Shown: positions 1 to 64,000 of the stretch, piece by piece
How positions within the stretch are numbered: position 1 is the stretch's first letter
Layout of the letters: the number at the start of each line of letters is the position of its first letter
Source: an uncultured Poribacteria bacterium
GTDB lineage: Bacteria; Poribacteria; WGA-4E; WGA-3G
Length of the DNA: 64,000 bases
Direction of reading: 5' to 3'
Assembly (NCBI GenBank): GCA_951813545.1
Contig: OX638352.1
Coordinates: forward strand, 4,867,966-4,931,965
Notes under the pieces: model-generated
The model's database searches: none
Told to the model about the DNA's origin: nothing
What the model saw: the letters and a program-made list of their open reading frames with translations, nothing else
Made by a program: the position numbers and the translations under genes

Positions 1-31
1 TGCCCTCTTATTTTCGGGTTTTACTATAAAC

Positions 32-3000
32 TTATGGCGTTTCATCAAGCGGGAAACGGAGTACACCACGACGGAGCGTCCCGACATAAAGCGTGTTATC
101 ATCAACAGTAAAGGAGATGATCGTGCTTGGAACTTCTGGCGTCATCTGTTTCCATGTGCTCGAATTCTCTGTCAATTCATACACCTGTCGTTCCGTTGCA
201 CCATATAGTGTTGTACCGTCTACCGCAAATTTCTCTATCACCAGTGGCGCGCCTTCCGCATCGGTTACTTTATGCCAACGCGTCCCATCGCTTGCATAAG
301 CGACACCTTTATCTGTTGCTACATAAACAGTTGATCCAGCGAAGACGATTGTGTTGTAGGCGGCAACAGAAAATGGGAGATCTGCGGTGACATCATTCCA
401 GGTATCCCCTTCATCAAACGATTGCATGAGGTGTCCATCTTGTTTACCAACATAGAGGGTTTTACCGGACACTGCAAGTTTGACACCGAGAGATTGAATA
501 AGATCATTCGCCTCAGCGTACTCAGCAGAATAGAGGTTAGAAAGATTAGGGGGTTCGGCTTCATCTTTCAACCCCGTGTCATACCATTCAGTCATACCGG
601 GTTTCCATCTGAAAAGCCGCTGCTCGTATTCGACATAGTAGGTATCATCACTAACAGCAAAGTCACCAAAAAACGACATCATACCGGATGATGCTGGGTC
701 TTGGAGAGCCTTATTGAGTGCTTCGTTTTTCTGTCGCTGAAAATCAATGTTATTGTTAAGTGCCTCATTTAACTGATCAGGATCGATATCCATGAGTGCC
801 CTACCTAACTGCTCAGGATCAAGTTCTTCAATTTCTTGCTTACTCTTATCAGTGACTGCTGCCAGTATGGTCTTGAGCATTGCTTCGTCAGGCGTTATCG
901 TCATCTGGACCGTATTACCTCGACCGACATGCCCAAAAGCGGGCATGTCACGAATAAACTTTATGCGACTGCCCTCGGTAGATAGTCGAAGCAGCGGTGA
1001 AGGTGAATTCATTTGATTTCCCCTCTTCGCATAGAGAACACCGTCATAAGCCTTAATAATAACACCGGCATCAATACCGCCGGGGAGCGGTGTCCACGAC
1101 TCACCACCGTCTATTGAAGTGACAAACCCATTCGTTGAATTTGCGTAGAGTTTACCGTTAATAGCGATCAATGTGTTAACGGTCGTGTCCACGAATCCTG
1201 TATTAAACTGATGCCACGATTTACCGCCGTCGGTTGTCCGCTGAATCCCGGGCGGGACACCTCTATAGAAGGTGTTCTTATCTAACATCAGCACAGGTGG
1301 GGCGATCCCGTAATCCCCGAGCTTTAAATCTAAGGAATTCCACGTCTCTCCGGTATTTATAGAGTAGAAAAGTTCTCCGTTCGCATCTACCACCATCACC
1401 CTTTCTGCTGCTGCGACTATCTTGATTTTCGAGAACATCTCCATATCGAATCCAAATCCAACTGGAAATCGACCCTTTCGGTTCCTCTGTTTCTCATTCT
1501 CTAATCTTTCCCACGGATCTATAGAATACCAAGAGTCGCCTGAATCTGTTGAACGGTAAAGCGACCACCATGCGTTATTGGTCATTCCTGATTTAGATTG
1601 CATCTCTGCATCTCTAGCTGCAGCATAAAGCCGGTGCTCTGCAACTACCAAAGCATAGATAGTCGGTTTCTCCGTGCTTACCCCTTCTGGACGAATAGAC
1701 ACTCTTTCCCACGTCCCAGCACTCAGACGATAGAGCCCGTTATTGGTGCCAGCAAATACGGTGTTTTTGACAACGGCGAGTGCGTGAATCCTCTTGGCAT
1801 CCAATCCATCTTTCAGGGATATCCATGATGAACCGCTATCTTGGGAATGATAAACTCCCTCAGTAAGCCCGAGATAAAAGCCTGCGTCGGTTATCACGAA
1901 GCCTGCCGGCACGCCTTTTGGATGGCTGCCGAGCGAGTTCCATGTGCTACCACTATCGGTAGAAGTTAATATTTCCGTGTCAGTAGCGACATAAAGCGTC
2001 TCGCTGCGCTCTACCATTTGTCCGCCACTCATCATCCAATCTTGCACGCTGCGTGAGGTTTCGGTTCCGGCGTTAACAAGTTTCCATGCGCGCCGATCGT
2101 CCGACAATTTGTAAAGACTTGTGGGTGTCCCTGCGTAAACAGCCCCACCTATTGTGGCGAAGAGAGTGTTGACTGCGGCTCCCTCAGGTCCTTTTGTTTG
2201 TATCCACTGCGGTTTCGGTGTTGAAACTTCTGTTTCGTCAACGCGTGCTGCAGCGAAGAGCCGAGCGTCCGGTTTCTGGCCGGCACCCGGGTTTTTACCG
2301 GGGGTAGCCGAACGACCTGCCTGATTCCGAATTGCGGGTTTTGCGGGTGACTCTAAGACAAAAGCTGCCTCAATAATCTCAACCGTCCGTTCCGATGTGG
2401 CGTTTAAATCGTAAGGTTTCTGGAAGCGAGAGAGGTATTGTGTACCAACACCCATCAGTAGGAAAATCAGAACCGCCGAAGCGGCAGAAAGCCCCCATGG
2501 AACCATGGGGTTATTTGCAGCAGGGGCGGTGGGGGCAATACGGGATATCTCCCGCATAATGTTTTCTGTCAATTGCGTAGGCAGTTGGAAACTGCCGAGG
2601 TTTTGTCGGATCATATTTTCTTCCTTCTTTAGACGATTTCGTGCACGGCTAAGCCTGCTTTTAACGGTATTTGGAGAGACACCGAGAAATTCGGAAATGG
2701 TTTTGATTGTCATTTCACCGAGGTAATGAAGTGTCATTACTGTCCTTTCACTCTCAGGCAGTTTTTGGAGCAGTTCCTTGACGACTTCACGACGCGTCTC
2801 ATCGGCTTCGGCTTCCTGTTTCTGTGCCACATATCGAGAGTATGACCCGTGATTTACCTCACTCATATCAGTGACCTCCAAGGATTGTTCCGGTAAGGAT
2901 TTCTTTTGGAACCAGTCAGAGCACAAGCGTGACGCGATGACATAAAGCCATCCTCCAAACAAGTTGTGATTTTTTAATGTTTCGAGTTTCTGGTATGCCC

Positions 3001-3163
3001 TGAGAAACGCGTCCTGTGTAATCTCTTGTGCGATGTGAAAATCACCAATTTTCCGCCACGCGAGGGCATGCACGCCTTTCTGATACTTGTTGACGAGAAG
3101 CGCGAACGCCTCTTGGTTGCCTTGTAGTACCTGTTGAATGAGGTGCGCATCTTTCTGTTCCAT
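32..3163 (-). CDS. ECF-type sigma-70 factor (regions 2 and 4) fused to a TM helix and a C-terminal BNR/Asp-box beta-propeller extension (paralog A)
   Basis: The N-terminus has sigma region 2 (LAWRKIGDFHIAQEITQDAFLRAY) and a region 4 HTH (ERTVMTLHYLGEMTIKTISEFLGVSPNTVKSRLSRARNRL). A hydrophobic TM segment (LSAASAVLIFLLMGVG) follows. The extracytoplasmic part carries many S-x-D-x-G-x-(T/S)-W Asp-box repeats, e.g. STDSGSTW, SQDSGSSW, TTDGGKSW, SIDGGESW and FDEGDTW. Confidence 0.75.
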   Translation of the reverse strand: MEQKDAHLIQQVLQGNQEAFALLVNKYQKGVHALAWRKIGDFHIAQEITQDAFLRAYQKLETLKNHNLFGGWLYVIASRLCSDWFQKKSLPEQSLEVTDMSEVNHGSYSRYVAQKQEAEADETRREVVKELLQKLPESERTVMTLHYLGEMTIKTISEFLGVSPNTVKSRLSRARNRLKKEENMIRQNLGSFQLPTQLTENIMREISRIAPTAPAANNPMVPWGLSAASAVLIFLLMGVGTQYLSRFQKPYDLNATSERTVEIIEAAFVLESPAKPAIRNQAGRSATPGKNPGAGQKPDARLFAAARVDETEVSTPKPQWIQTKGPEGAAVNTLFATIGGAVYAGTPTSLYKLSDDRRAWKLVNAGTETSRSVQDWMMSGGQMVERSETLYVATDTEILTSTDSGSTWNSLGSHPKGVPAGFVITDAGFYLGLTEGVYHSQDSGSSWISLKDGLDAKRIHALAVVKNTVFAGTNNGLYRLSAGTWERVSIRPEGVSTEKPTIYALVVAEHRLYAAARDAEMQSKSGMTNNAWWSLYRSTDSGDSWYSIDPWERLENEKQRNRKGRFPVGFGFDMEMFSKIKIVAAAERVMVVDANGELFYSINTGETWNSLDLKLGDYGIAPPVLMLDKNTFYRGVPPGIQRTTDGGKSWHQFNTGFVDTTVNTLIAINGKLYANSTNGFVTSIDGGESWTPLPGGIDAGVIIKAYDGVLYAKRGNQMNSPSPLLRLSTEGSRIKFIRDMPAFGHVGRGNTVQMTITPDEAMLKTILAAVTDKSKQEIEELDPEQLGRALMDIDPDQLNEALNNNIDFQRQKNEALNKALQDPASSGMMSFFGDFAVSDDTYYVEYEQRLFRWKPGMTEWYDTGLKDEAEPPNLSNLYSAEYAEANDLIQSLGVKLAVSGKTLYVGKQDGHLMQSFDEGDTWNDVTADLPFSVAAYNTIVFAGSTVYVATDKGVAYASDGTRWHKVTDAEGAPLVIEKFAVDGTTLYGATERQVYELTENSSTWKQMTPEVPSTIISFTVDDNTLYVGTLRRGVLRFPLDETP

Positions 3164-3201
3164 TGCCAGCTCCTTTGGAATCCTAACATCTTTTAATTTA
3201 A

Positions 3202-3236
3202 GTGACAGGTTTTAGATATTAAAAGGTTGCATTATT
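3202..3236 (-). promoter_or_regulatory. Conserved ECF-type promoter motif, copy A (minus strand: AATAATGCAACC-N17-TGTCAC)
   Basis: A 36-bp motif shared by six loci in the window. It has an AAC-containing -35-like element, a 17-nt spacer and a CGTC-type -10, and sits about 35 nt upstream of the paralog A start. Confidence 0.45.
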
Positions 3237-3270
3237 TAACGATATTTTCAGAAAGAGGGTTTATGCCAAT

Positions 3271-3297
3271 AAAAAAGGCGCGCTTGGCAGCGCGCCT
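3271..3297 (-). terminator. Rho-independent terminator downstream of paralog B
   Basis: Minus strand reads GGCGCGCTGCCAAGCGCGCC followed by TTTTTT, a GC-rich hairpin with a U-tract. Confidence 0.6.
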
Positions 3298-3369
3298 ACG
3301 ATAATTTAATCACGTTGACAATGACCGCTATGCATCATAGCAAATCTAAACGTAACACAATCTATCCAG

Positions 3370-6300
3370 CTATTCATCAATTGTGAAACGTAGCACACCG
3401 CTGCTGGAAGTCCCGACATAAAGCACGTTGCCATCAACATCAAACGACAAGACGGTATCTGGGATTTCAGGTGTAACTCGTTTCCACGTGTCAGAATTTT
3501 CTTTCAACTGATACGCGTATTGTCCGGATGTCCCATATACCTTCGTGCCATCTACCACAATTTTTTCAATAACAAGTGGGCTGCCTTCACTGTCAACTGC
3601 CTCATGCCATTGGGTTCCATCACTTGAATAAGCGACCCCTTTATCGGTTGCCACATAAACAGTTGCTCCCGCGAAGGCAATTGCATTGAACTTCTCCACA
3701 GGAAACGGAAGATCTGCGGTGACATCGTTCCAAGTTTCGCCCTCATCAAATGATTGAGAGAGATGTCCATCTCGTTTTCCAACGTAAACGGTTTTATTTG
3801 CAACTGCGAGTTTGAAACCCATAGAATTATGAACATCACTAAAAAGAGAAGTACCCGCCGAATAGTCAAAAGGAGTGGACATTAAAGTCGAAATAAAGTT
3901 TTCGCCTTTATCTACTAAACCGGTGTTATACCAGGCATCCGTACCGGATTTCCATCTGAAGAGTCTCTGCTTGTGTTCAACATAATATGTTCCGCCGCTG
4001 ACAGAAAAATTTCCGAACATTGATGTCATAGCGGTTCCAAGTGACTCTAAGACCATCTGATTCGCTGCTTTACTTGCCTCCTCAATATCCTTAGTATCGA
4101 GAACTTCACCGTTCTCAAGGTCTTGCTTAGCTATATTCTTGAGTGCATCGCGTGCTGCCTTATCGTTTTTTCGGTTTAACCGATCCGTGAGTTCATTATT
4201 CAGAGGATCAACCTTTTCAAGAATCTTAGGGATCCCAGGAATAGGAATAAATTTGTCACCCTCTGTAGATAAACGTAGAATCTGAGGTTTTAGGACTGCC
4301 ATACCCTTCATGTAGAGCGCATCGTCAAATTTCCGAAAAACCGATATACCTGCCATAGGCGGCGCATCAACGGTAAATGGTGTCCAAGACTCACCACCGT
4401 CAGTTGAGGTGACAAGCCCGTCCATTTCAGAGGCGTAGAGTTTACCGTTAATGGAGAATAGATCCATAACGGTAGTCCCTGCGAGTCCTGTATTAAGTTG
4501 ATGCCAGGATTCGCCTGCGTCGGTCGTGCGATAGACTCCAGTTTGGCTGCCTCTGTAGAAGGTATCTGCGTCCAACATCACAATTGGTGGCGCTATATTG
4601 TTCATTCCAGCAGACCTATCCTTTAAATCTAAGGAGGTCCATGTCTCGCCAGCATTAACTGAATAGAAAAGTTCGCGTGGATGCGCTAACATAACTTTAG
4701 CACCAGACGTGATTATTTTGAAATTTGAATAGGTAAAATCAACAGGCGTTGAATTGGCACCCTGCGGGGGAAATAGAATTGAAAGCATACCCTTCGGCTT
4801 TCTCTCATTTTCCGTCTTTTTTTTCGGATTTATAGTATACCACGTATCACCTAAATCGGTTGAGCGATAAGCTGACCACCAGTTATCGCCTGTCATTATC
4901 GCTTTGCGTTGGGTGCCGATCTCATTTGTAAATTCCCAACCCGCGGCGACATAGAGACGGTGTTCAGAGGCTGCCAAGGCGTGGACGGTCAGTTTTTGCG
5001 CGCGTTTATCTGCAGTACCCACTGACAACCGTTCCCACGCCTCAGCATTGCGACGATAGAGACCGGTATCGGTACCGACAAACACAGTGTTTTCAACGGA
5101 GACGAGTCCCCGAATCTTCTCGGCTTCTAAGTCATCTTTCAATGATACCCACGCTGTCTGACCGTCTTCAGAAAAATATATATCTTCAATAAATGCAAGG
5201 AAAAAACCCGCGTCGGTGACTGCGAAACCCCTGGGAGCACCTTTTGAATGGTCGCCGAGCGAATTCCATGTCTCTCCAGCGTCTGTGGAAGCTAATACTT
5301 CTGTATCAGTAGCAAGATAGAGCATATCACCGTGCTCCGTCATCTGTATCCCACCCGCTATCCAATCTTGGCTAGCGAGTGCGCTGGCACTTCTTGCATT
5401 AACGAGTCTCCATGTGTGCGTATCGTCGGCGAGTTTATAGAGGCTGGTGGGTGTCCCTGCGTAAATATCACCGGAAGTTGCGGTGAAGAGACTGTTAACG
5501 AGACCGCCTTCCGGTCCCTTTGTTTGTATCCACTGTGGTTTCGGTGTTGAGATTTCGGATTCGTCAATTAGTGCTGCGGCGAAGAGCCGAGCGTCGGGTC
5601 TCTGACCTGCTCCCGGGCTCTTACCCGGAGTAGCCGAACTTCCCGCCTGATTTCGTACTGCAGGTTTCGCGGGTGAATCTAAGACAAAATCTGCCTCAAT
5701 GATCTCAACCGTCCGTTCCGATGTCGCATTCAAATCGTAAGGTTTCTGGAAGCGGGAGAGGTATTGTGTGCCAACACCCATCAGTAGGAAAATCAAGACA
5801 GCTGAGGCTGCTGATAATGCCCACGGCAACATAGGTTTATTCGTAGCAGGTGCTGTGGGAACGATACGCGAGACTTCTTGCATGATGGTCTCTGTTAAGT
5901 TAGCAGGCAGTTGGAAACTGCCGAGGTTTTGTCGGATCATGTCTTCCTCCTTCTTCAAACGGTTACGCGCGCGATTGAGGCGACTCTTCACAGTATTCGG
6001 GGAGACACCGAGGAACTCACTGATGGTTTTGATTGTCATCTCGCCGAGGTAATGGAGCGTCATCACTGTGCGTTCGCTCTCAGGCAGTTTTGGAGCAGTT
6101 TCTTGACGACTTCACGACGTGCCTCATCCGCTTCCGCCGCCTGCTTTCCTGCTATGTATCGAGAATATGACACTTGATTCACCTCGCTTGCCTCGGTAAC
6201 TTCCAAGGATTGCTCCGGCGGGGGATTCTTTCGGAGCCAGTCGAGACACAAGTTTGACGCGATGACATAAAGCCAGCCACCAAACGACTCATAACTTTTC

Positions 6301-6488
6301 AAGGTTCCGAGTTTCTGATATGCTTTGAGAAACGCGTCCTGTGTAATCTCTTGTGCGATGTGGAAGTCGCCAACTTTCCGCCACGCCAGCGCGTGAACCC
6401 CTTTCTGATATTTGTTGACCAACGGCGTAAATGCGTCCTGGTCACCCTCTAATATCCGTTGAATGAGTTCGGCATCTTTCCGTTCCAT
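3370..6488 (-). pseudogene. ECF sigma / TM / Asp-box beta-propeller fusion, paralog B, frameshifted
   Basis: ORF 6063..6488 encodes sigma region 2 and ORF 3370..6066 starts at region 4 (MMTLHYLGEMTIK...), overlapping by 4 nt. Against paralog A, a T5 run (cagtttttggagcag) is T4 here (6088-6091). The 1-nt loss truncates the sigma part before region 4. Confidence 0.5.
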
Positions 6489-6530
6489 TACAAGCCCCTC
6501 CGAAATCGCCTCGCCTATCTTTTATTAAAA

Positions 6531-6566
6531 GTGACGAATTCTGGGTATTGAAAGGTTGCATTATTT
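6531..6566 (-). promoter_or_regulatory. Conserved ECF-type promoter motif, copy B
   Basis: Minus strand reads AATAATGCAACC-tttcaatacccagaatt-CGTCAC, about 40 nt upstream of the paralog B start. Confidence 0.45.
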
Positions 6567-6716
6567 TTCGGAAAGTGGAATTAGGGTCAGGAAACTGACA
6601 TTACCAGAAGCGATTAAAGGAGAGGCGAACGGGGTAACAGCAATTTTGGGAGGGTCGCAAACAATTCTGTATGTATCGGATTTGTCGTGTAAAATCGACC
6701 GTAACGTGAGTTGGAG

Positions 6717-7220
6717 TTAGAGCAATTTCTTTTGCCGCATCAGATTCAAGACGGCCGCTGTCATTGCATTGAATTGGTCAGGATTGTCCGCGAAACGGTT
6801 GGCAAGTTCAGCCTCAGGCATCCAGCGGACGGCACGTGTGCCGTCGCCTTCTGCCAGTAAGACCCCTTTAGCACGACAGCGAAAGTATACTCCCATGCCG
6901 TTGAAACCCTGCGTTGTCTGGTAGACAGCGAAGGGTTCGAGACACTCTACTGTAGACTCCATGCTTGAGTGCTTTACTGCCCGCCCTTCAATTTCCTCCA
7001 CCTCCAATCCGGTTTCTTCACGCACTTCACGACGGAGTGCCATCAGCAATGATTCGTACGCCTCCACTGTCCCGCCAGGAAATTCTAAACTTTGTCGTTG
7101 ACCGGGGCGGTCCCGCATTTGCACCACGTACTCGATGCCGTTTTTTCCTTCACGCCAAAGGATAGCACGAGCATTCACAAAGATCTGATGTGCGCGCGGA
7201 ACTTCAATTGTCATTTTCAA
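6717..7220 (-). CDS. NUDIX hydrolase
   Basis: Nudix box GGTVEAYESLLMALRREVREETGLEV matches Gx5Ex7REUxEExGU. Confidence 0.8.
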   Translation of the reverse strand: MKMTIEVPRAHQIFVNARAILWREGKNGIEYVVQMRDRPGQRQSLEFPGGTVEAYESLLMALRREVREETGLEVEEIEGRAVKHSSMESTVECLEPFAVYQTTQGFNGMGVYFRCRAKGVLLAEGDGTRAVRWMPEAELANRFADNPDQFNAMTAAVLNLMRQKKLL

Positions 7221-7582
7221 GTCTTTCTAATGTAAGAGGGTTTTGGTTAAATAACGTGAGTTTGATCATAAAAATGCCCATATAGATGTAGGTTCGGTTG
7301 AGCGGTAAAGCCACAAGCGCATTTTCACTCCACACAGCGTTCCATTCTTCAATGAACCCTTCAGGGAGATAGGTATAGCGAAACCCAACATCCCAAACGG
7401 TGTCGGTCTCAGAATGCGTTGGGTTTCACTCGGTTTTTAGTGATTTCAGATTTCCCTGTTCCGTTGAAAACGCTGTGCTGTGTGCGATTTTTAGTAGGTC
7501 TCCGTTCAACCTAACCTACGATGCTATAACCCAACCTACGATGCTATAGTTGATTGTGTTTGTTTATATGGCAATGACCGCA

Positions 7583-9013
7583 TCAAATATCAGAACGGAA
7601 GAATTTCAGAAACGCCATCGTCGTAAATGCTAACGCAAAAAAACCGAGTAAGAGGACATCCACCGCAGAGCGACGCAATGTGTCCGATAAAGAAGGCTCC
7701 GTCACGGTTGGCGGCGGTGGGATTTTGTCTGTTTCGGATTCAGAAGAATCATTCATCCGAGTCAATATCTGCATAGCCTGTGACATTGCATCGTCTGAAA
7801 CTTCGCTGAAATACGAGTCATCAAGTTGACCGTAGTACCGCTCACCCGTTTGGAAGTAGCCGTCCCTTTTCAATTTACCCGTTTGGGTTAGGTTTATAGC
7901 AATGTATGTCAGAGAGGACGTTGGCACGATCCGAGAAAGTGTCTCTCCGACATATTCTTGCCGCGCCTTCTCACGCTGATAGTCCCGGTCAATTTTGTCC
8001 GCTTGATCCTGGAACTCCTGTCGAAACTGTTCGTTAATCGGCTTTTTGAGTTTATCTATTCTTTCGTCGTCTGAGCGAATAGAGATACCTTCGCTACCTG
8101 CGAAAGTTTCTGTCATTTTTTTGAAAATTTTTTCATCCCTATCTTTCGTCAGGTTGTTGCGAAGTGCCGTTTTTTCCATATAAACCGCCTGCTGTGTCCG
8201 GGTAGGCGCAACGAGTTTAGCAACGACAAACGCGCCGCGTGGTGCGATCAGCACCGCAAATACCCAAAACGTAAAAGCGACAATCAGCGCAGTCTTGGCG
8301 TTATCCAGATAGGTTGAAATGAACACGCCTATCGCAAAAAACACAGCAATATAGAGCAACGAGATAAGCGTCAGACAAAACACGGGCAGCGCAATTTTGA
8401 GCTCACCTAACGGAAATCCCTGCCAAGTGATTAGGAGTAACCCTAACAGGAATGACACCAAAAACGGAACGACAAATACAATGTAGCCACCGATTAACTT
8501 GCTCCACAAGAACACATCTCGCGGAAGGGAGTTCGATAGATTTATCCGCAGCGTTCCTGCCTCTCGCTCCCCTGCCACAGCATCGAAAGTAAACAGAAGT
8601 GCCAGCAGACTGAAAACTGTCCCGACAATAAACAGGAAATCAAGATGTCCTAAGACATACGCAACGGATGCTTGAGAAACCCCTGCTGACCCTTGTCGGA
8701 CCCCATTACGCGTCATTCCAAGATAGGTCGGCAACGCATCCTCTAAACCGTTCGCAAACACGCTCAAAGGTGTAGGTTTAAGGAACAACTTGGAAACCTC
8801 TGTGTTCGGGTCCGACGCATTCGGTGGATTTTCTTTTGCCTCTGTCTGTTCGCGTTTAATCGACTCTTGGTAATCCACAAGGTTCTGGCTATACCTCCGA
8901 TAATTGATCGAAAGGGTGAGTGGCACAAGCAAGAGGCACATTAACAGCAGCGCGACAAACCGAACACTCAAAATGTGGTGCATAATTTCTTTCTGTATCA
9001 ATGTCATTAGCAT
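7583..9013 (-). CDS. ABC-2 family transporter permease-like membrane protein, paralog 1
   Basis: Topology is an N-terminal TM, a large loop, then a block of TMs. It has the ABC-2 permease signature AVAGEREAGTLR. A roughly 200-aa cytoplasmic extension ends in a final TM. No ATPase gene is adjacent. Confidence 0.55.
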   Translation of the reverse strand: MLMTLIQKEIMHHILSVRFVALLLMCLLLVPLTLSINYRRYSQNLVDYQESIKREQTEAKENPPNASDPNTEVSKLFLKPTPLSVFANGLEDALPTYLGMTRNGVRQGSAGVSQASVAYVLGHLDFLFIVGTVFSLLALLFTFDAVAGEREAGTLRINLSNSLPRDVFLWSKLIGGYIVFVVPFLVSFLLGLLLITWQGFPLGELKIALPVFCLTLISLLYIAVFFAIGVFISTYLDNAKTALIVAFTFWVFAVLIAPRGAFVVAKLVAPTRTQQAVYMEKTALRNNLTKDRDEKIFKKMTETFAGSEGISIRSDDERIDKLKKPINEQFRQEFQDQADKIDRDYQREKARQEYVGETLSRIVPTSSLTYIAINLTQTGKLKRDGYFQTGERYYGQLDDSYFSEVSDDAMSQAMQILTRMNDSSESETDKIPPPPTVTEPSLSDTLRRSAVDVLLLGFFALAFTTMAFLKFFRSDI

Positions 9014-9071
9014 GGTGATTTCTCCTCTGTTTTTTTGTTTAGATTTTACAATTACTTAGACATTTTAAAGA

Positions 9072-9220
9072 GGCGAGGATACAATCCTCGCCAGCAGTGA
9101 TGGAGGTTTTTACTTCTAAGGTTTCTGCTTAAAGAGGCGAGGATACAATCCTCGCCAGCAGTGATGGAGGTTTTTACTTCTAAGGTTTCTGCTTAAAGAG
9201 GCGAGGATACAATCCTCGCC
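9072..9220. repeat. Tandem repeat, 64-bp unit in about 2.9 copies, each carrying a family-1 REP hairpin (GGCGAGGATACAATCCTCGCC)
   Basis: The unit aaagaggcgaggatacaatcctcgccagcagtgatggaggtttttacttctaaggtttctgctt is repeated at 9067, 9131 and 9195. Confidence 0.85.
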
Positions 9221-9383
9221 AGCAGTGATGGAGGTTTTTACTTCTAAGGTTTTCCGCCCCTACGGGGAAACCTGGATTTTTTGTCCACGCGCTGCTATAA
9301 ACATGCTGAAGAAACACCCAACCAAATAAACCTTACAGGACTGAAGAAAGGGCTTAGGGTATACACGGTTTTTACCTAAGATC

Positions 9384-9420
9384 CGGTGCGGTTGCAAACC
9401 GCACCTACCGGACCTGGGAC
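9384..9420. repeat. Family-2 REP hairpin (CCGGTGCGGTTGCAAACCGCACCTACCGG)
   Basis: Near-identical copies at 29624-29660, 32698-32730 (variant) and 54683-54710. Confidence 0.75.
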
Positions 9421-9469
9421 CGAAGCTGTTCCTTTTCTAAAATTGACACTTATGGTGCAGTTTCCTAAC

Positions 9470-10944
9470 CGCACCATAGGTGTCAATTTAGGGATTTTCG
9501 GTAGCCTCTTTGAGTTTCCAAAAGGTTGTGTTTTTTCCAGTGCTTCTCTGGAAAGTGCCTCCATTTTCAAATGAACACCTTATGGTTTTCAAGGTTTCAC
9601 GAAGTGCTGTTTTTGAGCGATGAAAACTCAAGGTGAGGAGTCTGGCATAACCTGCGATATGCTTCGCTGTTTTGATGAAACTCTGTTGTATGTGTCGGTA
9701 TCCCGCGACTAACATGACGGCATGTTGGATCAGAAGGGCAATAAGTTTCGCATAGATTTCAGATAGCATACGATACGGTTTTTGACTTCGAGAAACATGA
9801 AGTTTTCCGATACTTTTGAAACACTTATACATCAGTTCAACCTGCCAACGGATACCGACAATGGCACAGACCTGTTTCGGTGTGAGTTGATGTTCTTCGG
9901 TATTGGTGATATAGAGGTTGTATCCAGCGAGCCGTAAGAGTGCTTTTGACGGTGTTTGGGCTTTACGTTTGGCACGGTATCGGATGGAGCGTCGGCGTTT
10001 ATTCGTTTCTGCTTCAGAAAGTTTCTCGGCGATGAGGTAAACACGGAGTTGCTTTCTTTTGCCGATCCGTAGCGTCTTACGGATGTAGGTGTTTTCTACT
10101 TCTGCTTTGAGCATCTTTCCTAAATCAATGCGTTCACCGTTTTCATCAGCGAGGTAAGAGTTGGCTTTCAAACGCGAAATCCAGTAGACGTCGTTTTCAG
10201 TGAGTTTTTCAAGTTCATCGAGCGAAAAATATGCTAAGTCTGCGAGTCGTAAACTCCGTTGTGGCAGTGGATCGGCTGCTTTTGCGGCGGTGCTGTCAGC
10301 CGTCATGCCATTAGTCAGTTGGAAGTCGTGAAACCTCCCCGTAAGGATATCAAAGCAGAGATGAAGTTTCAAAGCGGCTTTCTGCCGATGATTCTTTTTC
10401 GGTTGGCCCTTCCACGTCTCGTGGAGTTCATCGGGGAGTGTGATCCACGTGCTATCTTGAATGTAGACACCACTAAACTGCTGAAGTAAAGGCAGGGCTT
10501 CTCGCCGACCGGCAACTTCAAGCATTTCTGTAATCGCAGCGTCAAGTGTGAGTTTCAACATTTTAGCAGTTTCAGGGGTCAGACGTTGTTCAAGTGCTTG
10601 TCGGCTGACTTGTATGCCGAGCGTCGCAGCGGTTTCAGTAAGTTGCTGATAACTCGCCTCTGGGTTTTCCAACCAACCGAGGACGAGGATTTGCGCCAGC
10701 GCACTCCCGGTAAGTTTTCGCTTTCTCTTGACGAACCCTGTAGTGACAGCGACTTCATCTGCAACGGTTTCAAGGATCGTTTGCATTTTATCTGGCACTT
10801 GTTGTAAAATGGACATTGGAGATACCTCTTTTTTGTAGAAATAACCACTACTTTCTTTTCTACATTATACAAGAGGTATTTCCGATTTACACCTTTTTTC
10901 TTACAAGAAAAACATACTTATTTTCCCTAAATTGACACCTATGG
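9470..10944 (-). mobile_element. IS4-superfamily insertion sequence (~1.47 kb) with 23-bp terminal inverted repeats
   Basis: Left TIR gcaccataggtgtcaatttaggg (9470-9492) is the exact reverse complement of right TIR ccctaaattgacacctatggtgc (10922-10944). The element is flanked by a 12-bp direct repeat agtttcctaacc (9458-9469 and 10945-10956), consistent with a TSD. Confidence 0.7.
9488..10816 (-). CDS. DDE transposase, IS4 family
   Basis: 442 aa with a C-terminal R-(3)-E-(6)-K signature (GIRWQVELMYKCFK) typical of IS4-group transposases, lying between the TIRs. Confidence 0.7.
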   Translation of the reverse strand: MSILQQVPDKMQTILETVADEVAVTTGFVKRKRKLTGSALAQILVLGWLENPEASYQQLTETAATLGIQVSRQALEQRLTPETAKMLKLTLDAAITEMLEVAGRREALPLLQQFSGVYIQDSTWITLPDELHETWKGQPKKNHRQKAALKLHLCFDILTGRFHDFQLTNGMTADSTAAKAADPLPQRSLRLADLAYFSLDELEKLTENDVYWISRLKANSYLADENGERIDLGKMLKAEVENTYIRKTLRIGKRKQLRVYLIAEKLSEAETNKRRRSIRYRAKRKAQTPSKALLRLAGYNLYITNTEEHQLTPKQVCAIVGIRWQVELMYKCFKSIGKLHVSRSQKPYRMLSEIYAKLIALLIQHAVMLVAGYRHIQQSFIKTAKHIAGYARLLTLSFHRSKTALRETLKTIRCSFENGGTFQRSTGKNTTFWKLKEATENP

Positions 10945-11017
10945 TGCAGTTTCCTAACCGCACCTACCACGTCGGAATAGACATAATTCGCTGATTTTGC
11001 GTAAGTCCTGAATTGTA

Positions 11018-12448
11018 TTAAATATCGGAGCGGAAGAATTTTAGGAACGCCACCGTAGTCAATACCACTGCAAAAAAACAGAGCAATAGGAGGTCCACCA
11101 TTGATTGACGGAGCACCTCGCCTAAGGTCATAATTTCTAAAGAGGGTGGTTGTGTGATTGTAACGGTATCTTCTGCTCTCATCATTCTCATAGAGATACG
11201 ATCTACAACTTTGCTGAACCAATCCGTATCAAGCGCATCATAATAGCGATGACCCGCTTGAAAGTAATTGTCTCTTTTTGTTTTTCCGGTCTGGGTTAAA
11301 TTTGTTGTGAGATAGATGAGCGAAGATGTTGGTGTGATCCGGGAAAGCATTTCACCTACAGATTCTTGCCGCGCTTTGTCCCGTTTGTAACGTCGATCTA
11401 TTTCGTCAGCACTCTCCTTGAATTTCTGCCGAAATTCCTCCTCAACCGGTTGCACCTCTTTATCCACGTCACTGATGCCCCCAGCCATAGTGTTCGCTAT
11501 CTGTTCATCAAAGGAAGGCTGCTGACGATTTTTCCAGAATTCTTGGTATATCTTCGCTGTCTTTTCTTCAAGTTCTGCGTTGAAATTCTCACGGAGGGCA
11601 GTCTTTTCAAGATAGACACTCTGCGATGTTTGGGTCGGCGCGATGAATTTCGCTGCGAGGAACCCAACACGCGGTGTAATGAGTACGGCAAACACCCAAA
11701 TCGTAAATGCGATAATGAGTGCTGTCTTGGAATTATCTAAATAGGTAGAAATAACCGTTCCAATTGCGAAGAAAACCCCAATGTAGAGTAGCGAAACGAC
11801 AGTTAGACTCACCACCCGTGGAAAGATTTCGGACTCCCCAAGCGGAAAACCTTGCCAAACAAGCATCAGTAAACCCAATAGCAGTGATACCAAGAATGGA
11901 ACGACAAACACTAAGTAACCACCGATCAGCTTACTCCATAGGAAGAGGTCGCGCGGCAAGGAATTTGACAGGGTAATCCGAAGTGTTCCGGCTTCTCGTT
12001 CCCCAGCAACGGCATCAAAAGTAAACAGGAGTGCAAGCAAACTGAAAACAGTGCCGACAAGAAACAGAAAATCGAGATGTCCCAAAAGATAGGAAAGAGA
12101 ATCCGAAACCAAAACTGGAGCACCTTGTGTAATTCCATTGCGTGTCATTCCAAGATAACTTGGTAGGGCATCCCCTAATCCGTTCGCAAACACGCTCAGG
12201 GATGTCGGTTTGAGGAAAAGTTTGGAAACTTCCAACTCCGGCTTCAGTTCCATCTTCGGATTCATCTTTGCTTCCTCGATGTTTGCCAATTTAACGGCTT
12301 CTTGGTAATCAACAAGGTTCTGTTGATAATTTCGATAACCGATAGAAAGCGTAAGTGGAATAAGCAAAACACACATCAGCAAGAGCGCGACAAACCGGAC
12401 GCTGAGCACATGATGCATAATCTCTTTTTGAATCAATGTCATTAACAT
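11018..12448 (-). CDS. ABC-2 family transporter permease-like membrane protein, paralog 2
   Basis: About 70% identical to 7583..9013 and carries the same AVAGEREAGTLR motif. Start chosen at MLMTLIQ (ATG at 12446-12448, preceded by AGGAGA) rather than the longer ORF. Confidence 0.55.
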   Translation of the reverse strand: MLMTLIQKEIMHHVLSVRFVALLLMCVLLIPLTLSIGYRNYQQNLVDYQEAVKLANIEEAKMNPKMELKPELEVSKLFLKPTSLSVFANGLGDALPSYLGMTRNGITQGAPVLVSDSLSYLLGHLDFLFLVGTVFSLLALLFTFDAVAGEREAGTLRITLSNSLPRDLFLWSKLIGGYLVFVVPFLVSLLLGLLMLVWQGFPLGESEIFPRVVSLTVVSLLYIGVFFAIGTVISTYLDNSKTALIIAFTIWVFAVLITPRVGFLAAKFIAPTQTSQSVYLEKTALRENFNAELEEKTAKIYQEFWKNRQQPSFDEQIANTMAGGISDVDKEVQPVEEEFRQKFKESADEIDRRYKRDKARQESVGEMLSRITPTSSLIYLTTNLTQTGKTKRDNYFQAGHRYYDALDTDWFSKVVDRISMRMMRAEDTVTITQPPSLEIMTLGEVLRQSMVDLLLLCFFAVVLTTVAFLKFFRSDI

Positions 12449-12702
12449 GTCTATTTCTCCTCTGTTTTTTTCTTCCATGAACCGTTCACGCTTGTGGAAC
12501 AGTGGTTGTATATTGTAATCCAAGTTGCTACCTATAAGATTTTATAGTAGATATTAGAATTAATGAGACACTCCGAAATAGTGTAAAGGTCCGTTGGCGG
12601 TATTCATACGCACGCAGGAAACCAACAGCCTACGCTACAAATATGTTCACTTATTTATGGGTTTTACTATAGTTGTGAGGTTTACAGCGGTTTTATTACG
12701 GA

Positions 12703-12723
12703 GGCGAGGATTGTATCCTCGCC
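12703..12723. repeat. Family-1 REP hairpin (GGCGAGGATTGTATCCTCGCC)
   Basis: A member of the dispersed GGCGAGG-N4-8-CCTCGCC family. Other copies: 9072, 9136, 9200, 20907, 23628, 27782, 44866, 49135-49629, 54588 and 57910. Confidence 0.8.
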
Positions 12724-12752
12724 AACGGAGTTCGGAAAGGTGGAATAGAACA

Positions 12753-13985
12753 TCAAGGAGACATCAACACCGATAGCTGCTTAAGGATGTCCTGCCCCTC
12801 TTCCGTCTTAAGGAATTCTTCCCCAAGGTGCGATTGTAGTTGCGACTGTAGTTTTTCCTTAATCTGACCTCTCACCTGCACGGTCACTTGTTGGAGGATA
12901 TCCATACCCATTTGTGTCTCGAGAATACCCTTTCCAAATTGTGCTTCCAGCTCCGGTTTAGCTTGTTCAAGGATACTAACCTCCATGCGATTAAATATCT
13001 TAGGCAAGTGCTTGAATACCAACGTCTCAGTCGCTGCCTTAATTTCCCCTCTGACCGTTTGTGTCTTGAGAAAATTCTCTCCGTGTTGCGACCGTAAGTC
13101 ACGTAAAAAGTCAGATAAGGCAGAAAACTCTGTCTTGTTGCTATTATAGATAGTTCTTTGCGGTCCGTTTCGATAGAGTTTCCCAGTAACACTTAAGTTA
13201 AGGCGATGATGTTCACACCGAACGATGGGAGTCATATCACCTTCCTGCATCCACAGCGTTTCCTGATCCGCTTTTTTAGAAGGACGCATCTCATAGAGAT
13301 AACTACACGGCAGCGTTGGATCCGATGCATCGTCGGTGAGAACGCCGGGAGTTCCTACTGTTGGGTCTGCTGGGCAGAGGAGCACTTTCTTCTCCAAGTA
13401 TTCCGTGGAAAGTTCGGAAAGCCATTGCGGATCTGTATCTGCATTGGAAGCGCGATAGTTGTCCCGTGCCAGTTTTATCTGTCGCAAATTTTCTCTGCAT
13501 GCCGCAATCCCTTTAGAATGCTCAGCGTCCTGTGCAAGTTCATAAGGATAAGCAGCCGCCAAGAGGGATCGGTTTAGGCGAATCAACGCTTCTCCACTTT
13601 TCGGATTTTGGGCAATGCGTGTCTGCGTCTCTTCACTGAGTTCAATATCAGCGAACACTTGTGCATCATAGAGAGGACCCGCTTGAAGCAGCTGATTCAG
13701 ATCTGATAGCAGTGCCTTCTGCAGCTTCGGAGACGGATCGCTTGCGCCATCGTACCCAACTAACAGCCACTGTATATCTTCAGACAATTGCGATGCAATG
13801 AATTTCGACACCGGTGCGCGCGTGTCTTCGAGTTTCACCGCCAAACTGCCCGGATCTTTAATCGCATCCATAGTAAAGAGAAACTGATTTGTTCCTGCAT
13901 GGAGGGGCAGTTGTAGGCACATAGCCATCAGCACAGTGACGAATAGAAGTGTTATTGGCTTGGATCGTTCAATCGTTTTTAACAT
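12753..13985 (-). CDS. Secreted hypothetical protein with N-terminal signal peptide
   Basis: The N-terminus MLKTIERSKPITLLFVTVLMAMCLQLPLHAG looks like a signal peptide. No recognisable domain. It lies between sigma paralog C and permease 2. Confidence 0.45.
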   Translation of the reverse strand: MLKTIERSKPITLLFVTVLMAMCLQLPLHAGTNQFLFTMDAIKDPGSLAVKLEDTRAPVSKFIASQLSEDIQWLLVGYDGASDPSPKLQKALLSDLNQLLQAGPLYDAQVFADIELSEETQTRIAQNPKSGEALIRLNRSLLAAAYPYELAQDAEHSKGIAACRENLRQIKLARDNYRASNADTDPQWLSELSTEYLEKKVLLCPADPTVGTPGVLTDDASDPTLPCSYLYEMRPSKKADQETLWMQEGDMTPIVRCEHHRLNLSVTGKLYRNGPQRTIYNSNKTEFSALSDFLRDLRSQHGENFLKTQTVRGEIKAATETLVFKHLPKIFNRMEVSILEQAKPELEAQFGKGILETQMGMDILQQVTVQVRGQIKEKLQSQLQSHLGEEFLKTEEGQDILKQLSVLMSP

Positions 13986-14099
13986 TTTTCAAAATCTCCT
14001 TAGGGTGTTGTATATTTTAGGTTTCCTATTGGATGGCACAGACTAACAGTCTATGCTACAACCGCACAACCTAACAGGTTATGCTACAGGTTAATGACA

Positions 14100-17000
14100 T
14101 TAGTCGGCTTCATCAATTATGAAACGTAGCACGCCGTGCCCAGGTGTCCCAACATAAAGTGTGTTGCCATCAACAGTAAGAGAACTAATCTCGCTCGGAA
14201 CTTCCGGTGTGACCTGTTTTGCTATGCTTGAATTCTCTTTCAATTGATATATCTGTTGCTCAGTTGCACCGTATACCGTTGTGCCGTCCACTGCCATTTT
14301 TTCTATGACAAGCGGTGTGCCTTCCGCATCGGTTGCCGTGTACCAGCGGATCCCATCGCTTGAATACGTAACACCTTTATCGGTTGCCACGTAAAGCGTT
14401 GGTCCGGCGAAGGCGATAGCCTTGAATTGGGTGACAGAAAACGGGAGGTCTGTCGTGACATCGTTCCAAGTGTCTCCTTCATCAAACGACTGAAGGAGGT
14501 GTCCATCCCGTTTGCCAACGTAAACAGTTTTACCTGAAACTGCGATTTTGAAATCAAGGGAACCCTGATCTTCAATGCCAGCGAAAGAATGAATAGACTC
14601 CCCTTCATCTGCTAAGCCAGTATTGAACCATTCAGTCATACCGGGCTTCCACCTGAAGAGTTGCTGGTTATACTCCATATAGTAAGTACTACCGCTGACA
14701 GCGAAACTCCCGAAATATGCCTGAATCATTTTAACGAGACCTTCCTCTATAGTCTCATTAGCAACTGTGCTAAGTAGATCCATATCGAAATCTTCAGGTT
14801 TTAATCCCGGACTTTCCTCAATGTTTTCCTGAAGTTCATCTTGTACGGGTTCCGGAAGGGCGTTTTTGAATGTTTCAACGATCAGTTTTTCAAGGTCTAT
14901 CCCCTCTACACTTGGCATTTCAGGGACAGGTACTAACCCGTCATCCTCAGCAGATACGCGGAAAAGTTGCGGCAATGTCCCGTTGACACCTTTGACATAG
15001 AGAATATCGTTAAATTCCATCATACCCGTGAGAGTTTCAGGACAATGTAAAACAGGTGTCCACGATTCACCATCATCAAACGAGACCACAAGTTTTCCCC
15101 ATGTTTTTGCGTAGAGCGTATTATTGGCATAGACCAACTTGTCTACACCCGTCCTCACCAATCCAGTGTTAAACGGATGCCACGTTTTGCCTGCATCGGT
15201 CGTGCGCTGAATCCCTAATGGGCTACTACTTTTGTAAAAGGTGTTCACATCCGCTATGACAGCGGTGGGAGTGCCTCCTATAGCTGCCGCTACGACACGG
15301 GTGGAAGGACCTGCTATAGTTGCGGCACCTGGACCTAAAGATATCCATGTTTCCCCGGCATCACTTGAGTAATAACTCTCATCGCCATATACGACTAAAA
15401 GTCTTTCTTGCGCTGCCACCATTTTGACGCTGGCAGTCTTTTCCGTTTCTGAGTTGTCATCCACTTTTGGGTTGTCAGTTCCAACGGTAAAAATAAATCC
15501 ATCGCTTTCCACGGAAACTGTTTTTGGGAAATCTATCGCTTGCCACGAATCTCCGAGGTCTGTTGAACGGTAAAGCGACGGAGAGGTATTAAATACCGAC
15601 ATTGACACGGAGGTCGCAAGTTTCTTATTTTCAATCTCCTCTCCGACGGCAACATAGAGTCGGTGTTCAGCACTTGCCAATGCGAGAATATTCTCGGTTT
15701 CACCTACGGGTAATTGCTCCCAGCCTTCCGAACTGTGGCGATAAAGCCCTTTATCCGTTCCAACAAAGAGAGTATCTGCAATAGCGGCGATTGCCTGAAT
15801 TTTCCTATCGGTTAGGTTTTCGTCGGTAAGAGATGTCCACGATTTACCGGCATCCACAGAGCGGAATACGCCATCAACAAGCCCCAAGTACATTGTAATG
15901 TTGGCTTGCGCCCCAAGGGCATCATCCGTTATGATAGTGCCAATTAATTGCCCTTCTGGACGTGTTCCCAATGAATTCCATGTTCTCCCTCTATCTGCGG
16001 AAGCAAGTACTTCGGTATCGGAAAAGATATAGAGGGTATCCTCATGTTCTGTTATTTGCCACGATTCATTAATAGACATGTTCGTATTAGCGGGTATCCA
16101 TGTGCTTCTATCGTCCGTTAATCTATAGAGGTCCGCGCCAGCTCTGGCATAAACGTCGCCGTTAGATGCCATGAAGAGGTTATTGACTACTCCCCCTTCG
16201 GGGCCCTTCGCTTGTGTCCATTGGGTCTTCGGTGTTGAGACTTCTGCCGTATCGACTGGCAGTGTGGCAAAAAGCGATTCGTCGGATCTCTGACCTGCGC
16301 CTGGACTTTTGCCAGGGATAGCCGAGCTTCCTGCCTGACTCCGAACTGCTGGCTTTGCTGGAGAGTCCACAACAAAAACCGCATCAATAAGCTCAACCGT
16401 CGGTTCCGAGGTGGCACTCAGATTGTAGGGTTTTTGAAAGCGGGAGAGATACTGCGTGCCAACACCCATCATTAAGAAAATCAAGATAGCGGAGGCAGCA
16501 GAGATTGCTAAGGGTGCGACCGGTTTACTCACAGCAGGTGGAACGGGTGCTATACGTGAAACTTCCTGCATAATGTTATCCGCTAAGTTATCAGGGAGTT
16601 GGAAGCTGCCGAGGTTCTGCTGAATTACGTCTTCCTCTTTCCGCAAACGGTTGCGTGCGCGGCTGAGGCGGCTTTTGACGGTATTCTGGGAGACACCGAG
16701 GAACTCACTGATGGCTTTGATTGTCATTTCACCGAGGTAATGGAGCGTCATCACCGTCCGTTCGCTTTCCGGTAATTTCTTGAGCAGCTCCTTGACGACC
16801 TCGCGGCGCGTTTCGTCGGCTTCGGCTTCCTGTTTTTCTGCTACATATTGAGAATATGACACTTTGTCCACCTCGTTTGAATCGGCAGTATCAAGGGATT
16901 CCATGGGTATGCGGTTTTTTCGGAGCCAATCAAGGCACTCGCGGGCTACGATAACGTAAAGCCATCCGCTAAACGCGTTAGGGTCCTTCAATGTCCGTAG

Positions 17001-17177
17001 TTGCCGGTACGCCTTGAGAAACGCGTCCTGCGTAAGTTCTTGGGCGATGTGAAAATCACCGATTTTCCGCCACGCCAGCGCGTGAACCCCTTTTTGATAT
17101 TTCTTGACTAAGGGACTGAACGCTTCCTGGTTCCCTTGCAATACCTGCTGAATGAGTTGCGCATCGCTCTGTTGCAT
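14100..17177 (-). CDS. ECF sigma / TM / Asp-box beta-propeller fusion, paralog C
   Basis: Same architecture as paralog A: region 2 LAWRKIGDFHIAQELTQDAFLKAY, region 4 HTH, a TM segment, and Asp-box repeats such as SADRGRTW, SVDAGKSW, STDLGDSW, TTDAGKTW, FDDGESW and FDEGDTW. Confidence 0.75.
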   Translation of the reverse strand: MQQSDAQLIQQVLQGNQEAFSPLVKKYQKGVHALAWRKIGDFHIAQELTQDAFLKAYRQLRTLKDPNAFSGWLYVIVARECLDWLRKNRIPMESLDTADSNEVDKVSYSQYVAEKQEAEADETRREVVKELLKKLPESERTVMTLHYLGEMTIKAISEFLGVSQNTVKSRLSRARNRLRKEEDVIQQNLGSFQLPDNLADNIMQEVSRIAPVPPAVSKPVAPLAISAASAILIFLMMGVGTQYLSRFQKPYNLSATSEPTVELIDAVFVVDSPAKPAVRSQAGSSAIPGKSPGAGQRSDESLFATLPVDTAEVSTPKTQWTQAKGPEGGVVNNLFMASNGDVYARAGADLYRLTDDRSTWIPANTNMSINESWQITEHEDTLYIFSDTEVLASADRGRTWNSLGTRPEGQLIGTIITDDALGAQANITMYLGLVDGVFRSVDAGKSWTSLTDENLTDRKIQAIAAIADTLFVGTDKGLYRHSSEGWEQLPVGETENILALASAEHRLYVAVGEEIENKKLATSVSMSVFNTSPSLYRSTDLGDSWQAIDFPKTVSVESDGFIFTVGTDNPKVDDNSETEKTASVKMVAAQERLLVVYGDESYYSSDAGETWISLGPGAATIAGPSTRVVAAAIGGTPTAVIADVNTFYKSSSPLGIQRTTDAGKTWHPFNTGLVRTGVDKLVYANNTLYAKTWGKLVVSFDDGESWTPVLHCPETLTGMMEFNDILYVKGVNGTLPQLFRVSAEDDGLVPVPEMPSVEGIDLEKLIVETFKNALPEPVQDELQENIEESPGLKPEDFDMDLLSTVANETIEEGLVKMIQAYFGSFAVSGSTYYMEYNQQLFRWKPGMTEWFNTGLADEGESIHSFAGIEDQGSLDFKIAVSGKTVYVGKRDGHLLQSFDEGDTWNDVTTDLPFSVTQFKAIAFAGPTLYVATDKGVTYSSDGIRWYTATDAEGTPLVIEKMAVDGTTVYGATEQQIYQLKENSSIAKQVTPEVPSEISSLTVDGNTLYVGTPGHGVLRFIIDEAD

Positions 17178-17216
17178 TGCACGCCTCCTCTCAAATTATT
17201 ACGTCTGTTGGTTTAA

Positions 17217-17252
17217 GTGACGTAACTTAGATTTCAAAAGGTTGCATTATTT
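17217..17252 (-). promoter_or_regulatory. Conserved ECF-type promoter motif, copy C
   Basis: Minus strand reads AATAATGCAACC-ttttgaaatctaagtta-CGTCAC, 40 nt upstream of the paralog C start. Confidence 0.45.
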
Positions 17253-17339
17253 CTGAAAAAAATAAAAAATTGATTTCTGGTTGGTCTAAACAGCCGTCAG
17301 GATTATCCTATTCCACTTGCTGTTCAAGTGCCTGTGTCC

Positions 17340-17513
17340 TTAATTTTTCACGAGTTTATGGGATGTTTCAGAAGGCGCTTCCCAAGATGTATTGTCTACA
17401 TGATGCACCGGTAGTTCAGCGTTAACTCCAGTTTCAATGCTGCCGAAAGCAAGATAACCAATGCCGAAGAATAATAAAATGACAAGGAATAGATTAATCA
17501 TTAGAAAGCGCAT
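17340..17513 (-). CDS. Small membrane protein (57 aa) downstream of promoter motif copy D
   Basis: Start taken at MRFLMINLFLVILLFFGIGYLAFG, preceded by AAAGGAGAA. It has a single TM. Confidence 0.3.
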   Translation of the reverse strand: MRFLMINLFLVILLFFGIGYLAFGSIETGVNAELPVHHVDNTSWEAPSETSHKLVKN

Positions 17514-17591
17514 GGTTTTCTCCTTTAAAGTGAAAGTTCGGTTCCGTTTGTGATCAACAACTTGTCTGAAATTTAACATCCATTGATTGTA

Positions 17592-17627
17592 GTGACGTAA
17601 CTTAGATTTCAAAAGGTTGCATTATTT
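17592..17627 (-). promoter_or_regulatory. Conserved ECF-type promoter motif, copy D
   Basis: Identical core (gtgacgtaacttagatttcaaaaggttgcattatttt) to copy C. Confidence 0.4.
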
Positions 17628-17694
17628 TCAAAAAGGTGGAGAATCAACCGCTCGTGTAAACATTTTTCCGTAATCGTCACATTCATTGATTAGA

Positions 17695-17730
17695 GTGACG
17701 TAACTTAGATTTTAAAAGGTTGCATTATTT
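17695..17730 (-). promoter_or_regulatory. Conserved ECF-type promoter motif, copy E
   Basis: Tandem second copy about 100 bp upstream of copy D. Confidence 0.35.
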
Positions 17731-17741
17731 TCAAAAGGGAA

Positions 17742-17875
17742 ATAGGACTTACGCAAAATTCCATCATTTGCTTGCGGAATTGGAAGGAGAGGAAGATTGG
17801 AAGATTGAAGGAAGTCTCCATTCTTCCTCTCCTTCCATTCTTTCCTCCATCAATATCTACGTTGTGCGTAAGTCC
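17742..17875. mobile_element. MITE (~134 bp) bounded by the IS701-like TIR (ataggacttacgca ... tgcgtaagtcc)
   Basis: Inverted 13-14 bp termini match the TIR of the IS at 59994-61085. The interior is a GGAAG/CTTCC-rich palindromic low-complexity sequence. Confidence 0.45.
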
Positions 17876-17962
17876 GGAGGGAAATTAAGAGTTGTATGGA
17901 ACCCACCTATGGTTACTAAAGTTTGGACAATTTTAAGATGGGCATAGATTTCTGATGGGACA

Positions 17963-18135
17963 CCCTCTTTTGTAGCATAGGCTGTTAGCCTGTGTCCATG
18001 TATTCCTGTAGCATAGGCTGTTAGCCTGTGTCCGTGTATTCCTGTAGCATTGGAAGGTGTGAAACTCACCGAAAAATCCCTTGATAGATATAGCACGCCG
18101 CTACGATGCCCAGGCTAACAGCCTATGCTACAGAA
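17963..18135. repeat. Family-4 REP cluster: two tandem 37-bp units and an inverted copy (core CTGTAGCATAGGCTGTTAGCCTGTG)
   Basis: Related copies at 14037-14095 and 55318-55345. Confidence 0.7.
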
Positions 18136-18260
18136 GATGATTTAAAATAAAATAGGGGTGGTTTTACCACCCCTATTTAACATTTCACGGGCATTCAGGC
18201 GTGAAGCCCCCTGCTTTAGCAGTGGGAGGAAAGCCTGCTAACCCATTGTGTCAAAAAAAC

Positions 18261-18289
18261 TTGACCATTACGAAAGAATGTAGTATAAT
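18261..18289 (+). promoter_or_regulatory. Near-consensus sigma70 promoter upstream of tnpB (TTGACC-N17-TATAAT)
   Basis: ttgacc at 18261-18266 and tataat at 18284-18289 with exactly 17-nt spacing. A structured 5' UTR follows, with a hairpin at about 18305-18345. Confidence 0.5.
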
Positions 18290-18385
18290 AATCACATCAG
18301 GTTGGCAAGCATACAACGCGTAGTTTCTCAACTACGTGCTTGCCTCCCACGTTGTAGGGGATAAATGCCTGATACCTGATATACC

Positions 18386-19648
18386 ATGCATTTAACATTT
18401 AGATACCGTGTGTATCCGACGCAAACGCAGGCAACCACATTATTAGCGTGGTTTGACCACTTGTGTGAACTCCAGAACGCTGCGCGCAACAATCGCAAGT
18501 TCGCCCATGAGACAGAAGGTCGTTTCGTCACGCACAATGAGCAAGAGAAACTTTTGAAGGTTGCGCGTGAGAAGTATGACGATTTCCGTGAAGTGCCTCA
18601 AGACTTTCAAGTTTCTATCCTCAAACGCGTTGAGAAAGCCTTTGATGCGTTCCGTAGGCGTTGTAAGGAAGGTGCGGCGAAAAAAGGGTATCCTCGCTAC
18701 AAAAGGCGTGTCCGTTCTCTAACGTGGTGCTTGCGAAAGCACAAACGCAAAACAGGTGAACGTATCCGCCAAAATCCGATAATAGCAACCGATTTTAGGC
18801 ACAATCGCTTAAAAGTGCCAAAGTTAGGCGAAGTCAAAATCTACATGCACCGACCCTTACAAGGTGACCCGAAAGAAGTCACGATCGTCAAGAAAGCCAG
18901 CGGTTGGTATGCTCATATCTCTTCTGAGATACCGGATATGCCGAAAGTTGAACCGACAGATGCTATCGCAGTTGATGTCGGCGCGACCCACTACCTGACC
19001 ACCTCTGAAGGTGAAAAAGAAGACAATCCGCGTTGGTATCGTCAAGCAGAAGGTTTGCTCCGAAAACACTCTAAAGACCTTTCTCGAAAGAAAAAAGGTA
19101 GCAACCGTAGAAAGAAACAACAACACAAACTCGCTTTACACCATGAACGGACGACAAACAAACGCAAAGACTTTATCGGTAAACTCGTTTACAAACTCTA
19201 CCACCATCAGAAAAACAATGTATTAGTGGCAGAAGATTTACGCGTATCTAACATGGTAAAGAACCAACACCTCAGCAAGAGCATTTCCGATGCGTCTTGG
19301 GCAACCTTCTTTAAGTGGTGTGCTGACATAGCCGAAAGAGACGGTCTGCATTTCCACCAAGTTGACCCCAAGAACACTTCGCAAACTTGCTCCGCTTGTG
19401 GTGAGAAATCGCAAAAGAAACTCTCTTTGGCGATTCGCACCTTTGAGTGTCAGTTTTGTGGCACTTCGTTAGACAGAGACCACAACGCTGCTATAAACAT
19501 ACTTCTTAGGGCAGCTGCGGCCCTTCGTGGAGAGCGGTGGGTTTCCACCCTCTATGAAGCGAGAAACAAGAACGAAGCACAAGACGAAGGCTTGCTGAAC
19601 GCAACACAACTTTTGTTGTTTGACGCCATCACAAGCCCAAGTCTTTAG
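18386..19648 (+). CDS. tnpB: TnpB (IS605/IS1341-family OrfB) RNA-guided nuclease-like protein
   Basis: The N-terminus FRYRVYPTQTQATTLLAWFDHLCELQNAARN is typical of TnpB. It has a RuvC-like core and a C-terminal zinc finger CSACGEK...CQFCG. No tnpA is adjacent. Confidence 0.85.
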   Translation: MHLTFRYRVYPTQTQATTLLAWFDHLCELQNAARNNRKFAHETEGRFVTHNEQEKLLKVAREKYDDFREVPQDFQVSILKRVEKAFDAFRRRCKEGAAKKGYPRYKRRVRSLTWCLRKHKRKTGERIRQNPIIATDFRHNRLKVPKLGEVKIYMHRPLQGDPKEVTIVKKASGWYAHISSEIPDMPKVEPTDAIAVDVGATHYLTTSEGEKEDNPRWYRQAEGLLRKHSKDLSRKKKGSNRRKKQQHKLALHHERTTNKRKDFIGKLVYKLYHHQKNNVLVAEDLRVSNMVKNQHLSKSISDASWATFFKWCADIAERDGLHFHQVDPKNTSQTCSACGEKSQKKLSLAIRTFECQFCGTSLDRDHNAAINILLRAAAALRGERWVSTLYEARNKNEAQDEGLLNATQLLLFDAITSPSL

Positions 19649-19714
19649 GCTTGGGTAGTTGACAGAAATAGGACTTACGCATCACCGATTTTTAGGGTAG
19701 GTGATTTCATCAGG

Positions 19715-20755
19715 TTAGTTCTTTGAAACCTTGATGGCTCCCCACGTCACAGCCATCTTATCTAAAGGTTCCACCGGCAGCGAATCACCAACCCACCGAG
19801 GCGAAGTCGGCACACTATCCGACAAAACCACTAAACGCCGAACTTGCTGCGACCCAAGCGAATAGATGTAGAGACCATTATTACCAAAACCTATATCCGC
19901 AGAAAAGACAAGATATTTGCCATTCGGCGACCAATCTACTTGAAAGAACTCCCGCAAACCACGATTGGCTATTTCCAAGTGGTTTATCCCATCAGCATTC
20001 ACAATAAATATGCCTTCATGAAGGTGAGTGACCACGGGGCGAGGGTGCCTCCCATCAACATCGGCAACAAATACACCTTCATGAACAGGGGTGTAGGCTA
20101 TCTTCTTACCGTCCGGGGAGAACGCATAGAACGGGTAACGGTCTAAGAAACCCGCACGTTCAGGGAATGGCGAGTGTTTCTTCGGTTTCTCCTGTCCATT
20201 GACATTCGACTCCCAGATCTCCTGATGCCTGTCCGTTGAAGTGAGATTGTAGAACACGGATTGCGCATCTGGTGCCCAGACGAAACCTATTGGATTCTTA
20301 CCAATGGGGTGGAGTAACTTTCGCTTCCGTCGTCCATCCGGCGAAATTAGAAAGATTTCTGTGTTCACATCGCGTCCACCTCTTATCCTTTGCGGACTGC
20401 CAGCATACACAATCCAACGTCCATCTGGAGACCAAGAAATATCGACATAAGAATGGACTTGCAAGATGATGGACCGAATTCTCTTACCGGTGCGAAGGTC
20501 TCGGATATGGAGAACATTACGGCGGTCCGGGTCGCCATCGACCGCTGCCAAAAAGCGACCATCCGGCGAAGGCGTAGAAATACCTTCATCCGCAATGCGC
20601 GTAGGTGTAGGGACGGTATCATTGGGACGTATCATGTAGGTCGTGCTACGATAGGAGTAGACAATCATACCTTCTGCCCAACAGAGCAGATTCGGGCAAA
20701 CACCCGATAGAAGCATTATTACCGAAAACAGAAAAGTCAAGCGATACGTGTTCAT
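19715..20755 (-). CDS. Secreted PD40/TolB-like beta-propeller repeat protein
   Basis: Has a signal peptide (MNTYRLTFLFSVIMLLSGV) and repeated SPDG/WSPDG motifs such as FSPDGKKIAY and WSPDGRWIVY. Confidence 0.6.
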   Translation of the reverse strand: MNTYRLTFLFSVIMLLSGVCPNLLCWAEGMIVYSYRSTTYMIRPNDTVPTPTRIADEGISTPSPDGRFLAAVDGDPDRRNVLHIRDLRTGKRIRSIILQVHSYVDISWSPDGRWIVYAGSPQRIRGGRDVNTEIFLISPDGRRKRKLLHPIGKNPIGFVWAPDAQSVFYNLTSTDRHQEIWESNVNGQEKPKKHSPFPERAGFLDRYPFYAFSPDGKKIAYTPVHEGVFVADVDGRHPRPVVTHLHEGIFIVNADGINHLEIANRGLREFFQVDWSPNGKYLVFSADIGFGNNGLYIYSLGSQQVRRLVVLSDSVPTSPRWVGDSLPVEPLDKMAVTWGAIKVSKN

Positions 20756-20966
20756 TAGGAAGCCCTTATTTCAAAAATAGCTGCACGAAGAGTCAAGGTT
20801 AAGGTACACTGTTATACTTACAATTCATTATCGTGCTAACTGAAAAGCGTTTAGATTTATAGGACTTACGCAAGTTTCTGGTAAGCCTTTAGGTCCGCCC
20901 ACTGCTGGCGAGGTTTAAAACCTCGCCAGCAAAGCGGGCAGCGTAAGTTCAGACCAAATTTGGGTT

Positions 20967-21308
20967 TTAAGCGGATAGCCCTGAAACTGCAGCAGTCTCG
21001 TTGTCGAAACGTTCAAAGAGACTCACGAGTCGGCTCATAATAATCAAATTATTGATCTGTTTGCTGATATTGATGACCCCGACACGACCTTTTTTCCGCG
21101 CCACAGCTGCACGTGCTCCCATGAGCACACCAAGTCCTGTGCTGTCAACCCTATTGACGTGCGCGAAATTGATGAGGATGCGGGGTGTATCGGAAGCCTC
21201 TATCTGTGACGAGATCGCTTCCCATAATTCTGATGTTGAGGGTCCCATTATTTTTCCGTTTGGTTCCAAAATCGTGATTCCATTTTGTTGGCGTATTTTA
21301 GTGGTCAT
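20967..21308 (-). CDS. STAS-domain anti-sigma factor antagonist (SpoIIAA-like)
   Basis: 113 aa with a STAS-like pattern (ITILEPNGKIMG...INFAHVNRVDSTGLGVLMGA). Confidence 0.65.
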   Translation of the reverse strand: MTTKIRQQNGITILEPNGKIMGPSTSELWEAISSQIEASDTPRILINFAHVNRVDSTGLGVLMGARAAVARKKGRVGVINISKQINNLIIMSRLVSLFERFDNETAAVSGLSA

Positions 21309-21389
21309 GATTTATTCCTTTAAAACGAGTGGAAGTTTCGTTTGGTTTACAAGAGGTAACTTAGTGAAATTTAACATCCGTTGATTATA

Positions 21390-21425
21390 GTGACGCAACT
21401 TAGATCTCAAAAGGTTGCATTATTT
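21390..21425 (-). promoter_or_regulatory. Conserved ECF-type promoter motif, copy F, upstream of the STAS gene
   Basis: Minus strand reads AATAATGCAACC-ttttgagatctaagttg-CGTCAC, about 80 nt upstream of the STAS gene start at 21308. Confidence 0.4.
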
Positions 21426-21603
21426 TCAAAAATAGGATTGAGATCGGAAGTTTGTCGTAAAAATAGAGGGTATAATTGCAATTTTCTTTTATACTTCTTG
21501 AAATATGTGTTATAATTTGTATACAGACTTTTGGCACAGCTTACACGTCAAAACTTGCTATACAAAAGTTGGAACCACGACATGCGCAACGGGGAGGCAT
21601 AGC

Positions 21604-22425
21604 ATGGAACACCATATAACAGATGAACAGTGGGAACATTTTTCGGAAAACGGCTACGTGCGTATTGGACAAGTCGCAACGGATGCCGAACTCGAAAAAC
21701 TGCAAGAGCGGATGGATGACATCATGCTCGGCAAAGCACCCTTGGATTACGATCAAATCATGATGCAACTTGACCGGGAACCCGGCAAAAACTCGCCGGG
21801 ACCGCAATCTAAAGGGCATAAAGGGGCAACGTTGTTGTACCGGAAAATCCAGAACCTCGAACTCGATCCGGTTTTTTTAGAGTATCTCCAGAAACCGATT
21901 TTTGAAGAGGTCTGCACGAAAATCTACGGAGATGGGACTCCCGTCGCCTGCTTCCGGGCAATGTTTATGAATAAACCCGCATACGAGGGTACTCAACTCA
22001 CGTGGCATCAAGACAGGTGGAGGGATCTCGACCGCGACCCGCAGATTACGATTTATACCGCTTTAGATCCGGCAATGATTAAGAACGGCTGTGTGCATAT
22101 CATTCCGAAGTCGCATAGCAGGCTCATCAACCCTGAAAACGGCTCTGGTTTTCTAACGCAGGAACACATTGATGACATCGTCGCGAAGGCTACACCGCTC
22201 CCGATGGAGTTGAAAGCGGGAGAAGTGGTACTCCTCCATAACTGGATGCTGCACAGTTCCGGTACGAACGATACGGATATCCCGCGACGTGCGTTCAGCG
22301 TCTGCTATATGCATGGCGAGACGAAGTCGCATCATGGGCACGCCTTTACACGGGTGTTCGGCGATGGTGCGATCAGTGTCGCCGATTTATCGCAGTCTCA
22401 GCATGAAAGCCCCGTCGTTTATTAG
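21604..22425 (+). CDS. Phytanoyl-CoA dioxygenase (PhyH) family Fe(II)/2-oxoglutarate oxygenase
   Basis: Carries WHQDRW...D ... HIIPKSH ... HNWMLHSSGTN motifs. Start taken at MEHHITDEQ, preceded by GGGGAGG. Confidence 0.7.
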   Translation: MEHHITDEQWEHFSENGYVRIGQVATDAELEKLQERMDDIMLGKAPLDYDQIMMQLDREPGKNSPGPQSKGHKGATLLYRKIQNLELDPVFLEYLQKPIFEEVCTKIYGDGTPVACFRAMFMNKPAYEGTQLTWHQDRWRDLDRDPQITIYTALDPAMIKNGCVHIIPKSHSRLINPENGSGFLTQEHIDDIVAKATPLPMELKAGEVVLLHNWMLHSSGTNDTDIPRRAFSVCYMHGETKSHHGHAFTRVFGDGAISVADLSQSQHESPVVY

Positions 22426-22524
22426 GTTTCGGAGCAACCAGCAATCAGCAATCAGTAAAGCGTTCCTCGTTAAACGATAACCTCTTCTACTGACTGCTGA
22501 CAACTACTAAACAAGGAGAAAAAT

Positions 22525-23529
22525 ATGGCGAAGATTCGACTTGCCATGATTGGGTGTGGTGGGAACTCCTCAGGCCATGCCAGACGTATGAACGCAAATC
22601 CTGACGTGCAAATCGTCGGCACTTGCGATGTGAACACAGATATCGCCGAGGGTTATATTGATCGGAACTTGTCTGACCTCACTCCACGTCCCGGTGCTTA
22701 CGACGACATCGGCGCGATGCTGAAAGAAACATCACCGGATGCAGTGGTGATCTCTACACCGCACACGCTCCATTTTGAGCACGGCATGCAGGCACTTGAA
22801 GCCGGATGCCACGTGTTAATGGAAAAACCGATGGTCACATCTTCTAAAGATGCCTATACCCTCGCAGAGAAGGTTGAAGAGAGCGGATTAGTGCTCACTA
22901 TCGGCTACAATACGCCGTGCTCGCCAAACTTCTACTATACCCGAGAGGTCGTCCGAAACGGGGATCTCGGCAAGTTGGAATTGGTAATAGGCTATATTAC
23001 ACAAGGTTGGAAAGGTGGCACAACCGGAACGTGGCGGCAGGACCCGAAACTCTCCGGTGGCGGACAGGCTTATGATAGTGGCGCACACCTCCTCAACAGC
23101 CTCTGCTGGGCAGTCGAGTCAAAAGTCGCTGAGGTCTATGCCTACACGGATAATCATGACCGTGAGGTCGACATCAACTCCTCGATGAATGTCAAGTTTG
23201 AAAACGGTGTGCTCGCTGCGATGGCAGTGAGTGGGAATTGTCCAAGTCCGGGTGGCACGCACATGGCACTCGTCTTTGAGAACGGTCGGATTGAAATTGA
23301 TGGCTGGGGTGGCGGTTGGATTCGTGTTTGGAAAGGTGGCGAAGCATTAGATCCACCCCCTATCACAGATGATATGTCCGCTGGCTCACCTGATGATAAC
23401 TTCATCGATACCATCTTGGAAAGAGCCGAACCGCGGACAAACCCCATGAACGGGATTATCCAATCCGAATTGATGGATCTCATCTATGAATCCGCGGAGA
23501 CAGGAATCCCGGCGCGTCCAGAACGCTAA
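22525..23529 (+). CDS. Gfo/Idh/MocA family NAD(P)-dependent oxidoreductase
   Basis: The N-terminal Rossmann motif IRLAMIGCGGNSSGHA is typical of this family. Confidence 0.85.
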   Translation: MAKIRLAMIGCGGNSSGHARRMNANPDVQIVGTCDVNTDIAEGYIDRNLSDLTPRPGAYDDIGAMLKETSPDAVVISTPHTLHFEHGMQALEAGCHVLMEKPMVTSSKDAYTLAEKVEESGLVLTIGYNTPCSPNFYYTREVVRNGDLGKLELVIGYITQGWKGGTTGTWRQDPKLSGGGQAYDSGAHLLNSLCWAVESKVAEVYAYTDNHDREVDINSSMNVKFENGVLAAMAVSGNCPSPGGTHMALVFENGRIEIDGWGGGWIRVWKGGEALDPPPITDDMSAGSPDDNFIDTILERAEPRTNPMNGIIQSELMDLIYESAETGIPARPER

Positions 23530-23932
23530 AACGACAAGCGCGGTTTTTTAACCGTGCTTACCACACTTATGGTAAAATCTGTAAATAAGTAGACAGTTTT
23601 TCAGTAAGGGAAACCCTCACCGCCGCTGGCGAGGATTGTATCCTCGCCTTACCGTAATGTTGAAATAATTGTGAACTTTACCATAATTACTAAAGTTTGG
23701 ACAATTTTTACGCAATAAACATGCCGCCCCTACGGGGCTTAGCTGCCCGGGGGATGCCGTTTCTATAGACATACCGCCCCTACGGGGCTGCGTATCGGTG
23801 CATCAGCGTTTATTTTTCCGCGAGTTGCGTTTGTGTCTGTACCACTCAGAAAATCCGAGAATATGGTGGAAACAGAGCCTCATCTGCATAGAAACTGTCC
23901 AAACTTTAGTATAATTAAAAGGAGGAATTAAA

Positions 23933-24190
23933 ATGGAGTTTACTGTTAATTTAACAACAGAACAAATTATTGATTTTATCCAGCAGATTCCACCTGAAGA
24001 GAAAATTGCAGTACTTACTACGCTTGCCGAACAGGCGCACGCCGAACATGCCGACCAGATAAAGTATGGCGAAGCAAAGGTCCGTAAGGTATGCGCAGCG
24101 CGAGGATTAAATTGGGACGCTATGACCGAAGAGGAACGAATAGATTTTATTGACGATCTTGTTCATGAGGACAGGGAATGCAGCCGATAA
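23933..24190 (+). CDS. Small acidic hypothetical protein (85 aa)
   Basis: Strong RBS AAAGGAGGAATTAAAATG. It is flanked on both sides by paired (A/T)GCCGCCCCTACGGGGC hairpins and by an inverted 18-bp repeat. Confidence 0.4.
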   Translation: MEFTVNLTTEQIIDFIQQIPPEEKIAVLTTLAEQAHAEHADQIKYGEAKVRKVCAARGLNWDAMTEEERIDFIDDLVHEDRECSR

Positions 24191-24434
24191 AAAGGATTTG
24201 AACTGTCGAAGAAAACCGTTTAAGTGAATACAAATGCCGCCCCTACGGGGCTTGATTGTTATATTATACTTATTCTACACAGATACCGCCCCTACGGGGC
24301 TAAAGTGTTGGGTTTCACTCCAATATAGGAGTTCGAGTGAATAGAAACACTGTGGATCAAAGGATATTTCAACATCTAATACATTGCTCAACCCAACCTA
24401 CAAGGACCAGATTCCTATGTAGAACTTATTAAGG

Positions 24435-25607
24435 TTATACTTCTAACGTTGCCCCTTCAGGGCGTGGTGCTGTGGGTCGGATAGGCATTTTTTCGTAGGA
24501 ACGATACGCGAGTCCTGCCAAATGTGGTGTCTCAATTCGGATGTGTCCTTCTGCTCGCGAGTGCATAAGGGCATCGAGAACACCCGTCACGAGTAGCGTC
24601 CGTTCCACAGGATACTGTGGCTCTCCTGTCACGAACATCTCCTCAATGTTGAGACTCAAATAACTAAAATGTGCATGCGGTGGTCCGTTCTGTAAGTACA
24701 CCTCTGTGGCATACTGCGTATCTCCCGATTTTGCTGCATACGCGAAATCAGAGACGTAACCGTTCAACATCAACACTGCGGAGTGAAATCCATCGCTATG
24801 TTCCAACAGAAATGCCGTTGGATTTGGACAACCTTCGATGAACGTGCTATCGGGACGATTTTCAATTTCTGCACATGCCTTTTCAGCTAACTCAAGGGAC
24901 CACTTTCCAGATTCACCTGCCTCCCAGACCGATTCACCTTCCAAACATTGAATTGCCACAATTCCCGACTCACCTCCTTGCCGACGTTCAATCATACATT
25001 GCGATGTCTCAAGCGCATGGAAACCATAGGACTCCACACCACCATAGCCGATGCCGACAGCCGAATCCAACTCGGTATCAAGCGGATGTTCTAAAAAAGG
25101 GTTCCGCCAACCGAGCGGTAGTGAAGACCCTGCCATGAACGGCACATCAAGTGCTTTCGCGCGCTCATACATCCAGAGCGCATCAGCCCAATTGTAGGAG
25201 AGGTGTTTATCGCAGAAAACAGGCACCGACCTACCACTCGACGCGAAGACACCACAAATCTGCTCAAACATATAGCGGCGCGGATACATGTGTTGTTCAA
25301 ACTCGTTATACGGATAGTCGCCGTGCTCGCCAATCAATATCACACCATCGACAGCCAACTCATTCCCGCCAAGCGTCAATGCCTGCCGAATACTCGGATA
25401 GATAGGGACGTTGTGTTCCGCTGCCAAACCGACCCCGATGTCCCGACCGTCTACCTGATCCAGATAGATAGATACTAACTCCACACGAGGCATCTGATGT
25501 CCCGTATCTGTTGGGAAACCCTTCATGTACTTCGTAGCGATTACATCCGCATGCGAGTGCTGAAAATAGGTTGTGATGATTGCAGCAATTTTTTTCGGTG
25601 TCGCCAT
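24435..25607 (-). CDS. Hypothetical protein, no confident family assignment
   Basis: Long ORF with start taken at MATPKK (ATG at 25605-25607, preceded by GGAGAA). No recognisable motifs. Confidence 0.4.
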   Translation of the reverse strand: MATPKKIAAIITTYFQHSHADVIATKYMKGFPTDTGHQMPRVELVSIYLDQVDGRDIGVGLAAEHNVPIYPSIRQALTLGGNELAVDGVILIGEHGDYPYNEFEQHMYPRRYMFEQICGVFASSGRSVPVFCDKHLSYNWADALWMYERAKALDVPFMAGSSLPLGWRNPFLEHPLDTELDSAVGIGYGGVESYGFHALETSQCMIERRQGGESGIVAIQCLEGESVWEAGESGKWSLELAEKACAEIENRPDSTFIEGCPNPTAFLLEHSDGFHSAVLMLNGYVSDFAYAAKSGDTQYATEVYLQNGPPHAHFSYLSLNIEEMFVTGEPQYPVERTLLVTGVLDALMHSRAEGHIRIETPHLAGLAYRSYEKMPIRPTAPRPEGATLEV

Positions 25608-25696
25608 CTGATTCTCCATTTGTCCATCTACTGTGAATTCAGGTTGCGTATTTCGTTGGGTTTCACTTGCACTCAACCCAACCTACTAAGGCTGCG

Positions 25697-26572
25697 CTAT
25701 CTAACGATTTCGGTTCCGATTCCACCCTCTGTGAAGATTTCGAGCAGTAGAGAGTGTGGAATTCTACCATCAATAATATGCGTTTTGTAAACGCCGCCCA
25801 TAAGTGCCGTTGTGCAGGCATCCACTTTAGGGAGCATACCACCTGCGATGAAACCTTCGTCGATTAACTGATCCACTTCTCTCATATGAATCGTTGGCAT
25901 CAGCGATTCGGTATCCGAGAGGTCTCGGAGAATGCCGCGTGTATCGGTCAGTAGAATCAACTTCTCTGCTTGGAATGCGGATGCGATCTCACCAGCCATC
26001 GTATCGGCATTAATATTATAGGTTTGTCCCTCAACCCCGACCCCAATTGGCGCGATAACGGGGATATAATCGGCTTTGTCAAGCGTAGTGATCGACTCTG
26101 TGTTAACGCCGATAATTTTTCCCACGTATCCCAAGTCAACATCGATTTGATGCCCATCTTCACCGGTAATCTGCGTTTCTTGTTTCTCTGCGAGAATTAG
26201 GTTCGCGTCTTTTCCTGAGAGCCCAATCGCTTTTCCACCGTGTTGGTTGATACGAGACACAATCTCTTTGTTGATAAATCCAAGCACCATCTCAGCAATT
26301 TCAACTGTTTCTGCATCGGTTACACGCAGCCCTTGAACGAATTCCGGGACTTTTCCGACCTTGTCCATCCATGCGGTGATTCGTGGTCCGCCACCGTGAA
26401 CTATAATGGGTCGGATACCGACATATTTCATCAAAACGATGTCTTCCATAACGGAGTGGATAAGTGTCTCATCTTCCATTGCAGCACCGCCATATTTGAT
26501 GACAATGCGACGGTCGTAAAAGCGACGGATATAAGGTAAAGCCTCAATAAGAACTTCAGCAGTTCTGTTCAT
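25697..26572 (-). CDS. argB: Acetylglutamate kinase
   Basis: The N-terminus LIEALPYIRRFYDRRIVIKYGGAAM and GGGPRI motifs match NAGK across its full length. Confidence 0.85.
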   Translation of the reverse strand: MNRTAEVLIEALPYIRRFYDRRIVIKYGGAAMEDETLIHSVMEDIVLMKYVGIRPIIVHGGGPRITAWMDKVGKVPEFVQGLRVTDAETVEIAEMVLGFINKEIVSRINQHGGKAIGLSGKDANLILAEKQETQITGEDGHQIDVDLGYVGKIIGVNTESITTLDKADYIPVIAPIGVGVEGQTYNINADTMAGEIASAFQAEKLILLTDTRGILRDLSDTESLMPTIHMREVDQLIDEGFIAGGMLPKVDACTTALMGGVYKTHIIDGRIPHSLLLEIFTEGGIGTEIVR

Positions 26573-26701
26573 GTTTGTTCGTCTTATCCTCTATTTTTTT
26601 AATTGAAAGTGGCGTATAATAATAGACATTATAACGATTTAATTGTAAGTTTAGTTGGTCTATGGTAAAATCAGAAGAAATCCTATTTTGGAGACCCACT
26701 G

Positions 26702-27142
26702 ATGACCCGTTATGAAATACTGAAAGATAAACCGAAACGATTCTTGTCGTTGACAGGTTATACACTCGAAGAGTTTTCAGCACTTCTTGCGTCCTTTTCC
26801 AAGCGATTTCTGGCGTTCGTAGAAACACAGACGCTTGATGGCAAACACCGAAAGAAACGTCGGTATACTCTCTATAAGAACAGTTGCTTACCGTCTCACG
26901 AGGATCACTTACTTTTTATTTTGATATACCTCCGAAAAGCGATGACGCAAGATGTGCTTGGTGAACTTTTTGGGATGTCTCCACCCGTCGCTAACAAATG
27001 GATTCATAGGCTCTTGCCTGTGTTGAACTCTGCTCTGGCAGACCTTGAAGCGTTGCCATCACGGGAAGCAGTCGCTTCAACTGTTGACGCATCGCCGCAG
27101 ACTTCAACAGATCGTCAAGATTCAAGTCTCTTTTTTTCATGA
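26702..27142 (+). CDS. IS5-family transposase N-terminal (HTH) part, orfA
   Basis: KPKRFLSLTGYTLEEFSALL...FGMSPPVANKWIHRL matches the HTH_Tnp_4-like N-terminus. Confidence 0.6.
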   Translation: MTRYEILKDKPKRFLSLTGYTLEEFSALLASFSKRFLAFVETQTLDGKHRKKRRYTLYKNSCLPSHEDHLLFILIYLRKAMTQDVLGELFGMSPPVANKWIHRLLPVLNSALADLEALPSREAVASTVDASPQTSTDRQDSSLFFS

Positions 27143-27650
27143 TGGTACGGAGCGTCCGATTCAGCGTCCAAAAGACCGAGAAGCACAGCAGGCCTATTAT
27201 AGTGGTAAAAAGAAGCAACACACCCTCAAGAATAACCTGCTGATCAATGCGGATAGCAAAGTGTTGTTATTGACCCCCTCCTATGAAGGCAGGATACATG
27301 ACAAGCGCATTGCTGATATGACGGTCTATCTCCTGCCAGAGGGCAGTTGTTTGTATCAAGATTCAGGCTTTCAAGGTTTTTCGGTTCCGGGTGTGAAGAT
27401 GATTCAACCTATGAAGAAACCGAAAAGTCGAGACCTGACGGATCAAGAGAAAGCGAAGAATCGTGAGATTTCATCCATCCGCATCCGCATTGAACATGCT
27501 ATTAGGGGTATCAAAAGATACCGGATCGTCAAAGATAAGTTGCGCACCTCTAAAAAAGGGTTTGCCGATTTAGTTATGGAAACTTGTTGTGGGTTACACA
27601 ACTTTAGGTTAAACTTCAGACCTTGGGTCTATCCCGAACTTCAACATTAA
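27045..27650 (+). CDS. IS5-family transposase DDE catalytic part, orfB (frameshifted relative to orfA)
   Basis: Matches the DDE_Tnp_4-like core (YYSGKKKQHTLKNNLLINADSKVLLLTPSYEGRIHDKRI...). Confidence 0.6.
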   Translation: MKRCHHGKQSLQLLTHRRRLQQIVKIQVSFFHDGTERPIQRPKDREAQQAYYSGKKKQHTLKNNLLINADSKVLLLTPSYEGRIHDKRIADMTVYLLPEGSCLYQDSGFQGFSVPGVKMIQPMKKPKSRDLTDQEKAKNREISSIRIRIEHAIRGIKRYRIVKDKLRTSKKGFADLVMETCCGLHNFRLNFRPWVYPELQH

Positions 27651-27894
27651 ATTGTTATAATGTCTAATATATGATACGTGAAGCCTATGGGTTTGTCAAA
27701 TTAAAAGTAGTTGACGGTTGGCTGTCGGTCGTCAAGAGTCGGCGGTCGCTTAGTGGATTAGACGATTGGTTAAAGAAGATAGACGAGGTTAGAAACCTCG
27801 CCTACCAATAACAGGGGAAAAAAGTAACATAATGCAAATATCAGCACAGATTTCACATTTTCACGGGGTAGGTATCCCTTTTGAGGTATGCGAG

Positions 27895-28923
27895 ATGTCT
27901 GTGACTACCACTTCAAATGATGTTCTTGTTCGTGTTTCACTCGCAACCATCTGTGGTTCCGATCTCCACACAGTATCAGGTCGTCGCGGTGCGGAAACGC
28001 CATGTGTACTCGGACACGAAATCGTCGGTACTATTGCAGCACCAACATCTATCCGTTCCGCAACTGGAGAAGCACTACGCGAGGGCGACCGAATTACGTG
28101 GAGCCTTACAACCTCCTGTGGAACCTGTGACTACTGTATGAATCGGAGCCTCCCACAGAAATGCGAAACGATGTTCAAATACGGGCATGCCCGGAGTGAA
28201 GGTACCACCGCTTTCTCTGGAGGGTTCGCCACACATATCTTACTCCGTCCCGGGACAGCCATCTACCACCTTCCTGATGCTATGACGGACGAGGAAGCGG
28301 TCCCTATTAACTGTGCACTTGCGACTGTGGTAAACGGCTTGACAACTATCGGGACACACCCGGGTGAGACTGCTGTCATCCACGGCGCTGGTATGTTAGG
28401 AATCTATGCAACATGTTATCTGCGAGAGAAGGAATATGAGAACGTTGCAGTCGTGGATACCAATGAGAGCCGTTTGCAAACCGCTGAACGCTTCGGTGCG
28501 ACACATACTTTCAACCCGGATAAGACATCTGTTGCGGAGATTGACGCAGCACTAAAAGAAGTGACAAACGGAAGGGGTGCCGACCTTGGCGTGGAGGTTA
28601 GCGGTGCTACAATTGGGATTCCGAATCTGGTTACGTGGTTAGCGATCGGTGGAAGATGTGTAACGCTTGGCTACGTCTATCCAAACGCGGATATCTCTGT
28701 TGATGCTCACCAGCTCGTTACAAAGTGTGTGACACTCCGAGGCGTTCATAACTATCACCATACTGCTCTCGGAGCATCGCTTCGCTTTGTCGAAGAAAAT
28801 CGGACGCGCTATCCGTTTGCAGAACTCGTCGAAGAGACGTATCAATTAGCGGACATCAACACCGCATTTGAACATGCGATGCGCCAAGAGGCGGTCCGTA
28901 TCGCTATTGCGCCATTTTTATAA
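27895..28923 (+). CDS. Zinc-dependent alcohol dehydrogenase (MDR superfamily)
   Basis: Has the catalytic Zn motif CGSDLH...GHE, the structural Zn Cys cluster CGTCDYC, and a GAGMLG Rossmann motif. Confidence 0.8.
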   Translation: MSVTTTSNDVLVRVSLATICGSDLHTVSGRRGAETPCVLGHEIVGTIAAPTSIRSATGEALREGDRITWSLTTSCGTCDYCMNRSLPQKCETMFKYGHARSEGTTAFSGGFATHILLRPGTAIYHLPDAMTDEEAVPINCALATVVNGLTTIGTHPGETAVIHGAGMLGIYATCYLREKEYENVAVVDTNESRLQTAERFGATHTFNPDKTSVAEIDAALKEVTNGRGADLGVEVSGATIGIPNLVTWLAIGGRCVTLGYVYPNADISVDAHQLVTKCVTLRGVHNYHHTALGASLRFVEENRTRYPFAELVEETYQLADINTAFEHAMRQEAVRIAIAPFL

Positions 28924-29026
28924 GAGTTGGGATTTGGATTCAGTTCTCACGGAAAAGTTGTCGTCAGTCAACAATCAGTAGATGGGGTATAGATCACAAG
29001 CTAACATTTTGTGGTCCAGAAGAAAA

Positions 29027-29482
29027 TTATTCAATTAGGGAGACAGCAAGGTTATTTGGCAGGATTAATTGTTTGTCCGTTAAGAGGTAAAAACGCATTT
29101 CTTGTATCTGTATACCGCTTTGAGGTACTCTGGCTGTAAAACGCATGTTAATATAATACGCTGGGATTAAAACTTGTTTGTAGAGCGTTTCAGTAGATTT
29201 ACCGGGTATGATAGTGCGCTTTTTATTTGCGACCATCGTAGGATAATTCGCGATGGTATATTCAAAACGCCCTAAGCGAAAAGACTTGGGATCGTGCAGG
29301 ACTTCATCCAGATACGCCCCAATTATCGGATGCATATCATTTTCAAATTGGTTTTTGAAAAGCTCTTTAGCCGCTTCGAGTTGTTGAATATCACCTGCTG
29401 TGTGGACAGGTATTGTTGTTCCGGCACAACTGATGAACATCGAGAAAGTAATGCAAATAATCAAAAAAATAAAAAATCTCAT
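29027..29482 (-). CDS. Putative lipoprotein
   Basis: Start taken at MRFFIFLIICITFSMFISCAG, a lipobox-like signal, preceded by AGGAGA. Confidence 0.4.
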   Translation of the reverse strand: MRFFIFLIICITFSMFISCAGTTIPVHTAGDIQQLEAAKELFKNQFENDMHPIIGAYLDEVLHDPKSFRLGRFEYTIANYPTMVANKKRTIIPGKSTETLYKQVLIPAYYINMRFTARVPQSGIQIQEMRFYLLTDKQLILPNNLAVSLIE

Positions 29483-29789
29483 GGAGTCTCCTGCGAAAGT
29501 CGTTTTGAGATAGTATAGCACAATTACCAAAAAAGAGCATTTGTTATGTCCGTTCTTAGCAGGATCATTTAGTTTTAGATAAATCATCGGATTTTCTAAA
29601 TCTTTGGTTTTCTTTTTCAAACCCGGTGCGGTTGCAAACCGCACCTACCGGGCCCAGGGGCAAAATTGGGCTAAAAAACCGAAAACTAAATAGCCCTGCC
29701 GTTTTTAGTGTCCATCCCCAGCAATGGGTAGGGAATCTTGGATGGGAACACTCCGCTTATCAACGGACTTTCGGCATTCCCTCCTACAG

Positions 29790-32252
29790 TTATTCGTCAA
29801 TCCAACACCGTTTCCCATCGGTGCGAAGGGTAATTGCGCCGGCTTGATCGGTTCGTAATAGGATACATCCACGCGCTTGATACCGGGCAACCACATCTGG
29901 GTGTGGAAATTGAAACTGATCTCTTTGGGCGAGTGAAAAAATCGCATAACGTGGCTGAACGGCATCCAAAAACGGTGTGCTGCTTGATGTGCGGCTCCCA
30001 TGATGCGGCACCTTCAGGATTTCCGAACGAAGATCTTGCCCAGATGCGATGAGTCGAGACTCTGCCTTCTTACCGATGTCCCCCGTGAATAGAATATCTA
30101 TCTCACCATACGTAATCTTCATCACAAGTGAATCGTTGTTCGTGTCTTTATCCAATAGGTTGGTGGACGCAGCGTCGATAGGATGCAACAGGTTTAATGC
30201 GGCTGTCCGTGTGAGTTCGACCTCTCCAGCGTACGGAAACGAATAGGGAATGTCGCGTGCTCTGACAATGGCGTGTAGTCTCCGATGCGTCTGAGAATAA
30301 AGTGGCATATCCGATATACCAAGGACGCGAGCGACACTGAAGTTTTGTAAGATATATCCGAGTCCACCACCGTGGTCAATGTCGGGATGTGTCAGCACAA
30401 CCATGTCAAGTTCCCGAATACCGTGGAAGTCGAGGTAAGGCTCAATAATCCGCTTCCCTATGTCATAATCAACTCGCTTTCGTTTCCGTTCGTCGTAATA
30501 TGATCGCCGGACACCACCATCAATCAACATCGTTTGATTGTCAGGAAACCTAACGATAGCAGCGTCACCCTGTCCAACATCAAGCGTTACGACTTCCAGC
30601 AGTCTTCCTCTCTCGTGGAACGCCATATCCCAGACCCAGATTGCCACAATGGATAGTCCAATAAAGCTTGCAATCCGCCATTGACGGTAGATGTACCACA
30701 AATGTGTAATGCCCAAACAGATTGCGATGTAGAGGACAAACAGACCAAACGTCGGTGGGGTTAGCTTCATTACACCCCATGTCTGTCCAAATATACCGAT
30801 GAGCGACAGAAAGATGGAAATAATGGCGTGGTTGAGAAGTCCAAGCAGCTTTGCGAGTGGTACCCAGAGAAAGCCGACGCATACCGATGCCATGCCCACT
30901 GCAACAATAAGCGAGACAAGTCCAACTGCGAAGGGACCCACGATGATACCGAGTGGATATGCTCGGAAGAAATGGTAGGCTATCAAGGGAGCCGTCCCAA
31001 TCTGTGCAGCGAACGTCACAAGATAGGAGAGCACCAGCCATTTGAGCGTAGCGTTCCGAAATCTTGTCAGGACAGAACCACTACTATCTGAAGGCGAATC
31101 CTCTGAGTCTCCCCACCACCGACGCAAAGGTTTCTCCATTTTCGGAACGAAGTAGGCGATTGAAGCCACCGCTGCAAATGACAACTGGAATCCAACATCC
31201 CATAGTTGCTGTGGGTTCAAAAGGAGCAACACCAACGCCGCAAATGCTAACAGGTTGAAGAGGTCCGCATCCCGGTCAATGAGCACCGCACAGAGAAATA
31301 GGATTGCCATTAGCGATGCGCGAAAAACAGAGGGACGGAAACCGATCAGGCATGCATAAATTAGCACTGCCAGAATCGTCAGCAGACAAACGACCTTCTG
31401 TGGAAACCGAAAGCGTGAAAAACCGAAATAGCAGAACATCGCCACAAGTCCAACGTGTAGACCAGAGACTGCAAGTACATGGAAGGTTCCACTGGTACGG
31501 AAAAGGTCTAACGTTTCGGTGGGGACACCGCTCCGTTTACCGAGTAAGATACCTTTAAGGAGTTGGGCGTGCAATGAAGGCTCTGGAGAGGGTGTTCCTG
31601 TTTCAGTCTGTGTATAGATAACATCAATCACGCGTTCCGTGCGGATACGGAGTGCCTCTATCCATCTCAACGGCGGGAATCCACGTTGTTCACCTATCTG
31701 TAGAAGTCCCTTGGCATCAATTATCCCAACTACATCTTGTCGAGCGAGGTAGGCTCGATAATCAAACCCTCCGGGATTCCGCTTGGCTTGCGGTTGGCGC
31801 AGAACACCCGTCAGTGTCAGGTGTTTGCCGTAACGGAGCGGTACCAATTGCTGAAATCTGATAAGGAATTTCGCCGGCACTCGCTGCGACGGATCTGACA
31901 GTAGTTGAAACTCACCGACAGCGTAACAGGCATCCGACTCCTCTCCGCGGTCTGGCTGATACGCGATGGTGCCTGAAAAACCGATCGGCTCGTCATAGAA
32001 ATGTGCCGGGATTGGCGAGTGCGAGACGGCTTCTAATCTTAACATCCCACCCATGAAGACTGCGAGATGGAGCAATCCGTAACAAAGATACCGCATCCGA
32101 TTCCTTGCTACGATACTACCGATCAGACAAAGCAGCACAGAGAGCCAGAGCCACAGAAATGGAACAGATAGCCAGCTGCCAGCGATGATGCCCAATAGAT
32201 ATGGGATAAGAAAAAAGAGCGCGGGGCGCGGTCTGGGTCGCATATTACCCAC
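29790..32252 (-). CDS. comEC: ComEC/Rec2 family DNA internalisation competence protein with C-terminal metallo-beta-lactamase domain
   Basis: Polytopic membrane N-terminal part followed by an MBL-fold motif THPDIDHGGG. Confidence 0.8.
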   Translation of the reverse strand: MGNMRPRPRPALFFLIPYLLGIIAGSWLSVPFLWLWLSVLLCLIGSIVARNRMRYLCYGLLHLAVFMGGMLRLEAVSHSPIPAHFYDEPIGFSGTIAYQPDRGEESDACYAVGEFQLLSDPSQRVPAKFLIRFQQLVPLRYGKHLTLTGVLRQPQAKRNPGGFDYRAYLARQDVVGIIDAKGLLQIGEQRGFPPLRWIEALRIRTERVIDVIYTQTETGTPSPEPSLHAQLLKGILLGKRSGVPTETLDLFRTSGTFHVLAVSGLHVGLVAMFCYFGFSRFRFPQKVVCLLTILAVLIYACLIGFRPSVFRASLMAILFLCAVLIDRDADLFNLLAFAALVLLLLNPQQLWDVGFQLSFAAVASIAYFVPKMEKPLRRWWGDSEDSPSDSSGSVLTRFRNATLKWLVLSYLVTFAAQIGTAPLIAYHFFRAYPLGIIVGPFAVGLVSLIVAVGMASVCVGFLWVPLAKLLGLLNHAIISIFLSLIGIFGQTWGVMKLTPPTFGLFVLYIAICLGITHLWYIYRQWRIASFIGLSIVAIWVWDMAFHERGRLLEVVTLDVGQGDAAIVRFPDNQTMLIDGGVRRSYYDERKRKRVDYDIGKRIIEPYLDFHGIRELDMVVLTHPDIDHGGGLGYILQNFSVARVLGISDMPLYSQTHRRLHAIVRARDIPYSFPYAGEVELTRTAALNLLHPIDAASTNLLDKDTNNDSLVMKITYGEIDILFTGDIGKKAESRLIASGQDLRSEILKVPHHGSRTSSSTPFLDAVQPRYAIFSLAQRDQFQFPHPDVVARYQARGCILLRTDQAGAITLRTDGKRCWIDE

Positions 32253-32296
32253 AGCAAAAAATAGGAAAATAGATTTATGCCAAAAACATCTCTACT

Positions 32297-32465
32297 ATAT
32301 AGGACTTACGCAGACAGGCGATAAATCACGTTACTACAAACAGACATACCTTGGAAGAACGTGTGTTTCTCAAAAGCAGTCCGGTTCGTAGTCGCGCAAT
32401 TCTGCGGCGTACTCGCCCAAATGCGATGTGAATTATTGTGCCTTGCGTAAGTCCTGCTATATATA
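32297..32465. mobile_element. MITE (~169 bp) with IS701-like TIRs
   Basis: atataggacttacgca (32297-32312) and tgcgtaagtcctgctatatat (32444-32465) are inverted copies of the TIR of the IS at 59994-61085. Confidence 0.5.
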
Positions 32466-32943
32466 AGCGTTCAATTCAGGGTCCTATAGCGATCAGTGTA
32501 TGGGATCTACACCCTGAAGTGAAAGTCACAGTATCATAACTTAAAGACACAATTTTTAAGTAGAAAACGTGCATCACTTGAAAAAAATCTGAATTTTTAT
32601 CTAAAAGTTTCTACACAGATGCTGAAAAACACCCAAGCAAATAAACCCTACGGGACTAAAGAGAGTTTTTAGCAGACGTACGTTTTAGGTTTAAGTCCGG
32701 TTCGGTTAGGAAACCGCACTTACTGGATCTGGGGATTGAGGTTGTCCTTTTTTCTAAAATTGACAGTTATGGTGCGAAAACGCCTTTCACCCGGTAGGCG
32801 AGGTTAGGCACCCTTCCTAAGTAACCGGTGGGAACCCCTCCTACAAGAGAAGCGAATGCCTCTTCTATTTCGCTGATTACATTTGACGCGACTTGAGTTT
32901 CATGATACAATGCCTTTTGACATCACTCTATAGGATAATGTAA

Positions 32944-34299
32944 ATGTCAAAAGATAACATTCTCTCGCAAATGCCGATGGATCTTGGCGACAACCTAAAA
33001 CTCCGATTCGCTACATCTGAGGATATGGATGCACTCGCTGAATTCAATGCTCGCCTCCACGAAGGCGAGAACATCGGTCCAGCAGTTTTAGACCTCATGT
33101 CGGGAGAGCACCCTACCTGCAAGGCAAGTGATTTCACCGTTGTCGAAGATACCAAGACCCAGAAAATTGTGTCATCCGCGTGTCTCATCTCACAGATTTG
33201 GACATATAGTGGTATCCGTTTCAAGTTTGGGCAGCCCGAATTTGTCGCCACTGAACCCGAATACCGCAGAAGGGGTTTAGTCCGTAAACAGTTTGAAGTG
33301 ATTCATGCCCTGAGTGCTACACGCGGTGAATTGATGCAAGGCATCACGGGTATCCCATGGTATTACCGACTGTTCGGATATGAAATGGCACTCGATATGG
33401 AATCAGAACAGGTCATTGATGGGATACATATCCCGTCTTTGAAAAAAGGAGAGACCGAAACGTGTCGGCTTCGACCGCGAACGGAAGCGGATAACACCTT
33501 CATTCAAAAACTTTACGCACACGCAATCCAATCTCATGTCTTCGCATGCCCGCGCACATCAGCACTGTGGGAATATGAGTTCAATGGACGATCAGCAGGG
33601 AGCGACGCACGACATGAATGGCTACTCATCGAAGACCTGGAAGGAATGCGCCTCGGATATGTGCAACATCTTCAGTGGTGTTTTGGAGGTTTTAGCGAAT
33701 CAGGGAACCCCAGCACTAATTTTTTGGTCATGCGAATGGAGTTGAAGCAAGGGGTTGGGTATCTGCACTTGATGCCTTCACTCTTACGATCGTTATGGAA
33801 AAAGGCACAAACGACACCGGTGATGCCTGAGAATAAGAACCCAGAAGTAGTCGGTATCCAGTTCATGTTGGGACGTGAGCACCCTGTCTATCAAGTGCTC
33901 CCTAAATCCATTGTCCGTAAGGAAGCACCGTATGCATGGTACATTCGGGTGCCAAATTTGGTAGCACTCTTGCGACATATCCAGCCAGCCCTCGAAAAAC
34001 ACCTCACCGGCACGGTCGCGGAGGGTTACACTGGCGAGCTCAAACTCAGTTTCTATCGGAGTGGGGTACACCTAAAATTTCAAAAGGGTTGCATAACGGA
34101 AATCGCAGATTGGACACCGGAGGACATTGAGGATGGAGATGCCCAGTTTCCAGAACTGACCTTTTTGCAGCTGCTGTGTGGACGGTGCCGAACAGAAGAA
34201 TTAACCGCAAGTTACGCCGATTGCTGGACAAATGACACCGCAGCAGTGCTGCTCAATTGCCTATTCCCTCCATTCACAAGTGAGGTATGGCATCTTTGA
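32944..34299 (+). CDS. GNAT family N-acetyltransferase (Eis-like multidomain)
   Basis: N-terminal GNAT core with an acetyl-CoA binding motif (QPEFVATEPEYRRRGLVRKQF), plus a C-terminal extension. Confidence 0.55.
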   Translation: MSKDNILSQMPMDLGDNLKLRFATSEDMDALAEFNARLHEGENIGPAVLDLMSGEHPTCKASDFTVVEDTKTQKIVSSACLISQIWTYSGIRFKFGQPEFVATEPEYRRRGLVRKQFEVIHALSATRGELMQGITGIPWYYRLFGYEMALDMESEQVIDGIHIPSLKKGETETCRLRPRTEADNTFIQKLYAHAIQSHVFACPRTSALWEYEFNGRSAGSDARHEWLLIEDLEGMRLGYVQHLQWCFGGFSESGNPSTNFLVMRMELKQGVGYLHLMPSLLRSLWKKAQTTPVMPENKNPEVVGIQFMLGREHPVYQVLPKSIVRKEAPYAWYIRVPNLVALLRHIQPALEKHLTGTVAEGYTGELKLSFYRSGVHLKFQKGCITEIADWTPEDIEDGDAQFPELTFLQLLCGRCRTEELTASYADCWTNDTAAVLLNCLFPPFTSEVWHL

Positions 34300-34471
34300 A
34301 TTATCTGTTAGCAATCAGCAGTTGGTAGTCAGTAGGTGTAGGATAATGTGTGATGTTAATTGTCTGAATCAGGATTTACAGGATTCAAGGATTTTCAGGG
34401 TGAGAGAAACTCCCTATCAAGGAACACTTACCAATAGATGTCCACTCTGATTATAAGCCTATCTATTTAGA

Positions 34472-35050
34472 ATGACAACACAATCGCATGTCATCCTCAA
34501 CATAGCATTCCTCTCAAAGCGAGACAAACCCTTTCTTCACTGCTATGCCTTTATTGGTGCTGTCCTTCCTGACCTACCAATGTTCGTTTTCTTCGTTGTC
34601 GAAACTTTTATCCGAAAGACACCGCAGCGTGAACTCTGGGATTCCCGATACTTTACGGAGGCGTGGCAAACTTTCTTTGACCTTTTCAACGCGATCCCGC
34701 TGATTTTGATTCTTTTGGGGATTGGATATTACCTACTGAACTCCGAGAAAATCACTGTCTTCGCGTGGAGTATGCTTATCCATTGCTTCTTTGACTTTAT
34801 GACACACCACGACGATGGGCATCATCACTTTTTTCCACTCTCCGATTTTGTCTTTGAAAGCCCTATCTCGTATTGGGACGAAGATCATTATGGTAGGGTC
34901 GTCGCGCCGATAGAGCGGTTGGTTATACTTGTTGCCTCTATCTATCTGTTTCCGAGACTGAAAACCCGACTCGCTCGATGGGGTCTGGTACTCGTAAATG
35001 TGTTGTTCCTCGCCTCTTATCTTCTTCTCCTTTTTAGGCGTCGCGGTTAA
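34472..35050 (+). CDS. Membrane-bound putative metal-dependent hydrolase, His-rich
   Basis: Several TM helices and a His cluster MTHHDDGHHHFFP. The CRISPR array begins 16 nt after its stop. Confidence 0.35.
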   Translation: MTTQSHVILNIAFLSKRDKPFLHCYAFIGAVLPDLPMFVFFVVETFIRKTPQRELWDSRYFTEAWQTFFDLFNAIPLILILLGIGYYLLNSEKITVFAWSMLIHCFFDFMTHHDDGHHHFFPLSDFVFESPISYWDEDHYGRVVAPIERLVILVASIYLFPRLKTRLARWGLVLVNVLFLASYLLLLFRRRG

Positions 35051-35066
35051 AATCCCTCTCACGGTA

Positions 35067-38000
35067 GTTTCAATTCTCTACTGGTTCGATTAAAAACTAA
35101 ATAGTGGTCGGCTATCGGCAGTCGGCAAAGAAGTTTCTATTCCATACTGGTTCGATTAAAAGCAGATGCACTATGACTATTTGGAGAAGTATCGTAGTTT
35201 CTATTCTATACTGGTTCGATTAAAAGTGTAAAAACCACCTGCCGTAAGAACTGCCAATTCAACGTTTCTATTCCATACTGGTTCGATTAAAAGATCAGAA
35301 GTTAATTTCAACCAAGACGCACCGGGATAAGTTTCTATTCCATACTGGTTCGATTAAAAGGGTACCTCTTCCTTTTTGTTACTAGAGAAGATGTGGTTTC
35401 TATTCCATACTGGTTCGATTAAAAAGTCTTCATCACTCATGCCATCATAGAAATTTAATGTGCGTTTCTATTCCATACTGGTTCGATTAAAAGGTCGATC
35501 TTTTCTATGAACGACTGAATCTCCGAGCACGTTTCTATTCCATACTGGTTCGATTAAAAGGCGGTCCAAAATAATTTCCCCCACCTTACAACATTTAGAT
35601 GTTTCTATTCCATACTGGTTCGATTAAAAGTCAACCCATGCCCGATCGTATCCGTCTTGCCTCATGTTTCTATTCCATACTGGTTCGATTAAAAGAGCAA
35701 CAGACTTAACACGTCCACCGTGCATCTCGAGACCGTTTCTATTCCATACTGGTTCGATTAAAAGCTACAGGCAGTTAAGGACATGGCGGACGTAGCACGT
35801 TTCTATTCCATACTGGTTCGATTAAAAGGCGGATGTAGCCCTCTGGTGATTGCCACACACAGGAGTGTTTCTATTCCATACTGGTTCGATTAAAAGGACG
35901 TGGGAAATGTGATAAGCCTCTAAGCAAGAAGCCGGTTTCTATTCCATACTGGTTCGATTAAAAGTTCGGTTGGGAGGAGTTTATGAAAGAGAGGAAAAGA
36001 GAAGTTTCTATTCCATACTGGTTCGATTAAAAGAGAGGCACTCAAAGCGAATCCGCCTACGGAAGTCCAGTTTCTATTCCATACTGGTTCGATTAAAAGC
36101 GAAAACAAAATGGGGGCAGCTTTTATTTAATAGTTTCTATTCCATACTGGTTCGATTAAAAGTGTTCATGAACAAATGAACGTCTCTGTCTATGAACGTT
36201 TCTATTCCATACTGGTTCGATTAAAAGTGATCTTCACTGGCAGAACGGAGGTGAAAAATGACAACCTTGTTTCTATTCCATACTGGTTCGATTAAAAGAC
36301 TCGTTCCGTTTCGGTATGGCACAACGAAATTCTGGTTTCTATTCCATACTGGTTCGATTAAAAGCGCTGAGTTCAGGGTTAGGGAGGCTTTGTTTCACGT
36401 TTCTATTCCATACTGGTTCGATTAAAAGTAGAATCCAACTCCGCTTTCCAGTATCTCATCAATAATGTTTCTATTCCATACTGGTTCGATTAAAAGTATC
36501 GCTTTTGCGATCGTCTCGGAAACGGCAAAGGCAAGTTTCTATTCCATACTGGTTCGATTAAAAGGAAAACCTGCCTTTAGCGAAAGGAGTTGATGAAGAT
36601 GAGTTTCTATTCCATACTGGTTCGATTAAAAGCAACTCACCTTGCTTATCTGCTCTATCGCTAAATATGTTTCTATTCCATACTGGTTCGATTAAAAGTT
36701 AATCCTGCATTTCCGTGCCGCTGGACTCTAAAAGTTTCTATTCCATACTGGTTCGATTAAAAGGGCGGTATCACACACAGACGGATCAGGGCGATATACG
36801 TTTCTATTCCATACTGGTTCGATTAAAAGGGTCATCAGTCTCTTATCAGCACTGCCCCATCGGATACGTTTCTATTCCATACTGGTTCGATTAAAAGGAC
36901 GTAGACCTGCGTATACTGCCGATCAAACCAGAAGTTTCTATTCCATACTGGTTCGATTAAAAGTTATGACTGGTACGTTAGGCCGACCGACGACGCAGCG
37001 TTTCTATTCCATACTGGTTCGATTAAAAGGCGTCGCCGCTTTCGGCTCTTTCGATACTTTCTGACAAATGTTTCTATTCCATACTGGTTCGATTAAAAGT
37101 CGCAGGCACGGCAACCGATCCGCAGATACGTTACATGTTTCTATTCCATACTGGTTCGATTAAAAGGGACGTGTTGCCTGCGTGGAACCCGGATGAGAAT
37201 GTTTCTATTCCATACTGGTTCGATTAAAAGATTAGTAACCGCTTTCGTGTATCCAACACGATAAAGTTTCTATTCCATACTGGTTCGATTAAAAGGCTTG
37301 CCAAAGTTCGTCACGCTCATGCTTGTCTTGAATGTTTCTATTCCATACTGGTTCGATTAAAAGCGGTGCGTACAGCTGAGCACCCGTCAATTCAAACTTT
37401 TGGTTTCTATTCCATACTGGTTCGATTAAAAGCTTCCTATTCCGCCGCAACCCTCCGGTAGTTTCCTATAAGTTTCTATTCCATACTGGTTCGATTAAAA
37501 GCACTCGCTATTTCAACGATTGAACCAACGCTTGACGCAGTTTCTATTCCATACTGGTTCGATTAAAAGCGTTCACAGCACGCCACACGTCCGCCAGTTG
37601 AAAGCAGTTTCTATTCCATACTGGTTCGATTAAAAGGATGCTAAGCGTGAGTGTTCTCCTCAGCAAGAGCGTGTTTCTATTCCATACTGGTTCGATTAAA
37701 AGGGTCCCCGATCGGGGAAATGATATTGACTTGATTTCGTTTCTATTCCATACTGGTTCGATTAAAAGTAAGCGATCTGAGTGTTATAATCATTTAACTG
37801 ACACGTTTCTATTCCATACTGGTTCGATTAAAAGACGATGATAAACTGCTTGATGCATGTTTGGCACTCAAGTTTCTATTCCATACTGGTTCGATTAAAA
37901 GTGCATATCGTGCAATTGACTTCTCCCACACCTAAGTTTCTATTCCATACTGGTTCGATTAAAAGTGTGATAGGTTCGTTCACAAATGCGTATTGCGGGT

Positions 38001-41000
38001 GTTTGTTTCTATTCCATACTGGTTCGATTAAAAGAATGGCGATCTGCGTTACAGGGCTTTTTTTGTCATTCCAGTTTCTATTCCATACTGGTTCGATTAA
38101 AAGTGTAGGGAGTAATCACGAGGTTTATTTTCTATCTAAGTTTCTATTCCATACTGGTTCGATTAAAAGTATTGCAAAGATGTTCCATTTGTGAACATCT
38201 ATATGAAGTTTCTATTCCATACTGGTTCGATTAAAAGCGACTCAGAAAACAGGGTCGTAGGAGCTGGGGGGCGTTTCTATTCCATACTGGTTCGATTAAA
38301 AGATCTCGTTTCGCAGGGCTATGACGAAGACACAATCAAGTTTCTATTCCATACTGGTTCGATTAAAAGGCACGTACTTAATGCGTCCTCTGAAGCCCTT
38401 GTACTTTTTGTTTCTATTCCATACTGGTTCGATTAAAAGTCGATGCTCGTCCAATTTTGAAGCTTACCATCTCCGCAGTGTTTCTATTCCATACTGGTTC
38501 GATTAAAAGACAACACTTACTTCCAGGATGAGGACTACTACATAACGTTTCTATTCCATACTGGTTCGATTAAAAGTCAGATTGGTTCCCCTGATCATAA
38601 TGCTTATACGACCTATCTTGTTTCTATTCCATACTGGTTCGATTAAAAGTCATCACCCACAAGTTCCATCGTCTGAATCAAAGGGGTTTCTATTCCATAC
38701 TGGTTCGATTAAAAGGCCGCTTGAATCGCTGCTAAACAAGTGCCAGGAGTGTTTCTATTCCATACTGGTTCGATTAAAAGGAGGCTGTACTGGGTGCATC
38801 GCTTCGCCCATTGATCCAAACGAGTTTCTATTCCATACTGGTTCGATTAAAAGACGCGTCGTCGACAGGCTTTACATACCAATCGTAGGTTTCTATTCCA
38901 TACTGGTTCGATTAAAAGGACTGAAAGCGTAACTCTCCGACCATATTCGTAGCAGGTTTCTATTCCATACTGGTTCGATTAAAAGCAGTTCGGCTGGGAG
39001 AAATTTATGGAAGGAGTCAAAAGGCAAGTTTCTATTCCATACTGGTTCGATTAAAAGCACCAACAGTCCCACCTTCAGTCCCCCAGAGAAAGTGTTTCTA
39101 TTCCATACTGGTTCGATTAAAAGATGCAGGAGAAGGAGACAGTAAGGGATCACGTGAAGGGTTTCTATTCCATACTGGTTCGATTAAAAGTTTGGGCAAA
39201 ACGTTCAAGCATAGCATCCAGAAAAACGTTTCTATTCCATACTGGTTCGATTAAAAGTGTACAGTCTCGGTAAGGCACGTATCACACTTCCTGCGTTTCT
39301 ATTCCATACTGGTTCGATTAAAAGAACATGCCCGTCCGCTGCAGGAAGATGGTACGGAAGTTTCTATTCCATACTGGTTCGATTAAAAGTATTATTGCTT
39401 GTGTCGGTGCGTCCGACTTTTCTGTGTTTCTATTCCATACTGGTTCGATTAAAAGTCGTAACAACGTGTAGTAACTTCTGCAAAATTGCGGTTTCTATTC
39501 CATACTGGTTCGATTAAAAGGCTATTGGAGTTGCTTATTATGAAACTTGAAAAAGAGTTTCTATTCCATACTGGTTCGATTAAAAGTTAGAAAACACAAT
39601 ATCATCCTCCTCCACCAGTATGTTTCTATTCCATACTGGTTCGATTAAAAGAAACGCTCTGTCCAGTAAGTCTTTATCCACGCCCACAAGTTTCTATTCC
39701 ATACTGGTTCGATTAAAAGTGGTGTTTCTACCCCCGCTATCAACCGCCTAACGAATGTTTCTATTCCATACTGGTTCGATTAAAAGAGAAACTGCTTCTG
39801 TAACCGCTTACTAATAATGATGCGTTTCTATTCCATACTGGTTCGATTAAAAGAGGAGATGCCCAATGTGCGTTGGTGGGAAAATATGTGTTTCTATTCC
39901 ATACTGGTTCGATTAAAAGGCAAGGTGCTTGGTGCTGGTGGTGCAGGGTAAGACTGTTTCTATTCCATACTGGTTCGATTAAAAGTTATCAAGTCGAAGA
40001 AGCAATCGCTTAAACCTAAGTTTCTATTCCATACTGGTTCGATTAAAAGTCTATGAAATGATCGTCGTCGCTCAACTCGTACCGTTGTTTCTATTCCATA
40101 CTGGTTCGATTAAAAGGCGCCTCTTGCAGTTGTTGGGCTGTATCCGAGAGTTGCGTTTCTATTCCATACTGGTTCGATTAAAAGTGAACCAAGCCGTACG
40201 AACGACACAGACATTTGAATGTTTCTATTCCATACTGGTTCGATTAAAAGTTTGCCGCGTGGCATTTTCTACACACTTCGCGAGAGTTTCTATTCCATAC
40301 TGGTTCGATTAAAAGGTCTTTGAGAAACGTCAACGCGTTAGCTATCTTTGGTTTCTATTCCATACTGGTTCGATTAAAAGTCCTGCATCGAAGATTCATC
40401 GAGCGCAAGTTCCATGTTTCTATTCCATACTGGTTCGATTAAAAGGCGAATAGAGATGTGGACTGTTCGGGATTCCTTAGTGTGTTTCTATTCCATACTG
40501 GTTCGATTAAAAGTTAAGGTTGAGGCAGGTGATGTTGATGTTCAGTCCTAGTTTCTATTCCATACTGGTTCGATTAAAAGTCAAGCACTCCATTCAAAAA
40601 AACCGGCTCCTACAACAAGCGTTTCTATTCCATACTGGTTCGATTAAAAGATCCACGCCCACAAAGGAGCATAGACAATTTCCTTTTTTCTATTCCATAC
40701 TGGTTCGATTAAAAGAATTGCCAAGAGAGTATCTCAGCACCTTCAATACGTAAGTTTCTATTCCATACTGGTTCGATTAAAAGTTCCATCTCTTCAAATG
40801 AATAACCTCCGTGGAAGTTTCTATTCCATACTGGTTCGATTAAAAGGCGCGTCCTTCACGGGCGCGTCAAATCCTGCAAGGTGCTGTTTCTATTCCATAC
40901 TGGTTCGATTAAAAGTTGCCAAACCAGACAATCAGCATGTACTGACCCAAGAATTGTTTCTATTCCATACTGGTTCGATTAAAAGTCCTGTTCCCGATCG

Positions 41001-44000
41001 TGGCAATGATATTGATCTGATCTGTTTCTATTCCATACTGGTTCGATTAAAAGTTGATAGTCATGGGTTACCTGTTGACGTTGCTAAGTTTCTATTCCAT
41101 ACTGGTTCGATTAAAAGGTACCCATTTTCCGTCTTACCGTTAGCAACGTCAACGTTTCTATTCCATACTGGTTCGATTAAAAGCGCACAACTGATGCAGT
41201 TCCGCCCCCCCCAGGAATGTTTCTATTCCATACTGGTTCGATTAAAAGAAAGATCTGAATTAAACTGCTATCTTCACATTCTGTCGTGTTTCTATTCCAT
41301 ACTGGTTCGATTAAAAGCATGTCAGGCGGTGCCATGATGCACATTAACTTCAAGATCAGGGTTTCTATTCCATACTGGTTCGATTAAAAGTCATCGAACC
41401 CATCCACGACATCGACGAACGCCGCGTTTCTATTCCATACTGGTTCGATTAAAAGGGGTATCGTCCGGCATAGCGCTCACAGGCGTAGAGGGTTTCTATT
41501 CCATACTGGTTCGATTAAAAGATCAATAAAATTTTCTTCAAAGGTGCTGTGCAGTGTTTCTATTCCATACTGGTTCGATTAAAAGTCCCTTCTATTAAGG
41601 TATCCACAAGTTCATTCTGGTTTCTATTCCATACTGGTTCGATTAAAAGCCTGACAGCCACAATTATCGCAGACGTTGACAGCGTGGTTTCTATTCCATA
41701 CTGGTTCGATTAAAAGCCGATGGCAAGGGAATAAACCCCCTTGCCACAACAAAGTTTCTATTCCATACTGGTTCGATTAAAAGTAACTTCGGATCGTCTT
41801 CATCATCAAAGTCTTGTTGAGTTTCTATTCCATACTGGTTCGATTAAAAGGCGAAACGAGATCAGCATACGCGTTCGACGCGCCCCAGTTTCTATTCCAT
41901 ACTGGTTCGATTAAAAGGAGGTTATCCAAAGTTACTACGACCGTAACGAAAAAGGTTTCTATTCCATACTGGTTCGATTAAAAGGCAGGCATCAAGCGAA
42001 ACTTACGGAGGTTATCACAGTTTCTATTCCATACTGGTTCGATTAAAAGTTATTCGGTGCGTCATAAAGCACGCGACCATTTGCAAGTTTCTATTCCATA
42101 CTGGTTCGATTAAAAGGTCTTACCAAACGGATGCCTCTGGGACAGATGAAGGTTTCTATTCCATACTGGTTCGATTAAAAGTTTATCGGGGGGAATTACC
42201 CAGAGGGCTATGGCGGCGTTTCTATTCCATACTGGTTCGATTAAAAGAACAGGGCGGAGTCCTCTTGGGGATTGTTGGTCACGTTTCTATTCCATACTGG
42301 TTCGATTAAAAGGCGGGAACATCAGAAACGGTATGAGGAAATCCGTATAGGTTTCTATTCCATACTGGTTCGATTAAAAGACGCGCCGAGAGAGACGCAC
42401 TGTACACACTTCGCAGTGGTTTCTATTCCATACTGGTTCGATTAAAAGATTAACACCTAAATCACTTTGAAACGTTTGACGTGGTTTCTATTCCATACTG
42501 GTTCGATTAAAAGGAGACATTCATACCGATGTCGATACCGATCTCTTGGGTTTCTATTCCATACTGGTTCGATTAAAAGCGGATACGGGCGGTGCTCTTA
42601 GAACTGTATATCTCGTGTTTCTATTCCATACTGGTTCGATTAAAAGGGGTTTCCTGACGCATAGTAATCCATTTTTTGATCTACGTTTCTATTCCATACT
42701 GGTTCGATTAAAAGAAAATTCAGAGTGTTACACCAAAGGGACACCTTTTCGAGTTTCTATTCCATACTGGTTCGATTAAAAGGTCAGGAAAGAAGATGAC
42801 GCAGGAGGGTTAAACGTTTCTATTCCATACTGGTTCGATTAAAAGTTCCCCGCACTGCCAAGATAAAGAAGAGCAATTTCATAGTTTCTATTCCATACTG
42901 GTTCGATTAAAAGCTGGTCAAAACTAGGCTCCCAACAACAACCAGTTAAGTTTCTATTCCATACTGGTTCGATTAAAAGTCACAAACTGAGCAGTGCCGA
43001 CAACCCACCTTGACATGTTTCTATTCCATACTGGTTCGATTAAAAGTCAAGGTCGTGGAAGGCAGGATAATCGTTTTCAAGATGTTTCTATTCCATACTG
43101 GTTCGATTAAAAGGGTACTTTCGAGAACCCTAATGCGACTTTTGATAGTCAAGTTTCTATTCCATACTGGTTCGATTAAAAGCGCACGCACGCCTGCAAC
43201 AGTCTCTCCGACTGTAATGTTTCTATTCCATACTGGTTCGATTAAAAGATAAACTTCTCCCAGCCAAACTGGGATGTCAACATACGATCATGTTTCTATT
43301 CCATACTGGTTCGATTAAAAGCTCCGCTTTCGGCCTTTGCGATAGCGTCTCCGAGATTGTTTCTATTCCATACTGGTTCGATTAAAAGATATGCTCCTCG
43401 CACGGTTCAGGCTGGGTGGCTTAGGTTTCTATTCCATACTGGTTCGATTAAAAGGACATAGCTACAAATATAGGAGGTATCAGCAGTGGGTGTTTCTATT
43501 CCATACTGGTTCGATTAAAAGTGAAATGATACAGGCATGGGCTTCTGGAGAGATGACAAGTTTCTATTCCATACTGGTTCGATTAAAAGACGTTTAGACG
43601 ACCGTTTACGATGATGCTTGCGAACGTTTCTATTCCATACTGGTTCGATTAAAAGTCCAGATATGGCAGTTGACACCGAGATTCACAGAATTGTTTCTAT
43701 TCCATACTGGTTCGATTAAAAGGTATGAGGAAATCCGTATAGCGGAAGCGACGTTGGAAGGTTTCTATTCCATACTGGTTCGATTAAAAGTATACAGCCA
43801 GCGGTACGGTAGAAGTTCAATATAGTGTTTCTATTCCATACTGGTTCGATTAAAAGCTTACACGTATCGACCGGCAGTGATACTCGATCTGATGTTTCTA
43901 TTCCATACTGGTTCGATTAAAAGAATATCTATGTCCTGCTCACTGACAGAAACATCCTGGTTTCTATTCCATACTGGTTCGATTAAAAGCCAAGAAATTA

Positions 44001-44322
44001 TACCAGCCACCCGTATCGGTCCAAGTTTCTATTCCATACTGGTTCGATTAAAAGCGAACTCAACTTACCGACAGCCGAATCGACATCATCAAGTTTCTAT
44101 TCCATACTGGTTCGATTAAAAGAGCGCACTTGGCGCGATGTGGTATCCCGATACATAAGAGTTTCTATTCCATACTGGTTCGATTAAAAGCACTCGAATC
44201 AATGCCCAAGCATCGCTTGATTTGACGTTTCTATTCCATACTGGTTCGATTAAAAGGTAAGTTGTAACAGCCTTGTTAGAACGTTTCGGAATGTTTCTAT
44301 TCCATACTGGTTCGATTAAAAG
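35067..44322 (-). CRISPR. CRISPR array with 139 copies of a 30-bp repeat (GTTTCTATTCCATACTGGTTCGATTAAAAG on the plus strand) and 138 spacers of about 34-42 nt
   Basis: Repeat starts were counted manually. The terminal repeat at 35067-35096 is degenerate (gtttcaattctctactggttcgattaaaaa). The leader-proximal perfect repeat at 44293-44322 abuts the cas2-side leader. Transcription is inferred on the minus strand, where the repeat reads CTTTTAATCGAACCAGTATGGAATAGAAAC and ends in GAAAC. Confidence 0.95.
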
Positions 44323-44579
44323 GCTCTACGAAAACCATGTATATATCATACAGAACTCCTGTGGGGCGTGTCAAGTCAATTTTACTTACTGCATGTTCTA
44401 AGACCAATTTGCTGTCGATCTTCGGTAGTGTAAATTCTCTGGGAGGTTGACGGCTCTTTACAAAGCGCGGGTTCGGACACTCATTTGACGAGAAATGACG
44501 GATGTGGTTACCTTTCAAAACCCTGATATAAGCGCGGTCGACAGCGGATTTTAGGTTTAAATTTCAGTACAAGTTACAC
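44323..44579 (-). promoter_or_regulatory. CRISPR leader
   Basis: A 257-bp non-coding segment between the cas2 stop and the first perfect repeat. The degenerate repeat at the opposite end of the array supports this as the leader side. Confidence 0.55.
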
Positions 44580-44843
44580 CTAAAGCAAGTTTGTTGCCGG
44601 GTTTTTATCTACACCCATAACCTCTTTATTCATCCAGCGGACATCGCGTAACTGGTAGATGATAATGGAGTCCTTTTCGGGATCAGTGAGTGCTGCTAAC
44701 CCAGATTTGACTCGTGCCAACTGCGCTTTGGTTAACTGTCCTTCAAAAACCGAATTTTGAATCCAATTGAGGTGTTGACGGAGATATTTGCATACCTTTG
44801 CGACACGTTCAACTTGAATGTCGTAAACGAGAATAATATACAT
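44580..44843 (-). CDS. cas2: Cas2
   Basis: MYIILVYDIQVERVAKV... matches the Cas2 N-terminus. The longer ORF's N-terminal extension is encoded by a family-1 REP hairpin (44866-44886), so the start is placed at the internal Met. Confidence 0.8.
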   Translation of the reverse strand: MYIILVYDIQVERVAKVCKYLRQHLNWIQNSVFEGQLTKAQLARVKSGLAALTDPEKDSIIIYQLRDVRWMNKEVMGVDKNPATNLL

Positions 44844-44933
44844 CGGAGACAATTCCTTGATAAGAGGCGAGGTTGGAAACCTCGCCAGCGAATACACGAG
44901 ATTAAGCGTGGCATCGCGATCATGAGATAACGC

Positions 44934-45947
44934 CTACCACCACGGACGTAATGCCTGATAGGTTTCCATTTCGACGAGATGCTTGATGAGTTTATAGCAC
45001 TCCAAACGAATCAACCGCTGATATGAGACGTGCCGTTTCAATTTGCGATGCGAAACGGTTTGCTTCATTTGTTCATCAAACGCGGCGATAAACAGTTTGC
45101 GTCCTTGTTCATTGAGGGAACACGCGCCGACGTTCGTCTCAAAGTGCTTTGACTCGTTGAGCTGCCGCCGATTGAACAATCGGAAGATAATCCTGTCAAC
45201 AATGAGAGGTTTGAAAATTTCAGCGAGGTCAAGACTGAGCGAGAAACGTCTGGCACCCGGTTCATGGAGAAAACTGATTGTGGGGTTGAGCTGCGTCCGA
45301 TAAATTTCAGTTAAACATGCTGCATATATCAACGAATTGCCAAAAGAGATGGCAGCGTTAATCGGGTTGTCCGGTGGACGGCGCACCCGCTTTTCAAAAG
45401 GTACTTTTAATTCCAAAATCGTATTGAATGCGGTGTAATATGTGTCTCGGATCGTGCCTTCATACCCCATCAACTCATTTGTGTTTTTTGCTGAAGGACT
45501 TTCCGCAAGGAGCTTTTCAATCGGTTCAATTTGGGCATTGCAATCCTTGCCTCGATTCGTGTGATACCGTAAAATTCGCAACATGTTGAAGACAGCGGAG
45601 GCGACAAACTCCTGTGCAAGAACCATCCGCTTGGTAGATTTTTCGTAGTGTTGTACCTGTTTGACAAGCAGGGAACCGGAATTGAGGTATTCTCGGGGAT
45701 AGTAACTCCCGGAATAGTAGCCGTAATAGTTAAACACATGAAAGGCGATATGTTTTTGTGCGAGAAAGTTGAGAAGCTTGGTATTGAGGTCGAGTTCCCC
45801 GTAGAAATAGAGTGCGTCGATGTCCTCAACGGGGATTGGGACCCGTGACGTATCTTCTCGTTCCAAATAAAGGGTATTGTCTTTTCGGCGCAGTCTGCCG
45901 GGTTGGGTGATGTAGTAGTTACGTGACATAATTGGTTTTCCTCCCAT
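44934..45947 (-). CDS. cas1: Cas1 integrase
   Basis: 337 aa with a typical Cas1 N-terminus (YYITQPGRLRRKDNTLYLE) and a conserved C-terminal region. Confidence 0.9.
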   Translation of the reverse strand: MGGKPIMSRNYYITQPGRLRRKDNTLYLEREDTSRVPIPVEDIDALYFYGELDLNTKLLNFLAQKHIAFHVFNYYGYYSGSYYPREYLNSGSLLVKQVQHYEKSTKRMVLAQEFVASAVFNMLRILRYHTNRGKDCNAQIEPIEKLLAESPSAKNTNELMGYEGTIRDTYYTAFNTILELKVPFEKRVRRPPDNPINAAISFGNSLIYAACLTEIYRTQLNPTISFLHEPGARRFSLSLDLAEIFKPLIVDRIIFRLFNRRQLNESKHFETNVGACSLNEQGRKLFIAAFDEQMKQTVSHRKLKRHVSYQRLIRLECYKLIKHLVEMETYQALRPWW

Positions 45948-45984
45948 GCTTGGCTTACGGCACGGCGGCGTGTGCCTGCTACCT

Positions 45985-46494
45985 TTAACTCCAGCAGAGT
46001 TCCTGATAACTACAGGATTTACAGATTTTCATATAGTCGGCGTGCGGTGGTGTCGGCAGTGCTGCAATCTCGCTTACTTTTTCAATAGCGGTTTCCACCT
46101 CTCGTTCCGTTTCGGGTGTGAGTTCAACCTCCGTGGTTCGGTGTTGACGTGGATAGTTGATAACGCCTTTCCGGTTAGATATTCCTTTCTGTTTGAGCAG
46201 ATAGAGGTAATAACAGAGTTGCATGATGTGTGCGGTTTCCATCGCGGGACCAGATTTGATGTCGTGGAGGATGCCTTGTTTGTCAACGAAGTCAATCCGG
46301 ATGAGGTCGTCGATGTTCCATTCTCTCCGTTTTTCGCGAGTGTAACTTTCGTCGTGGAGGAGTTGTCCGAGGTCAACATATTCGGAGGTATGCTCCATTT
46401 CGAGGTGGTTTCGGTAGAACCAGAGTTTGCGCGTGCAGATGTAGAGATAGTTTATGGCTGTGCCTGTGATGTTGGTGTGGTCTGGGTTTTGCAT
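45985..46494 (-). CDS. cas4: Cas4 (RecB-like nuclease with C-terminal Fe-S Cys cluster)
   Basis: The N-terminus YICTRKLWF and the C-terminal Cys pair CKSCSYQELC are characteristic. Confidence 0.8.
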   Translation of the reverse strand: MQNPDHTNITGTAINYLYICTRKLWFYRNHLEMEHTSEYVDLGQLLHDESYTREKRREWNIDDLIRIDFVDKQGILHDIKSGPAMETAHIMQLCYYLYLLKQKGISNRKGVINYPRQHRTTEVELTPETEREVETAIEKVSEIAALPTPPHADYMKICKSCSYQELCWS

Positions 46495-46520
46495 TTGTGG
46501 GTATCTCCATTTTGAATAGG

Positions 46521-48857
46521 TTATAAGAGGTTTGGGTTAGGTTCATCCAATTGCAAACCGAGTGTCTCATCATAGCAAACGTTTATGAACCGCTGAGGAT
46601 TGGAGTCATCTTTATTGAGTAAGTTTTCACGGCATAGTTTCGCGAATTGATAATCACGGATTTGGGCAACATAAGCCATTGCTTCATAATATTCTTTTTC
46701 ATCAATATGTGCTAAATAAATATCTTTGAACTTAATTGGAACGACTTCAAAGCTTTTAAATAGATTTTCAAATTCATCGCGCCCGGATTTGTCCTCAATG
46801 AAGGGAAAGATGCTTTCCACATGCTGTTCAAACATCCGTTTTGCATCCTCAAACTTTGCTCGTTCATCTTCATTGTAGTCATCACCATAAATTTCATCAA
46901 TAAGACCTTGGATTTTGGATTCGGACAGGACATCATTAACTTGAGCGAACGCGTTTTTGGTGCGTTCGACCCTTTCAGTACTATAGATGAAACTGTCGCT
47001 TTTACCACCCTGATTGCATATATGAACATCACAGATACCTTTTTTACCTTTCCGGTTGATTCGACCAAAGCGTTGGATGAGCGCGTCTATAGGTGCGGGT
47101 TCTGTAAAGAGACAATCAAAATCAATGTCAAGCGAAACCTCAACTGCTTGCGTGCCTACAAGGAAATCAGCGTTTTTAAGTTCCTTTTCAATCCGTTGTC
47201 GGTCTTTGAGAATAAATCGGCTGTGAAGAAGTTTAGCTTTGTCCTCTTTGACTGCACCCCGCAATGTTTTAAATACTTCCTGTGCCTGATTAACGGTATT
47301 ACAGACAACCATGACACGCTCTTCTTCGTTTAGCTTATCCTCTATTTGCGGAATGGCATCGTGGATATTTCCATCAAATAACTGGACCCGGTGCCGAGTG
47401 AAATTTTTGTCTCGTTCTTCTGGTGCCATTTCAATCTGTGCAATCTGTGCAAGTTGCCCAAGTGCGTCGTTAATCATCTGTTTAAGAAACTTTGGCATTG
47501 TAGCAGTCATAATGCAGAATTTTGCATCGTAATCTTCACGGAGTTTCTTTATCATTGTCAAAATAAGTGCTGTGGTGTGTGGGTCATAGGCGTGGATTTC
47601 GTCAAAAATAAAGAGTCCTTGCGACATCTCTGACATCTGCATCTCAAAGCCGCGTATACCGAAAAATGCTTTTAGCAATTGAAAGGGGGTTAGCACCTTG
47701 TAAGGACGACAGATTTTATTAGTTAGGTCTCTTTCAACTTTCGCGTGTTTTTTCGCTTGTTCCTGCACAATTAGTTTTTTAGCAGATTCAGGTTCATGTC
47801 CTTCAGCAATGAGGGTTTGATATTTGGTTTGATACTTCTCATCAATATCTTGCCGTTTGTATTCCCTATCAGCGAATTGCCGATAAATGAAGTAGGCAGC
47901 TTTACCATGCAATACACCTATTTTTTCTTTAGTAACCAATTTTTTGAGGCGTTTATACATAGCGTTGATACTCGCTGTGTAAGGTAACACGTAAAAGACG
48001 CGATTTCCCAATGTCTTGCATTGATTTTTATCGGACCAGAGGAGTGCGGCTTCGGTTTTGCCGGAACCTGTCGGTGCTGAGAGCATGAGTTGCCCAATTG
48101 TTTCACCAGAGGCTTCTTGAAAGGATTCCCATTTGTCAAACTGTTTGATCTGTTCTACAAGACACGCTTCAAGGTTATCAAGTGCAGTTTGAACCTCATT
48201 TTTGCTGGCAGAAGCAGAAGCGAGATGGTCACAGGCAATCATACACCCGCGCATAAGCATGCCGTAGGTGCCATGTAAAGGCGTTAATTCTCTGTCCTCT
48301 TTGCTGTTCAGGTAAGGTCTCAGAAATTCTCGGTAACCCCCAATGAGTTGATCTGTTGACTTAACAGGTGTCCAAAAGCATTCTGCTGTAGGACACCACT
48401 GCGGTACTTGTTCCTGAATTTCCATCAAAGCGTCCCAATTTGGCGTAAGTTCTGCAATATGCTTTTGCCATTCTTGGTAGTCATATTCGTTCTCTTGTCC
48501 ACACGAATACTTCTCTACCAGTGTCTCAATATCCTTGTGATGTGTTAAAATTGCGAGTGCAATTGCCTGTTTTGCTGATTGTGAGGTTTGAAGGTTAACA
48601 ACAAATCCTGTCGATAGGATCTCATGACGATAGTTCCATCGCTTCCCATCGGTGAGCTGCTTTTGAAAACCTGTTGCTGCCTTTCCGAAATCGTGAAGCG
48701 CAACAGCGTAGAAAAGGTGTTCAAAGAAATCGGGTACTTTGGCAACCTCGGTTAAAAACGGCATCCGCTCTCGGAGGCTATTGTATACAGCAAGGCAATT
48801 CTTTGTATGTTCAAGAAGCGTTTCCGGTGGATCGCTTTTCGCAAACAATATTGACAT
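46521..48857 (-). CDS. cas3: Cas3 (HD nuclease fused to SF2 helicase)
   Basis: HD domain (ALHDFGKA...ILTHHKD), Walker A (SAPTGSGKTEAAL) and DEAH-like (FIFDEIHAYD) motifs. Confidence 0.9.
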   Translation of the reverse strand: MSILFAKSDPPETLLEHTKNCLAVYNSLRERMPFLTEVAKVPDFFEHLFYAVALHDFGKAATGFQKQLTDGKRWNYRHEILSTGFVVNLQTSQSAKQAIALAILTHHKDIETLVEKYSCGQENEYDYQEWQKHIAELTPNWDALMEIQEQVPQWCPTAECFWTPVKSTDQLIGGYREFLRPYLNSKEDRELTPLHGTYGMLMRGCMIACDHLASASASKNEVQTALDNLEACLVEQIKQFDKWESFQEASGETIGQLMLSAPTGSGKTEAALLWSDKNQCKTLGNRVFYVLPYTASINAMYKRLKKLVTKEKIGVLHGKAAYFIYRQFADREYKRQDIDEKYQTKYQTLIAEGHEPESAKKLIVQEQAKKHAKVERDLTNKICRPYKVLTPFQLLKAFFGIRGFEMQMSEMSQGLFIFDEIHAYDPHTTALILTMIKKLREDYDAKFCIMTATMPKFLKQMINDALGQLAQIAQIEMAPEERDKNFTRHRVQLFDGNIHDAIPQIEDKLNEEERVMVVCNTVNQAQEVFKTLRGAVKEDKAKLLHSRFILKDRQRIEKELKNADFLVGTQAVEVSLDIDFDCLFTEPAPIDALIQRFGRINRKGKKGICDVHICNQGGKSDSFIYSTERVERTKNAFAQVNDVLSESKIQGLIDEIYGDDYNEDERAKFEDAKRMFEQHVESIFPFIEDKSGRDEFENLFKSFEVVPIKFKDIYLAHIDEKEYYEAMAYVAQIRDYQFAKLCRENLLNKDDSNPQRFINVCYDETLGLQLDEPNPNLL

Positions 48858-48917
48858 AGATTTTTTCTCCGTAGGGGCGTGGTCCCCACATCCGATTTTG
48901 TTTCGTTTAAATGTTCC

Positions 48918-49544
48918 TTACCATCTCGAAGGGTTGTCAGGATGCAATTGATCTAATTCCCATTTCATCGGATTATCCTGAATATATTGGCGAAGTCGTT
49001 GTAAATCTGGTTCGTCTCGGATGATATGATCGTGATAATTTCTTTGCCAAACACGCGTTCTGGGTGTATTGTAGTGTTGGTTAATATGCTTGGTGGATTG
49101 ATATTTGAAATAGGCTATGATTTTGCCTAACGAGGGCGAGGGGACCTCGCCCCTACGATTATTTTCTGGTTCGTCTGACGCAGGCGAGGGGACCTCGCCC
49201 CTACGAGTGTTGGGATCTTCTGGTGGGCGTGGGGACCTCGCCCCTACGAGTGGTTGTGGATCCCTCGTCTCTGCGATGCCCCATGAAATAATTCCGTGAA
49301 AATGATTAGGCATGATGACAGAATCGCCCAATTCAACGGAGGGAAAATGTTGTGGAATATGTTTCCAACATTCAACGACAATTTGGCCTATTGCATTCAA
49401 TCGCATTTTCCCATCTGTTATTGTCCCCAATAAACATTTTCGGTGTTGTACACAGATGGTCACGAAATATGCACCGGGTTGGCTGTAATCATAATTACGC
49501 AAACGCATGGCGCGGCGTTGAGGAAGATTGGATTTGGAGTTCAT
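48918..49544 (-). CDS. REP-associated tyrosine transposase (RAYT, IS200/Y1 HUH superfamily) carrying in-frame REP insertions
   Basis: The N-terminus RLRNYDYSQPGAYFVTICVQ, the HuH motif NHFHGII, and the C-terminal WQRNYHDHIIRDEPDLQRLRQYIQDNPMKWE (catalytic Tyr) are RAYT hallmarks. Three copies of the hairpin GGCGAGGGGACCTCGCCCCTACG, at 49135-49153, 49183-49201 and 49228-49245, lie in-frame between the HuH and Tyr motifs and encode RRGEVPSP-type segments. Confidence 0.75.
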   Translation of the reverse strand: MNSKSNLPQRRAMRLRNYDYSQPGAYFVTICVQHRKCLLGTITDGKMRLNAIGQIVVECWKHIPQHFPSVELGDSVIMPNHFHGIISWGIAETRDPQPLVGARSPRPPEDPNTRRGEVPSPASDEPENNRRGEVPSPSLGKIIAYFKYQSTKHINQHYNTPRTRVWQRNYHDHIIRDEPDLQRLRQYIQDNPMKWELDQLHPDNPSRW

Positions 49545-49562
49545 AAGGAAACCCCCTCAGCG

Positions 49563-49624
49563 GGCGAGGAAACCTCGCCCCTACGATATTTTACGGTTGA
49601 ATTGGACGAGGGGACCTCGCCCCT
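49563..49624. repeat. Two family-1 REP hairpins immediately upstream of the RAYT gene
   Basis: ggcgaggaaacctcgcccctacg (49563-49585) and gacgaggggacctcgcccctacg (49607-49629). Confidence 0.8.
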
Positions 49625-49632
49625 ACGATGTG

Positions 49633-50367
49633 TTATGGTGAGATGCTGGGGAGTTGCATCTGTTTTCCGTCCACATCAGGAACTTGATAGTTTTTGTCAA
49701 CGGGTTTCCTCTTTTGCTCATTTGGAACGGTAAACTCCCCAGGAATACGTTCGTGTAGATACACACCCCAATCCATTTCTGGGTCGTGCAAAACATCACC
49801 ACGGTATTCAATTTTTTCTGTTATCAGACAATATGCACGCGTGCCGCAAGGACGACGCGGGATTTCTGCTGTGAAATGGGTTGGAAGTGCCTGAACCTGT
49901 CCATATAATTGTGCGTCAGGAAACGGAAGCAGCGTATCTTGATAGGTTGTTTCTGATACGTTTTCGAGTTGAATTTCCTTTATAGATTCTACGGTTGCTA
50001 GATCGGAGGACCGCCCTAAGAGTAACGGATAACACGGGCGTTCAAACGCTTCTTTTAACCACATATCAGGCGTATAGAGATAGAGTTCGGGTTGGACAAG
50101 AAATTCGCGTTTGTTGACGTTTGACTTGGCATCCAATTTTCCTGCAAACTCATAGAGGGTTTCTAAATCAACGGCTTTGCCGTTACTCTTGAAAACAAAT
50201 CCGATTGTGGCATCATGTGGCGTAACCCAATCCCCCTTTGCAGCAGAAAGAAGACCATAGATTGCTGATAGTGGAGGCAAAGGGAGTGTCGGTTGGAATC
50301 CACTAATGAATAGCGGATTCCGAAACGACGCGACCCAACCGGTGATGTGCACCCGAATCACTTTCAT
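49633..50367 (-). CDS. cas5: Cas5 (type I)
   Basis: The N-terminus MKVIRVHITGWVASFRNP matches Cas5. It overlaps the cas7 stop by 4 nt. Confidence 0.7.
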   Translation of the reverse strand: MKVIRVHITGWVASFRNPLFISGFQPTLPLPPLSAIYGLLSAAKGDWVTPHDATIGFVFKSNGKAVDLETLYEFAGKLDAKSNVNKREFLVQPELYLYTPDMWLKEAFERPCYPLLLGRSSDLATVESIKEIQLENVSETTYQDTLLPFPDAQLYGQVQALPTHFTAEIPRRPCGTRAYCLITEKIEYRGDVLHDPEMDWGVYLHERIPGEFTVPNEQKRKPVDKNYQVPDVDGKQMQLPSISP

Positions 50368-51398
50368 GGTGAGTCTCCGATATGAATTTCTAACTTTTGT
50401 GATAGTTGAGCGATCACTTTATTTGGCGAATCGTAAACGATTTCGCACGGTAGATTTGTGTCCTCTCCTAACCCACACAGAGCTCCTTCTAACTCATCCA
50501 TGAACCCGTTTCGTCTGCCGATGTAAATTGCATCACAAAACCGGTCAGCGTAGTCGTCAATAACTTGTCGCAGTGCGAGTAGACTCAGTTTCCCTACACC
50601 GTTTTCTTCAACGATGAGATTCATGAAAGGATGATTGCCGCCGTCAAGGACTGAAAGAATAATAAGTTTCGGGGTGACATCGGTGAGGTGTGATGTTAAC
50701 TTTGCCCCACCACTGAGAATAGGCAGTACTTCAAGCGTCTGTTGGCAACGTCTGAGCCGAGTTTCTTTTGGTAGTACCCACGGTGATTTCTCATCTGCCT
50801 GTGAGCCACCAGCATCTTGAATCTTGGGAACATAACTCTCGGCTATGTTCAGATAACCCGTTTTATTGATGTGAGAAAACGCTCCAACAGCCGCAAGGTC
50901 AAGAGAAAAAATGCCCTGTAGAACACATGAATAAAACTGATGTTCATAAGGCACAGGGTCGCCTTTTTTTTGACGTGCCATCACGCCAAAATCGTTCGTT
51001 GGGGTTTGCGGTTCAATAGAGATAAGCGGTGAGCATTTGAGCGGTGACAAGCGGGTTACCGTCAAGTTAACCTTTTTCTTCCCTTGCATTTCGCTTTGTG
51101 CGCGCATATAACCAAAGACGTCGTCATCGTCATAAGTCACAGGGTCTGCGGCAGTAAAGGCGATTTTTTTCTCGCGTTCTATAGGTGAATTTTTCCAGTC
51201 GTCAAATTCCTGTTCAAGCGTTGTTCGCCACCAATTTCGCCATGCCTGTCCGGAAACATACGGATAGGCATCTCGTCTTTTCTGAAGTTTTTTGACGGTA
51301 ACGATATTCTCTGTGGCTTGAGATGCTTCTGTTCCAGCATTGTTTAGCGCAGAATAGGGCGCGTCAATTAGGGTTAGTCCAATAAGGTGCTTAGACAT
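50364..51398 (-). CDS. cas7: Cas7 (type I-B-like backbone subunit)
   Basis: The N-terminus LTLIDAPYSALNNAGTE...YPYVSGQAWRNWWR is typical of the Cas7 Csh2/Cst2 group. Confidence 0.75.
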   Translation of the reverse strand: MSKHLIGLTLIDAPYSALNNAGTEASQATENIVTVKKLQKRRDAYPYVSGQAWRNWWRTTLEQEFDDWKNSPIEREKKIAFTAADPVTYDDDDVFGYMRAQSEMQGKKKVNLTVTRLSPLKCSPLISIEPQTPTNDFGVMARQKKGDPVPYEHQFYSCVLQGIFSLDLAAVGAFSHINKTGYLNIAESYVPKIQDAGGSQADEKSPWVLPKETRLRRCQQTLEVLPILSGGAKLTSHLTDVTPKLIILSVLDGGNHPFMNLIVEENGVGKLSLLALRQVIDDYADRFCDAIYIGRRNGFMDELEGALCGLGEDTNLPCEIVYDSPNKVIAQLSQKLEIHIGDSP

Positions 51399-51412
51399 GA
51401 TTAGTCCTCCTT

Positions 51413-52816
51413 TTATGATGCATCATCTGCATCTGATGTATTCTCTTCTTCGTATTCTACATAACCGTGTTCTTGTAACCAACTGTGGAGTTGTTCGTAA
51501 ATCCGAAATAGCAGTAGGTCGCGTGTCTCTCGCCACGGCGTAAGGTTGAGGTTATCGCTCGCGGGGAAAAGATATTCCATGTAATCATCAATTGAAAATA
51601 AGGGTTCCGGTGCACCTTGTTGAATCCTTTCACGGATGACATAGCGTAAAATATTTCTACATTCACCGTAACTTTTTGCCCGCTCTAATTGCTTAAGCCG
51701 CTTATCATCTTTAGATTCCTGGATGCACTCAGAAATTAGATTTCCGACCTGCTTAATTTTTTCAACTCGTGTTTGCTCCATAGTTCTAACCTCCTGTAGA
51801 TAGAGGGAAAATAGTTCCCAGTTGCTGCGTGTTTTCCGCGCGAGTTTATCAATGAAAAATCCACGTATTGATTTATCCTCTAACAGATTATTATAGACTA
51901 AATTTGTCGATTTTTGATAAATCTCGGTTGGGTTTGTCTTATCCGAATCAATATTTTGAAACCCTTTTTTTGTTTGTCTCCTATAACCACTTCTGACAAT
52001 TAGATACCAGTTTTTGGCATACTGTGCCCGATGTGCATAGCGCAGAAAATTAAAGACCCTTGCTGGCAAGTGATACAGGTCTAATTCAGCTTTCCTATTA
52101 TCATTGGAAAAACTGTAAACCTGCATCGTAATATTCCCATCTGATCGTGCTTTTTCATACTCGATCATTTTCCTTACCATATAGAAAAGAGCATTTTGAG
52201 CTTTTGATTCCTTTGGATCAAAAAATCCCGTAAATTCGTTTCGGGACCCGCGACTAATAACATCTTCAATACAAGTTCTCGTCCAGTAACTTATGGCTTT
52301 CCAAGAATTTGAGTGTAAAGCTAAAAACTTTCCTCCACTACGAACAAATCCTAACGGTGCCAATTGGATAGCAAGCGCACATGCAGCACAATAACCAACG
52401 CCCTCTGCGAATAAAGGGAAGAAATTTCGTAGACTTCCAGAACCCGTGAGTGGAACTTCTGTCTTCTTAAGATGAAAATCCGCACTTCGCCTACCACATC
52501 CCATGCAATCGCCAGTATCACCCAGATCGGTAACTTTACAAAGTTGATGGAACCATTCTGATTTAAGTTCTTCATTAAGGCTCTGTATGCCTTTTTGGAT
52601 TTTGCTATGCTGGGTTAAGGTGCTGTTTGGAAAAATAAATCGGATTTGAGTGCGGTATTCGGACTCACAATAAAGCGGTACAACCTGCTGAACGACTTCT
52701 TGTAAATCTTCGACTGTAATTTCATTTGGCTGCGGGTGCCCCCCTAGCCATTCACAAATCGCACATACTCCGGCATCAACAAATGGATTGCCCATTAGTT
52801 TCTCATATATTGGCAT
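51413..52816 (-). CDS. cas8b: Putative Cas8b-like large subunit (divergent)
   Basis: 467 aa, in the large-subunit position between cas6 and cas7. It has a Cys-rich segment (CMGCGRR...CAACALA). Similarity is weak; assignment is by position. Confidence 0.45.
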   Translation of the reverse strand: MPIYEKLMGNPFVDAGVCAICEWLGGHPQPNEITVEDLQEVVQQVVPLYCESEYRTQIRFIFPNSTLTQHSKIQKGIQSLNEELKSEWFHQLCKVTDLGDTGDCMGCGRRSADFHLKKTEVPLTGSGSLRNFFPLFAEGVGYCAACALAIQLAPLGFVRSGGKFLALHSNSWKAISYWTRTCIEDVISRGSRNEFTGFFDPKESKAQNALFYMVRKMIEYEKARSDGNITMQVYSFSNDNRKAELDLYHLPARVFNFLRYAHRAQYAKNWYLIVRSGYRRQTKKGFQNIDSDKTNPTEIYQKSTNLVYNNLLEDKSIRGFFIDKLARKTRSNWELFSLYLQEVRTMEQTRVEKIKQVGNLISECIQESKDDKRLKQLERAKSYGECRNILRYVIRERIQQGAPEPLFSIDDYMEYLFPASDNLNLTPWRETRDLLLFRIYEQLHSWLQEHGYVEYEEENTSDADDAS

Positions 52817-52986
52817 AGCATTTATCTCCTTTCAAAACTACTATAAATATATTATATCCTGTTTACTAAATTAAGTAAAGTTAAAATTTATTTAGGTTTC
52901 TGCCGCGCCGAAACGAGGCGGATTTTGAGTTTTCACCGCTCTACCTAACCTACGGTTATACCTCATTTTTTATTCTTCAACTCATG

Positions 52987-53385
52987 TTAATTGAGCATTA
53001 CTTCCTTCCAAGCAGTTTTACCGAAGGGGACTGCGAATTCGGTTATTATCACATTCTCATCAAAGCCATGTTTTAATTCATCTTCAAGTTTCAATCCGAA
53101 TTGTGCGTCAGGCATTCGCCATTCAATCGATCGCGGGTGTAGATCATTATAGATCTCTACAACATGGATTGGATGTTTCTTTCTTAAATATGCCGTGTAT
53201 ACAAAAGCTTGCGTTTGATGATCTATGAACAAGTACGGTATTAGATATGCCACTCCAAGTTTGGTGAGGTAGTTGGGAACCTCGTTAGTTCTATTTGCGA
53301 CAGTACAAACAAAACCGAAAAGATTGCATTGATTCCATGCAGCAATATATTCTTTGGAAGCCTTCATAATTTCCTCCAAGTCCAT
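52987..53385 (-). CDS. Hypothetical 132-aa protein, possibly NTF2/SnoaL-like fold, inserted in the cas operon
   Basis: The N-terminus MKASKEYIAAWNQCNLFGF resembles SnoaL/NTF2-like starts. It is embedded in an AT-rich segment between cas6 and cas8. Confidence 0.35.
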   Translation of the reverse strand: MDLEEIMKASKEYIAAWNQCNLFGFVCTVANRTNEVPNYLTKLGVAYLIPYLFIDHQTQAFVYTAYLRKKHPIHVVEIYNDLHPRSIEWRMPDAQFGLKLEDELKHGFDENVIITEFAVPFGKTAWKEVMLN

Positions 53386-53590
53386 TCAGTAAAAATTCGG
53401 TCTGCATCCCATAGCAGGTTACTATATAACACTCTAATCTTAATTATACGCGAAACAACTTTATTTGTCAAATATAATTCCATTTTTTTTTAATTTAGTA
53501 TAACTTAACATAACAAAGGATTTTTTAATTATACGCGAAACAACTTTATTTGTCAAATTTCTTGATTAATTCAAAGGGTACTCCAATTCC

Positions 53591-53674
53591 AAATTGGTTC
53601 GATTAAAGATAAACAAAAAAGCGCGTTAGTATCACATAACAAAACAAGTTTCTATTCCATACTGGTTCGATTAG
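53591..53674 (-). CRISPR. Orphan mini-array: one truncated and one near-complete copy of the CRISPR repeat with a 39-nt spacer
   Basis: aaattggttcgattaaag (53591-53608) and gtttctattccatactggttcgattag (53648-53674) match the array repeat. They lie in AT-rich, leader-like sequence downstream of cas6. Confidence 0.6.
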
Positions 53675-53787
53675 ATTATTGATTTCACGTTATATTAGAC
53701 GTTTCACATTTAAAATGGTTTACAGAAACTTTTAAAATATGTGTGTGTGGTCCTCAGCCATACATAAACCCACCCTCATAGTAGGTC

Positions 53788-54540
53788 TTAGACTTCTGCC
53801 ATCCCGAAACCGGCACTGTTTTTGTCGCCGAAACCACACTCGTAGCCGGTTTGGATTAATGCGGGACTTCCAGAGACACGGAATGGACACATCATTCCCT
53901 TTATCTTGATTCCTTTGTAGTCCACCAGACGAGTGACGCGTCCCTGTCGTCTGTCAATGTAGTCTTTATCAAAGGCGAAGGTCAGGGTATCGTCGTGGGG
54001 GACGCGAGCGTGGATTGCTTCGTGTTTGCGGATTAGGTTTTGGCGGATGAGTTCGGAGAGTACTGGATCGTCGGGTAGGCAGTAGTGCATTGCTTGCTTG
54101 CCGTCTCGCTCGCGCTTAGTGGACATTACAATCGGGGAGAGACATCGGAAATGCATTTCTGATTGGAAACGGGGGATACGCGGTATTGTGACATCCGTAA
54201 TTGGCAACCGACGCTGCCCAATGGATAACCGTCCCTCGGTTAAGAGTGTATTGGCGAAATGGGAGAGAAAGCGTTCTACTGGCGAGGAGACGTACCATGT
54301 TAAAGTTGAACGGAAATGGATTTTGTCACCGGTGATGCGTCTGCGTTCTGCCATTAATTGGGAGAAGGTGAAGAGTTTGAAACGTTTCTCGGCAGCGCGG
54401 TAGCCTTCCTCATGTAGAAAAGAGGCATACTCAGGGTCGGATTCGGCGAGGAAACGATAGATGACACCGGCGAGCAGGTGGTTGTAGTTAATGGGTAGGG
54501 TGAGTCCGTTCCCGACATCGGCAACGATTTTGATGCGCAT
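53788..54540 (-). CDS. cas6: Cas6 endoribonuclease
   Basis: 250 aa with a C-terminal glycine-rich loop GFGDKNSAGFGMAEV typical of Cas6. Confidence 0.75.
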   Translation of the reverse strand: MRIKIVADVGNGLTLPINYNHLLAGVIYRFLAESDPEYASFLHEEGYRAAEKRFKLFTFSQLMAERRRITGDKIHFRSTLTWYVSSPVERFLSHFANTLLTEGRLSIGQRRLPITDVTIPRIPRFQSEMHFRCLSPIVMSTKRERDGKQAMHYCLPDDPVLSELIRQNLIRKHEAIHARVPHDDTLTFAFDKDYIDRRQGRVTRLVDYKGIKIKGMMCPFRVSGSPALIQTGYECGFGDKNSAGFGMAEV

Positions 54541-54587
54541 TGGGTTATCTCCGTCAAGGCTATTATTATTGAGACGCTGAGGGATCG

Positions 54588-54715
54588 GGCGAGGTTAGAA
54601 ACCTCGCCAGCAGGGCGGTGGATGTATCCTCTCATTTTTCAGGCGAGCTTTGGGTTTCACTACGTTCAACCCAACCTACGATGCCATCCGATGCGGTTGG
54701 GAAACCGCACCTACC
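54588..54715. repeat. BIME-like cluster of three different REP-family hairpins upstream of cas6
   Basis: Family 1 ggcgaggttagaaacctcgcc (54588-54608); family 5 ttgggtttcactacgttcaacccaacctacgatgcc (about 54643-54680); family 2 gatgcggttgggaaaccgcacctacc (about 54683-54710). Confidence 0.6.
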
Positions 54716-54736
54716 GTGATTGTAAGGATGAAAAAT

Positions 54737-55243
54737 TTATATCCCCATGCGGAGGGCAACGGCGGCGAGTAGGATCAGTAGTGAAACAACACCCATCAGA
54801 CTGGACACTATTGACATCTGGGAACGGAGTGGTTTCACCTCCGGCGGAAGTTCTTCAAGTGTGGGATCTAAAGTCTCAATTGCTGCTGCCAATCGCGGTG
54901 CGAAAAGCATACTGTGCAATGCCGTGAGGATAACCAGCAGAAAGAAAAGTCCGATTTTGATTATGAATGTTCGCATAAACGCATTGGGAATTGGGGCGAG
55001 AGAGGTGAGATCCAAGGCATAGAAAATATTGCCGATACCCGTGAAGAACAGCACACCGATACAGCCCCACACAACAGGTTCAAACCGTTTCCCTATCTGC
55101 ATCAAGAGTTGGATGCGTTGGACAGGCGGTAGGTTCTGTCTGAAATAAGGAACAATCACCATCGCCAAAATGAGGTTACCACCGACCCATACAACAGCGG
55201 CAATAACGTGTAGCCAAAGAACTAAGAGCCAGAATATTTCCAT
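54737..55243 (-). CDS. Polytopic membrane protein (CopD/DUF-like)
   Basis: 168 aa with four or five TM helices and a motif WLHVIAAVVWVGGN. Confidence 0.4.
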   Translation of the reverse strand: MEIFWLLVLWLHVIAAVVWVGGNLILAMVIVPYFRQNLPPVQRIQLLMQIGKRFEPVVWGCIGVLFFTGIGNIFYALDLTSLAPIPNAFMRTFIIKIGLFFLLVILTALHSMLFAPRLAAAIETLDPTLEELPPEVKPLRSQMSIVSSLMGVVSLLILLAAVALRMGI

Positions 55244-55432
55244 TTTTATTATTCCTTTTAATAGTTGTCAGTTAAAGAGGGGTTTGACCTAATCAGAGAC
55301 CTCAATCATTCGTTTGCACAGCCTAACAGGCTATGCTACAGTTCCTTTTAAAGTTGTCAGTTGTCAGTTATCAGTTGTCAGTTAAAGAGGGGTTTGATCT
55401 AATCAGAGATCTCAATCATTCAGGAGGACAAT

Positions 55433-57193
55433 CTACGTGGCGTGAGCGTCTTGGTGGTTTTCAATATCGTTGATAACACCGTCCACGCGGGTGATTAGAT
55501 TATTCCGTTCGTCTGAACTGAGTGGTACAGGTGCGAAACGGTGGTAATCACACTTCGTGAGGAGATCGACAAGTTCCTCAATAATAGGTTCGGAGACCTG
55601 TGCGTGAGTACACATTTCGCGTGCCGTGTCAATATTGCGTTCTGAGAGTGCGAAAGTATCTTCAAGGTACTGGTAAAGCGTTTGCGCGAGTGCATTGGCG
55701 AAGGTCGTTCCGGTGTCTGTCGTGTCGCTACGTGCGAGTGCCGCGAGGGCATCGTGCGCCTGTGAAACCGGTGTTACCTGCTCTCCTTCGGCAGGCTGCG
55801 TTTTTTGGTTTCTTGGTCCACTACTGTCAGGCGCGCGTGTTCCCGCGGAGTTGTTTATCCGTGCCTTTGTAGGCATCACAAATCCGGTGCGATACCAGAG
55901 ATACCCACCGACCGCCAATATAACGAGTAGAACTGCGAATAGGATTAACCAGCGAATCCATGGTGAACCGTCCGTATCGTCAAGAGTATCGTTCGGGTTC
56001 GGACGCACGGAGATCGGGATAGGGGTTGTCTCCGTCGTCGCATATACCGCACGGCTTGGATCGAAGTAGCCATACTTAATCGCTGGGATCCGCAAGGCAC
56101 CTGTTCGAGCAGGGGTCAGGACGTACGCGTAACCCCGATTTGTTAACGTAGAATCTGCCACGAGATTGGGTCCGCTCACCATGACCCCGGCGATTGTTGG
56201 CAGTTTGGGTGGTGTGACCGTCTGGATGTTGCCGTGTCCAGAGATACGGACAGTGAACGTTAGCGGGTGTCCAACTTCAATCCAACCACGCTCAATTTCA
56301 GCAGAAATTTGATATTCACCGATAGCACCGTTGAAGTGAGGAGGTCTGCCTGTTTCGGGAATCGGTTGCACCGTCAGTGTCAAAGGTTTGGTTTTTAAGG
56401 TTTTGCGTCCTTGCGGGAGTGGTAGTAGAAGTTCAGCAGGTGCGAGAACGATCTGTCCGGCTTTCTTCGGATATAACTTATGTGTGTATTCCTCGACCCA
56501 AAATGTTCGCCCACGAATTTGCTGTGTGTATGTCGGCACCTTTTGAAGTGTCTCAACGAAGAAATCACGGAATGTCGGGAGGCGCGGAGTTGGGGATTCA
56601 CGAGTTGGAAGAACTGTGGTGTAGAGGTGTCGGAAGGTATACGTAAAGGGTGCATTCAGGTAGGGCTGTGACGTGTTGACCTCTGCTTCAACTTGGTGGA
56701 TAGCGTTGGTTGAAACATCTATGTATGTGTCAGCACCGCTCACCCGGATCGAACCCGGATTTGCAAAATAGGCGTTACCTTGGTAGGCAAAACGGATGTC
56801 GGACAGGGCAAAATCCCCCACTGCTTGCGGAATCAATTCATAAACCCATGCCATGGAAACAGCAATCTTGTCTGATTCCAATCGCGGTGTAGTTTCTGAA
56901 TGCAGTGGCACTGCGAGGAACGCAGGTAGGAAGTTGAACTGCGGTGCCTCAATATGTTTGATGAAGGTTTTTCCCGAAATCGTGAGGTCCAACCTTGCCT
57001 TCTCCCCGAATTGGATGTGGCGAGGACTTATGATGGCAGCGACATTAATCTCTTGGCTTTGTGCCTGTGTTGTAAGAAGGATGAAAACGATGCCGACGAA
57101 AAAGATTGGAAGACTCTTGGTTGGAAGAGTGGAAGAGTGGAAGAGTGGGTACCCATCCTTCCATCCCCTTCTTCCCTTCTTCCATCCTTCCAT
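55433..57193 (-). CDS. batD: BatD-like protein (aerotolerance operon family)
   Basis: A signal/TM N-terminus, a large extracytoplasmic domain, a C-terminal TM (WIRWLILFAVLLVILAVGGYLWY) and a cytoplasmic tail, as in BatD. Start placed at M47 of the ORF. Confidence 0.5.
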   Translation of the reverse strand: MEGWKKGRRGWKDGYPLFHSSTLPTKSLPIFFVGIVFILLTTQAQSQEINVAAIISPRHIQFGEKARLDLTISGKTFIKHIEAPQFNFLPAFLAVPLHSETTPRLESDKIAVSMAWVYELIPQAVGDFALSDIRFAYQGNAYFANPGSIRVSGADTYIDVSTNAIHQVEAEVNTSQPYLNAPFTYTFRHLYTTVLPTRESPTPRLPTFRDFFVETLQKVPTYTQQIRGRTFWVEEYTHKLYPKKAGQIVLAPAELLLPLPQGRKTLKTKPLTLTVQPIPETGRPPHFNGAIGEYQISAEIERGWIEVGHPLTFTVRISGHGNIQTVTPPKLPTIAGVMVSGPNLVADSTLTNRGYAYVLTPARTGALRIPAIKYGYFDPSRAVYATTETTPIPISVRPNPNDTLDDTDGSPWIRWLILFAVLLVILAVGGYLWYRTGFVMPTKARINNSAGTRAPDSSGPRNQKTQPAEGEQVTPVSQAHDALAALARSDTTDTGTTFANALAQTLYQYLEDTFALSERNIDTAREMCTHAQVSEPIIEELVDLLTKCDYHRFAPVPLSSDERNNLITRVDGVINDIENHQDAHAT

Positions 57194-57212
57194 CTTTCCA
57201 TCCTTCTGAAGT

Positions 57213-57845
57213 TTACCAATCCCTTGCCCGTCGATATCCACTTTTTCGCTGTTCCTGTAGTAATTTTTGCCGTAACCTATTTTCATTCTCACTAAAACGT
57301 TCCAAGAGTTGAAGTGCTTCGGCTTTGCCAATGTCGTTGGGTTCTGTTTTCGGTGGAGCGTCCTTGTTCGCCTGCTGTTGCTGTGCGAGATCTTGCTGCT
57401 GTTTCATCAGTTGAAGTGCTAATGCGAGGTTGTGTTGGGCATCGACATCTTGAGGGTCTAAGCGGAGTGCGTGTTTGTAAGACTCAATTGCACCGGCAAG
57501 ATCGCCTGCTTTAAATTGGGCGTTTCCCAAGTTGTAATAGATATAAGCCTGATGTGGAACGTTCTTGGTTTGCCCGGTGTGCTTTAGCAGCGACACCTGA
57601 AATGCTCGCGCAGCCTCTCTAAATTTCCCCTGTCTGTATAGGACAGTGCCGAAGTTATAGTGTGCGGTCGGACTTTCAGGTTTGTCAAGCGTTGCTTGTT
57701 GAAAGGCAACCCGTGCTTCGTCATAGTTCTGACGTGCGTACGCCTCGTTCCCAGCTTTCATAGTCCGCGTCCAACCCCCCACCCATCCGACGAGCACAAA
57801 GACGAAAATAGGTATGAATGAGCAACGGAGTATTCTGTTCCACAT
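57213..57845 (-). CDS. TPR-repeat protein (BatC/BatE-like)
   Basis: An N-terminal TM followed by TPR repeats (AHYNFGTVLYRQGKFREAARAF, IYYNLGNAQFKAGDLAGAIESYKHALRLDP). Confidence 0.6.
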   Translation of the reverse strand: MWNRILRCSFIPIFVFVLVGWVGGWTRTMKAGNEAYARQNYDEARVAFQQATLDKPESPTAHYNFGTVLYRQGKFREAARAFQVSLLKHTGQTKNVPHQAYIYYNLGNAQFKAGDLAGAIESYKHALRLDPQDVDAQHNLALALQLMKQQQDLAQQQQANKDAPPKTEPNDIGKAEALQLLERFSENENRLRQKLLQEQRKSGYRRARDW

Positions 57846-58046
57846 ATCTTTATTATATCAGATGCTTTTGTGGTTTGCAAACAATTATGGCAGGCGATTT
57901 ATGTGGAAGGGCGAGGATACAATCCTCGCCAGCGAAAACGGAAGGGTGATGCAAAAAGTATGGCGAATTGCTGTACACGGTGGTACGACAATTCGCCATG
58001 GCGAGGTGTCCTTAGAACAAACGCCTATAAAAATAATAAAGTGTTA

Positions 58047-58877
58047 TTATTTCTGTTTAAGGTCCGCCCAAGTTGTTGCCAATTTTCCAGTGGGTTCAAC
58101 AGCAGTCAGGGGCAGAATTTCATCGAAGAAACTGTCCTTATCAGTTGCGGCATCTGGATAGATTGTAACAGCGTCGTTCGTTGCATCGTCAAAGTGAAGG
58201 TTGAAATATGCGGAACCGCCGGATTCACCACACCGGTAAAGAAGGACGTTCGCGCCTTTTTGTAAATCGACTTCGACGTTGTGAAGAATCGTTCGTGCGG
58301 CACCTGTCCACCTTGTATTGTTATACCATTTTTCGCCATTAAGCCAAATTTGGGCGTGATCGTCGTGTGCGGGCGACATTACAGCTTTCATATCACTCGG
58401 CGAATCGATAACGATAATAGCATAGGTATCAAGATTATCAACGGGTCCGCCTCTGTTCATATTATCTCCATCAGCAGGATCAATTTCAAAGACTGTCCAT
58501 GCACGAGTGCCGCCGTGGTCATCGCCCCATTCCATATCAATGTCCTGTGTCATAAGCAAACCTTCCATCGTTGAAAGTGAGGACTGCGTCAGTTTACCGC
58601 CGCTCCCTTCGTCAATGAAGTCCATCGGACCGGAAACTTGGAAGGTTCCATTGTTTTCGTAGTTGCCGTCGGGTCCGTACCACTTCGTAATCCACGTTTC
58701 TACGTCACTGTGATCTTCTCTGAGGCTGTCATCGTTGGGGTCTGGATCTTCTAAGAGTTGGTCTTCAGCCAAGGGACCCCCTTGGATTAGGTCAGCCGCA
58801 AACACATGGTGTGAGCCACTGATAACGAGCGTGAACATAATCCCAATTGCGAGTGCTAACGTATAAAATCTTTTCAT
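58047..58877 (-). CDS. Secreted hypothetical protein, paralog 1
   Basis: Signal peptide MKRFYTLALAIGIMFTLVISGSHHVFA. About 70% identical to the 59170..59992 gene. Confidence 0.5.
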   Translation of the reverse strand: MKRFYTLALAIGIMFTLVISGSHHVFAADLIQGGPLAEDQLLEDPDPNDDSLREDHSDVETWITKWYGPDGNYENNGTFQVSGPMDFIDEGSGGKLTQSSLSTMEGLLMTQDIDMEWGDDHGGTRAWTVFEIDPADGDNMNRGGPVDNLDTYAIIVIDSPSDMKAVMSPAHDDHAQIWLNGEKWYNNTRWTGAARTILHNVEVDLQKGANVLLYRCGESGGSAYFNLHFDDATNDAVTIYPDAATDKDSFFDEILPLTAVEPTGKLATTWADLKQK

Positions 58878-59169
58878 TTTATATCCAATATCCTTTTTTA
58901 GAGATTAAAAACTAAAGTCATCAGGACGCGTTATAGGCGACCTAATTTTCTTTATCAACAGATTATATAACGTTGAAACAGCGTTCAACATTACAAATTA
59001 TTATAACATCTTAACAGAAGTTTGTCAAGGGACTATTAGTTACATATTTGCAAACTGGACGGGAGTTGGGTTTCTCTGCGTTCAACCCAACCTACAATTC
59101 CGTTCGGTCCCCCTCCCAACATCAGAAAAAGCCCCTGTCTGAAAAGGCTGGACAAGGGCTTTCGTTTAA

Positions 59170-59992
59170 CTAACGGTTCCGTTTAATATCTGCCCAGAGC
59201 GTTGTCAATTTTCCAGTCGGATCAACGGATAAAACCCCAGCAACTTCACTGAAGAAGCTTTTCTGGTCTTTCGACTTGTCTGGATAAATTTTGCAGGCTT
59301 TGTGGGTGGCATCATCAAAGTGGAGGTTTATATACGCGGAACCGCCGGATTCACCAACTCGGTAGAGGACAACATTGGCACCTTTTTGTAAATCGACTTC
59401 GACGTTGTGAAGAATCGTTCGTGCGGCACCCGTCCACCTGGAGTTGTTGTACCATTTTTCGCCGTTAATCCAAATTTGGGCGTGGTCATCATGTGCTGGA
59501 GACATGATGGCTTTCCTCGCTGCGGGTGCATTAATAACGATAATACCGTAGGTATCAATGTTATCCACGGGTCCGCCTCGGTTCATATTGTCTCCGTCTG
59601 CCGGATCAAGCTCAAAGACTGTCCACTCTCGTGTACCGCCGTTAGCCTTCTTCCATTCCATATCAACGGTTTGTGTCAGCTGCAAACCGGCGACTGTTGA
59701 GAGCTTGGTTTCCGTGAGTTTACTACTTGTGCCCTCATCAATAAGGTCTCTCCGAGAAGAAACCTGAAAGCTGCCGTTGTTTTCGTAGTTGCCATCGGGC
59801 CCATACCACTTGGTAATCCAAGTGTCAACATCACTGTGATCTTCTCTAAGGTTGTCCCCGTTGGGGTTTGGATCCTTTAGGAGATCACCTTCCGCCAAAG
59901 GTCCATCATCGATATCGTTTGCCTGCGCGAATGCGAGGTGCGAGATGCTTACAACGAGTGCGAAAATAATCGCTGTCGCAAGCGTAAATTGA
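59170..59992 (-). pseudogene. Secreted hypothetical protein, paralog 2, split after codon 6 by an IS701-like insertion
   Basis: The body reads ...FTLATAIIFALVVSISHLAFAQA... without an in-frame ATG. The missing 5' end, ATGAAAAGATTTTATCAA (MKRFYQ), lies on the far side of the IS at 61086-61103 (minus strand). A 5-bp direct repeat TTGAT flanks the IS. Confidence 0.6.
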
Positions 59993-59993
59993 T

Positions 59994-61085
59994 TAGGACT
60001 TACGCATCATTGATTTTTATCATAGGAGATTTGAGTTGTTGACAGAGATATTCAGAAAGCCATCCGTGTTTGACTTGATAAAGTGTTTTACCTGTTTGAT
60101 AAGCGTTGCGCATTAGGTGAACCCAAACCAGAAAAGCAGCGGCAATGTGATTCCGAACGATACGCGCCAGACGACATTGGCAATTCTCCAAACCTGTCAA
60201 CTGTTTGGCTTCGCGGTGAAGTTGTTCAATCTTCCAGCGCACGTCGCACACCTGTCGCACGACGGACACATCGGATTGACTCAAGTCATTGGTTATGACA
60301 GAATCCGTGCGTTGAGAAGACGCCACCCGGAAAACTTTCACCTTATGATCTCTGGGAAACCTATGAAGTTTTACGCGTTTGCCTGATTTTTCTTCTGCCT
60401 CTGTCCAGTGTAAAGAATCAATGCGTTGATAGGGTTTCTTAGCATCAGAATCATCAACAAGACGATTACATTTCAACGGGACATAATACGTCTTATCAAG
60501 ATTTTCAATGTAAAGGAGCAGAGATTTACTCGCATACCAAGCATCCATCAGCACCGTTGAAAAAGCGAGGTCGCGCGAGTATACACAGACCGAAAGCATA
60601 TCTCGGACATGATCCAACTTCGATTTACCATCGCCTGCTTTATCGTAGATACGGTAATCAATCAACCAATACCGGTCTAACTTCGGATTCACATAGACGC
60701 ACGTAACAATAGCAATACCGTTGATGATACCGCCAGCATTGCCGGAATAGTGTCTCCGGGCGAGGGCGATCTTCTTCGCATAGCGTTTATCAATGACGGT
60801 ATCATCAAAGATAAGGTAGCCATCGGGAGCCAACACCACGTCATTTTTGACGTGTTCCCAAAGCAGACGCGGGGTCAGACGGTCCCCTGCGAGATAACGG
60901 TTGATCTGATCATGACTGAAACTTTCACAATGTTCTGCGAAATGCGTCAGCGTATAGTTGATTGGCGTGCTAAGTAGATATTGACAATAGTCAAGACGTG
61001 TTGGTCTAAGCATATTGAGATGCCTCCTCGTAGAGCATATTACCCCGTCTACGAGGTTATGTCAAACATTATTGCGTAAGTCCTA
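59994..61085 (-). mobile_element. IS701-like (IS4-superfamily) insertion sequence (~1.09 kb) with 13-bp TIRs TAGGACTTACGCA
   Basis: Left TIR taggacttacgca (59994-60006) and right TIR tgcgtaagtccta (61073-61085). The transposase stop codon lies inside the left TIR. Flanked by a 5-bp TSD ttgat. Confidence 0.65.
60000..61013 (-). CDS. DDE transposase (IS701/IS4-like)
   Basis: 337 aa with a C-terminal R-(3)-E-(6)-K motif (DVRWKIEQLHREAKQ). Confidence 0.65.
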   Translation of the reverse strand: MLRPTRLDYCQYLLSTPINYTLTHFAEHCESFSHDQINRYLAGDRLTPRLLWEHVKNDVVLAPDGYLIFDDTVIDKRYAKKIALARRHYSGNAGGIINGIAIVTCVYVNPKLDRYWLIDYRIYDKAGDGKSKLDHVRDMLSVCVYSRDLAFSTVLMDAWYASKSLLLYIENLDKTYYVPLKCNRLVDDSDAKKPYQRIDSLHWTEAEEKSGKRVKLHRFPRDHKVKVFRVASSQRTDSVITNDLSQSDVSVVRQVCDVRWKIEQLHREAKQLTGLENCQCRLARIVRNHIAAAFLVWVHLMRNAYQTGKTLYQVKHGWLSEYLCQQLKSPMIKINDA

Positions 61086-61254
61086 TTGATAAAATCTTTT
61101 CATTTTCTTTCCTTCTTTACAGATAAATAGTTAAGATCACTGGGTTAAATTACAACATAACCCAGATTCTTTTACAGGGTATGCAACGTTGAAACATTCC
61201 AACGTTACGATTAATCACCATAACATTTATACCAAAATTTTTCAAGAAAAAAAG

Positions 61255-63084
61255 TCAGGACAAGGAGGATGACGGATATGCATCTAAAGCGGTTTGCCAT
61301 TTGGTCAGTTGTGCGACGCGTTGTGCTGCATCTGTGGGGATTTCAAGTGGTCTACCACGAGTATCAATAACCAATCCAACGACACCCCCCATCGCCTCTG
61401 CTTCAACCATGTTTCCGGTCCCTGCACCGACATCAAATCGTCGTGAGGGTTGGAGTTTCACGGAGGCTTTTTCACCCAATGGAAGCGGATACAGCCGGAG
61501 TTCACCGTAACGGACATCTTCCCCAATGGGTGGCTTGCCATCAGTGCTAATTTCAACGGAGAGGCACGCCTCACCCGCCTTTCCAATGCCAACCGGTGCA
61601 ATAGCAGTCCCTAAATGGATGAGACAATCCCGTTCAAAGACCTGCGTCGCGGCTTCAGGGTTCACCTGCGCAAGCACACCGAGTTGTGGCATCATAAAGA
61701 TGCTATCAACAGCCAGATGGGTTATACCTTCGGGCTGAAAAGCGTCCATCATCATGAGCATCGCTTGCTGACGGCGGGGTGCGTGCGACAACACACCACC
61801 ACTTCCGACGAGCATATCTAAGGAGAGCATATTAACGAGGGTTTGTCCGCTTTCCGACTGATCAAAGGCTTCAGAGATAGTCCGTTGCTGCTGGACACCC
61901 CGTAATTCAACGGCGAGTTGTTTGTGCTGCTCAAAAGCGAGTCGGAGTGCCTCACGCGCGATTGCCTGCTCAAGTATCAACTCTTGTAGAGTCTGTGGAA
62001 TTGTCGTTGGACGAATCATCTTGTTTTTGATTCGATTGCGGAGATCACCCTCTTCAATGTCAAACGGTACCCAACGGAGAACGTTTTCTAAGCCTGTCTC
62101 AGCGAGGACATTAGAGACGCTATAACTCATGCCGAGGTTCGCACTGACAGTGCGGTTGAAGATCGGTTCCGCCTCCCGGTTTTTAAAAACGGAGAACACA
62201 TCGGTCGTCGCACCCCCGATGTCAACCCCGACGACCTCAATATCCTGCTGCTCAGAGACGGTCTGAATGATTTCGCCGACTGCACCCGGGGTTGGCATAA
62301 TAGGCGCATCTGTCCAGTCAATGAGTTTTTTGTAGCCGGGCGCGTGTGCCATCACGTGCTCAAGGAATTGTTCCTGAATCTTGTGGCGCGTTGGCATCAG
62401 ATTTTCACGCTCCAAAACGGGGCGGAGGTTGTCCACCATTTCCAGTGACATCACATCCTGCAAGCGTTCTTTGATCGATTCGCGTGCGTCTATGTTCCCG
62501 GCATAAATAAGCGGGAGTTCGTAAGCAATGCCCAACCGAGGCCTCGGACGTGCAGCGGCAATAATTTCAGCCAATTCAACGACGTGCGAGGTTGTGCCGC
62601 CATCAATACCACCGGAAAGGAGTAACATATCAGGACGGAGGTGTCGGATACGCTCGATTTTCTCGTGCGGGAGGCGTTTATCGTTAGATGCGATAACATC
62701 CATAACAATCGCCCCTGCCCCTAATGCTGCACGCTCCGCGCTTTCTCCTGTCAGATTGCGGACAACCCCCGCGACCATCATCTGGAGTCCACCGCCGGCA
62801 CTGCTGGTTGAGATATAGATGTCAACCCCTTCGTCTCCGCGCTGCGGCTTGAGGATAACACCCTCATCAAGGAGTTTGCGTCCAGCAAGTTCCTCAACTT
62901 CGGTGATAGCGTTGATAACACCCGCCGTTACGTCCTCAACGGGTGCTTCAACGGTAGTAGGTGCTTCGCCACGCACGATGAGTTGATATTCATCGCCGCG
63001 TTTTTCAATTAGGATTGCTTTCGTCGTTGTGCTGCCACAATCTGTAGCAAGAATCGAGCGGATGTCCCCCGCTGGTTTGTTCAT
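61255..63084 (-). CDS. GlmL/MutL-like (glutamate-mutase accessory family) ATPase-fold protein
   Basis: The N-terminus ILATDCGSTTTKAIL is an actin-like ATPase motif typical of GlmL-family proteins. A second DIGGATTDV motif lies mid-protein. Confidence 0.4.
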   Translation of the reverse strand: MNKPAGDIRSILATDCGSTTTKAILIEKRGDEYQLIVRGEAPTTVEAPVEDVTAGVINAITEVEELAGRKLLDEGVILKPQRGDEGVDIYISTSSAGGGLQMMVAGVVRNLTGESAERAALGAGAIVMDVIASNDKRLPHEKIERIRHLRPDMLLLSGGIDGGTTSHVVELAEIIAAARPRPRLGIAYELPLIYAGNIDARESIKERLQDVMSLEMVDNLRPVLERENLMPTRHKIQEQFLEHVMAHAPGYKKLIDWTDAPIMPTPGAVGEIIQTVSEQQDIEVVGVDIGGATTDVFSVFKNREAEPIFNRTVSANLGMSYSVSNVLAETGLENVLRWVPFDIEEGDLRNRIKNKMIRPTTIPQTLQELILEQAIAREALRLAFEQHKQLAVELRGVQQQRTISEAFDQSESGQTLVNMLSLDMLVGSGGVLSHAPRRQQAMLMMMDAFQPEGITHLAVDSIFMMPQLGVLAQVNPEAATQVFERDCLIHLGTAIAPVGIGKAGEACLSVEISTDGKPPIGEDVRYGELRLYPLPLGEKASVKLQPSRRFDVGAGTGNMVEAEAMGGVVGLVIDTRGRPLEIPTDAAQRVAQLTKWQTALDAYPSSSLS

Positions 63085-63167
63085 AAACTGCGTCTCCAGA
63101 TTTCAGATTTTACACGTATTAATCAGAGCATTTTGGTCTGTCGCGATTCGGAGATCGCTCCTACCAG

Positions 63168-63959
63168 TTAATAACCCAATTGCCGTAGATATTCTCGGTT
63201 TACTGACATACGTTCGAGATCCGAACGCGACTCGATCTGTCCGGGACACGCCGTAACCCACCGGTCATAATTGAGTTCTTCCAAAGTCGACATGATACCG
63301 GGGAAGTCCATGACAGTGCCAGCACCGACATCCACCCAATCCACGTCGTATGTACTATCATCTCCACCTGTGTATCCTGAATAATCCTGAAGGTGGACGT
63401 AGACGAGAACATCACTATAACGGCGAATTGATTCAATAGGATCATAGCCCCAGAGTGCGGAATGCGACACATCTATACACAATTTGCACTTACGGAGCAG
63501 ACTCATATATTTCGCCCAGTCATCAATGGAATCGACCGTCGTGTTCGTGTGAATATGGTAACAGACCTCCAAGCCGTACTGTGCGGCGTACTCTGCCCAC
63601 TCTTCGGACACGTCAGCGAGAGCAGCGAGGTCGGCGTTATTGACAGGACGATCCTGCGGTTTTCCCGCCCCCATGAACATGAAACAGTCGGCTTCAACTT
63701 CAGCGGCGAAGTCTATCCGACGTTTATTCAGTTCCATCTGCTCGGTGTTTTTGTCGATTGGCAGCCCGCGTGCTGTGACGGCAGCGACAGGCAGATCCGC
63801 ATTGTTGCACATCTGTCGGATGTGTTGTGGTGTGCCGACCCAATCCAAGGATTGACGCATCTCCCAGCCGTCCCATCCTGCGTCCTTCAATTGTGTCAAC
63901 AACTCCTCAAAATCAGGTGTCTGCCAACGTAAAGTACTATATCCAAATTTGAAACCCAT
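63168..63959 (-). CDS. Sugar phosphate isomerase/epimerase (xylose isomerase-like TIM barrel)
   Basis: 263 aa with a TIM-barrel pattern (GFKFGYSTLRW...GWDGWEM...HLQD). Confidence 0.65.
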   Translation of the reverse strand: MGFKFGYSTLRWQTPDFEELLTQLKDAGWDGWEMRQSLDWVGTPQHIRQMCNNADLPVAAVTARGLPIDKNTEQMELNKRRIDFAAEVEADCFMFMGAGKPQDRPVNNADLAALADVSEEWAEYAAQYGLEVCYHIHTNTTVDSIDDWAKYMSLLRKCKLCIDVSHSALWGYDPIESIRRYSDVLVYVHLQDYSGYTGGDDSTYDVDWVDVGAGTVMDFPGIMSTLEELNYDRWVTACPGQIESRSDLERMSVNREYLRQLGY

Positions 63960-64000
63960 GCTGTTTCCTCCTATTTTGGCTATTGGCTGTCGGCTGTCGG

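Follow-up and report, generated by a model that had tools for sequence, protein, structure and literature searches.

ECF sigma factors fused to a membrane anchor and a predicted beta-propeller head in Poribacteria, with a putative common promoter

The stretch of DNA analysed here (64,000 nucleotides; the window) is a chromosome piece of Candidatus Poribacteria, a sponge symbiont, and carries three sigma factor fusion genes, all on the minus strand. Two of these, sig1 (positions 32-3163; 1043 aa) and sig3 (14100-17177; 1025 aa), are intact, and sig2 (3370-6488) is frameshifted and split into ORFs at 6063-6488 and 3370-6066. The three products share one order, in which ECF sigma regions 2 and 4 are followed by a ~35-residue linker, one transmembrane (TM) helix, a stalk and an Asp-box part of ~700 residues. 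In the sig3 product, the ECF sigma domain spans residues 1-183, and beyond the linker lie the TM helix (~221-247), a conserved stalk (~248-320) and tandem Asp-box beta-propellers (~330-1020). Sigma70_r2 (E values 1e-11 to 5e-15) and Sigma70_r4_2 (1e-16 to 1e-17) were found in all three fusions using Pfam, and the NCBIfam model TIGR02937 (sigma70-ECF) was matched at 99.6 bits, above its cut-off of 42.9. Exactly one hydrophobic segment was seen per protein (Kyte-Doolittle; residues ~220-240, score 2.0-2.2), in agreement with the position of a helix at 221-247 in the AlphaFold model. The C-terminal 700-800 residues gave Pfam matches to Sortilin-Vps10, BNR, PSII_BNR and DUF6242, and the Asp-box motif S-x-D-x-G-x-[ST]-W occurs 6-7 times per fusion, with 7 in sig3. 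The original prediction, that single polypeptides combine an ECF sigma factor detectable by sigma-70 models, a TM helix and an extracytoplasmic Asp-box propeller in the manner of C-terminally extended ECF sigma factors, is borne out by Pfam, hydropathy and the Asp-box count for sig1, and by Pfam, NCBIfam, hydropathy, AlphaFold and Foldseek for sig3. The three copies, one of them frameshifted, are also where they had been placed.

The lesion in sig2 is a missing A, a 1-nt deletion that shortens A5 to A4 at window positions ~6088-6092. Addition of one A restores a 1039-aa protein, and the sig2 ortholog in a related genome (L001; 92% DNA and 91% protein identity) is intact with A5 at the site. 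A strong intrinsic-terminator-like hairpin and T-run (3276-3297, minus strand) follow sig2, whereas no such site was found after sig3 or after the neighbouring gene, unk410.

The unk410 gene (12753-13985, minus strand) encodes a Cys-rich protein of 410 aa in which four Cys residues are invariant; it also has a signal or anchor sequence and three C-terminal G-x-x-FLKT-x-EG-x-DIL repeats. It had no match in Pfam, NCBIfam or the PDB, its AlphaFold model is poor, and its homologs bear Poribacteria labels only. Beyond it are two ABC-2 permease genes, abc2 (11018-12448) and abc1 (7583-9013), both on the minus strand and both correctly recognised at the outset, as they match ABC2_membrane_2 in Pfam (E values for the two permeases, 6e-29 and 5e-32). 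Their products are 64% identical to one another, and abc2 has orthologs at 97% identity in the related loci L002 and L019. Weak similarity was found to NosY (7o0y, E 0.002) and to GldF (NCBIfam), and the sequence of the cytoplasmic loop is typical of ABC-2 permeases. The long cytoplasmic tail once attributed to these proteins proved to be an internal, family-specific insert of ~190 residues between TM5 and TM6 of the six hydrophobic segments, and topology prediction places it outside the cell. A search of the window and 76 related loci found no ABC ATPase motif near the permeases.

An IS4-family insertion sequence (9454-10964, minus strand) with imperfect terminal inverted repeats (9454-9494 and 10924-10964) and a DDE_Tnp_1 transposase gene (Pfam; 9488-10816, minus strand) does lie between the permeases, but it does not separate two modules. 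The abc1 and abc2 genes form a single operon-like unit as tandem copies, and L002 and L019 have the two of them as well. In related genomes the spacer between them has no IS4, and tandem permeases are found with no IS in several loci, L002, L006 and L019 among them; in the window, IS4 has inserted into the abc1/abc2 spacer. Three tandem 64-nt repeats (9065-9256, no strand assigned), each with the hairpin GGCGAGGATACAATCCTCGCC, are located between the IS and the start of abc1, and a NUDIX hydrolase gene (6717-7220, minus strand) is a conserved neighbour in the gap between permease and next fusion in several genomes.

Among the 55 sig3-type loci with enough downstream sequence, the fusion is followed by unk410 and then 1-3 tandem ABC-2 permeases in 36, and in 8 more a permease directly follows the fusion. 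This order was found in none of 19 sig1-type loci. Hence, the association of permeases with the fusions, which had been assigned to every copy, is upheld by comparative genomics for the sig3 type and fails for the sig1 type. Fusions with WD40 propellers on the same front end likewise have no unk410 or permease neighbours.

Three fusions and two permeases fall within 17 kb, an IS separating the permeases, and this had been read as a recently amplified envelope-signalling module; on such a reading two sigma-plus-permease modules would have been duplicated, possibly via IS4. However, identity between the sig paralogs is no higher than 65-70% at the DNA level and 57-60% at the protein level, and the permeases diverge as noted above. 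Each sig copy has orthologs at 85-93% identity in other Poribacteria genomes, and the sig and permease copies taken together have orthologs at 85-97% with their order kept, in genomes that differ from the window strain (76-93% protein identity). As each copy is closer to its ortholog than to its paralogs, sig1, sig2 and sig3 are old paralogs, and with tandem permeases also found where no IS is present, recent amplification is most improbable. Nor is the architecture rare within the phylum. A homolog search returned 6965 matches at E<=1e-3, a total in which ECF sigma factors and BNR proteins that are unrelated are also counted; the 120 matches listed were without exception fusions of near-full length, and E<=1e-30 was reached by 405 clusters at 50% identity. 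The full-length homologs (60-93% identity) are all Poribacteria-named, and the fusion family is so far found only in Poribacteria-labelled sequences.

Many of the cluster representatives align at residues 1-300 only (~50% identity) and carry other C-terminal domains. Besides BNR, these heads include WD40 propellers (29 of 58 sampled cluster representatives), transglutaminase-like, trypsin-like plus TPR, GHL15 and lectin-like domains, and the members were located on Poribacteria contigs. The BNR-propeller type is therefore one branch of a large, undescribed modular family built on a common front end, or chassis, of ~300 residues. The linker and the extracytoplasmic stalk (~60-80 residues) have residues conserved regardless of the head domain. 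The best sequence relative of the sigma domain is Bacillus subtilis SigW (5wuq, E 2e-24), and the window proteins score 119 bits with PRK09641 (SigW, NCBIfam), below the equivalog cut-off of 209. Between paralogs, DNA identity is ~80% over the sigma region but 50-65% over the head; many sigma residues are invariant, and the parts involved in recognition are near-identical across the three. The sigma domain has a single conserved Cys (C81) and none in sigma4. The linker contains no Cys, no His and no zinc-finger match, and residues 175-330 have no Pfam match even at E 10, so that no anti-sigma domain was found by Pfam. As a separate anti-sigma gene was not found in the window either, the C-terminal extension is the obvious regulator. 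AlphaFold confidence is low over the sigma part (pLDDT 30-50), and masking of sigma by a linker helix cannot be judged from this model.

An ECF-type promoter motif, AATAATGCAACCTTT-N15-CGTCAC (also written AATAATGCAACC-N18-CGTCAC), was defined from the window and then searched for in relatives. It is present on the minus strand upstream of sig1 (3202-3236), sig2 (6531-6565) and sig3 (17217-17251), where it ends ~40 nt before the sig3 ATG, a position kept in related loci. It also precedes a gene (20967-21308, minus strand; motif at 21390-21424) for a 113-aa STAS-domain protein of the anti-sigma-antagonist family, and occurs as two exact tandem copies (17592-17626 and 17695-17729, minus strand) upstream of a small ORF (17340-17513, minus strand) encoding 57 aa (MRFLMINLFLV...GIGYLAFG...) with an N-terminal membrane anchor or signal peptide. 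The extent first proposed for the locus, 32-17252, takes in the fusions and permeases but omits the small ORF with its two promoters (17340-17729) and the STAS gene with its own (20967-21424).

The 6 exact matches in 64 kb are all on the gene strand. When two mismatches were allowed, 7 matches were observed against a shuffle mean of 1.5, with none of 100 shuffles reaching 7; the seventh falls within the IS4 transposase gene. In the 76 related loci, 107 of 108 matches are on the sigma strand, and the genes 3' of the motif are fusions, STAS genes (also in L001, L006, L019, L022, L025 and L026) and small anchor ORFs. Doubled motifs ~103 nt apart recur, and most of these loci have a homologous small ORF after the motif, the anchor being fused in some to a ~465-aa AhpC/thioredoxin protein. 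The layout of the motif, with an AAC-type -35 element, a spacer and a CGTC -10 element, is what one would expect for an ECF promoter. Shared ancestry could account for part of its conservation, but the flanking intergenic sequence is not conserved. Given that each fusion gene has its own copy of a common promoter, the fusions probably drive transcription of their own genes and of one another's. A small regulon under this promoter would further include the STAS protein, the small membrane protein and, in relatives, the membrane-anchored thioredoxin/peroxiredoxin-like protein.

In Foldseek searches the head was closest to GH74 tandem 7-bladed propellers (2cn2, E 5e-19), followed by the periplasmic sensor domains of the Bacteroides HTCS proteins BT4673 and BT4663 (E 2e-16 to 5e-15). 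The likeness to GH74 is at the level of fold only (12-15% identity, TM-score 0.3-0.4), and the AlphaFold model includes a helical insert of ~60 residues (762-821). Structure prediction, as had been suggested, thus supports a propeller, and the head is predicted to consist of two ligand-binding Asp-box beta-propellers of GH74-like fold. The top structural matches being GH74 xyloglucanases, together with a sub-threshold NCBIfam match to NF045728 (glycosylhydrolase family), could indicate a surface-anchored GH74-like glycoside hydrolase that is no sensor, the sigma part being a vestige or a membrane-targeting module; glycoside hydrolases are abundant in sponge symbionts (PMC8163846). However, the sigma part is the most conserved region, a matching promoter is conserved upstream, the same chassis bears non-enzymatic heads (WD40, TPR) and sequence identity to GH74 is low. 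A hydrolase with an idle sigma domain is therefore very unlikely.

The best explanation of the whole, which we hold to be reasonably probable, is a family, so far Poribacteria-only, of one-component, membrane-anchored ECF sigma factors that would be autoregulated, gated by the propeller and released by proteolysis. Membrane anchoring would keep sigma from RNA polymerase until the propeller receives its signal, for which a glycan or some other surface polymer is the most plausible candidate. The stalk would thereby become open to a site-1 protease, and sigma would be set free once an intramembrane protease had cut the TM helix. Alternatively, sigma may never be released and may act while tethered, like ToxR or CadC; RNA polymerase would be recruited to promoters at the membrane, and the propeller would act by changing the conformation of sigma or its oligomeric state. 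Such action would suit the finding of neither an anti-sigma domain nor a protease (no site-2 protease gene was found in the window, and no protease or cleavage site was identified), and the linker, only ~35 residues long yet conserved, could take part in signalling instead of being a tail for degradation. A tethered sigma would, though, have to enter the RNA polymerase holoenzyme 35 residues from the membrane, for which we know of no precedent. Moreover, IutY, the one characterised membrane-anchored sigma/anti-sigma hybrid in PMC8999054, is activated by proteolysis, which has also been proposed from truncation data for the ECF52 protein SCO4117 (PMC8999054). Tethered action is accordingly rather doubtful, and release by regulated proteolysis may reasonably be inferred from the known sigma/anti-sigma hybrids (PMC8999054).

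In the proposed scheme, the sig3-type fusion would be co-transcribed with unk410 and 1-3 ABC-2 permeases, which would be its accessory partners or its direct output. It is possible, if less probable than not by some distance, that unk410 and the ATPase-less permeases are instead part of a sensing or release apparatus that, for example, holds the stalk or controls its cleavage. They would then compare with Bce-type transporters, which act as sensors, or with EcsAB, which RasP needs for its activity in Bacillus. The strict, subfamily-specific synteny (the 36 loci, and the 8 with a permease directly after the fusion), the lack of a nearby ATPase motif, the permease insert predicted to lie outside the cell and the predicted export of Cys-rich unk410 all favour an apparatus. 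On the other hand, sig1-type and WD40-type fusions do without the pair, which is thus no general requirement of the family, target genes would just as well be expected to share a transcript with an autoregulated sigma, and the retained ABC-2 cytoplasmic loop allows for a distant ATPase partner.

The general design of a sigma/anchor/sensor fusion is already known from other bacteria. For the neighbouring genes, NosY/GldF-type permeases share the six-TM ABC2_membrane_2 fold and a gene for an exported accessory protein alongside (NosD or GldG), whereas the window permeases have no adjacent ATPase gene in 76 loci, carry the ~190-residue insert and occur in 1-3 tandem copies. GH74 xyloglucanases, like the head, have two 7-bladed Asp-box propellers in ~700-750 residues, but are secreted enzymes and not membrane-anchored regulators, and the helical insert is a feature of the window head. 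BT4663 and BT4673 also join an extracytoplasmic tandem beta-propeller glycan sensor to a cytoplasmic transcription module through one TM helix, though their output is a histidine kinase, receiver and AraC domain, sequence identity is ~10% and the propeller repeat type differs. SigW-RsiW offers the nearest sigma domain by sequence and a similar promoter form (TGAAAC-N16-CGTA for SigW), and SigW is freed when its anti-sigma factor, a single-pass protein, is cut at site 1 by PrsW and at site 2 by RasP; SigW and RsiW are, however, two separate proteins, and the window proteins fall under the SigW equivalog cut-off (119 versus 209 bits).

Planctomycete ECF01-Gob/ECF57 proteins combine an ECF sigma factor with a large beta-propeller (WD40) and have many paralogs per genome (PMC8999054; PMC8567305). 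Sister subfamilies on the Poribacteria chassis share WD40 propellers with them, whereas the window fusions have Asp-box/BNR propellers and only C81 in place of the two conserved Cys residues described as linking sigma2 and sigma4 in ECF57. Among the C-terminally extended sigma hybrids of Actinobacteria groups ECF48, 52 and 53 (PMC8999054), ECF52/ECF53 proteins (among them SCO4117 of Streptomyces coelicolor) have a C-terminal extension with 1-2 TM helices and, outside the cytoplasm, a carbohydrate-binding or glycosyl-hydrolase-like domain, but these extensions, of ~400 residues at most, include an anti-sigma element of the zinc-finger (ZAS-like) kind (PMC8999054). The window fusions, from another phylum, have a linker without a zinc-finger match and an extension of ~840 residues. 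IutY of P. putida (ECF243) likewise places an N-terminal ECF sigma factor, a membrane span and an extracytoplasmic C-terminus in one polypeptide, and this sigma/anti-sigma hybrid is released proteolytically by Prc and RseP (PMC8999054). It is a FecI-FecR fusion with a TonB-dependent receptor partner in iron signalling, whereas the window fusions have no FecR or other anti-sigma domain, are SigW-like rather than FecI-like and carry a double-propeller head. By analogy, IutY would be the best functional model for the proposed mechanism.

The first 17 kb of the window is occupied by a run of genes on the minus strand that extends, in the direction of transcription, from sig3 to sig1. The run begins with sig3 (14100-17177, 1025 aa), one of three genes for fusions of an ECF sigma factor, a TM helix and an Asp-box propeller. 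It is followed by unk410 (12753-13985), which encodes a 410-aa Cys-rich exported protein, the ABC-2 permease gene abc2 (11018-12448), an IS4-type element (9454-10964), a second permease gene, abc1 (7583-9013), a NUDIX gene (6717-7220) and the remaining fusion genes, sig2 (3370-6488, in two ORFs) and sig1 (32-3163, 1043 aa). Similarity searches returned homologs of the window proteins named Candidatus Poribacteria, and an Rfam scan and a tRNA scan of the window gave no matches.

Pfam matches to Sigma70_r2 and Sigma70_r4_2 fall inside residues 6-183 of sig1 and sig3, where Sigma70_ECF also matches, and in sig2 the two domains are divided over its two ORFs. No Pfam matches to sigma regions 1 (1.1) and 3 were detected in the fusion proteins. 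The combination of sigma2 and sigma4 with absence of regions 1.1 and 3 is that of an ECF (group 4) sigma-70 factor, and TIGR02937, the NCBIfam model for the ECF superfamily, was matched at 99.6 bits against a cut-off of 42.9. The best specific NCBIfam model was SigW, which scored under the cut-off for both PRK09641 (119 bits versus 209) and TIGR02948 (105 bits versus 243), and the best solved relative of the sigma domain was SigW of B. subtilis (5wuq, E 2e-24). As judged by these scores, SigW is the nearest relative of the fusion sigma, yet the fusions lie outside the SigW equivalog (ECF30-like).

Each paralog includes a single hydrophobic segment at approximately residues 220-240, and the AlphaFold model has a helix at 221-247. 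Given that the sigma factor has to be cytoplasmic, the TM helix is presumed to be oriented with its N-terminus inside. The C-terminal ~700 residues carry 6-7 Asp-boxes per protein, and the extracytoplasmic C-terminal part (the head) was modelled as ~14-15 four-stranded blades with a helical insert at 762-821, pLDDT being mostly 70-90. A Foldseek search of the PDB with the head placed GH74 xyloglucanases at the top (2cn2, 5fkt and 7kn8; E ~1e-18; ~850 aligned columns), followed by the periplasmic sensor domains of Bacteroides hybrid two-component systems. With identities of 10-15% (12-15% for GH74) and TM-scores of 0.3-0.4, the likeness is at the level of the fold only, and it is in this sense that the modelled head resembles the two tandem 7-bladed beta-propellers of GH74. 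The sigma HMM matches and the TM helix thus bear out the original prediction of sigma/TM/propeller fusions. An assembly or annotation artefact was rejected as the source of the fusions, as more than 100 full-length homologs come from independent assemblies.

A gene for a cognate anti-sigma factor typically lies adjacent to an ECF gene, though this is not a defining feature. No anti-sigma Pfam domain was found in the linker or stalk of the fusions or in the neighbouring genes, those downstream being unk410 or another fusion. The linker (residues 184-219) is devoid of Cys and His and gave no zf-HC2 match in Pfam, and residues 175-330, which cover the linker, TM helix and stalk, had no Pfam match at E<=10. 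The C-terminal extension apparently replaces the adjacent anti-sigma factor. The sole conserved Cys in the sigma part is C81, and sigma4 is free of Cys.

The three paralogs had been considered recently amplified. At the DNA level, sig1, sig2 and sig3 are 65-70% identical (~80% over the 5'-most 900 nt, 50-65% across most of the head), and their products are 57-60% identical, whereas each has orthologs at 85-93%, in conserved order, in other Poribacteria genomes. The duplications are therefore older than the divergence of those genomes, and on the same grounds a recent amplification via the IS4 element was rejected. The frameshift in sig2 is due to one A missing from an A5 run at approximately 6088-6092. 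The ortholog in the related Poribacteria locus L001 (92% DNA identity) is intact with A5 at the run, which together with one in-frame 3-nt indel accounts for the only length differences in 3.1 kb. The comparison points either to very recent inactivation or to a homopolymer assembly error. Programmed frameshifting or transcriptional slippage was dismissed, since the run has only 4-5 A and the ortholog is intact with A5.

The surroundings of the fusions were compared by mapping the window proteins with tblastn onto 76 related loci, a fusion being counted only where 3.2 kb or more of sequence was available downstream. Fusions of the sig3 type were followed by unk410 and then ABC-2 in 36 cases, at a median gap of ~120 nt, by ABC-2 directly in 8 and by neither in 11. 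None of the 19 sig1-type fusions was followed by unk410 or ABC-2. Hence, the expectation that each fusion sits near a permease is true of sig3-type loci (44 of 55) and fails for the sig1 type (0 of 19). The 36 loci bearing unk410 have one ABC-2 gene in 25 cases, two in 9 and three in 2. Orthologs of both abc1 and abc2 (90-97%) are present in L002 and L019 with no IS in between, so that the window holds one operon-like unit, sig3-unk410-abc2-abc1, rather than the two modules proposed. On this comparison, the IS4 element is best read as an insertion into the abc2-abc1 spacer of the unit. The element consists of a DDE_Tnp_1 transposase gene (PF01609, E 2e-24) between terminal inverted repeats with 41-nt arms that are 85% complementary (9454-9494 and 10924-10964). 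No intrinsic-terminator-like site was found after sig3 or unk410, and a strong one follows sig2.

Recognisable in the unk410 product are a signal or anchor sequence, four invariant Cys and, at the C-terminus, three repeats, but Pfam, NCBIfam and the PDB gave no match, and its AlphaFold model is poor (pLDDT 52). Both permeases match PF12679 (abc1, E 6e-29; abc2, E 5e-32) and have six hydrophobic segments, as expected of ABC2_membrane permeases. Their ~190 extra residues, previously described as a cytoplasmic tail, are internal, between segments 5 and 6. Both termini of NosY are inside the cell, and if the same is true here, the insert is predicted to face outward. The partner ATPase of ABC-2 transporters is usually encoded next to the permease. 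The partner sought for the permease paralogs, an ORF with Walker A, LSGGQ and Walker B, was not found beside any permease in the window and the 76 loci (1.1 Mb), nor was an ABC ATPase present in the gene table of L001. It may be encoded at a distance.

Several repeats and mobile elements lie in and around this region. A 21-nt REP-like palindrome, GGCGAGGATACAATCCTCGCC, occurs at seven sites (9072-9220, 12703-12723, 23628-23648, 54588-54608 and 57910-57930), three of them in a perfect tandem repeat (3 x 64 nt) immediately ahead of abc1. A second palindromic family, GTAGCATAGGCTGTTAGCCTGTG, has five sites (14037-14059, 17972-18030, 18109-18131 and 55317-55339), one of which is in the sig3-unk410 spacer; another two belong to a tandem repeat (period 36 nt, 2.2 copies) that lies upstream of the promoter cluster. 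A very long CRISPR array at 35133-44322, with 138 copies of the 30-nt repeat GTTTCTATTCCATACTGGTTCGATTAAAAG and spacers of ~36 nt, accounts for a 10-kb stretch without long ORFs. It is followed by a type I cas operon (44934-54540, minus strand) encoding Cas1, Cas3 (HD and helicase), Cas5, Cas7/DevR, a CXXC_CXXC large subunit and Cas6, with one degenerate extra repeat at 53648-53677 and an IS200-like Y1 transposase ORF (48918-49544) between cas3 and cas5. Two more transposase genes are IS5-like (26702-27650, with split HTH_Tnp_4 and DDE_Tnp_4 ORFs) and DDE_5 (60000-61013). If the IS4, TnpB and Y1 genes are counted as well, insertion sequences are abundant in the region.

The upstream regions of sig1, sig2 and sig3 have in common the motif AATAATGCAACCTTT-N15-CGTCAC, located ~40 nt before each gene. 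The window includes six exact matches, all on the minus strand: three before the fusions, two in tandem before a 57-aa membrane-anchored ORF (17340-17513, minus strand) and one before a 113-aa STAS gene (20967-21308, minus strand). When two mismatches were allowed, the number rose to 7, which was reached in none of 100 shuffles (mean 1.5); the seventh match is inside the IS4 transposase gene. The motif is kept in 57 of the 76 related loci. Of its 108 matches there, 107 are on the strand of the sigma gene, and the genes that follow it are fusions, the STAS gene, a small MRFxMINL ORF or an anchor-AhpC/thioredoxin fusion. Its form is that of an ECF promoter with an AAC-type -35 and a CGT-type -10, which would imply autoregulation, and it resembles the SigW consensus. 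The promoter-reading parts of the sigma domain are near-identical in sig1, sig2 and sig3, which makes it probable that the three paralogs use a common promoter class and cross-activate.

The 57-aa product had no Pfam match at E<=10, and was rejected as an anti-sigma factor as it has essentially no cytoplasmic N-terminus before the hydrophobic segment. The same N-terminal anchor (MRFxMINLFLV...GIGYLAF), downstream of the same promoter motif, begins a ~465-aa protein of AhpC/thioredoxin fold that is encoded in L001 (6621-8009), L006, L037 and L045 and is absent from the window. For the sponge Aplysina aerophoba, the protein cluster reported as most abundant in the metaproteome is a 'putative sigma factor antagonist' (PMC6081418), conceivably a counterpart of the STAS protein encoded behind the motif here. 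Between the STAS gene and the small ORF, the window has a TnpB gene (OrfB_IS605 / Cas12f-like TNB; 18386-19648, plus strand) with a hairpin at 18150-18178, and a PD40 beta-propeller gene (19715-20755). The corresponding interval in L001 is only ~1 kb without a called gene, and the TnpB/PD40 stretch thus seems to have been inserted into the regulon region.

When 1.8 billion cluster representatives were scanned in full with HMMER, 405 clusters scored E<=1e-30. Of the best 150, many match residues 1-300 only, at ~50% identity and with lengths of 440-1377 residues. This part, comprising the sigma domain, linker, TM helix and stalk, constitutes a chassis. Irrespective of the head, conservation extends to the linker (FQ..PNLT.NI..E), the prolines preceding the helix and the stalk (G.QYL.RFQ.PY...). 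Other heads on it are WD40 propellers, in 29 of 58 sampled representatives, and Transglut_core, Trypsin_2 with TPR, GHL15 and Laminin_G_3. The chassis members that could be placed were on Poribacteria contigs. One such contig (GCA_001753035.1, MKWU01000028.1; 1-15213) carries a tandem row of five fusions, all on the same strand, of which three are WD40-type and two BNR-type. Upstream of its WD40-type genes lies a variant motif, ATGCACCC-N17/18-CGTC, and the difference between ATGCACCC...CGTC[AT] and ATGCAACC...CGTCAC hints at promoter classes specific to subfamilies. A second module type, found in L036-L042 and L045, has a stand-alone 179-aa ECF sigma gene (e.g. L040, 6001-6531) immediately upstream of the fusion, and the fusion is followed directly by the ABC-2 permease with no unk410. 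The stand-alone sigma is 33-35% identical to the sigma part of the fusion.

Alongside the observed architecture, conservation, promoter association and synteny of the fusions, a mechanism can be proposed in which membrane anchoring would hold the sigma factor inactive. Cleavage in the stalk would be set off by a signal at the head, for which the fold matches make a glycan plausible; the TM helix would then be cut and the sigma freed with a short tail. Precedent for proteolytic release is given by IutY and the proposed behaviour of ECF48, 52 and 53 (PMC8999054). Indirect hints at such cleavage are that the stalk is conserved across the fusions and that the sister fusion P0299 has a trypsin-like domain in its extension. 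No anti-sigma domain, protease or cleavage site was found with Pfam on the linker and stalk or in the window, and the sigma may instead signal while still tethered. Alternatively, unk410 and ABC-2 may take part in gating of the sigma. A more far-reaching reading, improbable when taken as a whole, is that Poribacteria possess a combinatorial array of one-component transmembrane sigma factors, with dozens of paralogs per genome, in places five in tandem, on one ~300-residue chassis with swapped heads (BNR, WD40, lectin, protease and transglutaminase-like). One promoter per subfamily would sum many surface signals into one envelope regulon, and the stalk, Cys-rich unk410 and ATPase-less ABC-2 would form a release or gating device unlike the site-1/site-2 protease route.

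Among the classes of bacterial one-component signalling, that of ECF sigma factors fused to transmembrane sensor extensions is, to our knowledge, understood least, only one (IutY) or at most two of its members having been studied experimentally. The chassis family offers a large natural domain-swap set with a recognisable cognate promoter and a conserved stalk as the candidate regulated step, which makes the release mechanism, and the rules for re-wiring heads to sigma output, testable in a heterologous host. Poribacteria are uncultivated sponge symbionts known for carbohydrate degradation, and the family suggests that they may sense host- or particle-derived polymers by a major route that has so far escaped notice. 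Literature searches linking Poribacteria or BNR proteins to ECF or sigma factors yielded no account of the Poribacteria family, and in databases the homologs are named only 'sigma-70 family RNA polymerase sigma factor'.

The design of an ECF sigma, a TM helix and an extracytoplasmic domain is already known from IutY, ECF52/53 and WD40-bearing planctomycete ECFs; group numbers and hallmarks are used here as described in review text (PMC8999054). Like the window fusions, the IutY type has one TM helix between the cytoplasmic sigma and the extracytoplasmic domain, but it joins the sigma to the anti-sigma FecR in one chain, whereas the window fusions include neither FecR nor another anti-sigma domain. 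The ZAS-like zinc finger that precedes the TM helix or helices in actinobacterial ECF52/ECF53 is also absent. ECF57 and ECF01-Gob of Planctomycetes have WD40-like repeats in the extension, where the window fusions have BNR/Asp-box repeats, although WD40 heads are present on sister Poribacteria proteins with the same chassis. These groups further have a conserved Cys in both sigma2 and sigma4 (PMC8999054), in contrast to C81 only in the window fusions. The window proteins therefore depart from each group, taken by its description, in the hallmark examined (FecR domain, zinc finger, WD40 or two-Cys pair). Compared with these systems, the fusion as such is not what is new; new are the chassis and the promoter that the fusions share, and the partner genes conserved beside them.

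Follow-up and report, generated by a model that had tools for sequence, protein, structure and literature searches.

An ECF-type promoter motif repeated before fused sigma factor genes points to a small autoregulated envelope regulon in Poribacteria

Poribacteria are sponge symbionts, and in one of their genomes a 64-kb stretch of DNA (the window) carries six almost identical short elements, three of them in front of sigma factor genes, which raises the question of what these elements do and which protein reads them. The initial annotation had reported six minus-strand copies together with the genes that they precede, and both the copies and their listed targets were recovered. The pattern AATAATGCAACC-N17-YGTCAC occurs six times in the window, always on the minus strand and with no mismatch (up to two were allowed), compared with a mean of 0.00 sites in 100 dinucleotide-preserving shuffles. 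The element is 35 nt long, not 36 as first given. A looser pattern, GCAACC-N17-YGTC with one mismatch, revealed no extra convincing site within the 64 kb. All six copies are intergenic and lie on the same strand as the next gene (Table 1); copies A, B, and C are located 38-42 nt upstream of the sigma start codons, and copies D and F 78-81 nt before the 57-aa ORF and the STAS gene, respectively. Tandem pairs spaced by 102-104 nt are repeatedly seen across many Poribacteria genomes, and the TGTCAC variant of copy A, with the same spacer type, is found before sigma genes elsewhere (loci L028, L077, L059, L010, L094, L115, and L066).

Table 1. Positions of the motif copies, genes, and hairpins in the window.
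Feature	Position	Strand	Remarks
Sigma paralog A, 1043 aa	32..3163	-	ECF sigma2+sigma4, one TM helix (about aa 222-243), BNR/Sortilin-type beta-propeller region
Promoter copy A	3202..3236	-	AATAATGCAACC-N17-TGTCAC; 38 nt before ATG of sigma paralog A
Intrinsic-terminator-like hairpin	3276..3297	-	AGGCGCGCT-GCCA-AGCGCGCCT and T-run; between paralog B stop and promoter A
Sigma paralog B	3370..6488	-	frameshifted at about 6066 (A4 run)
Promoter copy B	6531..6565	-	42 nt before sigma paralog B (6488)
ABC-2 permease	7583..9013	-	downstream of sigma C; without own motif
DDE transposase insertion	9488..10816	-	between the two ABC-2 permeases
ABC-2 permease	11018..12523	-	downstream of sigma C; without own motif
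Secreted-looking protein, 410 aa	12753..13985	-	downstream of sigma C; without own motif
Sigma paralog C, 1025 aa	14100..17177	-	ECF sigma2+sigma4, about 40-aa linker, one TM helix, GH74-like double beta-propeller
Promoter copy C	17217..17251	-	39 nt before sigma paralog C (17177)
57-aa ORF	17340..17513	-	conserved N-terminal TM helix (MRFLMINLFLV..GIGYLAFG); AAAGGAG ribosome-binding site
Promoter copy D	17592..17626	-	78 nt before 57-aa ORF
Promoter copy E	17695..17729	-	tandem with copy D, 103 nt upstream
Terminator-like hairpin, 13 pairs	18150..18178	-	upstream of tandem promoters D/E
PD40 (TolB-like) beta-propeller protein, 346 aa	19715..20755	-	downstream of STAS
STAS-only protein, 113 aa	20967..21308	-	SpoIIAA/RsbV-like; DSTG motif
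Promoter copy F	21390..21424	-	81 nt before STAS gene

The conserved block exceeds the motif originally described and reads roughly AAAATAATGCAACCTTT...tAAg...CGTCACy..AATcAA...g, with conservation spanning only about -45 to +20 and none outside the block. It is a bipartite, asymmetric element, in which a -35 AAC followed by a T-tract is combined with a -10 CGTC. ECF -35 elements typically have a T-tract following AAC, and here the tract after AACC is conserved although the search pattern did not force it. The distance from AAC to CGTC is 18 nt, which is at the long end among model ECF promoters like those of SigW and RpoE. None of the six sites overlaps a sigma-70-like consensus. The ECF-type promoter architecture proposed in the initial annotation was borne out by the form of the boxes, the intergenic location, the invariably sense orientation, and the fixed distances to genes. 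The hairpin upstream of copies D and E would shield these tandem promoters from upstream transcription. The conserved stretch reaching about +20 (AATcAA..G) may stem from the binding site of a further regulator or from common descent by duplication, as opposed to contacts with RNA polymerase.

A scan of 185,579 species genomes for the exact motif gave at least 117 matching stretches, at least 102 of which come from Poribacteria or from MAGs named "uncultured bacterium". Among the matches listed, record titles indicate at least 59 species-level Poribacteria-type genomes, and the 15 matches from other phyla are near a rough estimate of the chance number; 14 of these 15 fall within an open frame of 100 codons or more, and 13 lack a downstream gene. 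At the listed Poribacteria sites, the open frame across the motif has a median of 32 codons, and no open frame of at least 100 codons crosses 136 of the 143 listed sites. This large set was collected by the exact motif, and the invariance of its 18 forced bases is circular, whereas near-miss sites and loci derived from protein similarity are free of this circularity. The latter loci (L001-L004 and L122-L125) were chosen by protein identity alone, and their sigma factors share 60-91% identity with sigma C. Six of them (L001-L003 and L122-L124) contain 18 sites that match at 15 or more of the 18 positions, and every one of these sites lies on the gene strand. In the protein-fetched set, the boxes ATGCAAC and GTC are constant while the spacer varies, as in TTTTGAAATCTAAGTTA versus TTTCGGTACCCAAGTGT. 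The sites in the protein-fetched loci precede sigma fusions, the small ORF, STAS, a TonB-dependent receptor, or a LamG-like protein.

As judged by sequence comparison, the motif very probably represents an autoregulatory ECF-type promoter that defines a small envelope regulon. The motif search and downstream-gene list proposed initially, run over these species genomes, yielded sense-strand sites, mostly before sigma fusions and small membrane ORFs among the matches listed. At 137 such sites, the next gene is a sigma fusion in 66 cases (median distance 41 nt), a small TM ORF in 30 (81 nt), and a STAS gene in seven (78 nt); other targets, identified by Pfam, include lipoprotein-like proteins (eight), ABC ATPases (six), thioredoxin-like proteins (four), Reg_prop proteins (three), and others. 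The earlier idea of a small regulon including a STAS gene holds insofar as STAS recurs as a target, and by this recurrence it is predicted to be a conserved part of the gene set under motif control; the target set, however, is broader than the window shows. The PD40 gene is probably co-transcribed with STAS in a putative operon, and the same gene pair is found in L103. The gene order behind sigma C (7583..13985) is repeated in L001-L003 and L122-L123, and these genes are possibly co-transcribed with sigma C.

Each of the three sigma proteins consists of ECF sigma2 and sigma4 domains, one TM helix, and a GH74-like double beta-propeller. In paralog B, the frameshift separates a 141-aa sigma2 part (6063..6488) from an 898-aa sigma4-TM-propeller part (3370..6066); the counterpart of this gene in L001 (19829..22939) is called intact. 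The sigma domains match Pfam r2 and r4_2 and reach 99.6 bits with NCBIfam TIGR02937 (cutoff 42.9). SigW is the top named model yet stays under its cutoff; since the scores of SigW and the other equivalog models are all far below their cutoffs, the fused sigma is orthologous to no named ECF. In the sigma4 recognition helix (GVSxNTVKSRLSRARNRL), 14 of 18 positions are invariant among 56 homologs, and each of the others is either variable or conserved to at least 90%. A Pfam-type domain search detected neither a ZAS nor a FecR-type anti-sigma domain in the fused sigmas, and a separate anti-sigma gene is absent from their loci. In Foldseek, the outside domain matched the GH74 enzyme 2cn3_A (E=3e-20, TM about 0.53 over the target) and, more remotely, the sensor domains of BT4663 and BT4673, at a sequence identity of only 10-14%. 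Every top homolog with an organism name is poribacterial, and by these homologs the sigma-TM-propeller family appears to be multi-copy and limited to Poribacteria.

We consider it likely that the sites are ECF-type promoters read by the sigma/TM/propeller proteins encoded behind three of them. RNA polymerase with a fused sigma2/sigma4 domain would recognise the -35 ATGCAACC(TTT) and the -10 CGTCAC, and transcription would start about 6-8 nt past CGTC; the fused sigmas, and not another ECF, are the putative readers. Paralogs A, B, and C are clearly products of duplication, and their identity is 88-95% in sigma4 versus 50-56% in the outside domain. Because their DNA-reading domains are near-identical and their outside domains divergent, several sensors probably feed one promoter class, which would result in positive autoregulation, cross-regulation, and a small envelope-oriented regulon. 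ECF sigma factors usually autoregulate, which is the basis of ECF promoter prediction (PMC7826278). The suggested autoregulation by the fused sigmas gained support from comparison: the motif lies upstream of nearly every sigma-TM-propeller gene, always on the sense strand, including in loci fetched by protein similarity alone. In the window, the regulon would include the small membrane peptide, STAS with the PD40 propeller, and probably the ABC-2 exporter genes that follow sigma C; outside this genome it may contain an ABC ATPase, a thioredoxin-like protein, a Reg_prop propeller, lipoproteins, a TonB-dependent receptor, and MoxR.

A true ECF-type promoter might instead be read by another ECF, for example a plain unfused one, with the fused sigma genes as targets only. 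Plain ECF genes do occur in the same neighbourhoods (e.g., L003 20844..21443), and the proposed link between fused sigmas and motif comes from sequence comparison. However, these other ECF genes of the same loci have no motif whereas nearly every fused paralog has one, and the motif is essentially confined to Poribacteria among the matches listed, as are the named top homologs of the fused sigma. The mostly invariant sigma4 recognition helix is in line with the invariant -35, and neighbouring Poribacteria loci encode another type of ECF fusion, with about 47-52% identity in its sigma domain, that has a motif of its own, ATGCA(C/A)GTTTT-N13-CGTCTT. A reader other than the fused sigmas is consequently regarded as unlikely.

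It is still less probable that a DNA-binding repressor or activator uses the conserved block as its operator, or that the block is a promoter with an overlapping operator that would explain the +1 to +20 region. The conservation that passes the -10 into AATcAA..G and the partly kept tAAg of the spacer would suit an operator, but the block shows neither dyad nor direct-repeat symmetry, its two short invariant boxes have promoter-like spacing around a drifting spacer, and its orientation strictly follows that of the downstream gene at a fixed distance to the start codon. Least probable of all, and very improbable, is a dispersed or duplicated repeat with no regulatory role, such as a promoter-less cassette, a MITE-like element, or leftovers of gene duplication. 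The recurrent tandem copies about 103 nt apart, the duplication of A, B, and C, and a TnpB-type ORF and DDE transposases in the region could be read in its favour. Against it, the sites are followed by unrelated genes (STAS, ABC ATPase, MoxR, thioredoxin-like protein, TonB-dependent receptor), their flanks show no relatedness past about 55 nt, inspection of sites and flanks revealed no terminal inverted repeats, and boxes are retained while spacers have diverged over at least 59 species-level genomes. Orientation bias is complete, start-codon spacing is fixed, and long open frames are missing from 136 of 143 sites among the matches listed. A mobile repeat situated mostly outside promoters was rejected, as the listed Poribacteria sites are sense-oriented, mostly free of long open frames, and in front of unrelated genes. 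IS elements, namely the TnpB-type ORF and the DDE transposases, are present in the region.

Promoters read by the fused sigmas would resemble those of autoregulated ECFs of group 4, such as B. subtilis SigW and E. coli RpoE, which likewise have only sigma2 and sigma4 as sigma domains and whose promoters share the -35 AAC with T-tract, the -10 CGTC, and the position before the own sigma gene and a small envelope gene set. Unlike these, the Poribacteria sigma is itself a membrane protein of roughly 1000 aa with no separate anti-sigma gene, and several paralogs share one promoter class. Sigma factors with a membrane-spanning anti-sigma-like extension have been described, including IutY of Pseudomonas putida (ECF243), SCO4117 (ECF52), and ECF48/53; in IutY, regulated proteolysis involving Prc and RseP was shown to free the sigma domain, and such a release has been proposed for ECF52 (PMC8999054). 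The Poribacteria proteins similarly combine a cytoplasmic sigma domain, a TM helix, and an extracytoplasmic sensor in one chain with no anti-sigma partner gene. They differ in a sigma4-TM gap of only about 40 residues with no detected ZAS/FecR-type domain, in a GH74-like double beta-propeller in place of a FecR-type or carbohydrate-binding module, and in being apparently Poribacteria-only and multi-copy. By analogy, the sigma domain may be kept inactive at the membrane and freed on a propeller signal, with regulated proteolysis as the likely route, a proposal we make tentatively, at somewhat less than even confidence. The AlphaFold model has pLDDT below 50 over residues 182-316 and therefore lends neither this nor any other activation mechanism structural support.

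ECF57/ECF01-Gob of Planctomycetes carry C-terminal extensions with WD40-like repeats (PMC8999054, PMC5766207). They also join an ECF core to a very long beta-propeller extension in an uncultured or PVC-neighbouring lineage, but the Poribacteria propellers are of BNR/Sortilin/GH74 type rather than WD40, and the two conserved cysteines of ECF57 are absent, with no Cys in the invariant columns of the family. According to Foldseek, a related fold is found in GH74 xyloglucanases and in Bacteroides hybrid two-component sensors such as BT4663 (heparin/heparan sulphate). A glycan-binding fold as transmembrane signal input is common to BT4663-type sensors and the Poribacteria outside domain, whereas the output is a sigma domain in Poribacteria and a kinase with regulator in Bacteroides. 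A glycan ligand for the Poribacteria propeller would be a guess from this analogy.

The initial annotation called a STAS gene under ECF control unusual, which is overstated, since the Bordetella btr locus pairs the ECF sigma BtrS with the partner switchers BtrU/W/V (PMC7498569, PMC8256260). In both cases, a STAS-only protein bearing a conserved phosphorylatable serine is genetically associated with an ECF sigma system. Bordetella encodes the kinase BtrW and the phosphatase BtrU at the same locus; by contrast, the ORFs scanned in the window and the called genes of syntenic loci yielded no RsbW/SpoIIAB-type kinase and no PP2C phosphatase. The cross-talk with partner switching at which the initial annotation hinted gained no support. 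Sigma genes that switch on themselves would represent ordinary regulatory logic, placed in Poribacteria in an uncommon protein architecture.

The motif AATAATGCAACC-N17-YGTCAC, searched with up to two mismatches allowed, gave six perfect matches in the 64-kb window, each on the minus strand, and 100 dinucleotide-preserving shuffles gave none, which confirms the six near-invariant copies reported in the initial annotation. Relaxing the pattern to GCAACC-N17-YGTC with one mismatch returned 13 matches in the window against 5.9 expected, which is chance level, and no further convincing site among them. When the six regions were aligned, similarity began abruptly about 8 nt 5' of the motif (TTTTGAAAATAATGC...) and faded about 20 nt past CGTCAC, the flanks being unrelated beyond about 55 nt according to both the six-site alignment and information content. 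Information content over 92 non-redundant sites placed the constrained block at about -45 to +20 and nothing further, with an unforced TTT after AACC inside it. The ECF architecture that had been proposed, with AAC at -35 and CGT at -10 before the sigma factor's own gene, is present at the sequence level. A search of the minus strand for TTGACA-N17-TATAAT-like consensus matches gave none over the six sites, and a housekeeping sigma-70 promoter was rejected on this ground.

The genes behind the six sites (copies A-F) are all encoded on the minus strand and comprise three sigma fusions (paralogs A, B, and C), a 57-aa ORF, and a STAS gene, the last of which is followed by a gene for a PD40 (TolB-like) propeller. 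The 57-aa ORF has a good ribosome-binding site and an N-terminal transmembrane (TM) helix. Paralog B carries a one-base frameshift in an A-run (minus strand CTCCAAAACTGCCTGAG) within the sigma2-sigma4 linker, and its counterpart in locus L001, a locus fetched by protein identity to sigma C, was called intact; the split reflects either an error in sequencing the homopolymer or a gene that became a pseudogene very recently. Coordinates are collected in the table below.

Promoter copies and other features of the window, with further loci in which the same feature was seen
Feature	Position in window	Strand	Description	Further loci
Promoter copy A	3202	minus	38 nt before start codon of sigma paralog A	
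Promoter copy B	6531	minus	42 nt before start codon of sigma paralog B	
Promoter copy C	17217	minus	39 nt before start codon of sigma paralog C	
Promoter copies D and E	17592 and 17695	minus	103 nt apart, before 57-aa ORF	
Promoter copy F	21390	minus	81 nt before 113-aa STAS gene	
Tandem promoter copies	17592-17729			L001 (8677/8780), L030, L048, L072, L075, L088, L103, L111, L112, L119
57-aa ORF	17513..17340	minus		
57-aa ORF likeness	17340-17513			L022, L083, L103, L073, L032, L052, L064
Terminator-like hairpin	3297-3276		just upstream of copy A	
Terminator-like hairpin	18178-18150		just upstream of tandem pair	
Frameshift in paralog B	~6066			
Conserved protein	12753-13985	minus	~410-430 aa, signal-peptide-like N-terminus	
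Second motif	none in window			L008, L016, L021, L073, L074, L110, L114
64-bp perfect tandem repeat	9065-9252		2.9 copies, adjoins DDE_Tnp_1 transposase	
DDE_Tnp_1 transposase	9488-10816	minus		
36-bp tandem repeat	17971-18050		2.2 copies, beside TnpB-type ORF	
TnpB/IS605 OrfB-type ORF	18386-19648	plus	OrfB_IS605 and Cas12f1-like TNB domain	
CRISPR array	35100-44900		~10 kb, repeat GTTTCTATTCCATACTGGTTCGATTAAAAG, period 65-66	
Type I cas set	44934-54540	minus	adjoins array; Cas1, Cas3, Cas5, Cas7/DevR-like, CXXC_CXXC large subunit, Cas6	

Several of these features are side observations. The inserted TnpB-type ORF separates the STAS-PD40 unit from the tandem promoters, and STAS and small ORF are adjacent in L001; likewise, the DDE_Tnp_1 transposase splits two ABC-2 permease genes that are contiguous in L002. 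Tandem promoter copies 102-108 nt apart (mostly 102-104) occur in many Poribacteria genomes before small ORF, STAS, or sigma genes, and the segment between them resembles the sigma-gene leader (GACGTAATnATT..GGAG). The 410-430-aa protein has no Pfam or NCBIfam match and always lies between the sigma C ortholog (before) and ABC-2 permeases (after). A 24-residue TM helix (MRFLMINL..GIGYLAFG) followed by W.ASFETFHKL in the 57-aa ORF matches the N-terminus of AhpC/TSA thioredoxin-like proteins of 462-468 aa, which likewise stand behind the motif; a 283-aa protein has only the helix in common with it, and in some genomes the ORF ends right after the helix. Because it shares its N-terminus with longer proteins and may stop after the helix, the 57-aa ORF may be a conserved, fragment-derived micro-protein.

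The predicted transcript start is also conserved from +4 to +18 after CGTCAC (AATcAA..G), even before unrelated genes, and AATCAAyGGATGTTAAATTT is often seen there before small ORF and STAS. This could reflect an initial-transcribed-region preference, a second regulator site, or shared origin. The idea of a conserved leader RNA was dropped, as RNAalifold on 29 non-redundant leaders (66-105 nt) gave no consensus structure and an energy of 0.0. Searched against Rfam at gathering thresholds, the whole window matched no family, which leaves the sites and leaders free of known RNA elements; the window contains no tRNAs.

Eight loci (L001-L004 and L122-L125) were chosen on protein identity alone, which makes the conservation test independent of the motif. 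Their synteny is kept, with PhyH, STAS and/or small ORF, sigma fusion, the ~410-aa protein, ABC-2 permeases, and more sigma fusions. In six of them (L001-L003, L122-L124), a scan with a threshold of 15 matches out of 18 yielded 18 sites, every one on the gene strand; the genes behind them are sigma fusions, the small ORF, STAS, and, in L003, a TonB-dependent receptor and, in L123, a LamG-like protein. Across the protein-derived loci the spacer varies by lineage and ATGCAAC and GTC are retained; natural variants include GCAACT, AGTCAC, TGTCAC, CGTCAT, and CGTCCC.

The initial annotation had advised a genome search for the motif and a list of the downstream genes; here the search covered one genome per bacterial species (596 Gb, 18 specified bases). 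The exact motif was found in at least 117 stretches, at least 102 of them from Poribacteria or unnamed MAGs, where record titles give a count of at least 59 genomes. Among the matches listed, 15 come from other phyla, near a rough chance estimate for 18 bases in 596 Gb; 13 of these 15 have no downstream gene and 14 lie within open frames of at least 100 codons, and the median open frame across the motif at the Poribacteria sites listed is 32 codons. The first same-strand gene, identified by Pfam, was tallied at 137 Poribacteria-type sites among the matches listed. Sigma fusions are the commonest, with 66 sites (median of 41 nt to the start), followed by small TM ORFs (30 sites, 81 nt), lipoprotein-like proteins whose function was not recognised (8 sites, 100.5 nt), STAS (7 sites, 78 nt), ABC ATPases (6 sites, 177 nt), unclassified genes (6 sites, 107 nt), AhpC/TSA thioredoxin-like proteins with an N-terminal helix as in the small ORF (4 sites, 78 nt), Reg_prop propellers (3 sites, 40 nt), acidic TM proteins (2 sites, 157 nt), PD40 (1 site, 81 nt), and MoxR (1 site, 183 nt); at 3 sites no gene was found.

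The sigma factor reading the motif is very probably the fusion family itself, with the motif serving as its ECF-type promoter. Of 100 sigma N-termini in the collected loci, 78 are preceded within 450 nt by a site matching at 16 or more of 18 positions, and in each of these 78 the sigma domain shares at least 62% identity with that of sigma C. The few close relatives lacking such a site stand further downstream of a motif, three of them (L003/L004, L043, and L099) in what looks like an operon arrangement, and ECF genes of lower identity lack the motif. Autoregulation by the fused sigma factors, as initially suggested, gains support from the sequences, the motif standing before A, B, and C and before almost all orthologs and paralogs examined. 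Another type of ECF fusion, ~585-598 aa long and with a soluble extension, carries a motif that is related but not the same, ATGCA(C/A)GTTTT-N13-CGTCTTTAAT, which occurs in the collected loci as 12 copies in Poribacteria intergenic-looking context and one probable chance match. At L074, L114, and L021 this second motif precedes the ~585-598-aa fusion just after a unit of motif, small ORF, STAS, and terminator. That a variant sigma factor comes with a variant promoter is to be expected if every sigma factor reads the promoter of its own gene, the principle on which ECF promoter prediction is based (PMC7826278).

Other readings of the conserved block were weighed against an ECF-type promoter read by the sigma fusions. 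Given how regularly the motif accompanies this sigma family, it is unlikely that another ECF factor reads it. A regulator operator or composite site could account for the conserved +1 to +20 part, and is nonetheless very unlikely as an explanation of the block. A dispersed repeat without function, or a remnant of duplication, is a scarcely credible account of the copies, and is contradicted by their orientation, context, unrelated target genes, and spacer drift: each site near a recognisable gene lies on its sense strand, the flanks are dissimilar beyond about 55 nt, and an open frame of at least 100 codons spans only 7 of 143 sites. The last count also speaks against a mobile repeat present mostly in non-promoter contexts, which the initial annotation had considered.

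The three paralogs are proteins of ~1000 aa with Sigma70_r2 and Sigma70_r4_2 domains (Pfam) and neither r3 nor r1. The sigma core passes the ECF superfamily model NCBIfam TIGR02937 (99.6 bits, cutoff 42.9), and its best named model is SigW, far under that model's cutoff. A linker of only ~40 residues leads from sigma4 to the membrane, with a single hydrophobic segment at ~aa 222-243, and the long region thereafter bears BNR/Sortilin-Vps10/Ycf48-type repeats forming a beta-propeller from ~aa 330 to 1020. Since a PDB sequence search with the sensor domain gave only one weak match (3b7f, E=0.0015), the fold was identified through Foldseek, by which the outside domain groups with GH74 xyloglucanases (2cn3_A, E=3e-20) and, more distantly, with the periplasmic sensor domains of Bacteroides hybrid two-component systems. 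GH74 xyloglucanases consist of tandem seven-bladed propellers. In the AlphaFold model, made from 56 sequences, confidence is good over the propeller region, and residues 182-316 have pLDDT <50, a confidence at which docking of the linker on the sigma domains is not visible. Identity among A, B, and C is 88-95% in sigma4 and 50-56% in the outside domain; 14 of 18 positions of the sigma4 recognition helix are invariant among 56 homologs, which also share a run of small residues, (L)A.SAASA, where the TM helix begins. Such a run is compatible with a protease site, an indirect hint of activation by proteolysis, or with a helix-packing motif. Sigma C homologs at 60-95% identity are very numerous, and all named ones belong to Candidatus Poribacteria.

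The fused TM extension stands in place of a separate anti-sigma factor. The linker gave no Pfam match to an anti-sigma domain (ZAS or FecR-like) and contains no Cys/His motif, and no anti-sigma Pfam domain was found in the window neighbours or the called genes of L001-L003 and L122-L123; a co-encoded anti-sigma factor is common among ECFs and not obligatory (PMC8999054). As in IutY/ECF243, ECF52, and ECF48/53, sigma core, TM helix, and extracytoplasmic domain are contained in one polypeptide; unlike in those groups, there is no recognisable ZAS or FecR-like domain between sigma4 and the membrane. Membership of ECF57 / ECF01-Gob was rejected, as the repeats are of the BNR/Sortilin/GH74 type rather than WD40-like, and no cysteine occurs among the invariant or near-invariant columns, in contrast to the two conserved sigma2-sigma4-bridging cysteines of those groups.

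The STAS gene, located directly behind the motif or behind the small ORF, is by its conserved position a true member of the predicted motif-controlled set. Its product matches Pfam STAS (49.7 bits, cutoff 22.6), falls marginally under the cutoff of TIGR00377 (52.7 against 53.45), and aligns to SpoIIAA (1auz, 1th8) with vDStGLGVL opposite mDSsGLGVI, which includes the DS(S/T)G serine motif, where we take the phosphorylatable serine to lie. An MlaB-type ABC accessory was considered since the regulon includes ABC components, and is less likely, as the MlaB model scores 24 bits against a cutoff of 90 and SpoIIAA-type models score ~50 bits. STAS under ECF control had been described as unusual and as a hint of cross-talk; it holds as a conserved regulon member, but Bordetella already provides a known case of an ECF locus that includes STAS partner switchers (PMC7498569, PMC8256260). 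Partner-switching cross-talk is unproven, because neither an RsbW/SpoIIAB-type kinase (HATPase_c) nor a PP2C phosphatase was found among the window ORFs scanned or the genes called for L001-L003 and L122-L123, though other parts of the genome could encode them. STAS adjoins ECF fusion genes in two different locus types, which is no more than suggestive.

We propose that RNA polymerase with the sigma domain of any paralog would initiate a few bases past CGTCAC, which would give positive feedback on all paralogs and induce a small envelope-oriented gene set. The full-length fusion would be tethered to the membrane, and a signal at the GH74-like double propeller, at a guess a glycan because of this fold, would lead to release of the sigma domain. 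Regulated proteolysis is a tentative route for this release, by analogy with IutY, which is released via Prc and RseP, and with the ECF52 model (PMC8999054); alternatively, the sigma factor may be active while tethered. A bolder and rather doubtful reading takes the fusions as phylum-specific one-component tethered sigma factors without an anti-sigma domain, whose paralogous sensors, possibly detecting host or matrix glycans, act on one promoter, and the small TM peptide and the kinase-less STAS protein, as the two most constant co-regulated products, as dedicated controllers of sigma release or activity. If true, this would be a form of sigma control not yet described, either tethered transcription without cleavage or STAS-gated release.

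An autoregulated ECF promoter with a small regulon follows textbook logic, and fusions of ECFs to transmembrane sensor extensions form an established class. The present family is distinct in its GH74-like double-propeller sensor, its lack of a recognisable anti-sigma domain, its several paralogs on one promoter class, and its apparent confinement to an uncultured phylum of sponge symbionts. BNR or propeller extensions go unmentioned in the main text of the ECF reclassification paper (PMC7826278), although the family may already have been classified. A literature search on Poribacteria with sigma factor or BNR found no relevant title. To our knowledge, nothing is known experimentally about gene regulation in Poribacteria, because they are uncultured, and the motif provides a precise, phylum-wide predicted promoter with a defined regulon. 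The fusion family could be tested in a heterologous host, where the sigma domain and its 35-nt promoter are a candidate orthogonal switch. It also offers a naturally occurring example of one promoter fed by many sensors, and a membrane-tethered sigma factor without a recognisable anti-sigma domain that is useful for asking how such a factor is activated. Since the outside domain shares its fold with glycan-active GH74 enzymes and with glycan sensors of Bacteroides, the system may, speculatively, be a candidate means for the symbiont to sense its sponge host or matrix.

Follow-up and report, generated by a model that had tools for sequence, protein, structure and literature searches.

A predicted subclass 2.4 RAYT and probable GTAG-tagged REP families in a stretch of a Poribacteria genome

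The short hairpin repeats dispersed through a 64,000-nt stretch of DNA from an uncultured sponge-associated Poribacteria (GCA_951813545.1, contig OX638352.1, 4,867,966-4,931,965, forward strand; the whole stretch is called the window below) are, with a probability of about 80%, REPs of the GTAG-tagged superfamily in Candidatus Poribacteria, accompanied by a RAYT of subclass 2.4, its cognate family 1a and sister families. This is an already known kind of repeat with its putative spreading transposase, an ordinary example in a new host, and the only unusual point of the locus is that the transposase gene lies inside a CRISPR-Cas operon. The original prediction of several families of REP-like hairpins was borne out, but it missed the GTAG head on the opposite strand that unites them; all five belong, as branches, to the GTAG-REP superfamily already published.

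Census and placement of the repeats

The window holds 39 short hairpin elements at 20 sites. They had been predicted to lie mostly between genes or at gene ends, and 36 of the 39 were indeed intergenic, compared with the 15.3% of the non-CRISPR window that is intergenic DNA (binomial p = 2.5e-26, with the clustered copies not independent); the only copies inside a gene in the window are those in the RAYT gene. Read on the opposite strand, most elements take the canonical REP form of a 5'-GTAG head followed by a stem of 8-9 bp. The tetranucleotide stands at the 5' foot of the hairpin, on one strand, in families 1a, 2, 4 and 5 and in the 1b copy at 27782. Families 1a, 1b, 2 and 4 are short GC-rich stem-loops with stems of 8-9 bp and loops of 3-4 nt, and they folded as DNA in the way predicted (z = -2.7 to -7), whereas folding was weak for family 5 (z = -1.1 to -2.6), which has an 8-bp stem and a loop of 11-12 nt, and for family 3 (z = -1.2 to -1.7). 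Identical copies recurred at unlinked sites, namely a family 2 29-mer (9383, 29623) and a 1b 21-mer (six positions).

The RAYT gene and its cognate REP

The ORF at 48918-49544 is, judging from its sequence, a putative REP-associated tyrosine (HUH/Y1) transposase of subclass 2.4. Its product passed the cut-off of Pfam Y1_Tnp (PF01797; 25.1 bits, cut-off 23) and matched NCBIfam REP_Tyr_transpos with E = 5e-17 but, at 62.1 bits, fell short of the cut-off of 80; a REP-encoded insert splits the domain, and the alignment to the NCBIfam profile is therefore confined to the C-terminal half. The motifs NHFH, WQ and YIQDNP fit Table 1 of PMC6006769. The top match of a profile search against the PDB was 4ER8 (E. 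coli TnpA_REP), a weak one (E = 0.0086), and the AlphaFold model was unusable (pLDDT 34.6).

Copies of family 1 inside the RAYT gene had been predicted, and three 1a REPs do lie there in frame, between the HuH and Tyr motifs. This arrangement is the hallmark of TnpA_REP subclass 2.4, REPs inside the gene having been described as unique to that subclass (PMC6006769). Within 1 kb of the gene lie two REPs upstream of it and, downstream, a single degenerate REP in inverted orientation. Type 1a is the cognate REP of this RAYT, given the inverted flanks and the repeated in-frame insertion in a tolerant linker.

48918..49544 (-): predicted subclass 2.4 RAYT / TnpA_REP gene encoding 208 aa, flanked by cas5 and cas3 in the same orientation (Pfam, motifs)
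49135..49156 (-): family 1a REP in RAYT ORF, in frame, RRGEVPSP (motif, translation)
49183..49204 (-): family 1a REP in RAYT ORF, in frame, RRGEVPSP (motif, translation)
49226..49247 (-): family 1a REP in RAYT ORF, in frame, VGARSPRP, one stem mismatch (motif, translation)
49563..49584 (-): family 1a REP, RAYT 5' flank (fold z = -3.9)
49605..49626 (-): family 1a REP, RAYT 5' flank, cas5-RAYT spacer (motif)
48871..48893 (+): degenerate family 1a REP GTAGGGGCGTGG-tcc-CCACATCC, RAYT 3' flank, inverted relative to the 5' copies (motif)

The same association was found well beyond the window. Of the 21 other poribacterial loci fetched, 20 have the same REP flanking or inside the RAYT homologue, and it also occurs at RAYT homologues in cyanobacterial, Chloroflexi, Nitrospirota and Ignavibacteria loci. 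Most of the 38 homologous loci examined have in-gene copies; the in-frame units VGARSPRP / RRGEVPSP vary in number among homologues of 170-320 aa, whose differences in length are almost entirely the number of REP units. Close homologues have in-gene inserts of up to ~90 aa, and P0059 has an N-terminal extension. Among 257 REPs anchored on their invariant ends only, 203 were fully complementary at the variable positions, with 10 arm variants, compared with 75 (maximum 93) when arms were paired at random. Among the 80 loci kept, no poribacterial genome was represented by more than one RAYT locus, and the conserved position of this locus suggests vertical inheritance. Other RAYT/REP pairs exist: locus L024 carries a further, truncated RAYT whose gene contains a REP from a different family.

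Two sub-types of family 1

Family 1 had been predicted as a single family, GGCGAGG-loop-CCTCGCC, with at least 16 copies and a cognate RAYT. The count was borne out (12 exact copies in the window, 16 with one or two mismatches allowed) and so was the link to the RAYT, but the family consists of two structurally different sub-types, 1a and 1b, of which only 1a is physically tied to the gene. Type 1a has the form GTAG-GGGCGAGG-N3-CCTCGCCC, and all its window copies lie within the RAYT gene or close to it. The stem of type 1b is 9 bp long, and its head in most copies is GCTG in place of GTAG; some of its metagenome relatives combine the two heads, one per strand. No 1b element was found near the RAYT among the 80 loci. 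The predicted 64-bp tandem array is present and belongs to 1b.

9065..9252 (-): 64-bp tandem array, 2.9 units, 100% identical, one 1b hairpin GGCGAGGAT-N3-ATCCTCGCC per unit at 9072, 9136 and 9200 (fold z = -7.0)
12703..12723 (unstranded): family 1b hairpin, head not recognisable (motif)
20903..20931 (-): family 1b hairpin, GCTG on both strands, 13-bp stem (fold z = -6.4)
23628..23648 (+): family 1b hairpin, downstream of gene 22525-23529 (+) (motif)
27782..27805 (-): family 1b hairpin headed by a genuine GTAG, GTAGGCGAGGTT-tct-AACCTCGTC (motif)
44866..44886 (-): family 1b hairpin, cas1/cas2 gap (motif)
54588..54608 (-): family 1b hairpin, copD-cas6 spacer (motif)
57910..57930 (-): family 1b hairpin (motif)

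CRISPR-Cas context

The operon in which the RAYT gene is embedded is a type I-B cas operon. RAYTs of this clade are found within type I cas operons, beside cas3, in two phyla, and no description of a RAYT clade inside cas operons was found in the literature. Upstream of cas6, the copD-cas6 spacer holds elements of three families (1b, 5 and 2) with all heads on the - strand. A BIME-like cluster had been predicted here; a REP cluster is present, but a strictly defined BIME was rejected because three families are mixed in one orientation and alternating inverted units are missing. The spacer is 196 nt long with its three REPs in the window, compared with 16 nt in locus L011.

Families 3 and 4

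Five copies of family 3 had been predicted, and five are present, though the coordinates were off by 2-17 nt (the copies start at about 9253, 23723, 23773, 24236 and 24285). Its standing as an independent hairpin family was not upheld. Judging from its sequence, family 3 appears to be a 1a-type REP that lacks its 3' arm, leaving only the 5' half (GTAGGGGCGG), which forms no strong hairpin of its own; GTA is the loop of a 5-bp hairpin. In the other genomes fetched, its 14-mer was always the 5' portion of a complete REP; outside the window, the motif itself was matched exactly once, on a metagenome contig of unestablished origin.

9252..9267 (-): putative family 3 half-REP CCCCGTAGGGGCGG (motif)
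23722..23787 (-): two putative family 3 half-REPs, 23722-23737 and 23772-23787 (motif, fold)
24235..24299 (-): two putative family 3 half-REPs, 24235-24250 and 24284-24299 (motif, fold)

The predicted sites of family 4 were all recovered (about 14037, 17970, 18006, 18109 and 55317), and there is an extra variant at 14065. Four compensated stem variants occur in the window and further ones in other genomes. Every window copy keeps a T·G pair; on the GTAG strand, and on that strand alone, this pair is a wobble. In the cluster at 17972-18131 the GTAG heads face outward.

14036..14087 (-): two family 4 REPs in tandem, compensated stems GCATAGACT/AGTCTGTGC and GCATAACCT/AGGTTGTGC (motif, fold)
17972..18131 (unstranded): family 4 cluster made up of a 36-bp tandem (+ copies at 17972 and 18008), one partial copy and one inverted copy at 18109-18131 (motif)
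55316..55339 (-): family 4 REP, stem variant GCATAGCCT/AGGCTGTGC (motif, fold)

These features bear on a different reading, in which the hairpins are primarily host RNA-level elements under selection (mRNA 3'-end stabilisers, attenuators or operon processing sites) and the link to the RAYT is incidental. This reading is unlikely, though it deserves consideration. Where the neighbouring genes are co-directional, the head lies on their sense strand in 21 of 24 cases. The family 4 wobble is confined to the GTAG strand, many of the imperfect 1a-type stems are G·T cases, and copies separate genes of one operon (for example cas1/cas2, cas5/RAYT, the ABC2 genes); Di Nocera 2013 (PMC3733652) also proposed that GTAG REPs act at the RNA level. 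However, the hairpins do not qualify as intrinsic terminators, since a T-run (at least five T within the following 8 nt) was present at just 2 of 29, and no Rfam family matched. The sense bias would also be expected from single-strand transposition that prefers one replication strand, together with co-oriented genes, and the reading leaves unexplained both the in-frame RAYT copies and the species-variable REP content at orthologous spacers. An RNA role fits as a secondary role of RAYT-linked REPs, not as an alternative origin.

Families 2 and 5 and the IS4-family element

Family 2 had been predicted at four sites. The exact 29-mer is present at two of them (9383 and 29623); at the other two, given as 32698 and 54683, the sequence has diverged, and the variants start at 32699 and 54690. 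Two copies beyond that list, at 9454 and 10943, flank an insertion sequence (IS). In contigs of other strains, an IS4 copy abuts the hairpin at 54690. Family 5 was found as predicted, in short forms (25655, 54650, 59065) and in long forms of ~100 nt (7288+, 7418-, 24307-) whose ends are two hairpin arms. Inverted doublets, candidate REPINs in which paired REPs would fold into a long hairpin and replicate as a unit, occur in family 4 (18008+/18109-, 78-nt spacer) and among the long family 5 elements (7288+/7418-), each a single case in the data examined.

9383..9411 (-): family 2 REP cGGTAGGTGCGGTT-tgc-AACCGCACCgg, within a ~165 nt composite repeat (exact 29-mer; fold z = -5.0)
9454..9475 (unstranded): family 2-type hairpin GGTGCAGTTTCCTAACCGCACC, abuts IS4 end (motif)
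9476..10942 (-): IS4-family IS, transposase 9488-10816, terminal inverted repeat (TIR) ATAGGTGTCAATTTAGGGA, inserted at a family 2 hairpin (sequence, comparison)
10943..10967 (-): family 2-type hairpin identical to the 9454 copy, GTAG head, abuts other IS4 end (motif)
29623..29651 (-): family 2 REP, identical 29-mer (motif)
32699..32719 (unstranded): diverged family 2 copy, within second copy of the ~165 nt composite repeat (motif)
54690..54714 (-): family 2 REP variant, copD-cas6 spacer (motif)
7288..7539 (unstranded): long family 5 inverted pair (7288-7389 +, 7418-7519 -) and extra head 7524-7539 (motif)
24307..24401 (-): long family 5 element (motif)
25655..25686 (-): short family 5 REP GTAGGTTGGGTT-N12-AACCCAAC (motif, fold)
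54650..54679 (-): short family 5 REP, copD-cas6 spacer (motif)
59065..59095 (-): short family 5 REP (motif, fold)

It is improbable that families 2 and 5 are leftovers of DDE IS or MITEs and not RAYT substrates, with abutted IS4 ends accounting for family 2 and MITEs with terminal inverted repeats for the long family 5 elements. This would account for the identical family 2-type hairpins at both IS4 ends, for the ~165 nt repeat around family 2 (9383, 32699), which ends in IS-TIR-like sequence, and for the hairpin arms that form the ends of the long family 5 elements. However, the TIR begins after the hairpin (ATAGGTGTCAA...), the same IS end occurs without the hairpin in locus L089, and in locus L010 a 55%-identical IS is flanked by a different hairpin, GGGGTTAGG, with feet GTA.../...TAC; the IS-flanking hairpin is therefore target DNA and not part of the IS. 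No IS lies near the window copies at 29623 and 54690, family 2 does not combine TIRs matching an autonomous IS with a target duplication, and families 2 and 5 have the same GTAG head as the RAYT-linked REPs. On both sides of the IS4 element there is a whole stem-loop of 21-22 nt, and these flanks look like a target duplication of the entire hairpin, not a loop duplication of 3-4 bp.

Copies outside the window

The repeats are not confined to the window, as 1a, 1b, 2, 5 and family-4-like hairpins were all found elsewhere. About 55 matches of type 1b lie in many contexts on metagenome contigs of GC 0.43-0.50, and families 2 and 5 and the family-4-like hairpins are present in other Poribacteria. 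Genome-wide copy numbers may be only in the tens and the window may be unusually dense, because the 10 kb beyond its right end (same species) contained no REP copies and metagenome loci selected by 1b have about one copy each. Strains 97-99% identical showed no differences in REP presence or absence across ~10 kb, and hence no sign of recent transposition. That the repeats are chance palindromes or local duplications without family structure is refuted, since shuffled controls are expected to give 0-0.01 matches for each of the five family motifs (the families are far above chance) and REPs recur at homologous loci, at 20 unlinked sites in the window and in other genomes and metagenomes, even though some singleton 7-bp hairpins are at chance level (72 observed, 28-42 in shuffles).

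Proposed mechanism

The steps of transposition proposed here are drawn from the biochemistry and structure of E. coli TnpA_REP as summarised in PMC6006769. By this analogy the RAYT would bind the folded hairpin in single-stranded DNA, GTAG would serve as the guide, and the enzyme would cut and rejoin the GTAG strand, so that REPs would be copied or moved to new, mainly intergenic sites. Families 1b, 2, 4 and 5 are probably sister REP families, whose servicing could fall to the RAYT, by way of the head they have in common, or to RAYT paralogues at other genomic sites. The three G-C pairs at the stem foot that mark subclass 2.4 are missing in families 2, 4 and 5, and servicing of these families by the window RAYT is therefore conjecture. 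Family 3 would be a decayed half-REP. Once inserted, the hairpins would be transcribed mostly in sense and may have structural roles as RNA or DNA, and family 2-type hairpins may double as insertion targets for the IS4-family element.

Comparison with known systems

The closest known system is TnpA_REP subclass 2.4 (Quentin 2018, PMC6006769), which equals RAYT group 4 of Bertels 2017 (PMC5581495) and has the motifs NH[IFV]H, WQ and YIxNNP and a typical length of ~194 aa (PMC6006769). The window RAYT shares the HuH, WQ and YIxNNP-type motifs, and the two agree in the GTAG foot and three G-C pairs at the base of the REP stem, with 'double-foot' variants in relatives, and in a patchy distribution over many phyla, abundance in Cyanobacteria and modest copy numbers. 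They differ in that Poribacteria were not found as a host phylum in the published surveys consulted, that the window gene lies within a type I-B cas operon, and that close homologues of the window RAYT vary widely in the number of in-gene REP units.

GTAG-tagged REPs are stem-loops of 20-40 nt with a terminal GTAG and fall into 24 families (Di Nocera, De Gregorio, Rocco 2013, PMC3733652). Likened to these by architecture and description, the window families agree in stem length (6-13 bp) and in loop size, which is mostly 2-4 nt but larger in some families (GTAG-15); in several families per genome and sub-families with compensatory changes and G·T pairs; and in a location mostly between co-directional or convergent genes, with some copies in ORFs and degenerate tags. 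The GCTG tag of 1b, however, is outside the listed degenerate tags (GYAG, GYRG, GTRG, GTMG).

The E. coli REP/BIME and Pseudomonas REPIN-RAYT systems (groups 2 and 3) likewise combine GTAG with an imperfect palindrome, a RAYT flanked by its own REPs and one RAYT locus per genome at a conserved position, as at the 80 loci kept here, and their inverted doublets have counterparts in window family 4 and the long family 5. However, the window RAYT belongs to another subclass, many window elements are single or in tandem and not inverted doublets, the cluster upstream of cas6 differs from a BIME in mixing three families in one orientation, and copies in the window genome probably number tens, not hundreds.

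Insertion sequences that target REPs, IS1397/ISKpn1 and the ISPpu/ISPa elements of Pseudomonas, were reportedly treated by Tobes and Pareja in 2006. The window IS resembles them in being found repeatedly at REP hairpins, but it is of the IS4 family and has an entire stem-loop on both sides where they have a loop duplication of 3-4 bp. Rickettsia palindromic elements are similar in that palindromic repeats are tolerated in frame in protein genes, but those elements are CGTC-tagged, have no transposase and lie in many genes, whereas the in-gene copies of the window lie in the RAYT only.

Layout of the window

The window has a GC content of 45.7% and carries a type I-B CRISPR-Cas locus on the minus strand of its right half, with a cas operon spanning 44580-54540. 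The main features are as follows.

Features of the window
32-3163, 3370-6488 and 14100-17177 (left half): three ECF-sigma/BNR-Sortilin fusion paralogues
9476-10942 (left half): IS4-family element
18386-19648 (left half): TnpB gene
roughly 35067-44330: CRISPR array of ~140 repeats
53788-54540, minus strand: cas6
51413-52816, minus strand: cas8b1 (TIGR01908)
between cas8b1 and the Y1_Tnp ORF, minus strand: cas7, then cas5
48918-49544, minus strand: Y1_Tnp ORF, the REP-associated tyrosine transposase (RAYT)
after the RAYT, minus strand: cas3, cas4, cas1 and cas2, in that order

A cyanobacterial origin was rejected: the HIP1 motif GCGATCGC has zero occurrences in the 64 kb, and the homologues are named Candidatus Poribacteria. 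Exact-protein look-ups of the left-edge gene and of TnpB returned no record. The middle fusion paralogue consists of two ORFs that overlap (3370-6066 and 6063-6488) and is probably a frameshift or pseudogene. A conserved box of 50-68 nt on the minus strand, AAATAATGCAACC-N17-CGTCAC, lies directly upstream of the three fusion genes and at three other sites (3188-3237, 6517-6566, 17203-17252, 17578-17627, 17681-17730 and 21376-21425 in all), and resembles a promoter of the ECF type (AAC ... CGTC). A small MITE-like repeat unrelated to the GTAG hairpin families, consisting of ~130-160 nt segments between 11-bp inverted repeats GGACTTACGCA / TGCGTAAGTCC, was found at 17742-17885 and 32300-32460, with a solo end near 10995.

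Hairpin families of the window

The original prediction described five families of REP-like hairpins, and all five are present, the expectation from shuffled sequence being only 0-0.01 matches per motif. The catalogue holds 39 elements at 20 sites in the 64-kb window. As predicted, most are intergenic (36 of 39 elements, whereas intergenic DNA is 15.3% of the non-CRISPR window; p = 2.5e-26, with clustered copies that are not independent). Family 1 was expected to have at least 16 copies; 12 are exact (GGCGAGG-loop-CCTCGCC) and 16 are found when 1-2 mismatches are tolerated, and the 64-bp tandem array lies at 9065-9252 with 2.9 units of 100% identity. Family 2 is exact at 9383 and 29623, while the copies placed at 32698 and 54683 proved to be diverged ones at 32699 and 54690; two further copies (9454 and 10943) lie on either side of the IS. 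Family 3 exists, at positions 2-17 nt from those first assigned. Family 4 gained one copy, at 14065, and family 5 comprises three short forms and three long forms (~100 nt). The initial observation is confirmed, and its interpretation is supported with corrections.

On the opposite strand a common architecture of the families becomes apparent: 5'-GTAG, the head at the foot of the hairpin, is followed directly by the stem.

Architecture of the hairpin families
Family 1a: tcGTAG-GGGCGAGG-tcc-CCTCGCCC
Family 2: cgGTA-GGTGCGGTT-tgc-AACCGCACC-gg
Family 4: GTA-GCATAGGCT-gtt-AGCCTGTGC
Family 5: GTAG-GTTGGGTT-N11-12-AACCCAAC

Family 1 consists of two sub-types. Sub-type 1a has a stem of 8 bp, a loop of 3 nt and the head GTAG, and in the window it is confined to the RAYT, with six copies at 48871-49626. 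Sub-type 1b has a stem of 9 bp (GGCGAGG[AT]T), a loop of 3 nt and the head GCTG in most copies, with a true GTAG in one (27782). Family 3 (CCCCGTAGGGGCGG) is the initial 14 nt of a 1a-type REP with the 3' arm missing; its own 5-bp hairpin showed no significant stability on folding, and in other genomes the 14-mer extends into a full hairpin. Folding as ssDNA gave the drawn structures for 1a, 1b, 2 and 4 (z -2.7 to -7) and a weaker result for family 5. Where the neighbouring genes run in the same direction, the head is on their sense strand in 21 of 24 cases.

Other identities for the hairpins were considered. The idea that family 4 marks the end of the TnpB element next to it is unsupported, since neither the remaining copies of the family nor the family-4-like hairpins of other genomes lie beside a TnpB. 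Intrinsic terminators were rejected because a T-run follows only 2 of 29 hairpins. An Rfam scan of the whole window returned no family above threshold.

Several less regular repeats lie near these elements. A composite repeat of ~165 nt (9300-9460 and 32620-32776, ~80% identical) encloses a family 2 hairpin and terminates in a sequence that resembles an IS4 terminal repeat, AAATTGACA[CG]TTATGGTGC. The motif ACTAAAGTTTGGACAATTTT occurs near REP clusters at 17915, 23690 and, inverted, 23885. Two pairs of family 3 half-REPs enclose a segment of ~450 nt (23790-24235) with an ATG at 23934.

The RAYT gene and its REPs

The RAYT ORF encodes 208 aa and matches Pfam Y1_Tnp above the cut-off. Its match to the NCBIfam model "REP-associated tyrosine transposase" (E = 5e-17) scores under the model cut-off because the alignment covers the C-terminal half only. 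A search of the PDB with the single sequence gave no match, and the best match of the family profile was E. coli TnpA_REP (4ER8), a weak one; a structure prediction from a 15-sequence alignment was too low in confidence for use (pLDDT 34.6).

The prediction that family 1 has its cognate RAYT here is borne out by the position of the 1a copies, which both flank the gene and lie inside it. The cas5-RAYT spacer (88 nt) holds two 1a REPs, the RAYT-cas3 spacer (60 nt) holds one inverted and degenerate copy, and three copies are in frame inside the ORF, in the stretch that separates its HuH and Tyr motifs, where they encode VGARSPRP or RRGEVPSP. Among 15 aligned homologues (170-320 aa), the differences in length correspond almost wholly to the number of in-gene REP units.

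A tblastn search found no second RAYT in the window. Several REP families per genome, each with its own RAYT, have been described (Di Nocera et al. 2013, PMC3733652). Families 1b, 2, 4 and 5 may be served by the RAYT of the window.

Copies in other genomes

The RAYT alignment was scanned against a genome collection, which gave 80 loci; several of the fetched contigs derive from sponge metagenomes. Of 21 other poribacterial loci, 20 have the hairpin GTAGGGGCG[AG]GG-N3-4-CC[TC]CGCC beside or within the RAYT homologue, and the same hairpin, often as a double-foot palindrome, was also found in loci of Cyanobacteria, Chloroflexi, Nitrospirota, Ignavibacteria, Calditrichia and Omnitrophota. A stem-covariation search anchored solely on the invariant REP ends returned 257 instances. 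All four free stem positions are complementary in 203 of these, which comprise ten arm variants (GAGG, GGGG, AGGG, GCGG, TGGG, GTGG and ACGG among them), whereas over 1000 trials re-pairing the arms at random gave 75 and at most 93.

The other families also recur. Family 2 and a GGTGCGATA variant of it are present in other poribacterial loci, as is family 5 with similar 12-nt loops, and family-4-like hairpins take the forms GCACAATCT-gtt-AGATTGTGC and GCGCAAACT-gtt-AGTTTGCGC. Poribacterial loci carry many more GTAG-hairpin families, one of which (GGGTTGGG) occurs in 13 genomes. A scan of metagenomes for 1b gave ~55 matches in varied contexts on contigs of GC 0.43-0.50; their loops are the same as those of the window, and some have GTAG on one strand and GCTG on the other. 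One fetched locus (L024, 18600-20543) holds a second, truncated RAYT with the HuH half only (20286-20525, minus strand). Within this gene lies a REP of a different family, GGGCAACC-cttgt-GGTTGCCC, and on the 3' side of the gene are family-4-like and other hairpins; other RAYT/REP pairs therefore exist in the phylum.

The copD-cas6 spacer, which is 196 nt long with three REPs in the window, is only 16 nt in L011, another poribacterial locus. Between contigs 97-99% identical, no REP insertion polymorphism was seen; the sole differences are a 14-nt microsatellite and a variable 1.3-kb segment. An AGTTGTC heptamer repeat (55352-55383) differs by two units between strains. The segment that separates the MutL-domain gene from the gene next to it (59993-61274) is 1.28 kb in the window, 1.55 kb of unrelated sequence in one strain contig (L093, 12686-14240) and 0.34 kb in another (L094, 3654-3998).

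The 10 kb past the right end of the window, from a strain 97-98% identical, holds no copy of any family, and the metagenome loci selected by 1b have about one copy each. For these reasons REP copy numbers may amount to tens, the level reported for RAYTs of group 4 (Bertels et al. 2017, PMC5581495), and the window may be unusually REP-dense.

An IS4-family element at family 2 hairpins

The IS4-family element (TIR ATAGGTGTCAATTTAGGGA; region 9454-10967) has an identical 22-nt family 2 hairpin at both ends. That family 2 is simply made of abutted IS ends was rejected after the contexts of the IS were compared. A 55%-identical IS (L010, 2751-4250) lies between two identical 21-nt hairpins that belong to another GTAG family and have GTA.../...TAC feet, and in contigs of other strains (L087-L091) the family 2 hairpin that resides upstream of cas6 has the IS of the window next to it. 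Such placements suggest an element that targets REP hairpins and duplicates the stem-loop as a whole.

RAYT genes inside cas operons

In the window and in nine other species-level poribacterial loci in which both neighbours are visible, a type I-B operon has the RAYT between its cas5 and cas3 genes and in the same orientation; RAYT identity across the poribacterial cas loci is as low as 58%. A separate cyanobacterial RAYT clade is found in type I-D operons, with cas3' on one side and cas10d on the other; in these operons the spacers between cas genes are occupied by REP hairpins.

Loci with a RAYT in a cas operon
cas5-RAYT-cas3: window, L009-L012, L014-L016, L022, L044
cas5 upstream, contig end just after the RAYT: L007, L008, L013
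Cyanobacterial cas3'-RAYT-cas10d, six complete: L031, L034, L036, L038, L043, L046
Cyanobacterial cas3'-RAYT-cas10d, two partial: L035, L049

In one further locus (L017) the cas genes and the array are all gone, and the RAYT is retained at the same chromosomal site with the same outer neighbours. A literature search found no report of a RAYT inside cas operons. One reading is that the subclass 2.4 RAYT and its REPs are a stable and possibly functional part of type I CRISPR-Cas operons and not a random passenger, which we consider unlikely. Roles in cas operon expression, or in Cas3-linked DNA processing or adaptation, are conceivable for the HUH single-strand nuclease or for its hairpins, or the RAYT element may prefer cas operons as a safe harbour. 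The recurrent placement beside cas3 in types I-B and I-D is more interesting than the REP finding itself. If it is not coincidence, it ties a domesticated single-strand DNA nuclease to CRISPR-Cas, and such a link, if real, is directly testable in genetically tractable cyanobacteria.

A degenerate CRISPR repeat-spacer-repeat in crRNA orientation lies between cas6 and cas8b (53578-53677, minus strand, within 53425-53680); it is reminiscent of the CreTA/CreR-type mini-arrays known from type I-B systems. Behind it come TTGACAAATAAAGTTGTTTCGCGTATAAT, a promoter-like sequence present twice, and an ORF of 132 aa (52987-53385) that matched no family. The ~850-nt insert with this unit is entirely missing from the strain contig L094.

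Relation to described REP systems

The REP finding as given changes very little. What it does provide is a compact example: 64 kb that unite several REP families, in-gene REPs and an IS that appears to target REPs. A practical use lies in annotation: such hairpins should not be read as CRISPR debris, small RNAs or terminators, and it is REPs that encode the differences in length of the "transposase".

GTAG-tagged REPs are known from diverse phyla, with several families per genome, mostly between co-directional genes and sometimes in ORFs (Di Nocera et al. 2013, PMC3733652). Stems with three G-C pairs at the foot, "double-foot" REPs and in-frame REPs in the gene of this very RAYT type have been published as well (Quentin et al. 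2018, PMC6006769). The motifs of the window RAYT (NHFH, WQ and YIQDNP) match the signatures of TnpA_REP subclass 2.4 (NH[IFV]H, WQ and YIxNNP; mean length 194 aa; Table 1 of the same study). No paper on REPs in Poribacteria was found. Since the general picture and the RAYT type are published and REPs of Poribacteria were not found in the literature, this is a known system in a new host: the described system of GTAG REPs and TnpA_REP subclass 2.4 is extended here to the sponge-associated Poribacteria.

Follow-up and report, generated by a model that had tools for sequence, protein, structure and literature searches.

A tnpB-only IS200/IS605-family element of Candidatus Poribacteria with a conserved promoter and a predicted pseudoknotted 5' leader

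The 64-kb stretch of poribacterial DNA that we analysed as a whole (the window) holds a tnpB gene (18386-19648; all features of the element are given on the + strand) that encodes a protein of 420 aa. The RuvC-like core and zinc finger that the initial annotation had assigned to this protein were borne out. It matches the Pfam families Cas12f1-like_TNB (2.2e-20), OrfB_IS605 (7.9e-19) and HTH_OrfB_IS605 (7.3e-5), and its residues D197, E283 and D365 align with D191, E278 and D361 of the ISDra2 TnpB (8bf8/8ex9/8h1j, E=1.3e-44). The RuvC triad is thus intact and the disruption of catalytic residues that the annotation had allowed for is not seen, while C335, C338, C355 and C358 make up the zinc finger (CxxC..CxxC). 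Judged by its sequence, the TnpB/omega-RNA locus is intact, has a near-consensus promoter of its own and carries a structured leader. More specifically, bases 18185/18189-19663 very probably constitute one intact copy of a non-autonomous, tnpB-only transposon of the IS1341 type within the IS200/IS605 family, operating by the mechanism proposed below.

Comparison of the ends with those of other tnpB copies, a check that the initial annotation had proposed, fixed the left end (LE), the right end (RE) and the guide-adjacent border. The limits were set against over 80 copies found in genomes of Candidatus Poribacteria. The copy at locus L001, which resides in a different genomic context, is 97.7% identical to the window over exactly 18185-19664; all further copies likewise diverge upstream of a TCA[C/A] motif, and the stretch conserved among homologues ends exactly at 19663. 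Terminal inverted repeats are absent and subterminal imperfect palindromes are found at both ends in all copies examined. There is no target-site duplication, and the flanks are mutually unrelated apart from the target motif. The window contains a single copy of the element. Its TnpB has 3037 homologues, the best 120 of which are 79-96% identical to it, and all those with a name among these best 120 derive from Candidatus Poribacteria. The 96%-identical protein is encoded between PhyH and glyoxalase genes, a context that differs from the one described here. The element has 123 genomic relatives. At least 13 copies are located in OZ253447.1 and 9 in OX639973.1, and the flanks differ from copy to copy. 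By this sequence comparison the clade is confined to Candidatus Poribacteria (sponge symbionts), where it is present in multiple copies. Exact-protein look-ups returned no record for the TnpB of the window or for the neighbouring beta-propeller gene, and a literature search retrieved no paper that joins TnpB and Poribacteria.

Directly 5' of the LE lies TCAC (18185-18188), the putative transposon-adjacent motif (TAM) and hence the target site. The motif adjoins the LE in all 73 distinct copies, where TCA is invariant while the fourth base varies (C in 43, A in 28, T in 2); positions -1 and -2 are T-biased only and the bases farther upstream are random. By analogy with the IS200/IS605 paradigm, we infer that TCAC represents flank rather than the first bases of the element. 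The LE itself (18189-18260) carries a long imperfect hairpin (18196-18237), composed of an outer stem (CAGGC, 18196-18200, with GCCTG, 18233-18237) and an inner stem (18207-18214 with 18219-18226) that has a C.T mismatch and a TTTA loop. This hairpin is found in all subfamilies and, by eye, both strands of its outer stem change between them (CGAGCA/TGCTCG, CGGTTTT/AAAACCG, CGGATT/AATCCG). Since the LE is located upstream of the promoter, its most likely role is that of a recognition site for TnpA in single-stranded DNA. Its C-TTTA-G tip is common to the RE hairpin (19636-19655), whose loop holds the tnpB stop codon TAG and in which changes on both strands were counted across copies. The RE ends with TTGAC (19659-19663), the transposon-encoded motif (TEM). 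Its final TGAC is present in at least 90% of the copies in a 43-copy alignment, and is related to yet distinct from the TAM (T)TCAC. Immediately beyond follows the predicted guide AGAAATAGGACTTACGCATC (19664-19683), a piece of flank that is read through from the scaffold and for which we assumed a length of 16-20 nt as in characterised TnpBs. The right flanks of the homologues are unique in 79 of 80 cases, with no position conserved. Within the window the combination of TAM and guide matches the occupied junction only, with TGAC in place of TCAC.

Two features of the surroundings had been connected to the element in the initial annotation. The first, a perfect hairpin upstream (18150-18178; 13-bp stem, 3-nt loop), is real, but its reading as the IS200/IS605 subterminal hairpin did not hold: it is shared by no homologue, the homology to L001 begins only at 18185, and the true LE hairpin is the one at 18196-18237. 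It is probably a stranded host terminator outside the element. The second was a dense surrounding of MITEs containing TTAC as an IS608-type target. The region is indeed rich in MITEs, with copies at 17745-17875 (terminal inverted repeat, TIR, GGACTTACGCA) and 17966-18137 (TIR TGTAGCATAGGCTGTTAGCCTG) and a solo MITE end at 19671. The TIR GGACTTACGCA also bounds a 1.09-kb IS (59996-61083) that encodes a DDE_5/DDE_Tnp_1 transposase, and on sequence the neighbouring MITEs therefore belong to a DDE-type IS that is unrelated to IS200/IS605. A derivation of the MITEs from IS200/IS605 elements (as PATEs) was rejected on account of this shared TIR and of the fact that no second LE or RE motif was found elsewhere in the 64-kb window. 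TTAC was likewise discarded as target: in the neighbouring MITEs it lies within the terminal repeat of the DDE-IS, whereas the motif 5' of the LE is TCAC here and TCA[C/A/T] family-wide.

The omega (reRNA) scaffold (19505-19663) is predicted to overlap both the final part of tnpB and the RE, in line with the expectation of the initial annotation. The sequence evidence points to a conserved structured RNA that includes the 15 nt downstream of the gene and is followed by the variable guide. The synonymous codon entropy drops to 0.11 at nt 19526-19585, compared to ~0.6 gene-wide. The RNAalifold structure comprises hairpins at ~19508-19524, 19525-19562 and 19610-19621 in addition to the RE hairpin, and is 97.5% paired across the copies versus 36-48% in controls with slid partners. 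Compensatory change was observed in 8 of the 36 pairs, which constitutes modest covariation in a region that overlaps coding sequence. The 5' limit of the scaffold is uncertain, and the model allows for a possible invariant long-range pairing between 19483-19486 and 19658-19661.

Upstream of the gene a sigma-70-type promoter is predicted (TTGACC-17-TATAAT, 18261-18289), which matches the consensus at 11 of 12 positions and places the start of transcription at ~18296. The presence of this near-consensus promoter had been noted before. Taken alone, the consensus scan performs at chance level (2 matches of at least 9/12 observed versus 3.0 expected). The call is therefore based not on the match to the consensus but on how well it is conserved, at the corresponding position, among 78 distinct homologous upstream sequences, in which the -35 hexamer reads TTGACA or TTGACT in 55, the -10 hexamer TATAAT in 42, and the spacer measures 17 nt in 69. 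In addition, a TGn extended -10 is found in 44 of these 78 copies.

The promoter is followed by a predicted pseudoknotted leader RNA of ~90 nt (18295-18385), and both are conserved across the clade. The initial annotation had mentioned a structured leader, and both the folding energy (MFE -33.7 kcal/mol, z = -3.05) and strong covariation support this. The 5' strand of helix P1 (18295-18302) can pair with either of two copies of a tandem CCTGATA heptamer (18367-18374 or 18374-18381), and both alternative partners covary with it. The other helices are P2 (18304-18310 with 18338-18344), the hairpin P3 (18319-18325 with 18330-18336) and a pseudoknot helix (18312-18318 with 18350-18356), the last of which is directly followed by a conserved motif, GGGGATAAA (18357-18365). 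In the alignment 97% of the cells in the leader helices are paired, compared to 26-46% when the partners are slid, and 19-20 of the 29 pairs show compensatory changes. In 76 distinct sequences the pseudoknot helix reaches 95.6% pairing, with a covariation of 0.77 versus at most 0.07 in the slid controls. The helices contain 58 G-U cells against 8 A-C cells, and therefore it is the sense strand that folds.

A covariance model of the leader (R1), from which the pseudoknot helix was left out, matches every tnpB copy directly before the ATG, and it gave 0 matches at 79 distant TnpB loci (at most 41% identity) from viral contigs. Beyond the close copies, the leader was found only at one locus with 53% identity (L091). 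P3 tolerates insertions of ~28 nt, at that locus and at L038. Over the whole window no Rfam family reached its gathering score, and over 18100-19750 nothing relevant appeared at E<=10; the weak matches to sraA and STnc400 fall on the flanking hairpin, far below threshold. Other pairings were considered as well. A helix P4 (CUCCC/GGGGA, possibly an anti-SD/SD pair) is mostly invariant and its slid control scores nearly as well. A 13-nt complementarity between the LE and the leader (18222-18234 with 18338-18350) has a conserved core (GGGAGG/CCTCCC), and by eye shows no compensation with the CCTACCC variants. Within the element, a third sequence that could pair with the tandem heptamers was rejected, as the recurrent matches represent conserved coding sequence. 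There is no Shine-Dalgarno sequence within 12 nt of the tnpB ATG, while the host genes in the window mostly have one of the GGAGG type.

With respect to mobility, only ~200 bp separate the LE from the tnpB ATG and therefore the element has no room for tnpA. A tblastn search of the window and of the 90 loci L001-L090 with IS200 and IS608 TnpA queries detected no Y1 TnpA. The absence of tnpA pointed out in the initial annotation is not noteworthy, considering that most tnpB genes belong to elements that lack tnpA (Meers et al. preprint, 10.1101/2023.03.14.532601). In the mechanism that we propose, the internal sigma-70 promoter would start a transcript at ~18296. This transcript would begin with the 90-nt leader and its pseudoknot, continue through the tnpB ORF and the omega scaffold, and run on into ~16-20 nt of flanking sequence that would serve as guide. 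The scaffold-guide RNA would be bound and trimmed by TnpB. A Y1 TnpA supplied in trans would excise the element and restore the joint TCAC|AGAAATAGGACTTACGCA..., which would then be cut by TnpB. The cut joint would be repaired from a sister copy, and the element would therefore be retained, whereas the occupied site is proposed to escape cutting because the RE ends in TGAC and not in TCAC. The empty site is expected to read ...CATTTCAC|AGAAATAGG...; a search for such an unoccupied site gave 0 matches in metagenome contigs.

It is conceivable that the copy, though structurally intact, is a stranded relic that in this genome can no longer be expressed or mobilised. The lack of a locally detected TnpA, the position within an intergenic 'junkyard' of MITEs and a -35 hexamer (TTGACC) that deviates from the TTGACA of the family consensus would all fit. 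We nevertheless consider it unlikely, as the ORF is uninterrupted, differs in only ~4% of the residues from a copy in another genome, and is accompanied by intact RNA helices, TAM and TEM, whereas decayed copies elsewhere (including L025) look different and have stop-containing or truncated ORFs.

The closest natural relative with a solved structure is the TnpB/omega complex of ISDra2 from Deinococcus radiodurans (PDB 8bf8, 8ex9 and 8h1j; similarity over residues 5-379), where an AI-designed nuclease (9yyg) scores marginally above it (3.4e-46). The two systems have the domain order, the RuvC triad and the zinc finger in common, as well as a scaffold that overlaps the tnpB 3' end and the RE and a guide derived from the flanking sequence. 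In ISDra2, tnpA lies upstream of tnpB and the TAM is TTGAT, whereas the element described here lacks tnpA, has the TAM TCAC/TCAA and carries a conserved promoter and a pseudoknotted leader ahead of tnpB. In its organisation it resembles the tnpB-only IS1341 group, such as the ISGst elements of Geobacillus stearothermophilus (10.1101/2023.03.14.532601), which share the succession of LE hairpin, tnpB with an omega RNA that overlaps it, and RE hairpin, the clade-specific and slightly differing TAM and TEM (a concept taken from that work), the many tnpA-less copies per genome and the presumed mobilisation in trans. It differs from them in phylum, in TAM and in the structured 5' leader, of which that paper makes no mention.

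Thus, the TnpB locus is otherwise ordinary, and its one unusual trait is the conserved knotted RNA leader ahead of the gene. The leader is a new feature that has not been described previously; no description was found in the TnpB papers retrieved by literature search. As to its function, the anatomy suggests that it is most likely a cis-acting 5'-UTR, a reading that we hold with lower confidence, and that it probably limits the amount of nuclease made. By pairing the very 5' end of the mRNA it would protect that end, and the helix formed with either tandem heptamer would hold the region upstream of the SD-less ATG, which would keep the translation of TnpB low or conditional. Precedents for RNA structures that limit translation of the mRNA in which they reside are the stem-loop in the 5'-UTR of IS200 tnpA and the dampers of IS10 and IS50. 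The action proposed for the leader, on the translation of the protein of the element itself, is similar. Those structures are simple hairpins that sequester the Shine-Dalgarno sequence in transposase mRNAs, whereas the leader is a three-helix pseudoknot whose alternative partners are duplicated and which precedes an SD-less nuclease gene. We tentatively raise the possibility that it represents more than a passive stabilising structure, namely an undescribed class of cis-regulatory RNA dedicated to this TnpB clade, acting as a two-state translational switch that may be read by TnpB or by a cellular signal and that sets the nuclease dose.

The compact, pseudoknotted and strongly conserved fold, the tolerance for insertions in P3 and the two alternative 3' partners that covary with the 5' strand, as those of a two-state switch would, could also be taken to indicate a ribozyme or riboswitch-type element, i.e. 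the 5' part of an IStron-like self-splicing intron or a ligand- or TnpB-sensing switch. In fact, the IStrons of Clostridia, in which a group I intron is combined with tnpB, show that tnpB elements can bear ribozymes at the 5' end and, like the present element, encode a structured RNA in their 5' part (PMC13565253). This reading is quite unlikely for the leader, which unlike IStrons has no match to Intron_gpI or to any other Rfam family, small ribozymes included, at E<=10, and which at 90 nt is far below the size of a group I core. Moreover, the promoter lies between the LE and the leader and thereby separates the leader from any upstream host exon, and no invariant core resembling a ligand pocket was found.

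Alternatively, the fold could form in single-stranded DNA and serve TnpA as an extended left-end signal during peel-and-paste transposition. IS200/IS605 elements transpose as top-strand ssDNA, the wobble asymmetry is equally compatible with sense RNA and with top-strand DNA, and the LE hairpin of the same element, with an outer stem that by eye varies on both strands, is situated outside the predicted transcript. To our knowledge, however, the TnpA substrates (IS608, ISDra2) offer no precedent for a pseudoknot ~110-200 nt inside the element. A DNA role is very unlikely also considering that the fold begins no more than 1-2 nt from the predicted start of transcription and stops at the start codon, that the 58 G-T/U pairs would be weak in DNA, and that TnpA, as far as its recognition is known, requires a single hairpin at each end, which at the LE is already supplied by 18196-18237. 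Finally, although the strong promoter of its own, the elaborate leader, the absence of a nearby tnpA, the single copy in the window and the TnpB fold with adjacent guide RNA might recall a domesticated, immobile TnpB under host control (TldR-like or another host regulator), this is hardly credible for a probably mobile locus that has an intact RuvC triad where TldRs are nuclease-dead, occurs in many copies per genome with unrelated flanks rather than at a fixed host locus, has kept LE and RE hairpins, TAM and TEM, and carries hypervariable guides that are not conserved against any fixed host target.

As a TnpB locus the element is routine. The analysis corrects its borders, sets the flanking hairpin and the MITEs apart from it, and yields a compact nuclease, apparently intact and cleanly delimited, for which TAM (TCAC/TCAA), scaffold and guide are predicted, from a phylum in which the family has grown to at least a dozen copies per genome. 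Of greater use is the conserved promoter with the pseudoknotted leader: a covariation-supported RNA between the predicted start of transcription and an SD-less ATG provides a concrete and testable handle on the native control of TnpB expression.

The tnpB open reading frame (18386-19648, + strand) encodes a product of 420 aa in which the Pfam domains Cas12f1-like_TNB, OrfB_IS605 and HTH_OrfB_IS605 were matched, and whose best natural solved relative is the TnpB of ISDra2 (8bf8/8ex9/8h1j; E=1.3e-44, residues 5-379). Residues D197, E283 and D365 align with the catalytic D191, E278 and D361 of ISDra2, and the zinc finger is made up of C335/C338 and C355/C358. Judged by its sequence, the locus has all the testable properties of a nuclease-competent TnpB, and it has all those of a tnpB-only IS200/IS605 (IS1341-type) element. 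The window and the 90 homologous tnpB loci used for comparison (L001-L090) contain no detectable Y1 TnpA; absence of tnpA is the rule among tnpB genes (10.1101/2023.03.14.532601).

More than 3000 homologues of the protein were detectable, the best 120 of which share 79-96% identity and, where named, all belong to Candidatus Poribacteria. A genomic survey with one genome per species yielded 123 relatives, exclusively in Poribacteria MAGs, with at least 13 copies on the chromosome OZ253447.1 and 9 on OX639973.1. The flanks of the copies are not alike: a 96%-identical protein is encoded between PhyH and glyoxalase genes, the window element lies between MITEs and a beta-propeller gene. The family is multicopy and mobile, and not a syntenic host gene. 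An IStron was rejected, there being no match of the leader to an Rfam family at E<=10, and so was a TldR, given the intact D197/E283/D365 and the multiple copies with differing flanks.

Local alignment of the window to a 97.7%-identical copy elsewhere extends over exactly 18185-19664. The left end opens with TCA[C/A/T] in every subfamily; TCA is invariant in 73 distinct copies, of which 43 continue with C, 28 with A and 2 with T. The two bases 5' of TCA show no more than a T bias, and those further upstream are random. At the right end conservation ceases after ...CCCAAGTCTTTAGGCTTGGGTAGTTGAC at 19663; in the 20 nt that follow, 79 of 80 copies have a sequence of their own and no column is conserved. 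Terminal inverted repeats and a target duplication are absent. The layout that we infer, with a transposon-adjacent motif (TAM) TCAC at 18185-18188, a left end (LE) starting at 18189 and a transposon-encoded motif TTGAC at the right-end (RE) terminus (19659-19663), all on the + strand, fits the scheme described for the ISGst elements (10.1101/2023.03.14.532601). The TTAC targeting of IS608 type that had been hinted at initially is at odds with the TCA[C/A/T] that precedes the LE in the 73 copies.

The LE carries a long, imperfect hairpin (+ strand), with an outer stem (18196-18200/18233-18237) of which, judged by eye, both strands vary between subfamilies, and an inner stem (18207-18214/18219-18226) with one C.T mismatch and a TTTA loop. 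The RE hairpin (19636-19655, +) has the same C-TTTA-G tip, and the stop codon of tnpB sits inside its loop. The sequence observations of the initial annotation were all recovered, namely the TnpB reading frame, the TTGACC-17-TATAAT promoter and a perfect 13-bp hairpin (18150-18178). The latter had been likened to an IS200/605 subterminal hairpin, a role it does not have: it lies 7 nt beyond the TAM, outside the element, and no homologue has it. On the minus strand its stem is followed by a T-rich tail, and once the element is removed in silico the beta-propeller gene (19715-20755, - strand) has its stop codon ~60 nt upstream of this hairpin. It is therefore probably the terminator of that gene, split from it by insertion of the element, and transcripts of the beta-propeller gene may now continue into the element, antisense to tnpB and the omega RNA.

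The surroundings are rich in repeats. A MITE at 17966-18137, beside the element, in which 36 bp of the left end are duplicated internally in tandem, belongs to a family whose terminal inverted repeats measure 27 nt (TCTTTTGTAGCATAGGCTGTTAGCCTG) and which recurs at 14039-14060 and 55319-55340. A 337-aa DDE_5/DDE_Tnp_1 transposase is the product of a 1.09-kb IS (59996-61083) whose terminal repeat, GGACTTACGCA, in most cases follows a TA; derivatives of this IS comprise MITEs (17745-17875, 32302-32454) and solo ends (19671, 20862, 10998). A motif of ~50-68 nt, ...GTGACGTAACTTAGATTTCAAAAGGTTGCATTATTT, recurs at 3188, 6517, 17203, 17578, 17681 and 21376; its reverse complement, GCAAC-N18-CGTC, resembles an ECF-sigma promoter, and it lies upstream of three ~1025-aa paralogues (32-3163, 3370-~6500 and 14100-17177, - strand), which are ECF-sigma/beta-propeller (BNR/Sortilin) fusions, and of other genes. 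A REP-like GC-rich hairpin, GGCGAGG(N6)CCTCGCC, has nine intergenic copies, three of them in tandem with 64-nt spacing (9072-9230, 12703, 20907, 27782, 44866, 54588, 57910). In addition, a very large CRISPR array (35067-44334, +; ~140 copies of the 30-nt repeat GTTTCTATTCCATACTGGTTCGATTAAAAG, spacers ~34-40 nt) adjoins a type I cas operon (44934-54540, -) that encodes Cas1, a Cas3 HD-helicase, Cas7/DevR-like, Cas6 and a CXXC_CXXC large subunit-like protein; a degenerate repeat pair (53578-53677) lies upstream of cas6.

A conserved structured RNA, as had been anticipated, is indeed predicted at the 3' end of tnpB. Across 75 coding sequences the normalised synonymous-codon entropy is ~0.5-0.7 over most of the gene and drops to 0.11 at codons 381-400 (19526-19585). 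RNAalifold on 43 copies predicted hairpins at ~19508-19524, 19525-19562 and 19610-19621 besides the RE hairpin; 97.5% of the scaffold cells are paired versus 36-48% in slid controls, with compensatory changes in 8 of 36 pairs. This codon constraint and predicted pairing, together with the hypervariable flank, fit a scaffold of ~160-180 nt that ends at 19663, followed from 19664 by the predicted guide AGAAATAGGACTTACGCATC, which happens to overlap a solo end of an unrelated IS. The omega RNA matches no Rfam family. In the window, TAM plus guide match the occupied junction only, where TGAC stands in place of TCAC, the way in which such elements would escape self-cutting. Synonymous variation is also suppressed at 19286-19345, with an entropy of 0.26 and almost no change at third codon positions, most strongly at 19325-19345 (ATAGCCGAAAGAGACGGT); the stretch lies ~320-375 nt before the RE end and may correspond to an internal promoter, a processing site or the 5' boundary of the omega RNA.

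Sequence comparison shows that the predicted promoter (18261-18289, +; start ~18296) is shared across the family. Of 78 distinct upstream regions, 41 have TTGACA and 14 TTGACT as the -35 hexamer, 42 have TATAAT at -10, 69 have a 17-nt spacer and 44 a TGn extension; in 35 of the 78, 96 nt lie between the -10 hexamer and the ATG (range 88-120). The ~90 nt between start and ATG contain four helices (+ strand): P1 (18295-18302 with 18367-18374 or, equally good, 18374-18381), P2 (18304-18310 with 18338-18344), P3 (18319-18325 with 18330-18336) and a pseudoknot helix (18312-18318 with 18350-18356) that crosses P2. When 36 copies are aligned with MAFFT, the leader cells are 97% paired, as opposed to 26-46% in slid controls; compensatory changes occur in 19-20 of the 29 pairs, and covariation scores 0.50 versus 0.05-0.13. 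The covariance model of the leader, R1, does not include the pseudoknot helix, which is nevertheless 95.6% paired when 76 distinct sequences are aligned to that model; several of its positions show four types of pair, and its covariation is 0.77 versus at most 0.07. G-U cells outnumber A-C cells (58 vs 8), which argues that the sense strand is the folding strand.

With R1 the leader is found immediately upstream of the ATG at all loci of the clade and also in a 53%-identical relative (L091, whose start codon is apparently TTG); 79 relatives of 41% identity or less gave no hit. An insertion of ~28 nt at the P3 tip/loop is tolerated in L038, L059 and L091, and the heptamer beside the ATG occurs once in L071 and four times in L047 (length variants L047:2388-2489, L071:2414-2503 and L091:1374-1494). 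Host genes in the window usually have a GGAGG-like Shine-Dalgarno sequence; none is found within 12 nt of the tnpB ATG. In the searchable literature and in Rfam no account was found of a structured leader 5' of tnpB, which does not by itself prove novelty. The element itself is ordinary, well preserved and of a kind already known, and it is the accessory leader RNA that is newly delineated.

From the established anatomy of element and leader we infer how the system would work. A single transcript from the internal promoter would supply both mRNA and omega RNA. TnpA acting in trans would excise the element and leave a TCAC-flanked donor joint, the cutting of which by TnpB and omega RNA would favour retention of the element. 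By pairing its 5'-terminal nucleotides the leader would protect the mRNA, and by burying the ribosome-landing region it would render translation dampened or conditional. The two interchangeable heptamers suggest two leader states. Finally, GTGGGAGGAAAGC in the LE (18222-18234) is 92% complementary to GCTTGCCTCCCAC in the leader (18338-18350; the P2 3' strand and linker), with, by eye, no compensatory change alongside leader variants. This pairing could break the leader fold in read-through transcripts from outside, and may thus be a guard of the element against outside transcription.
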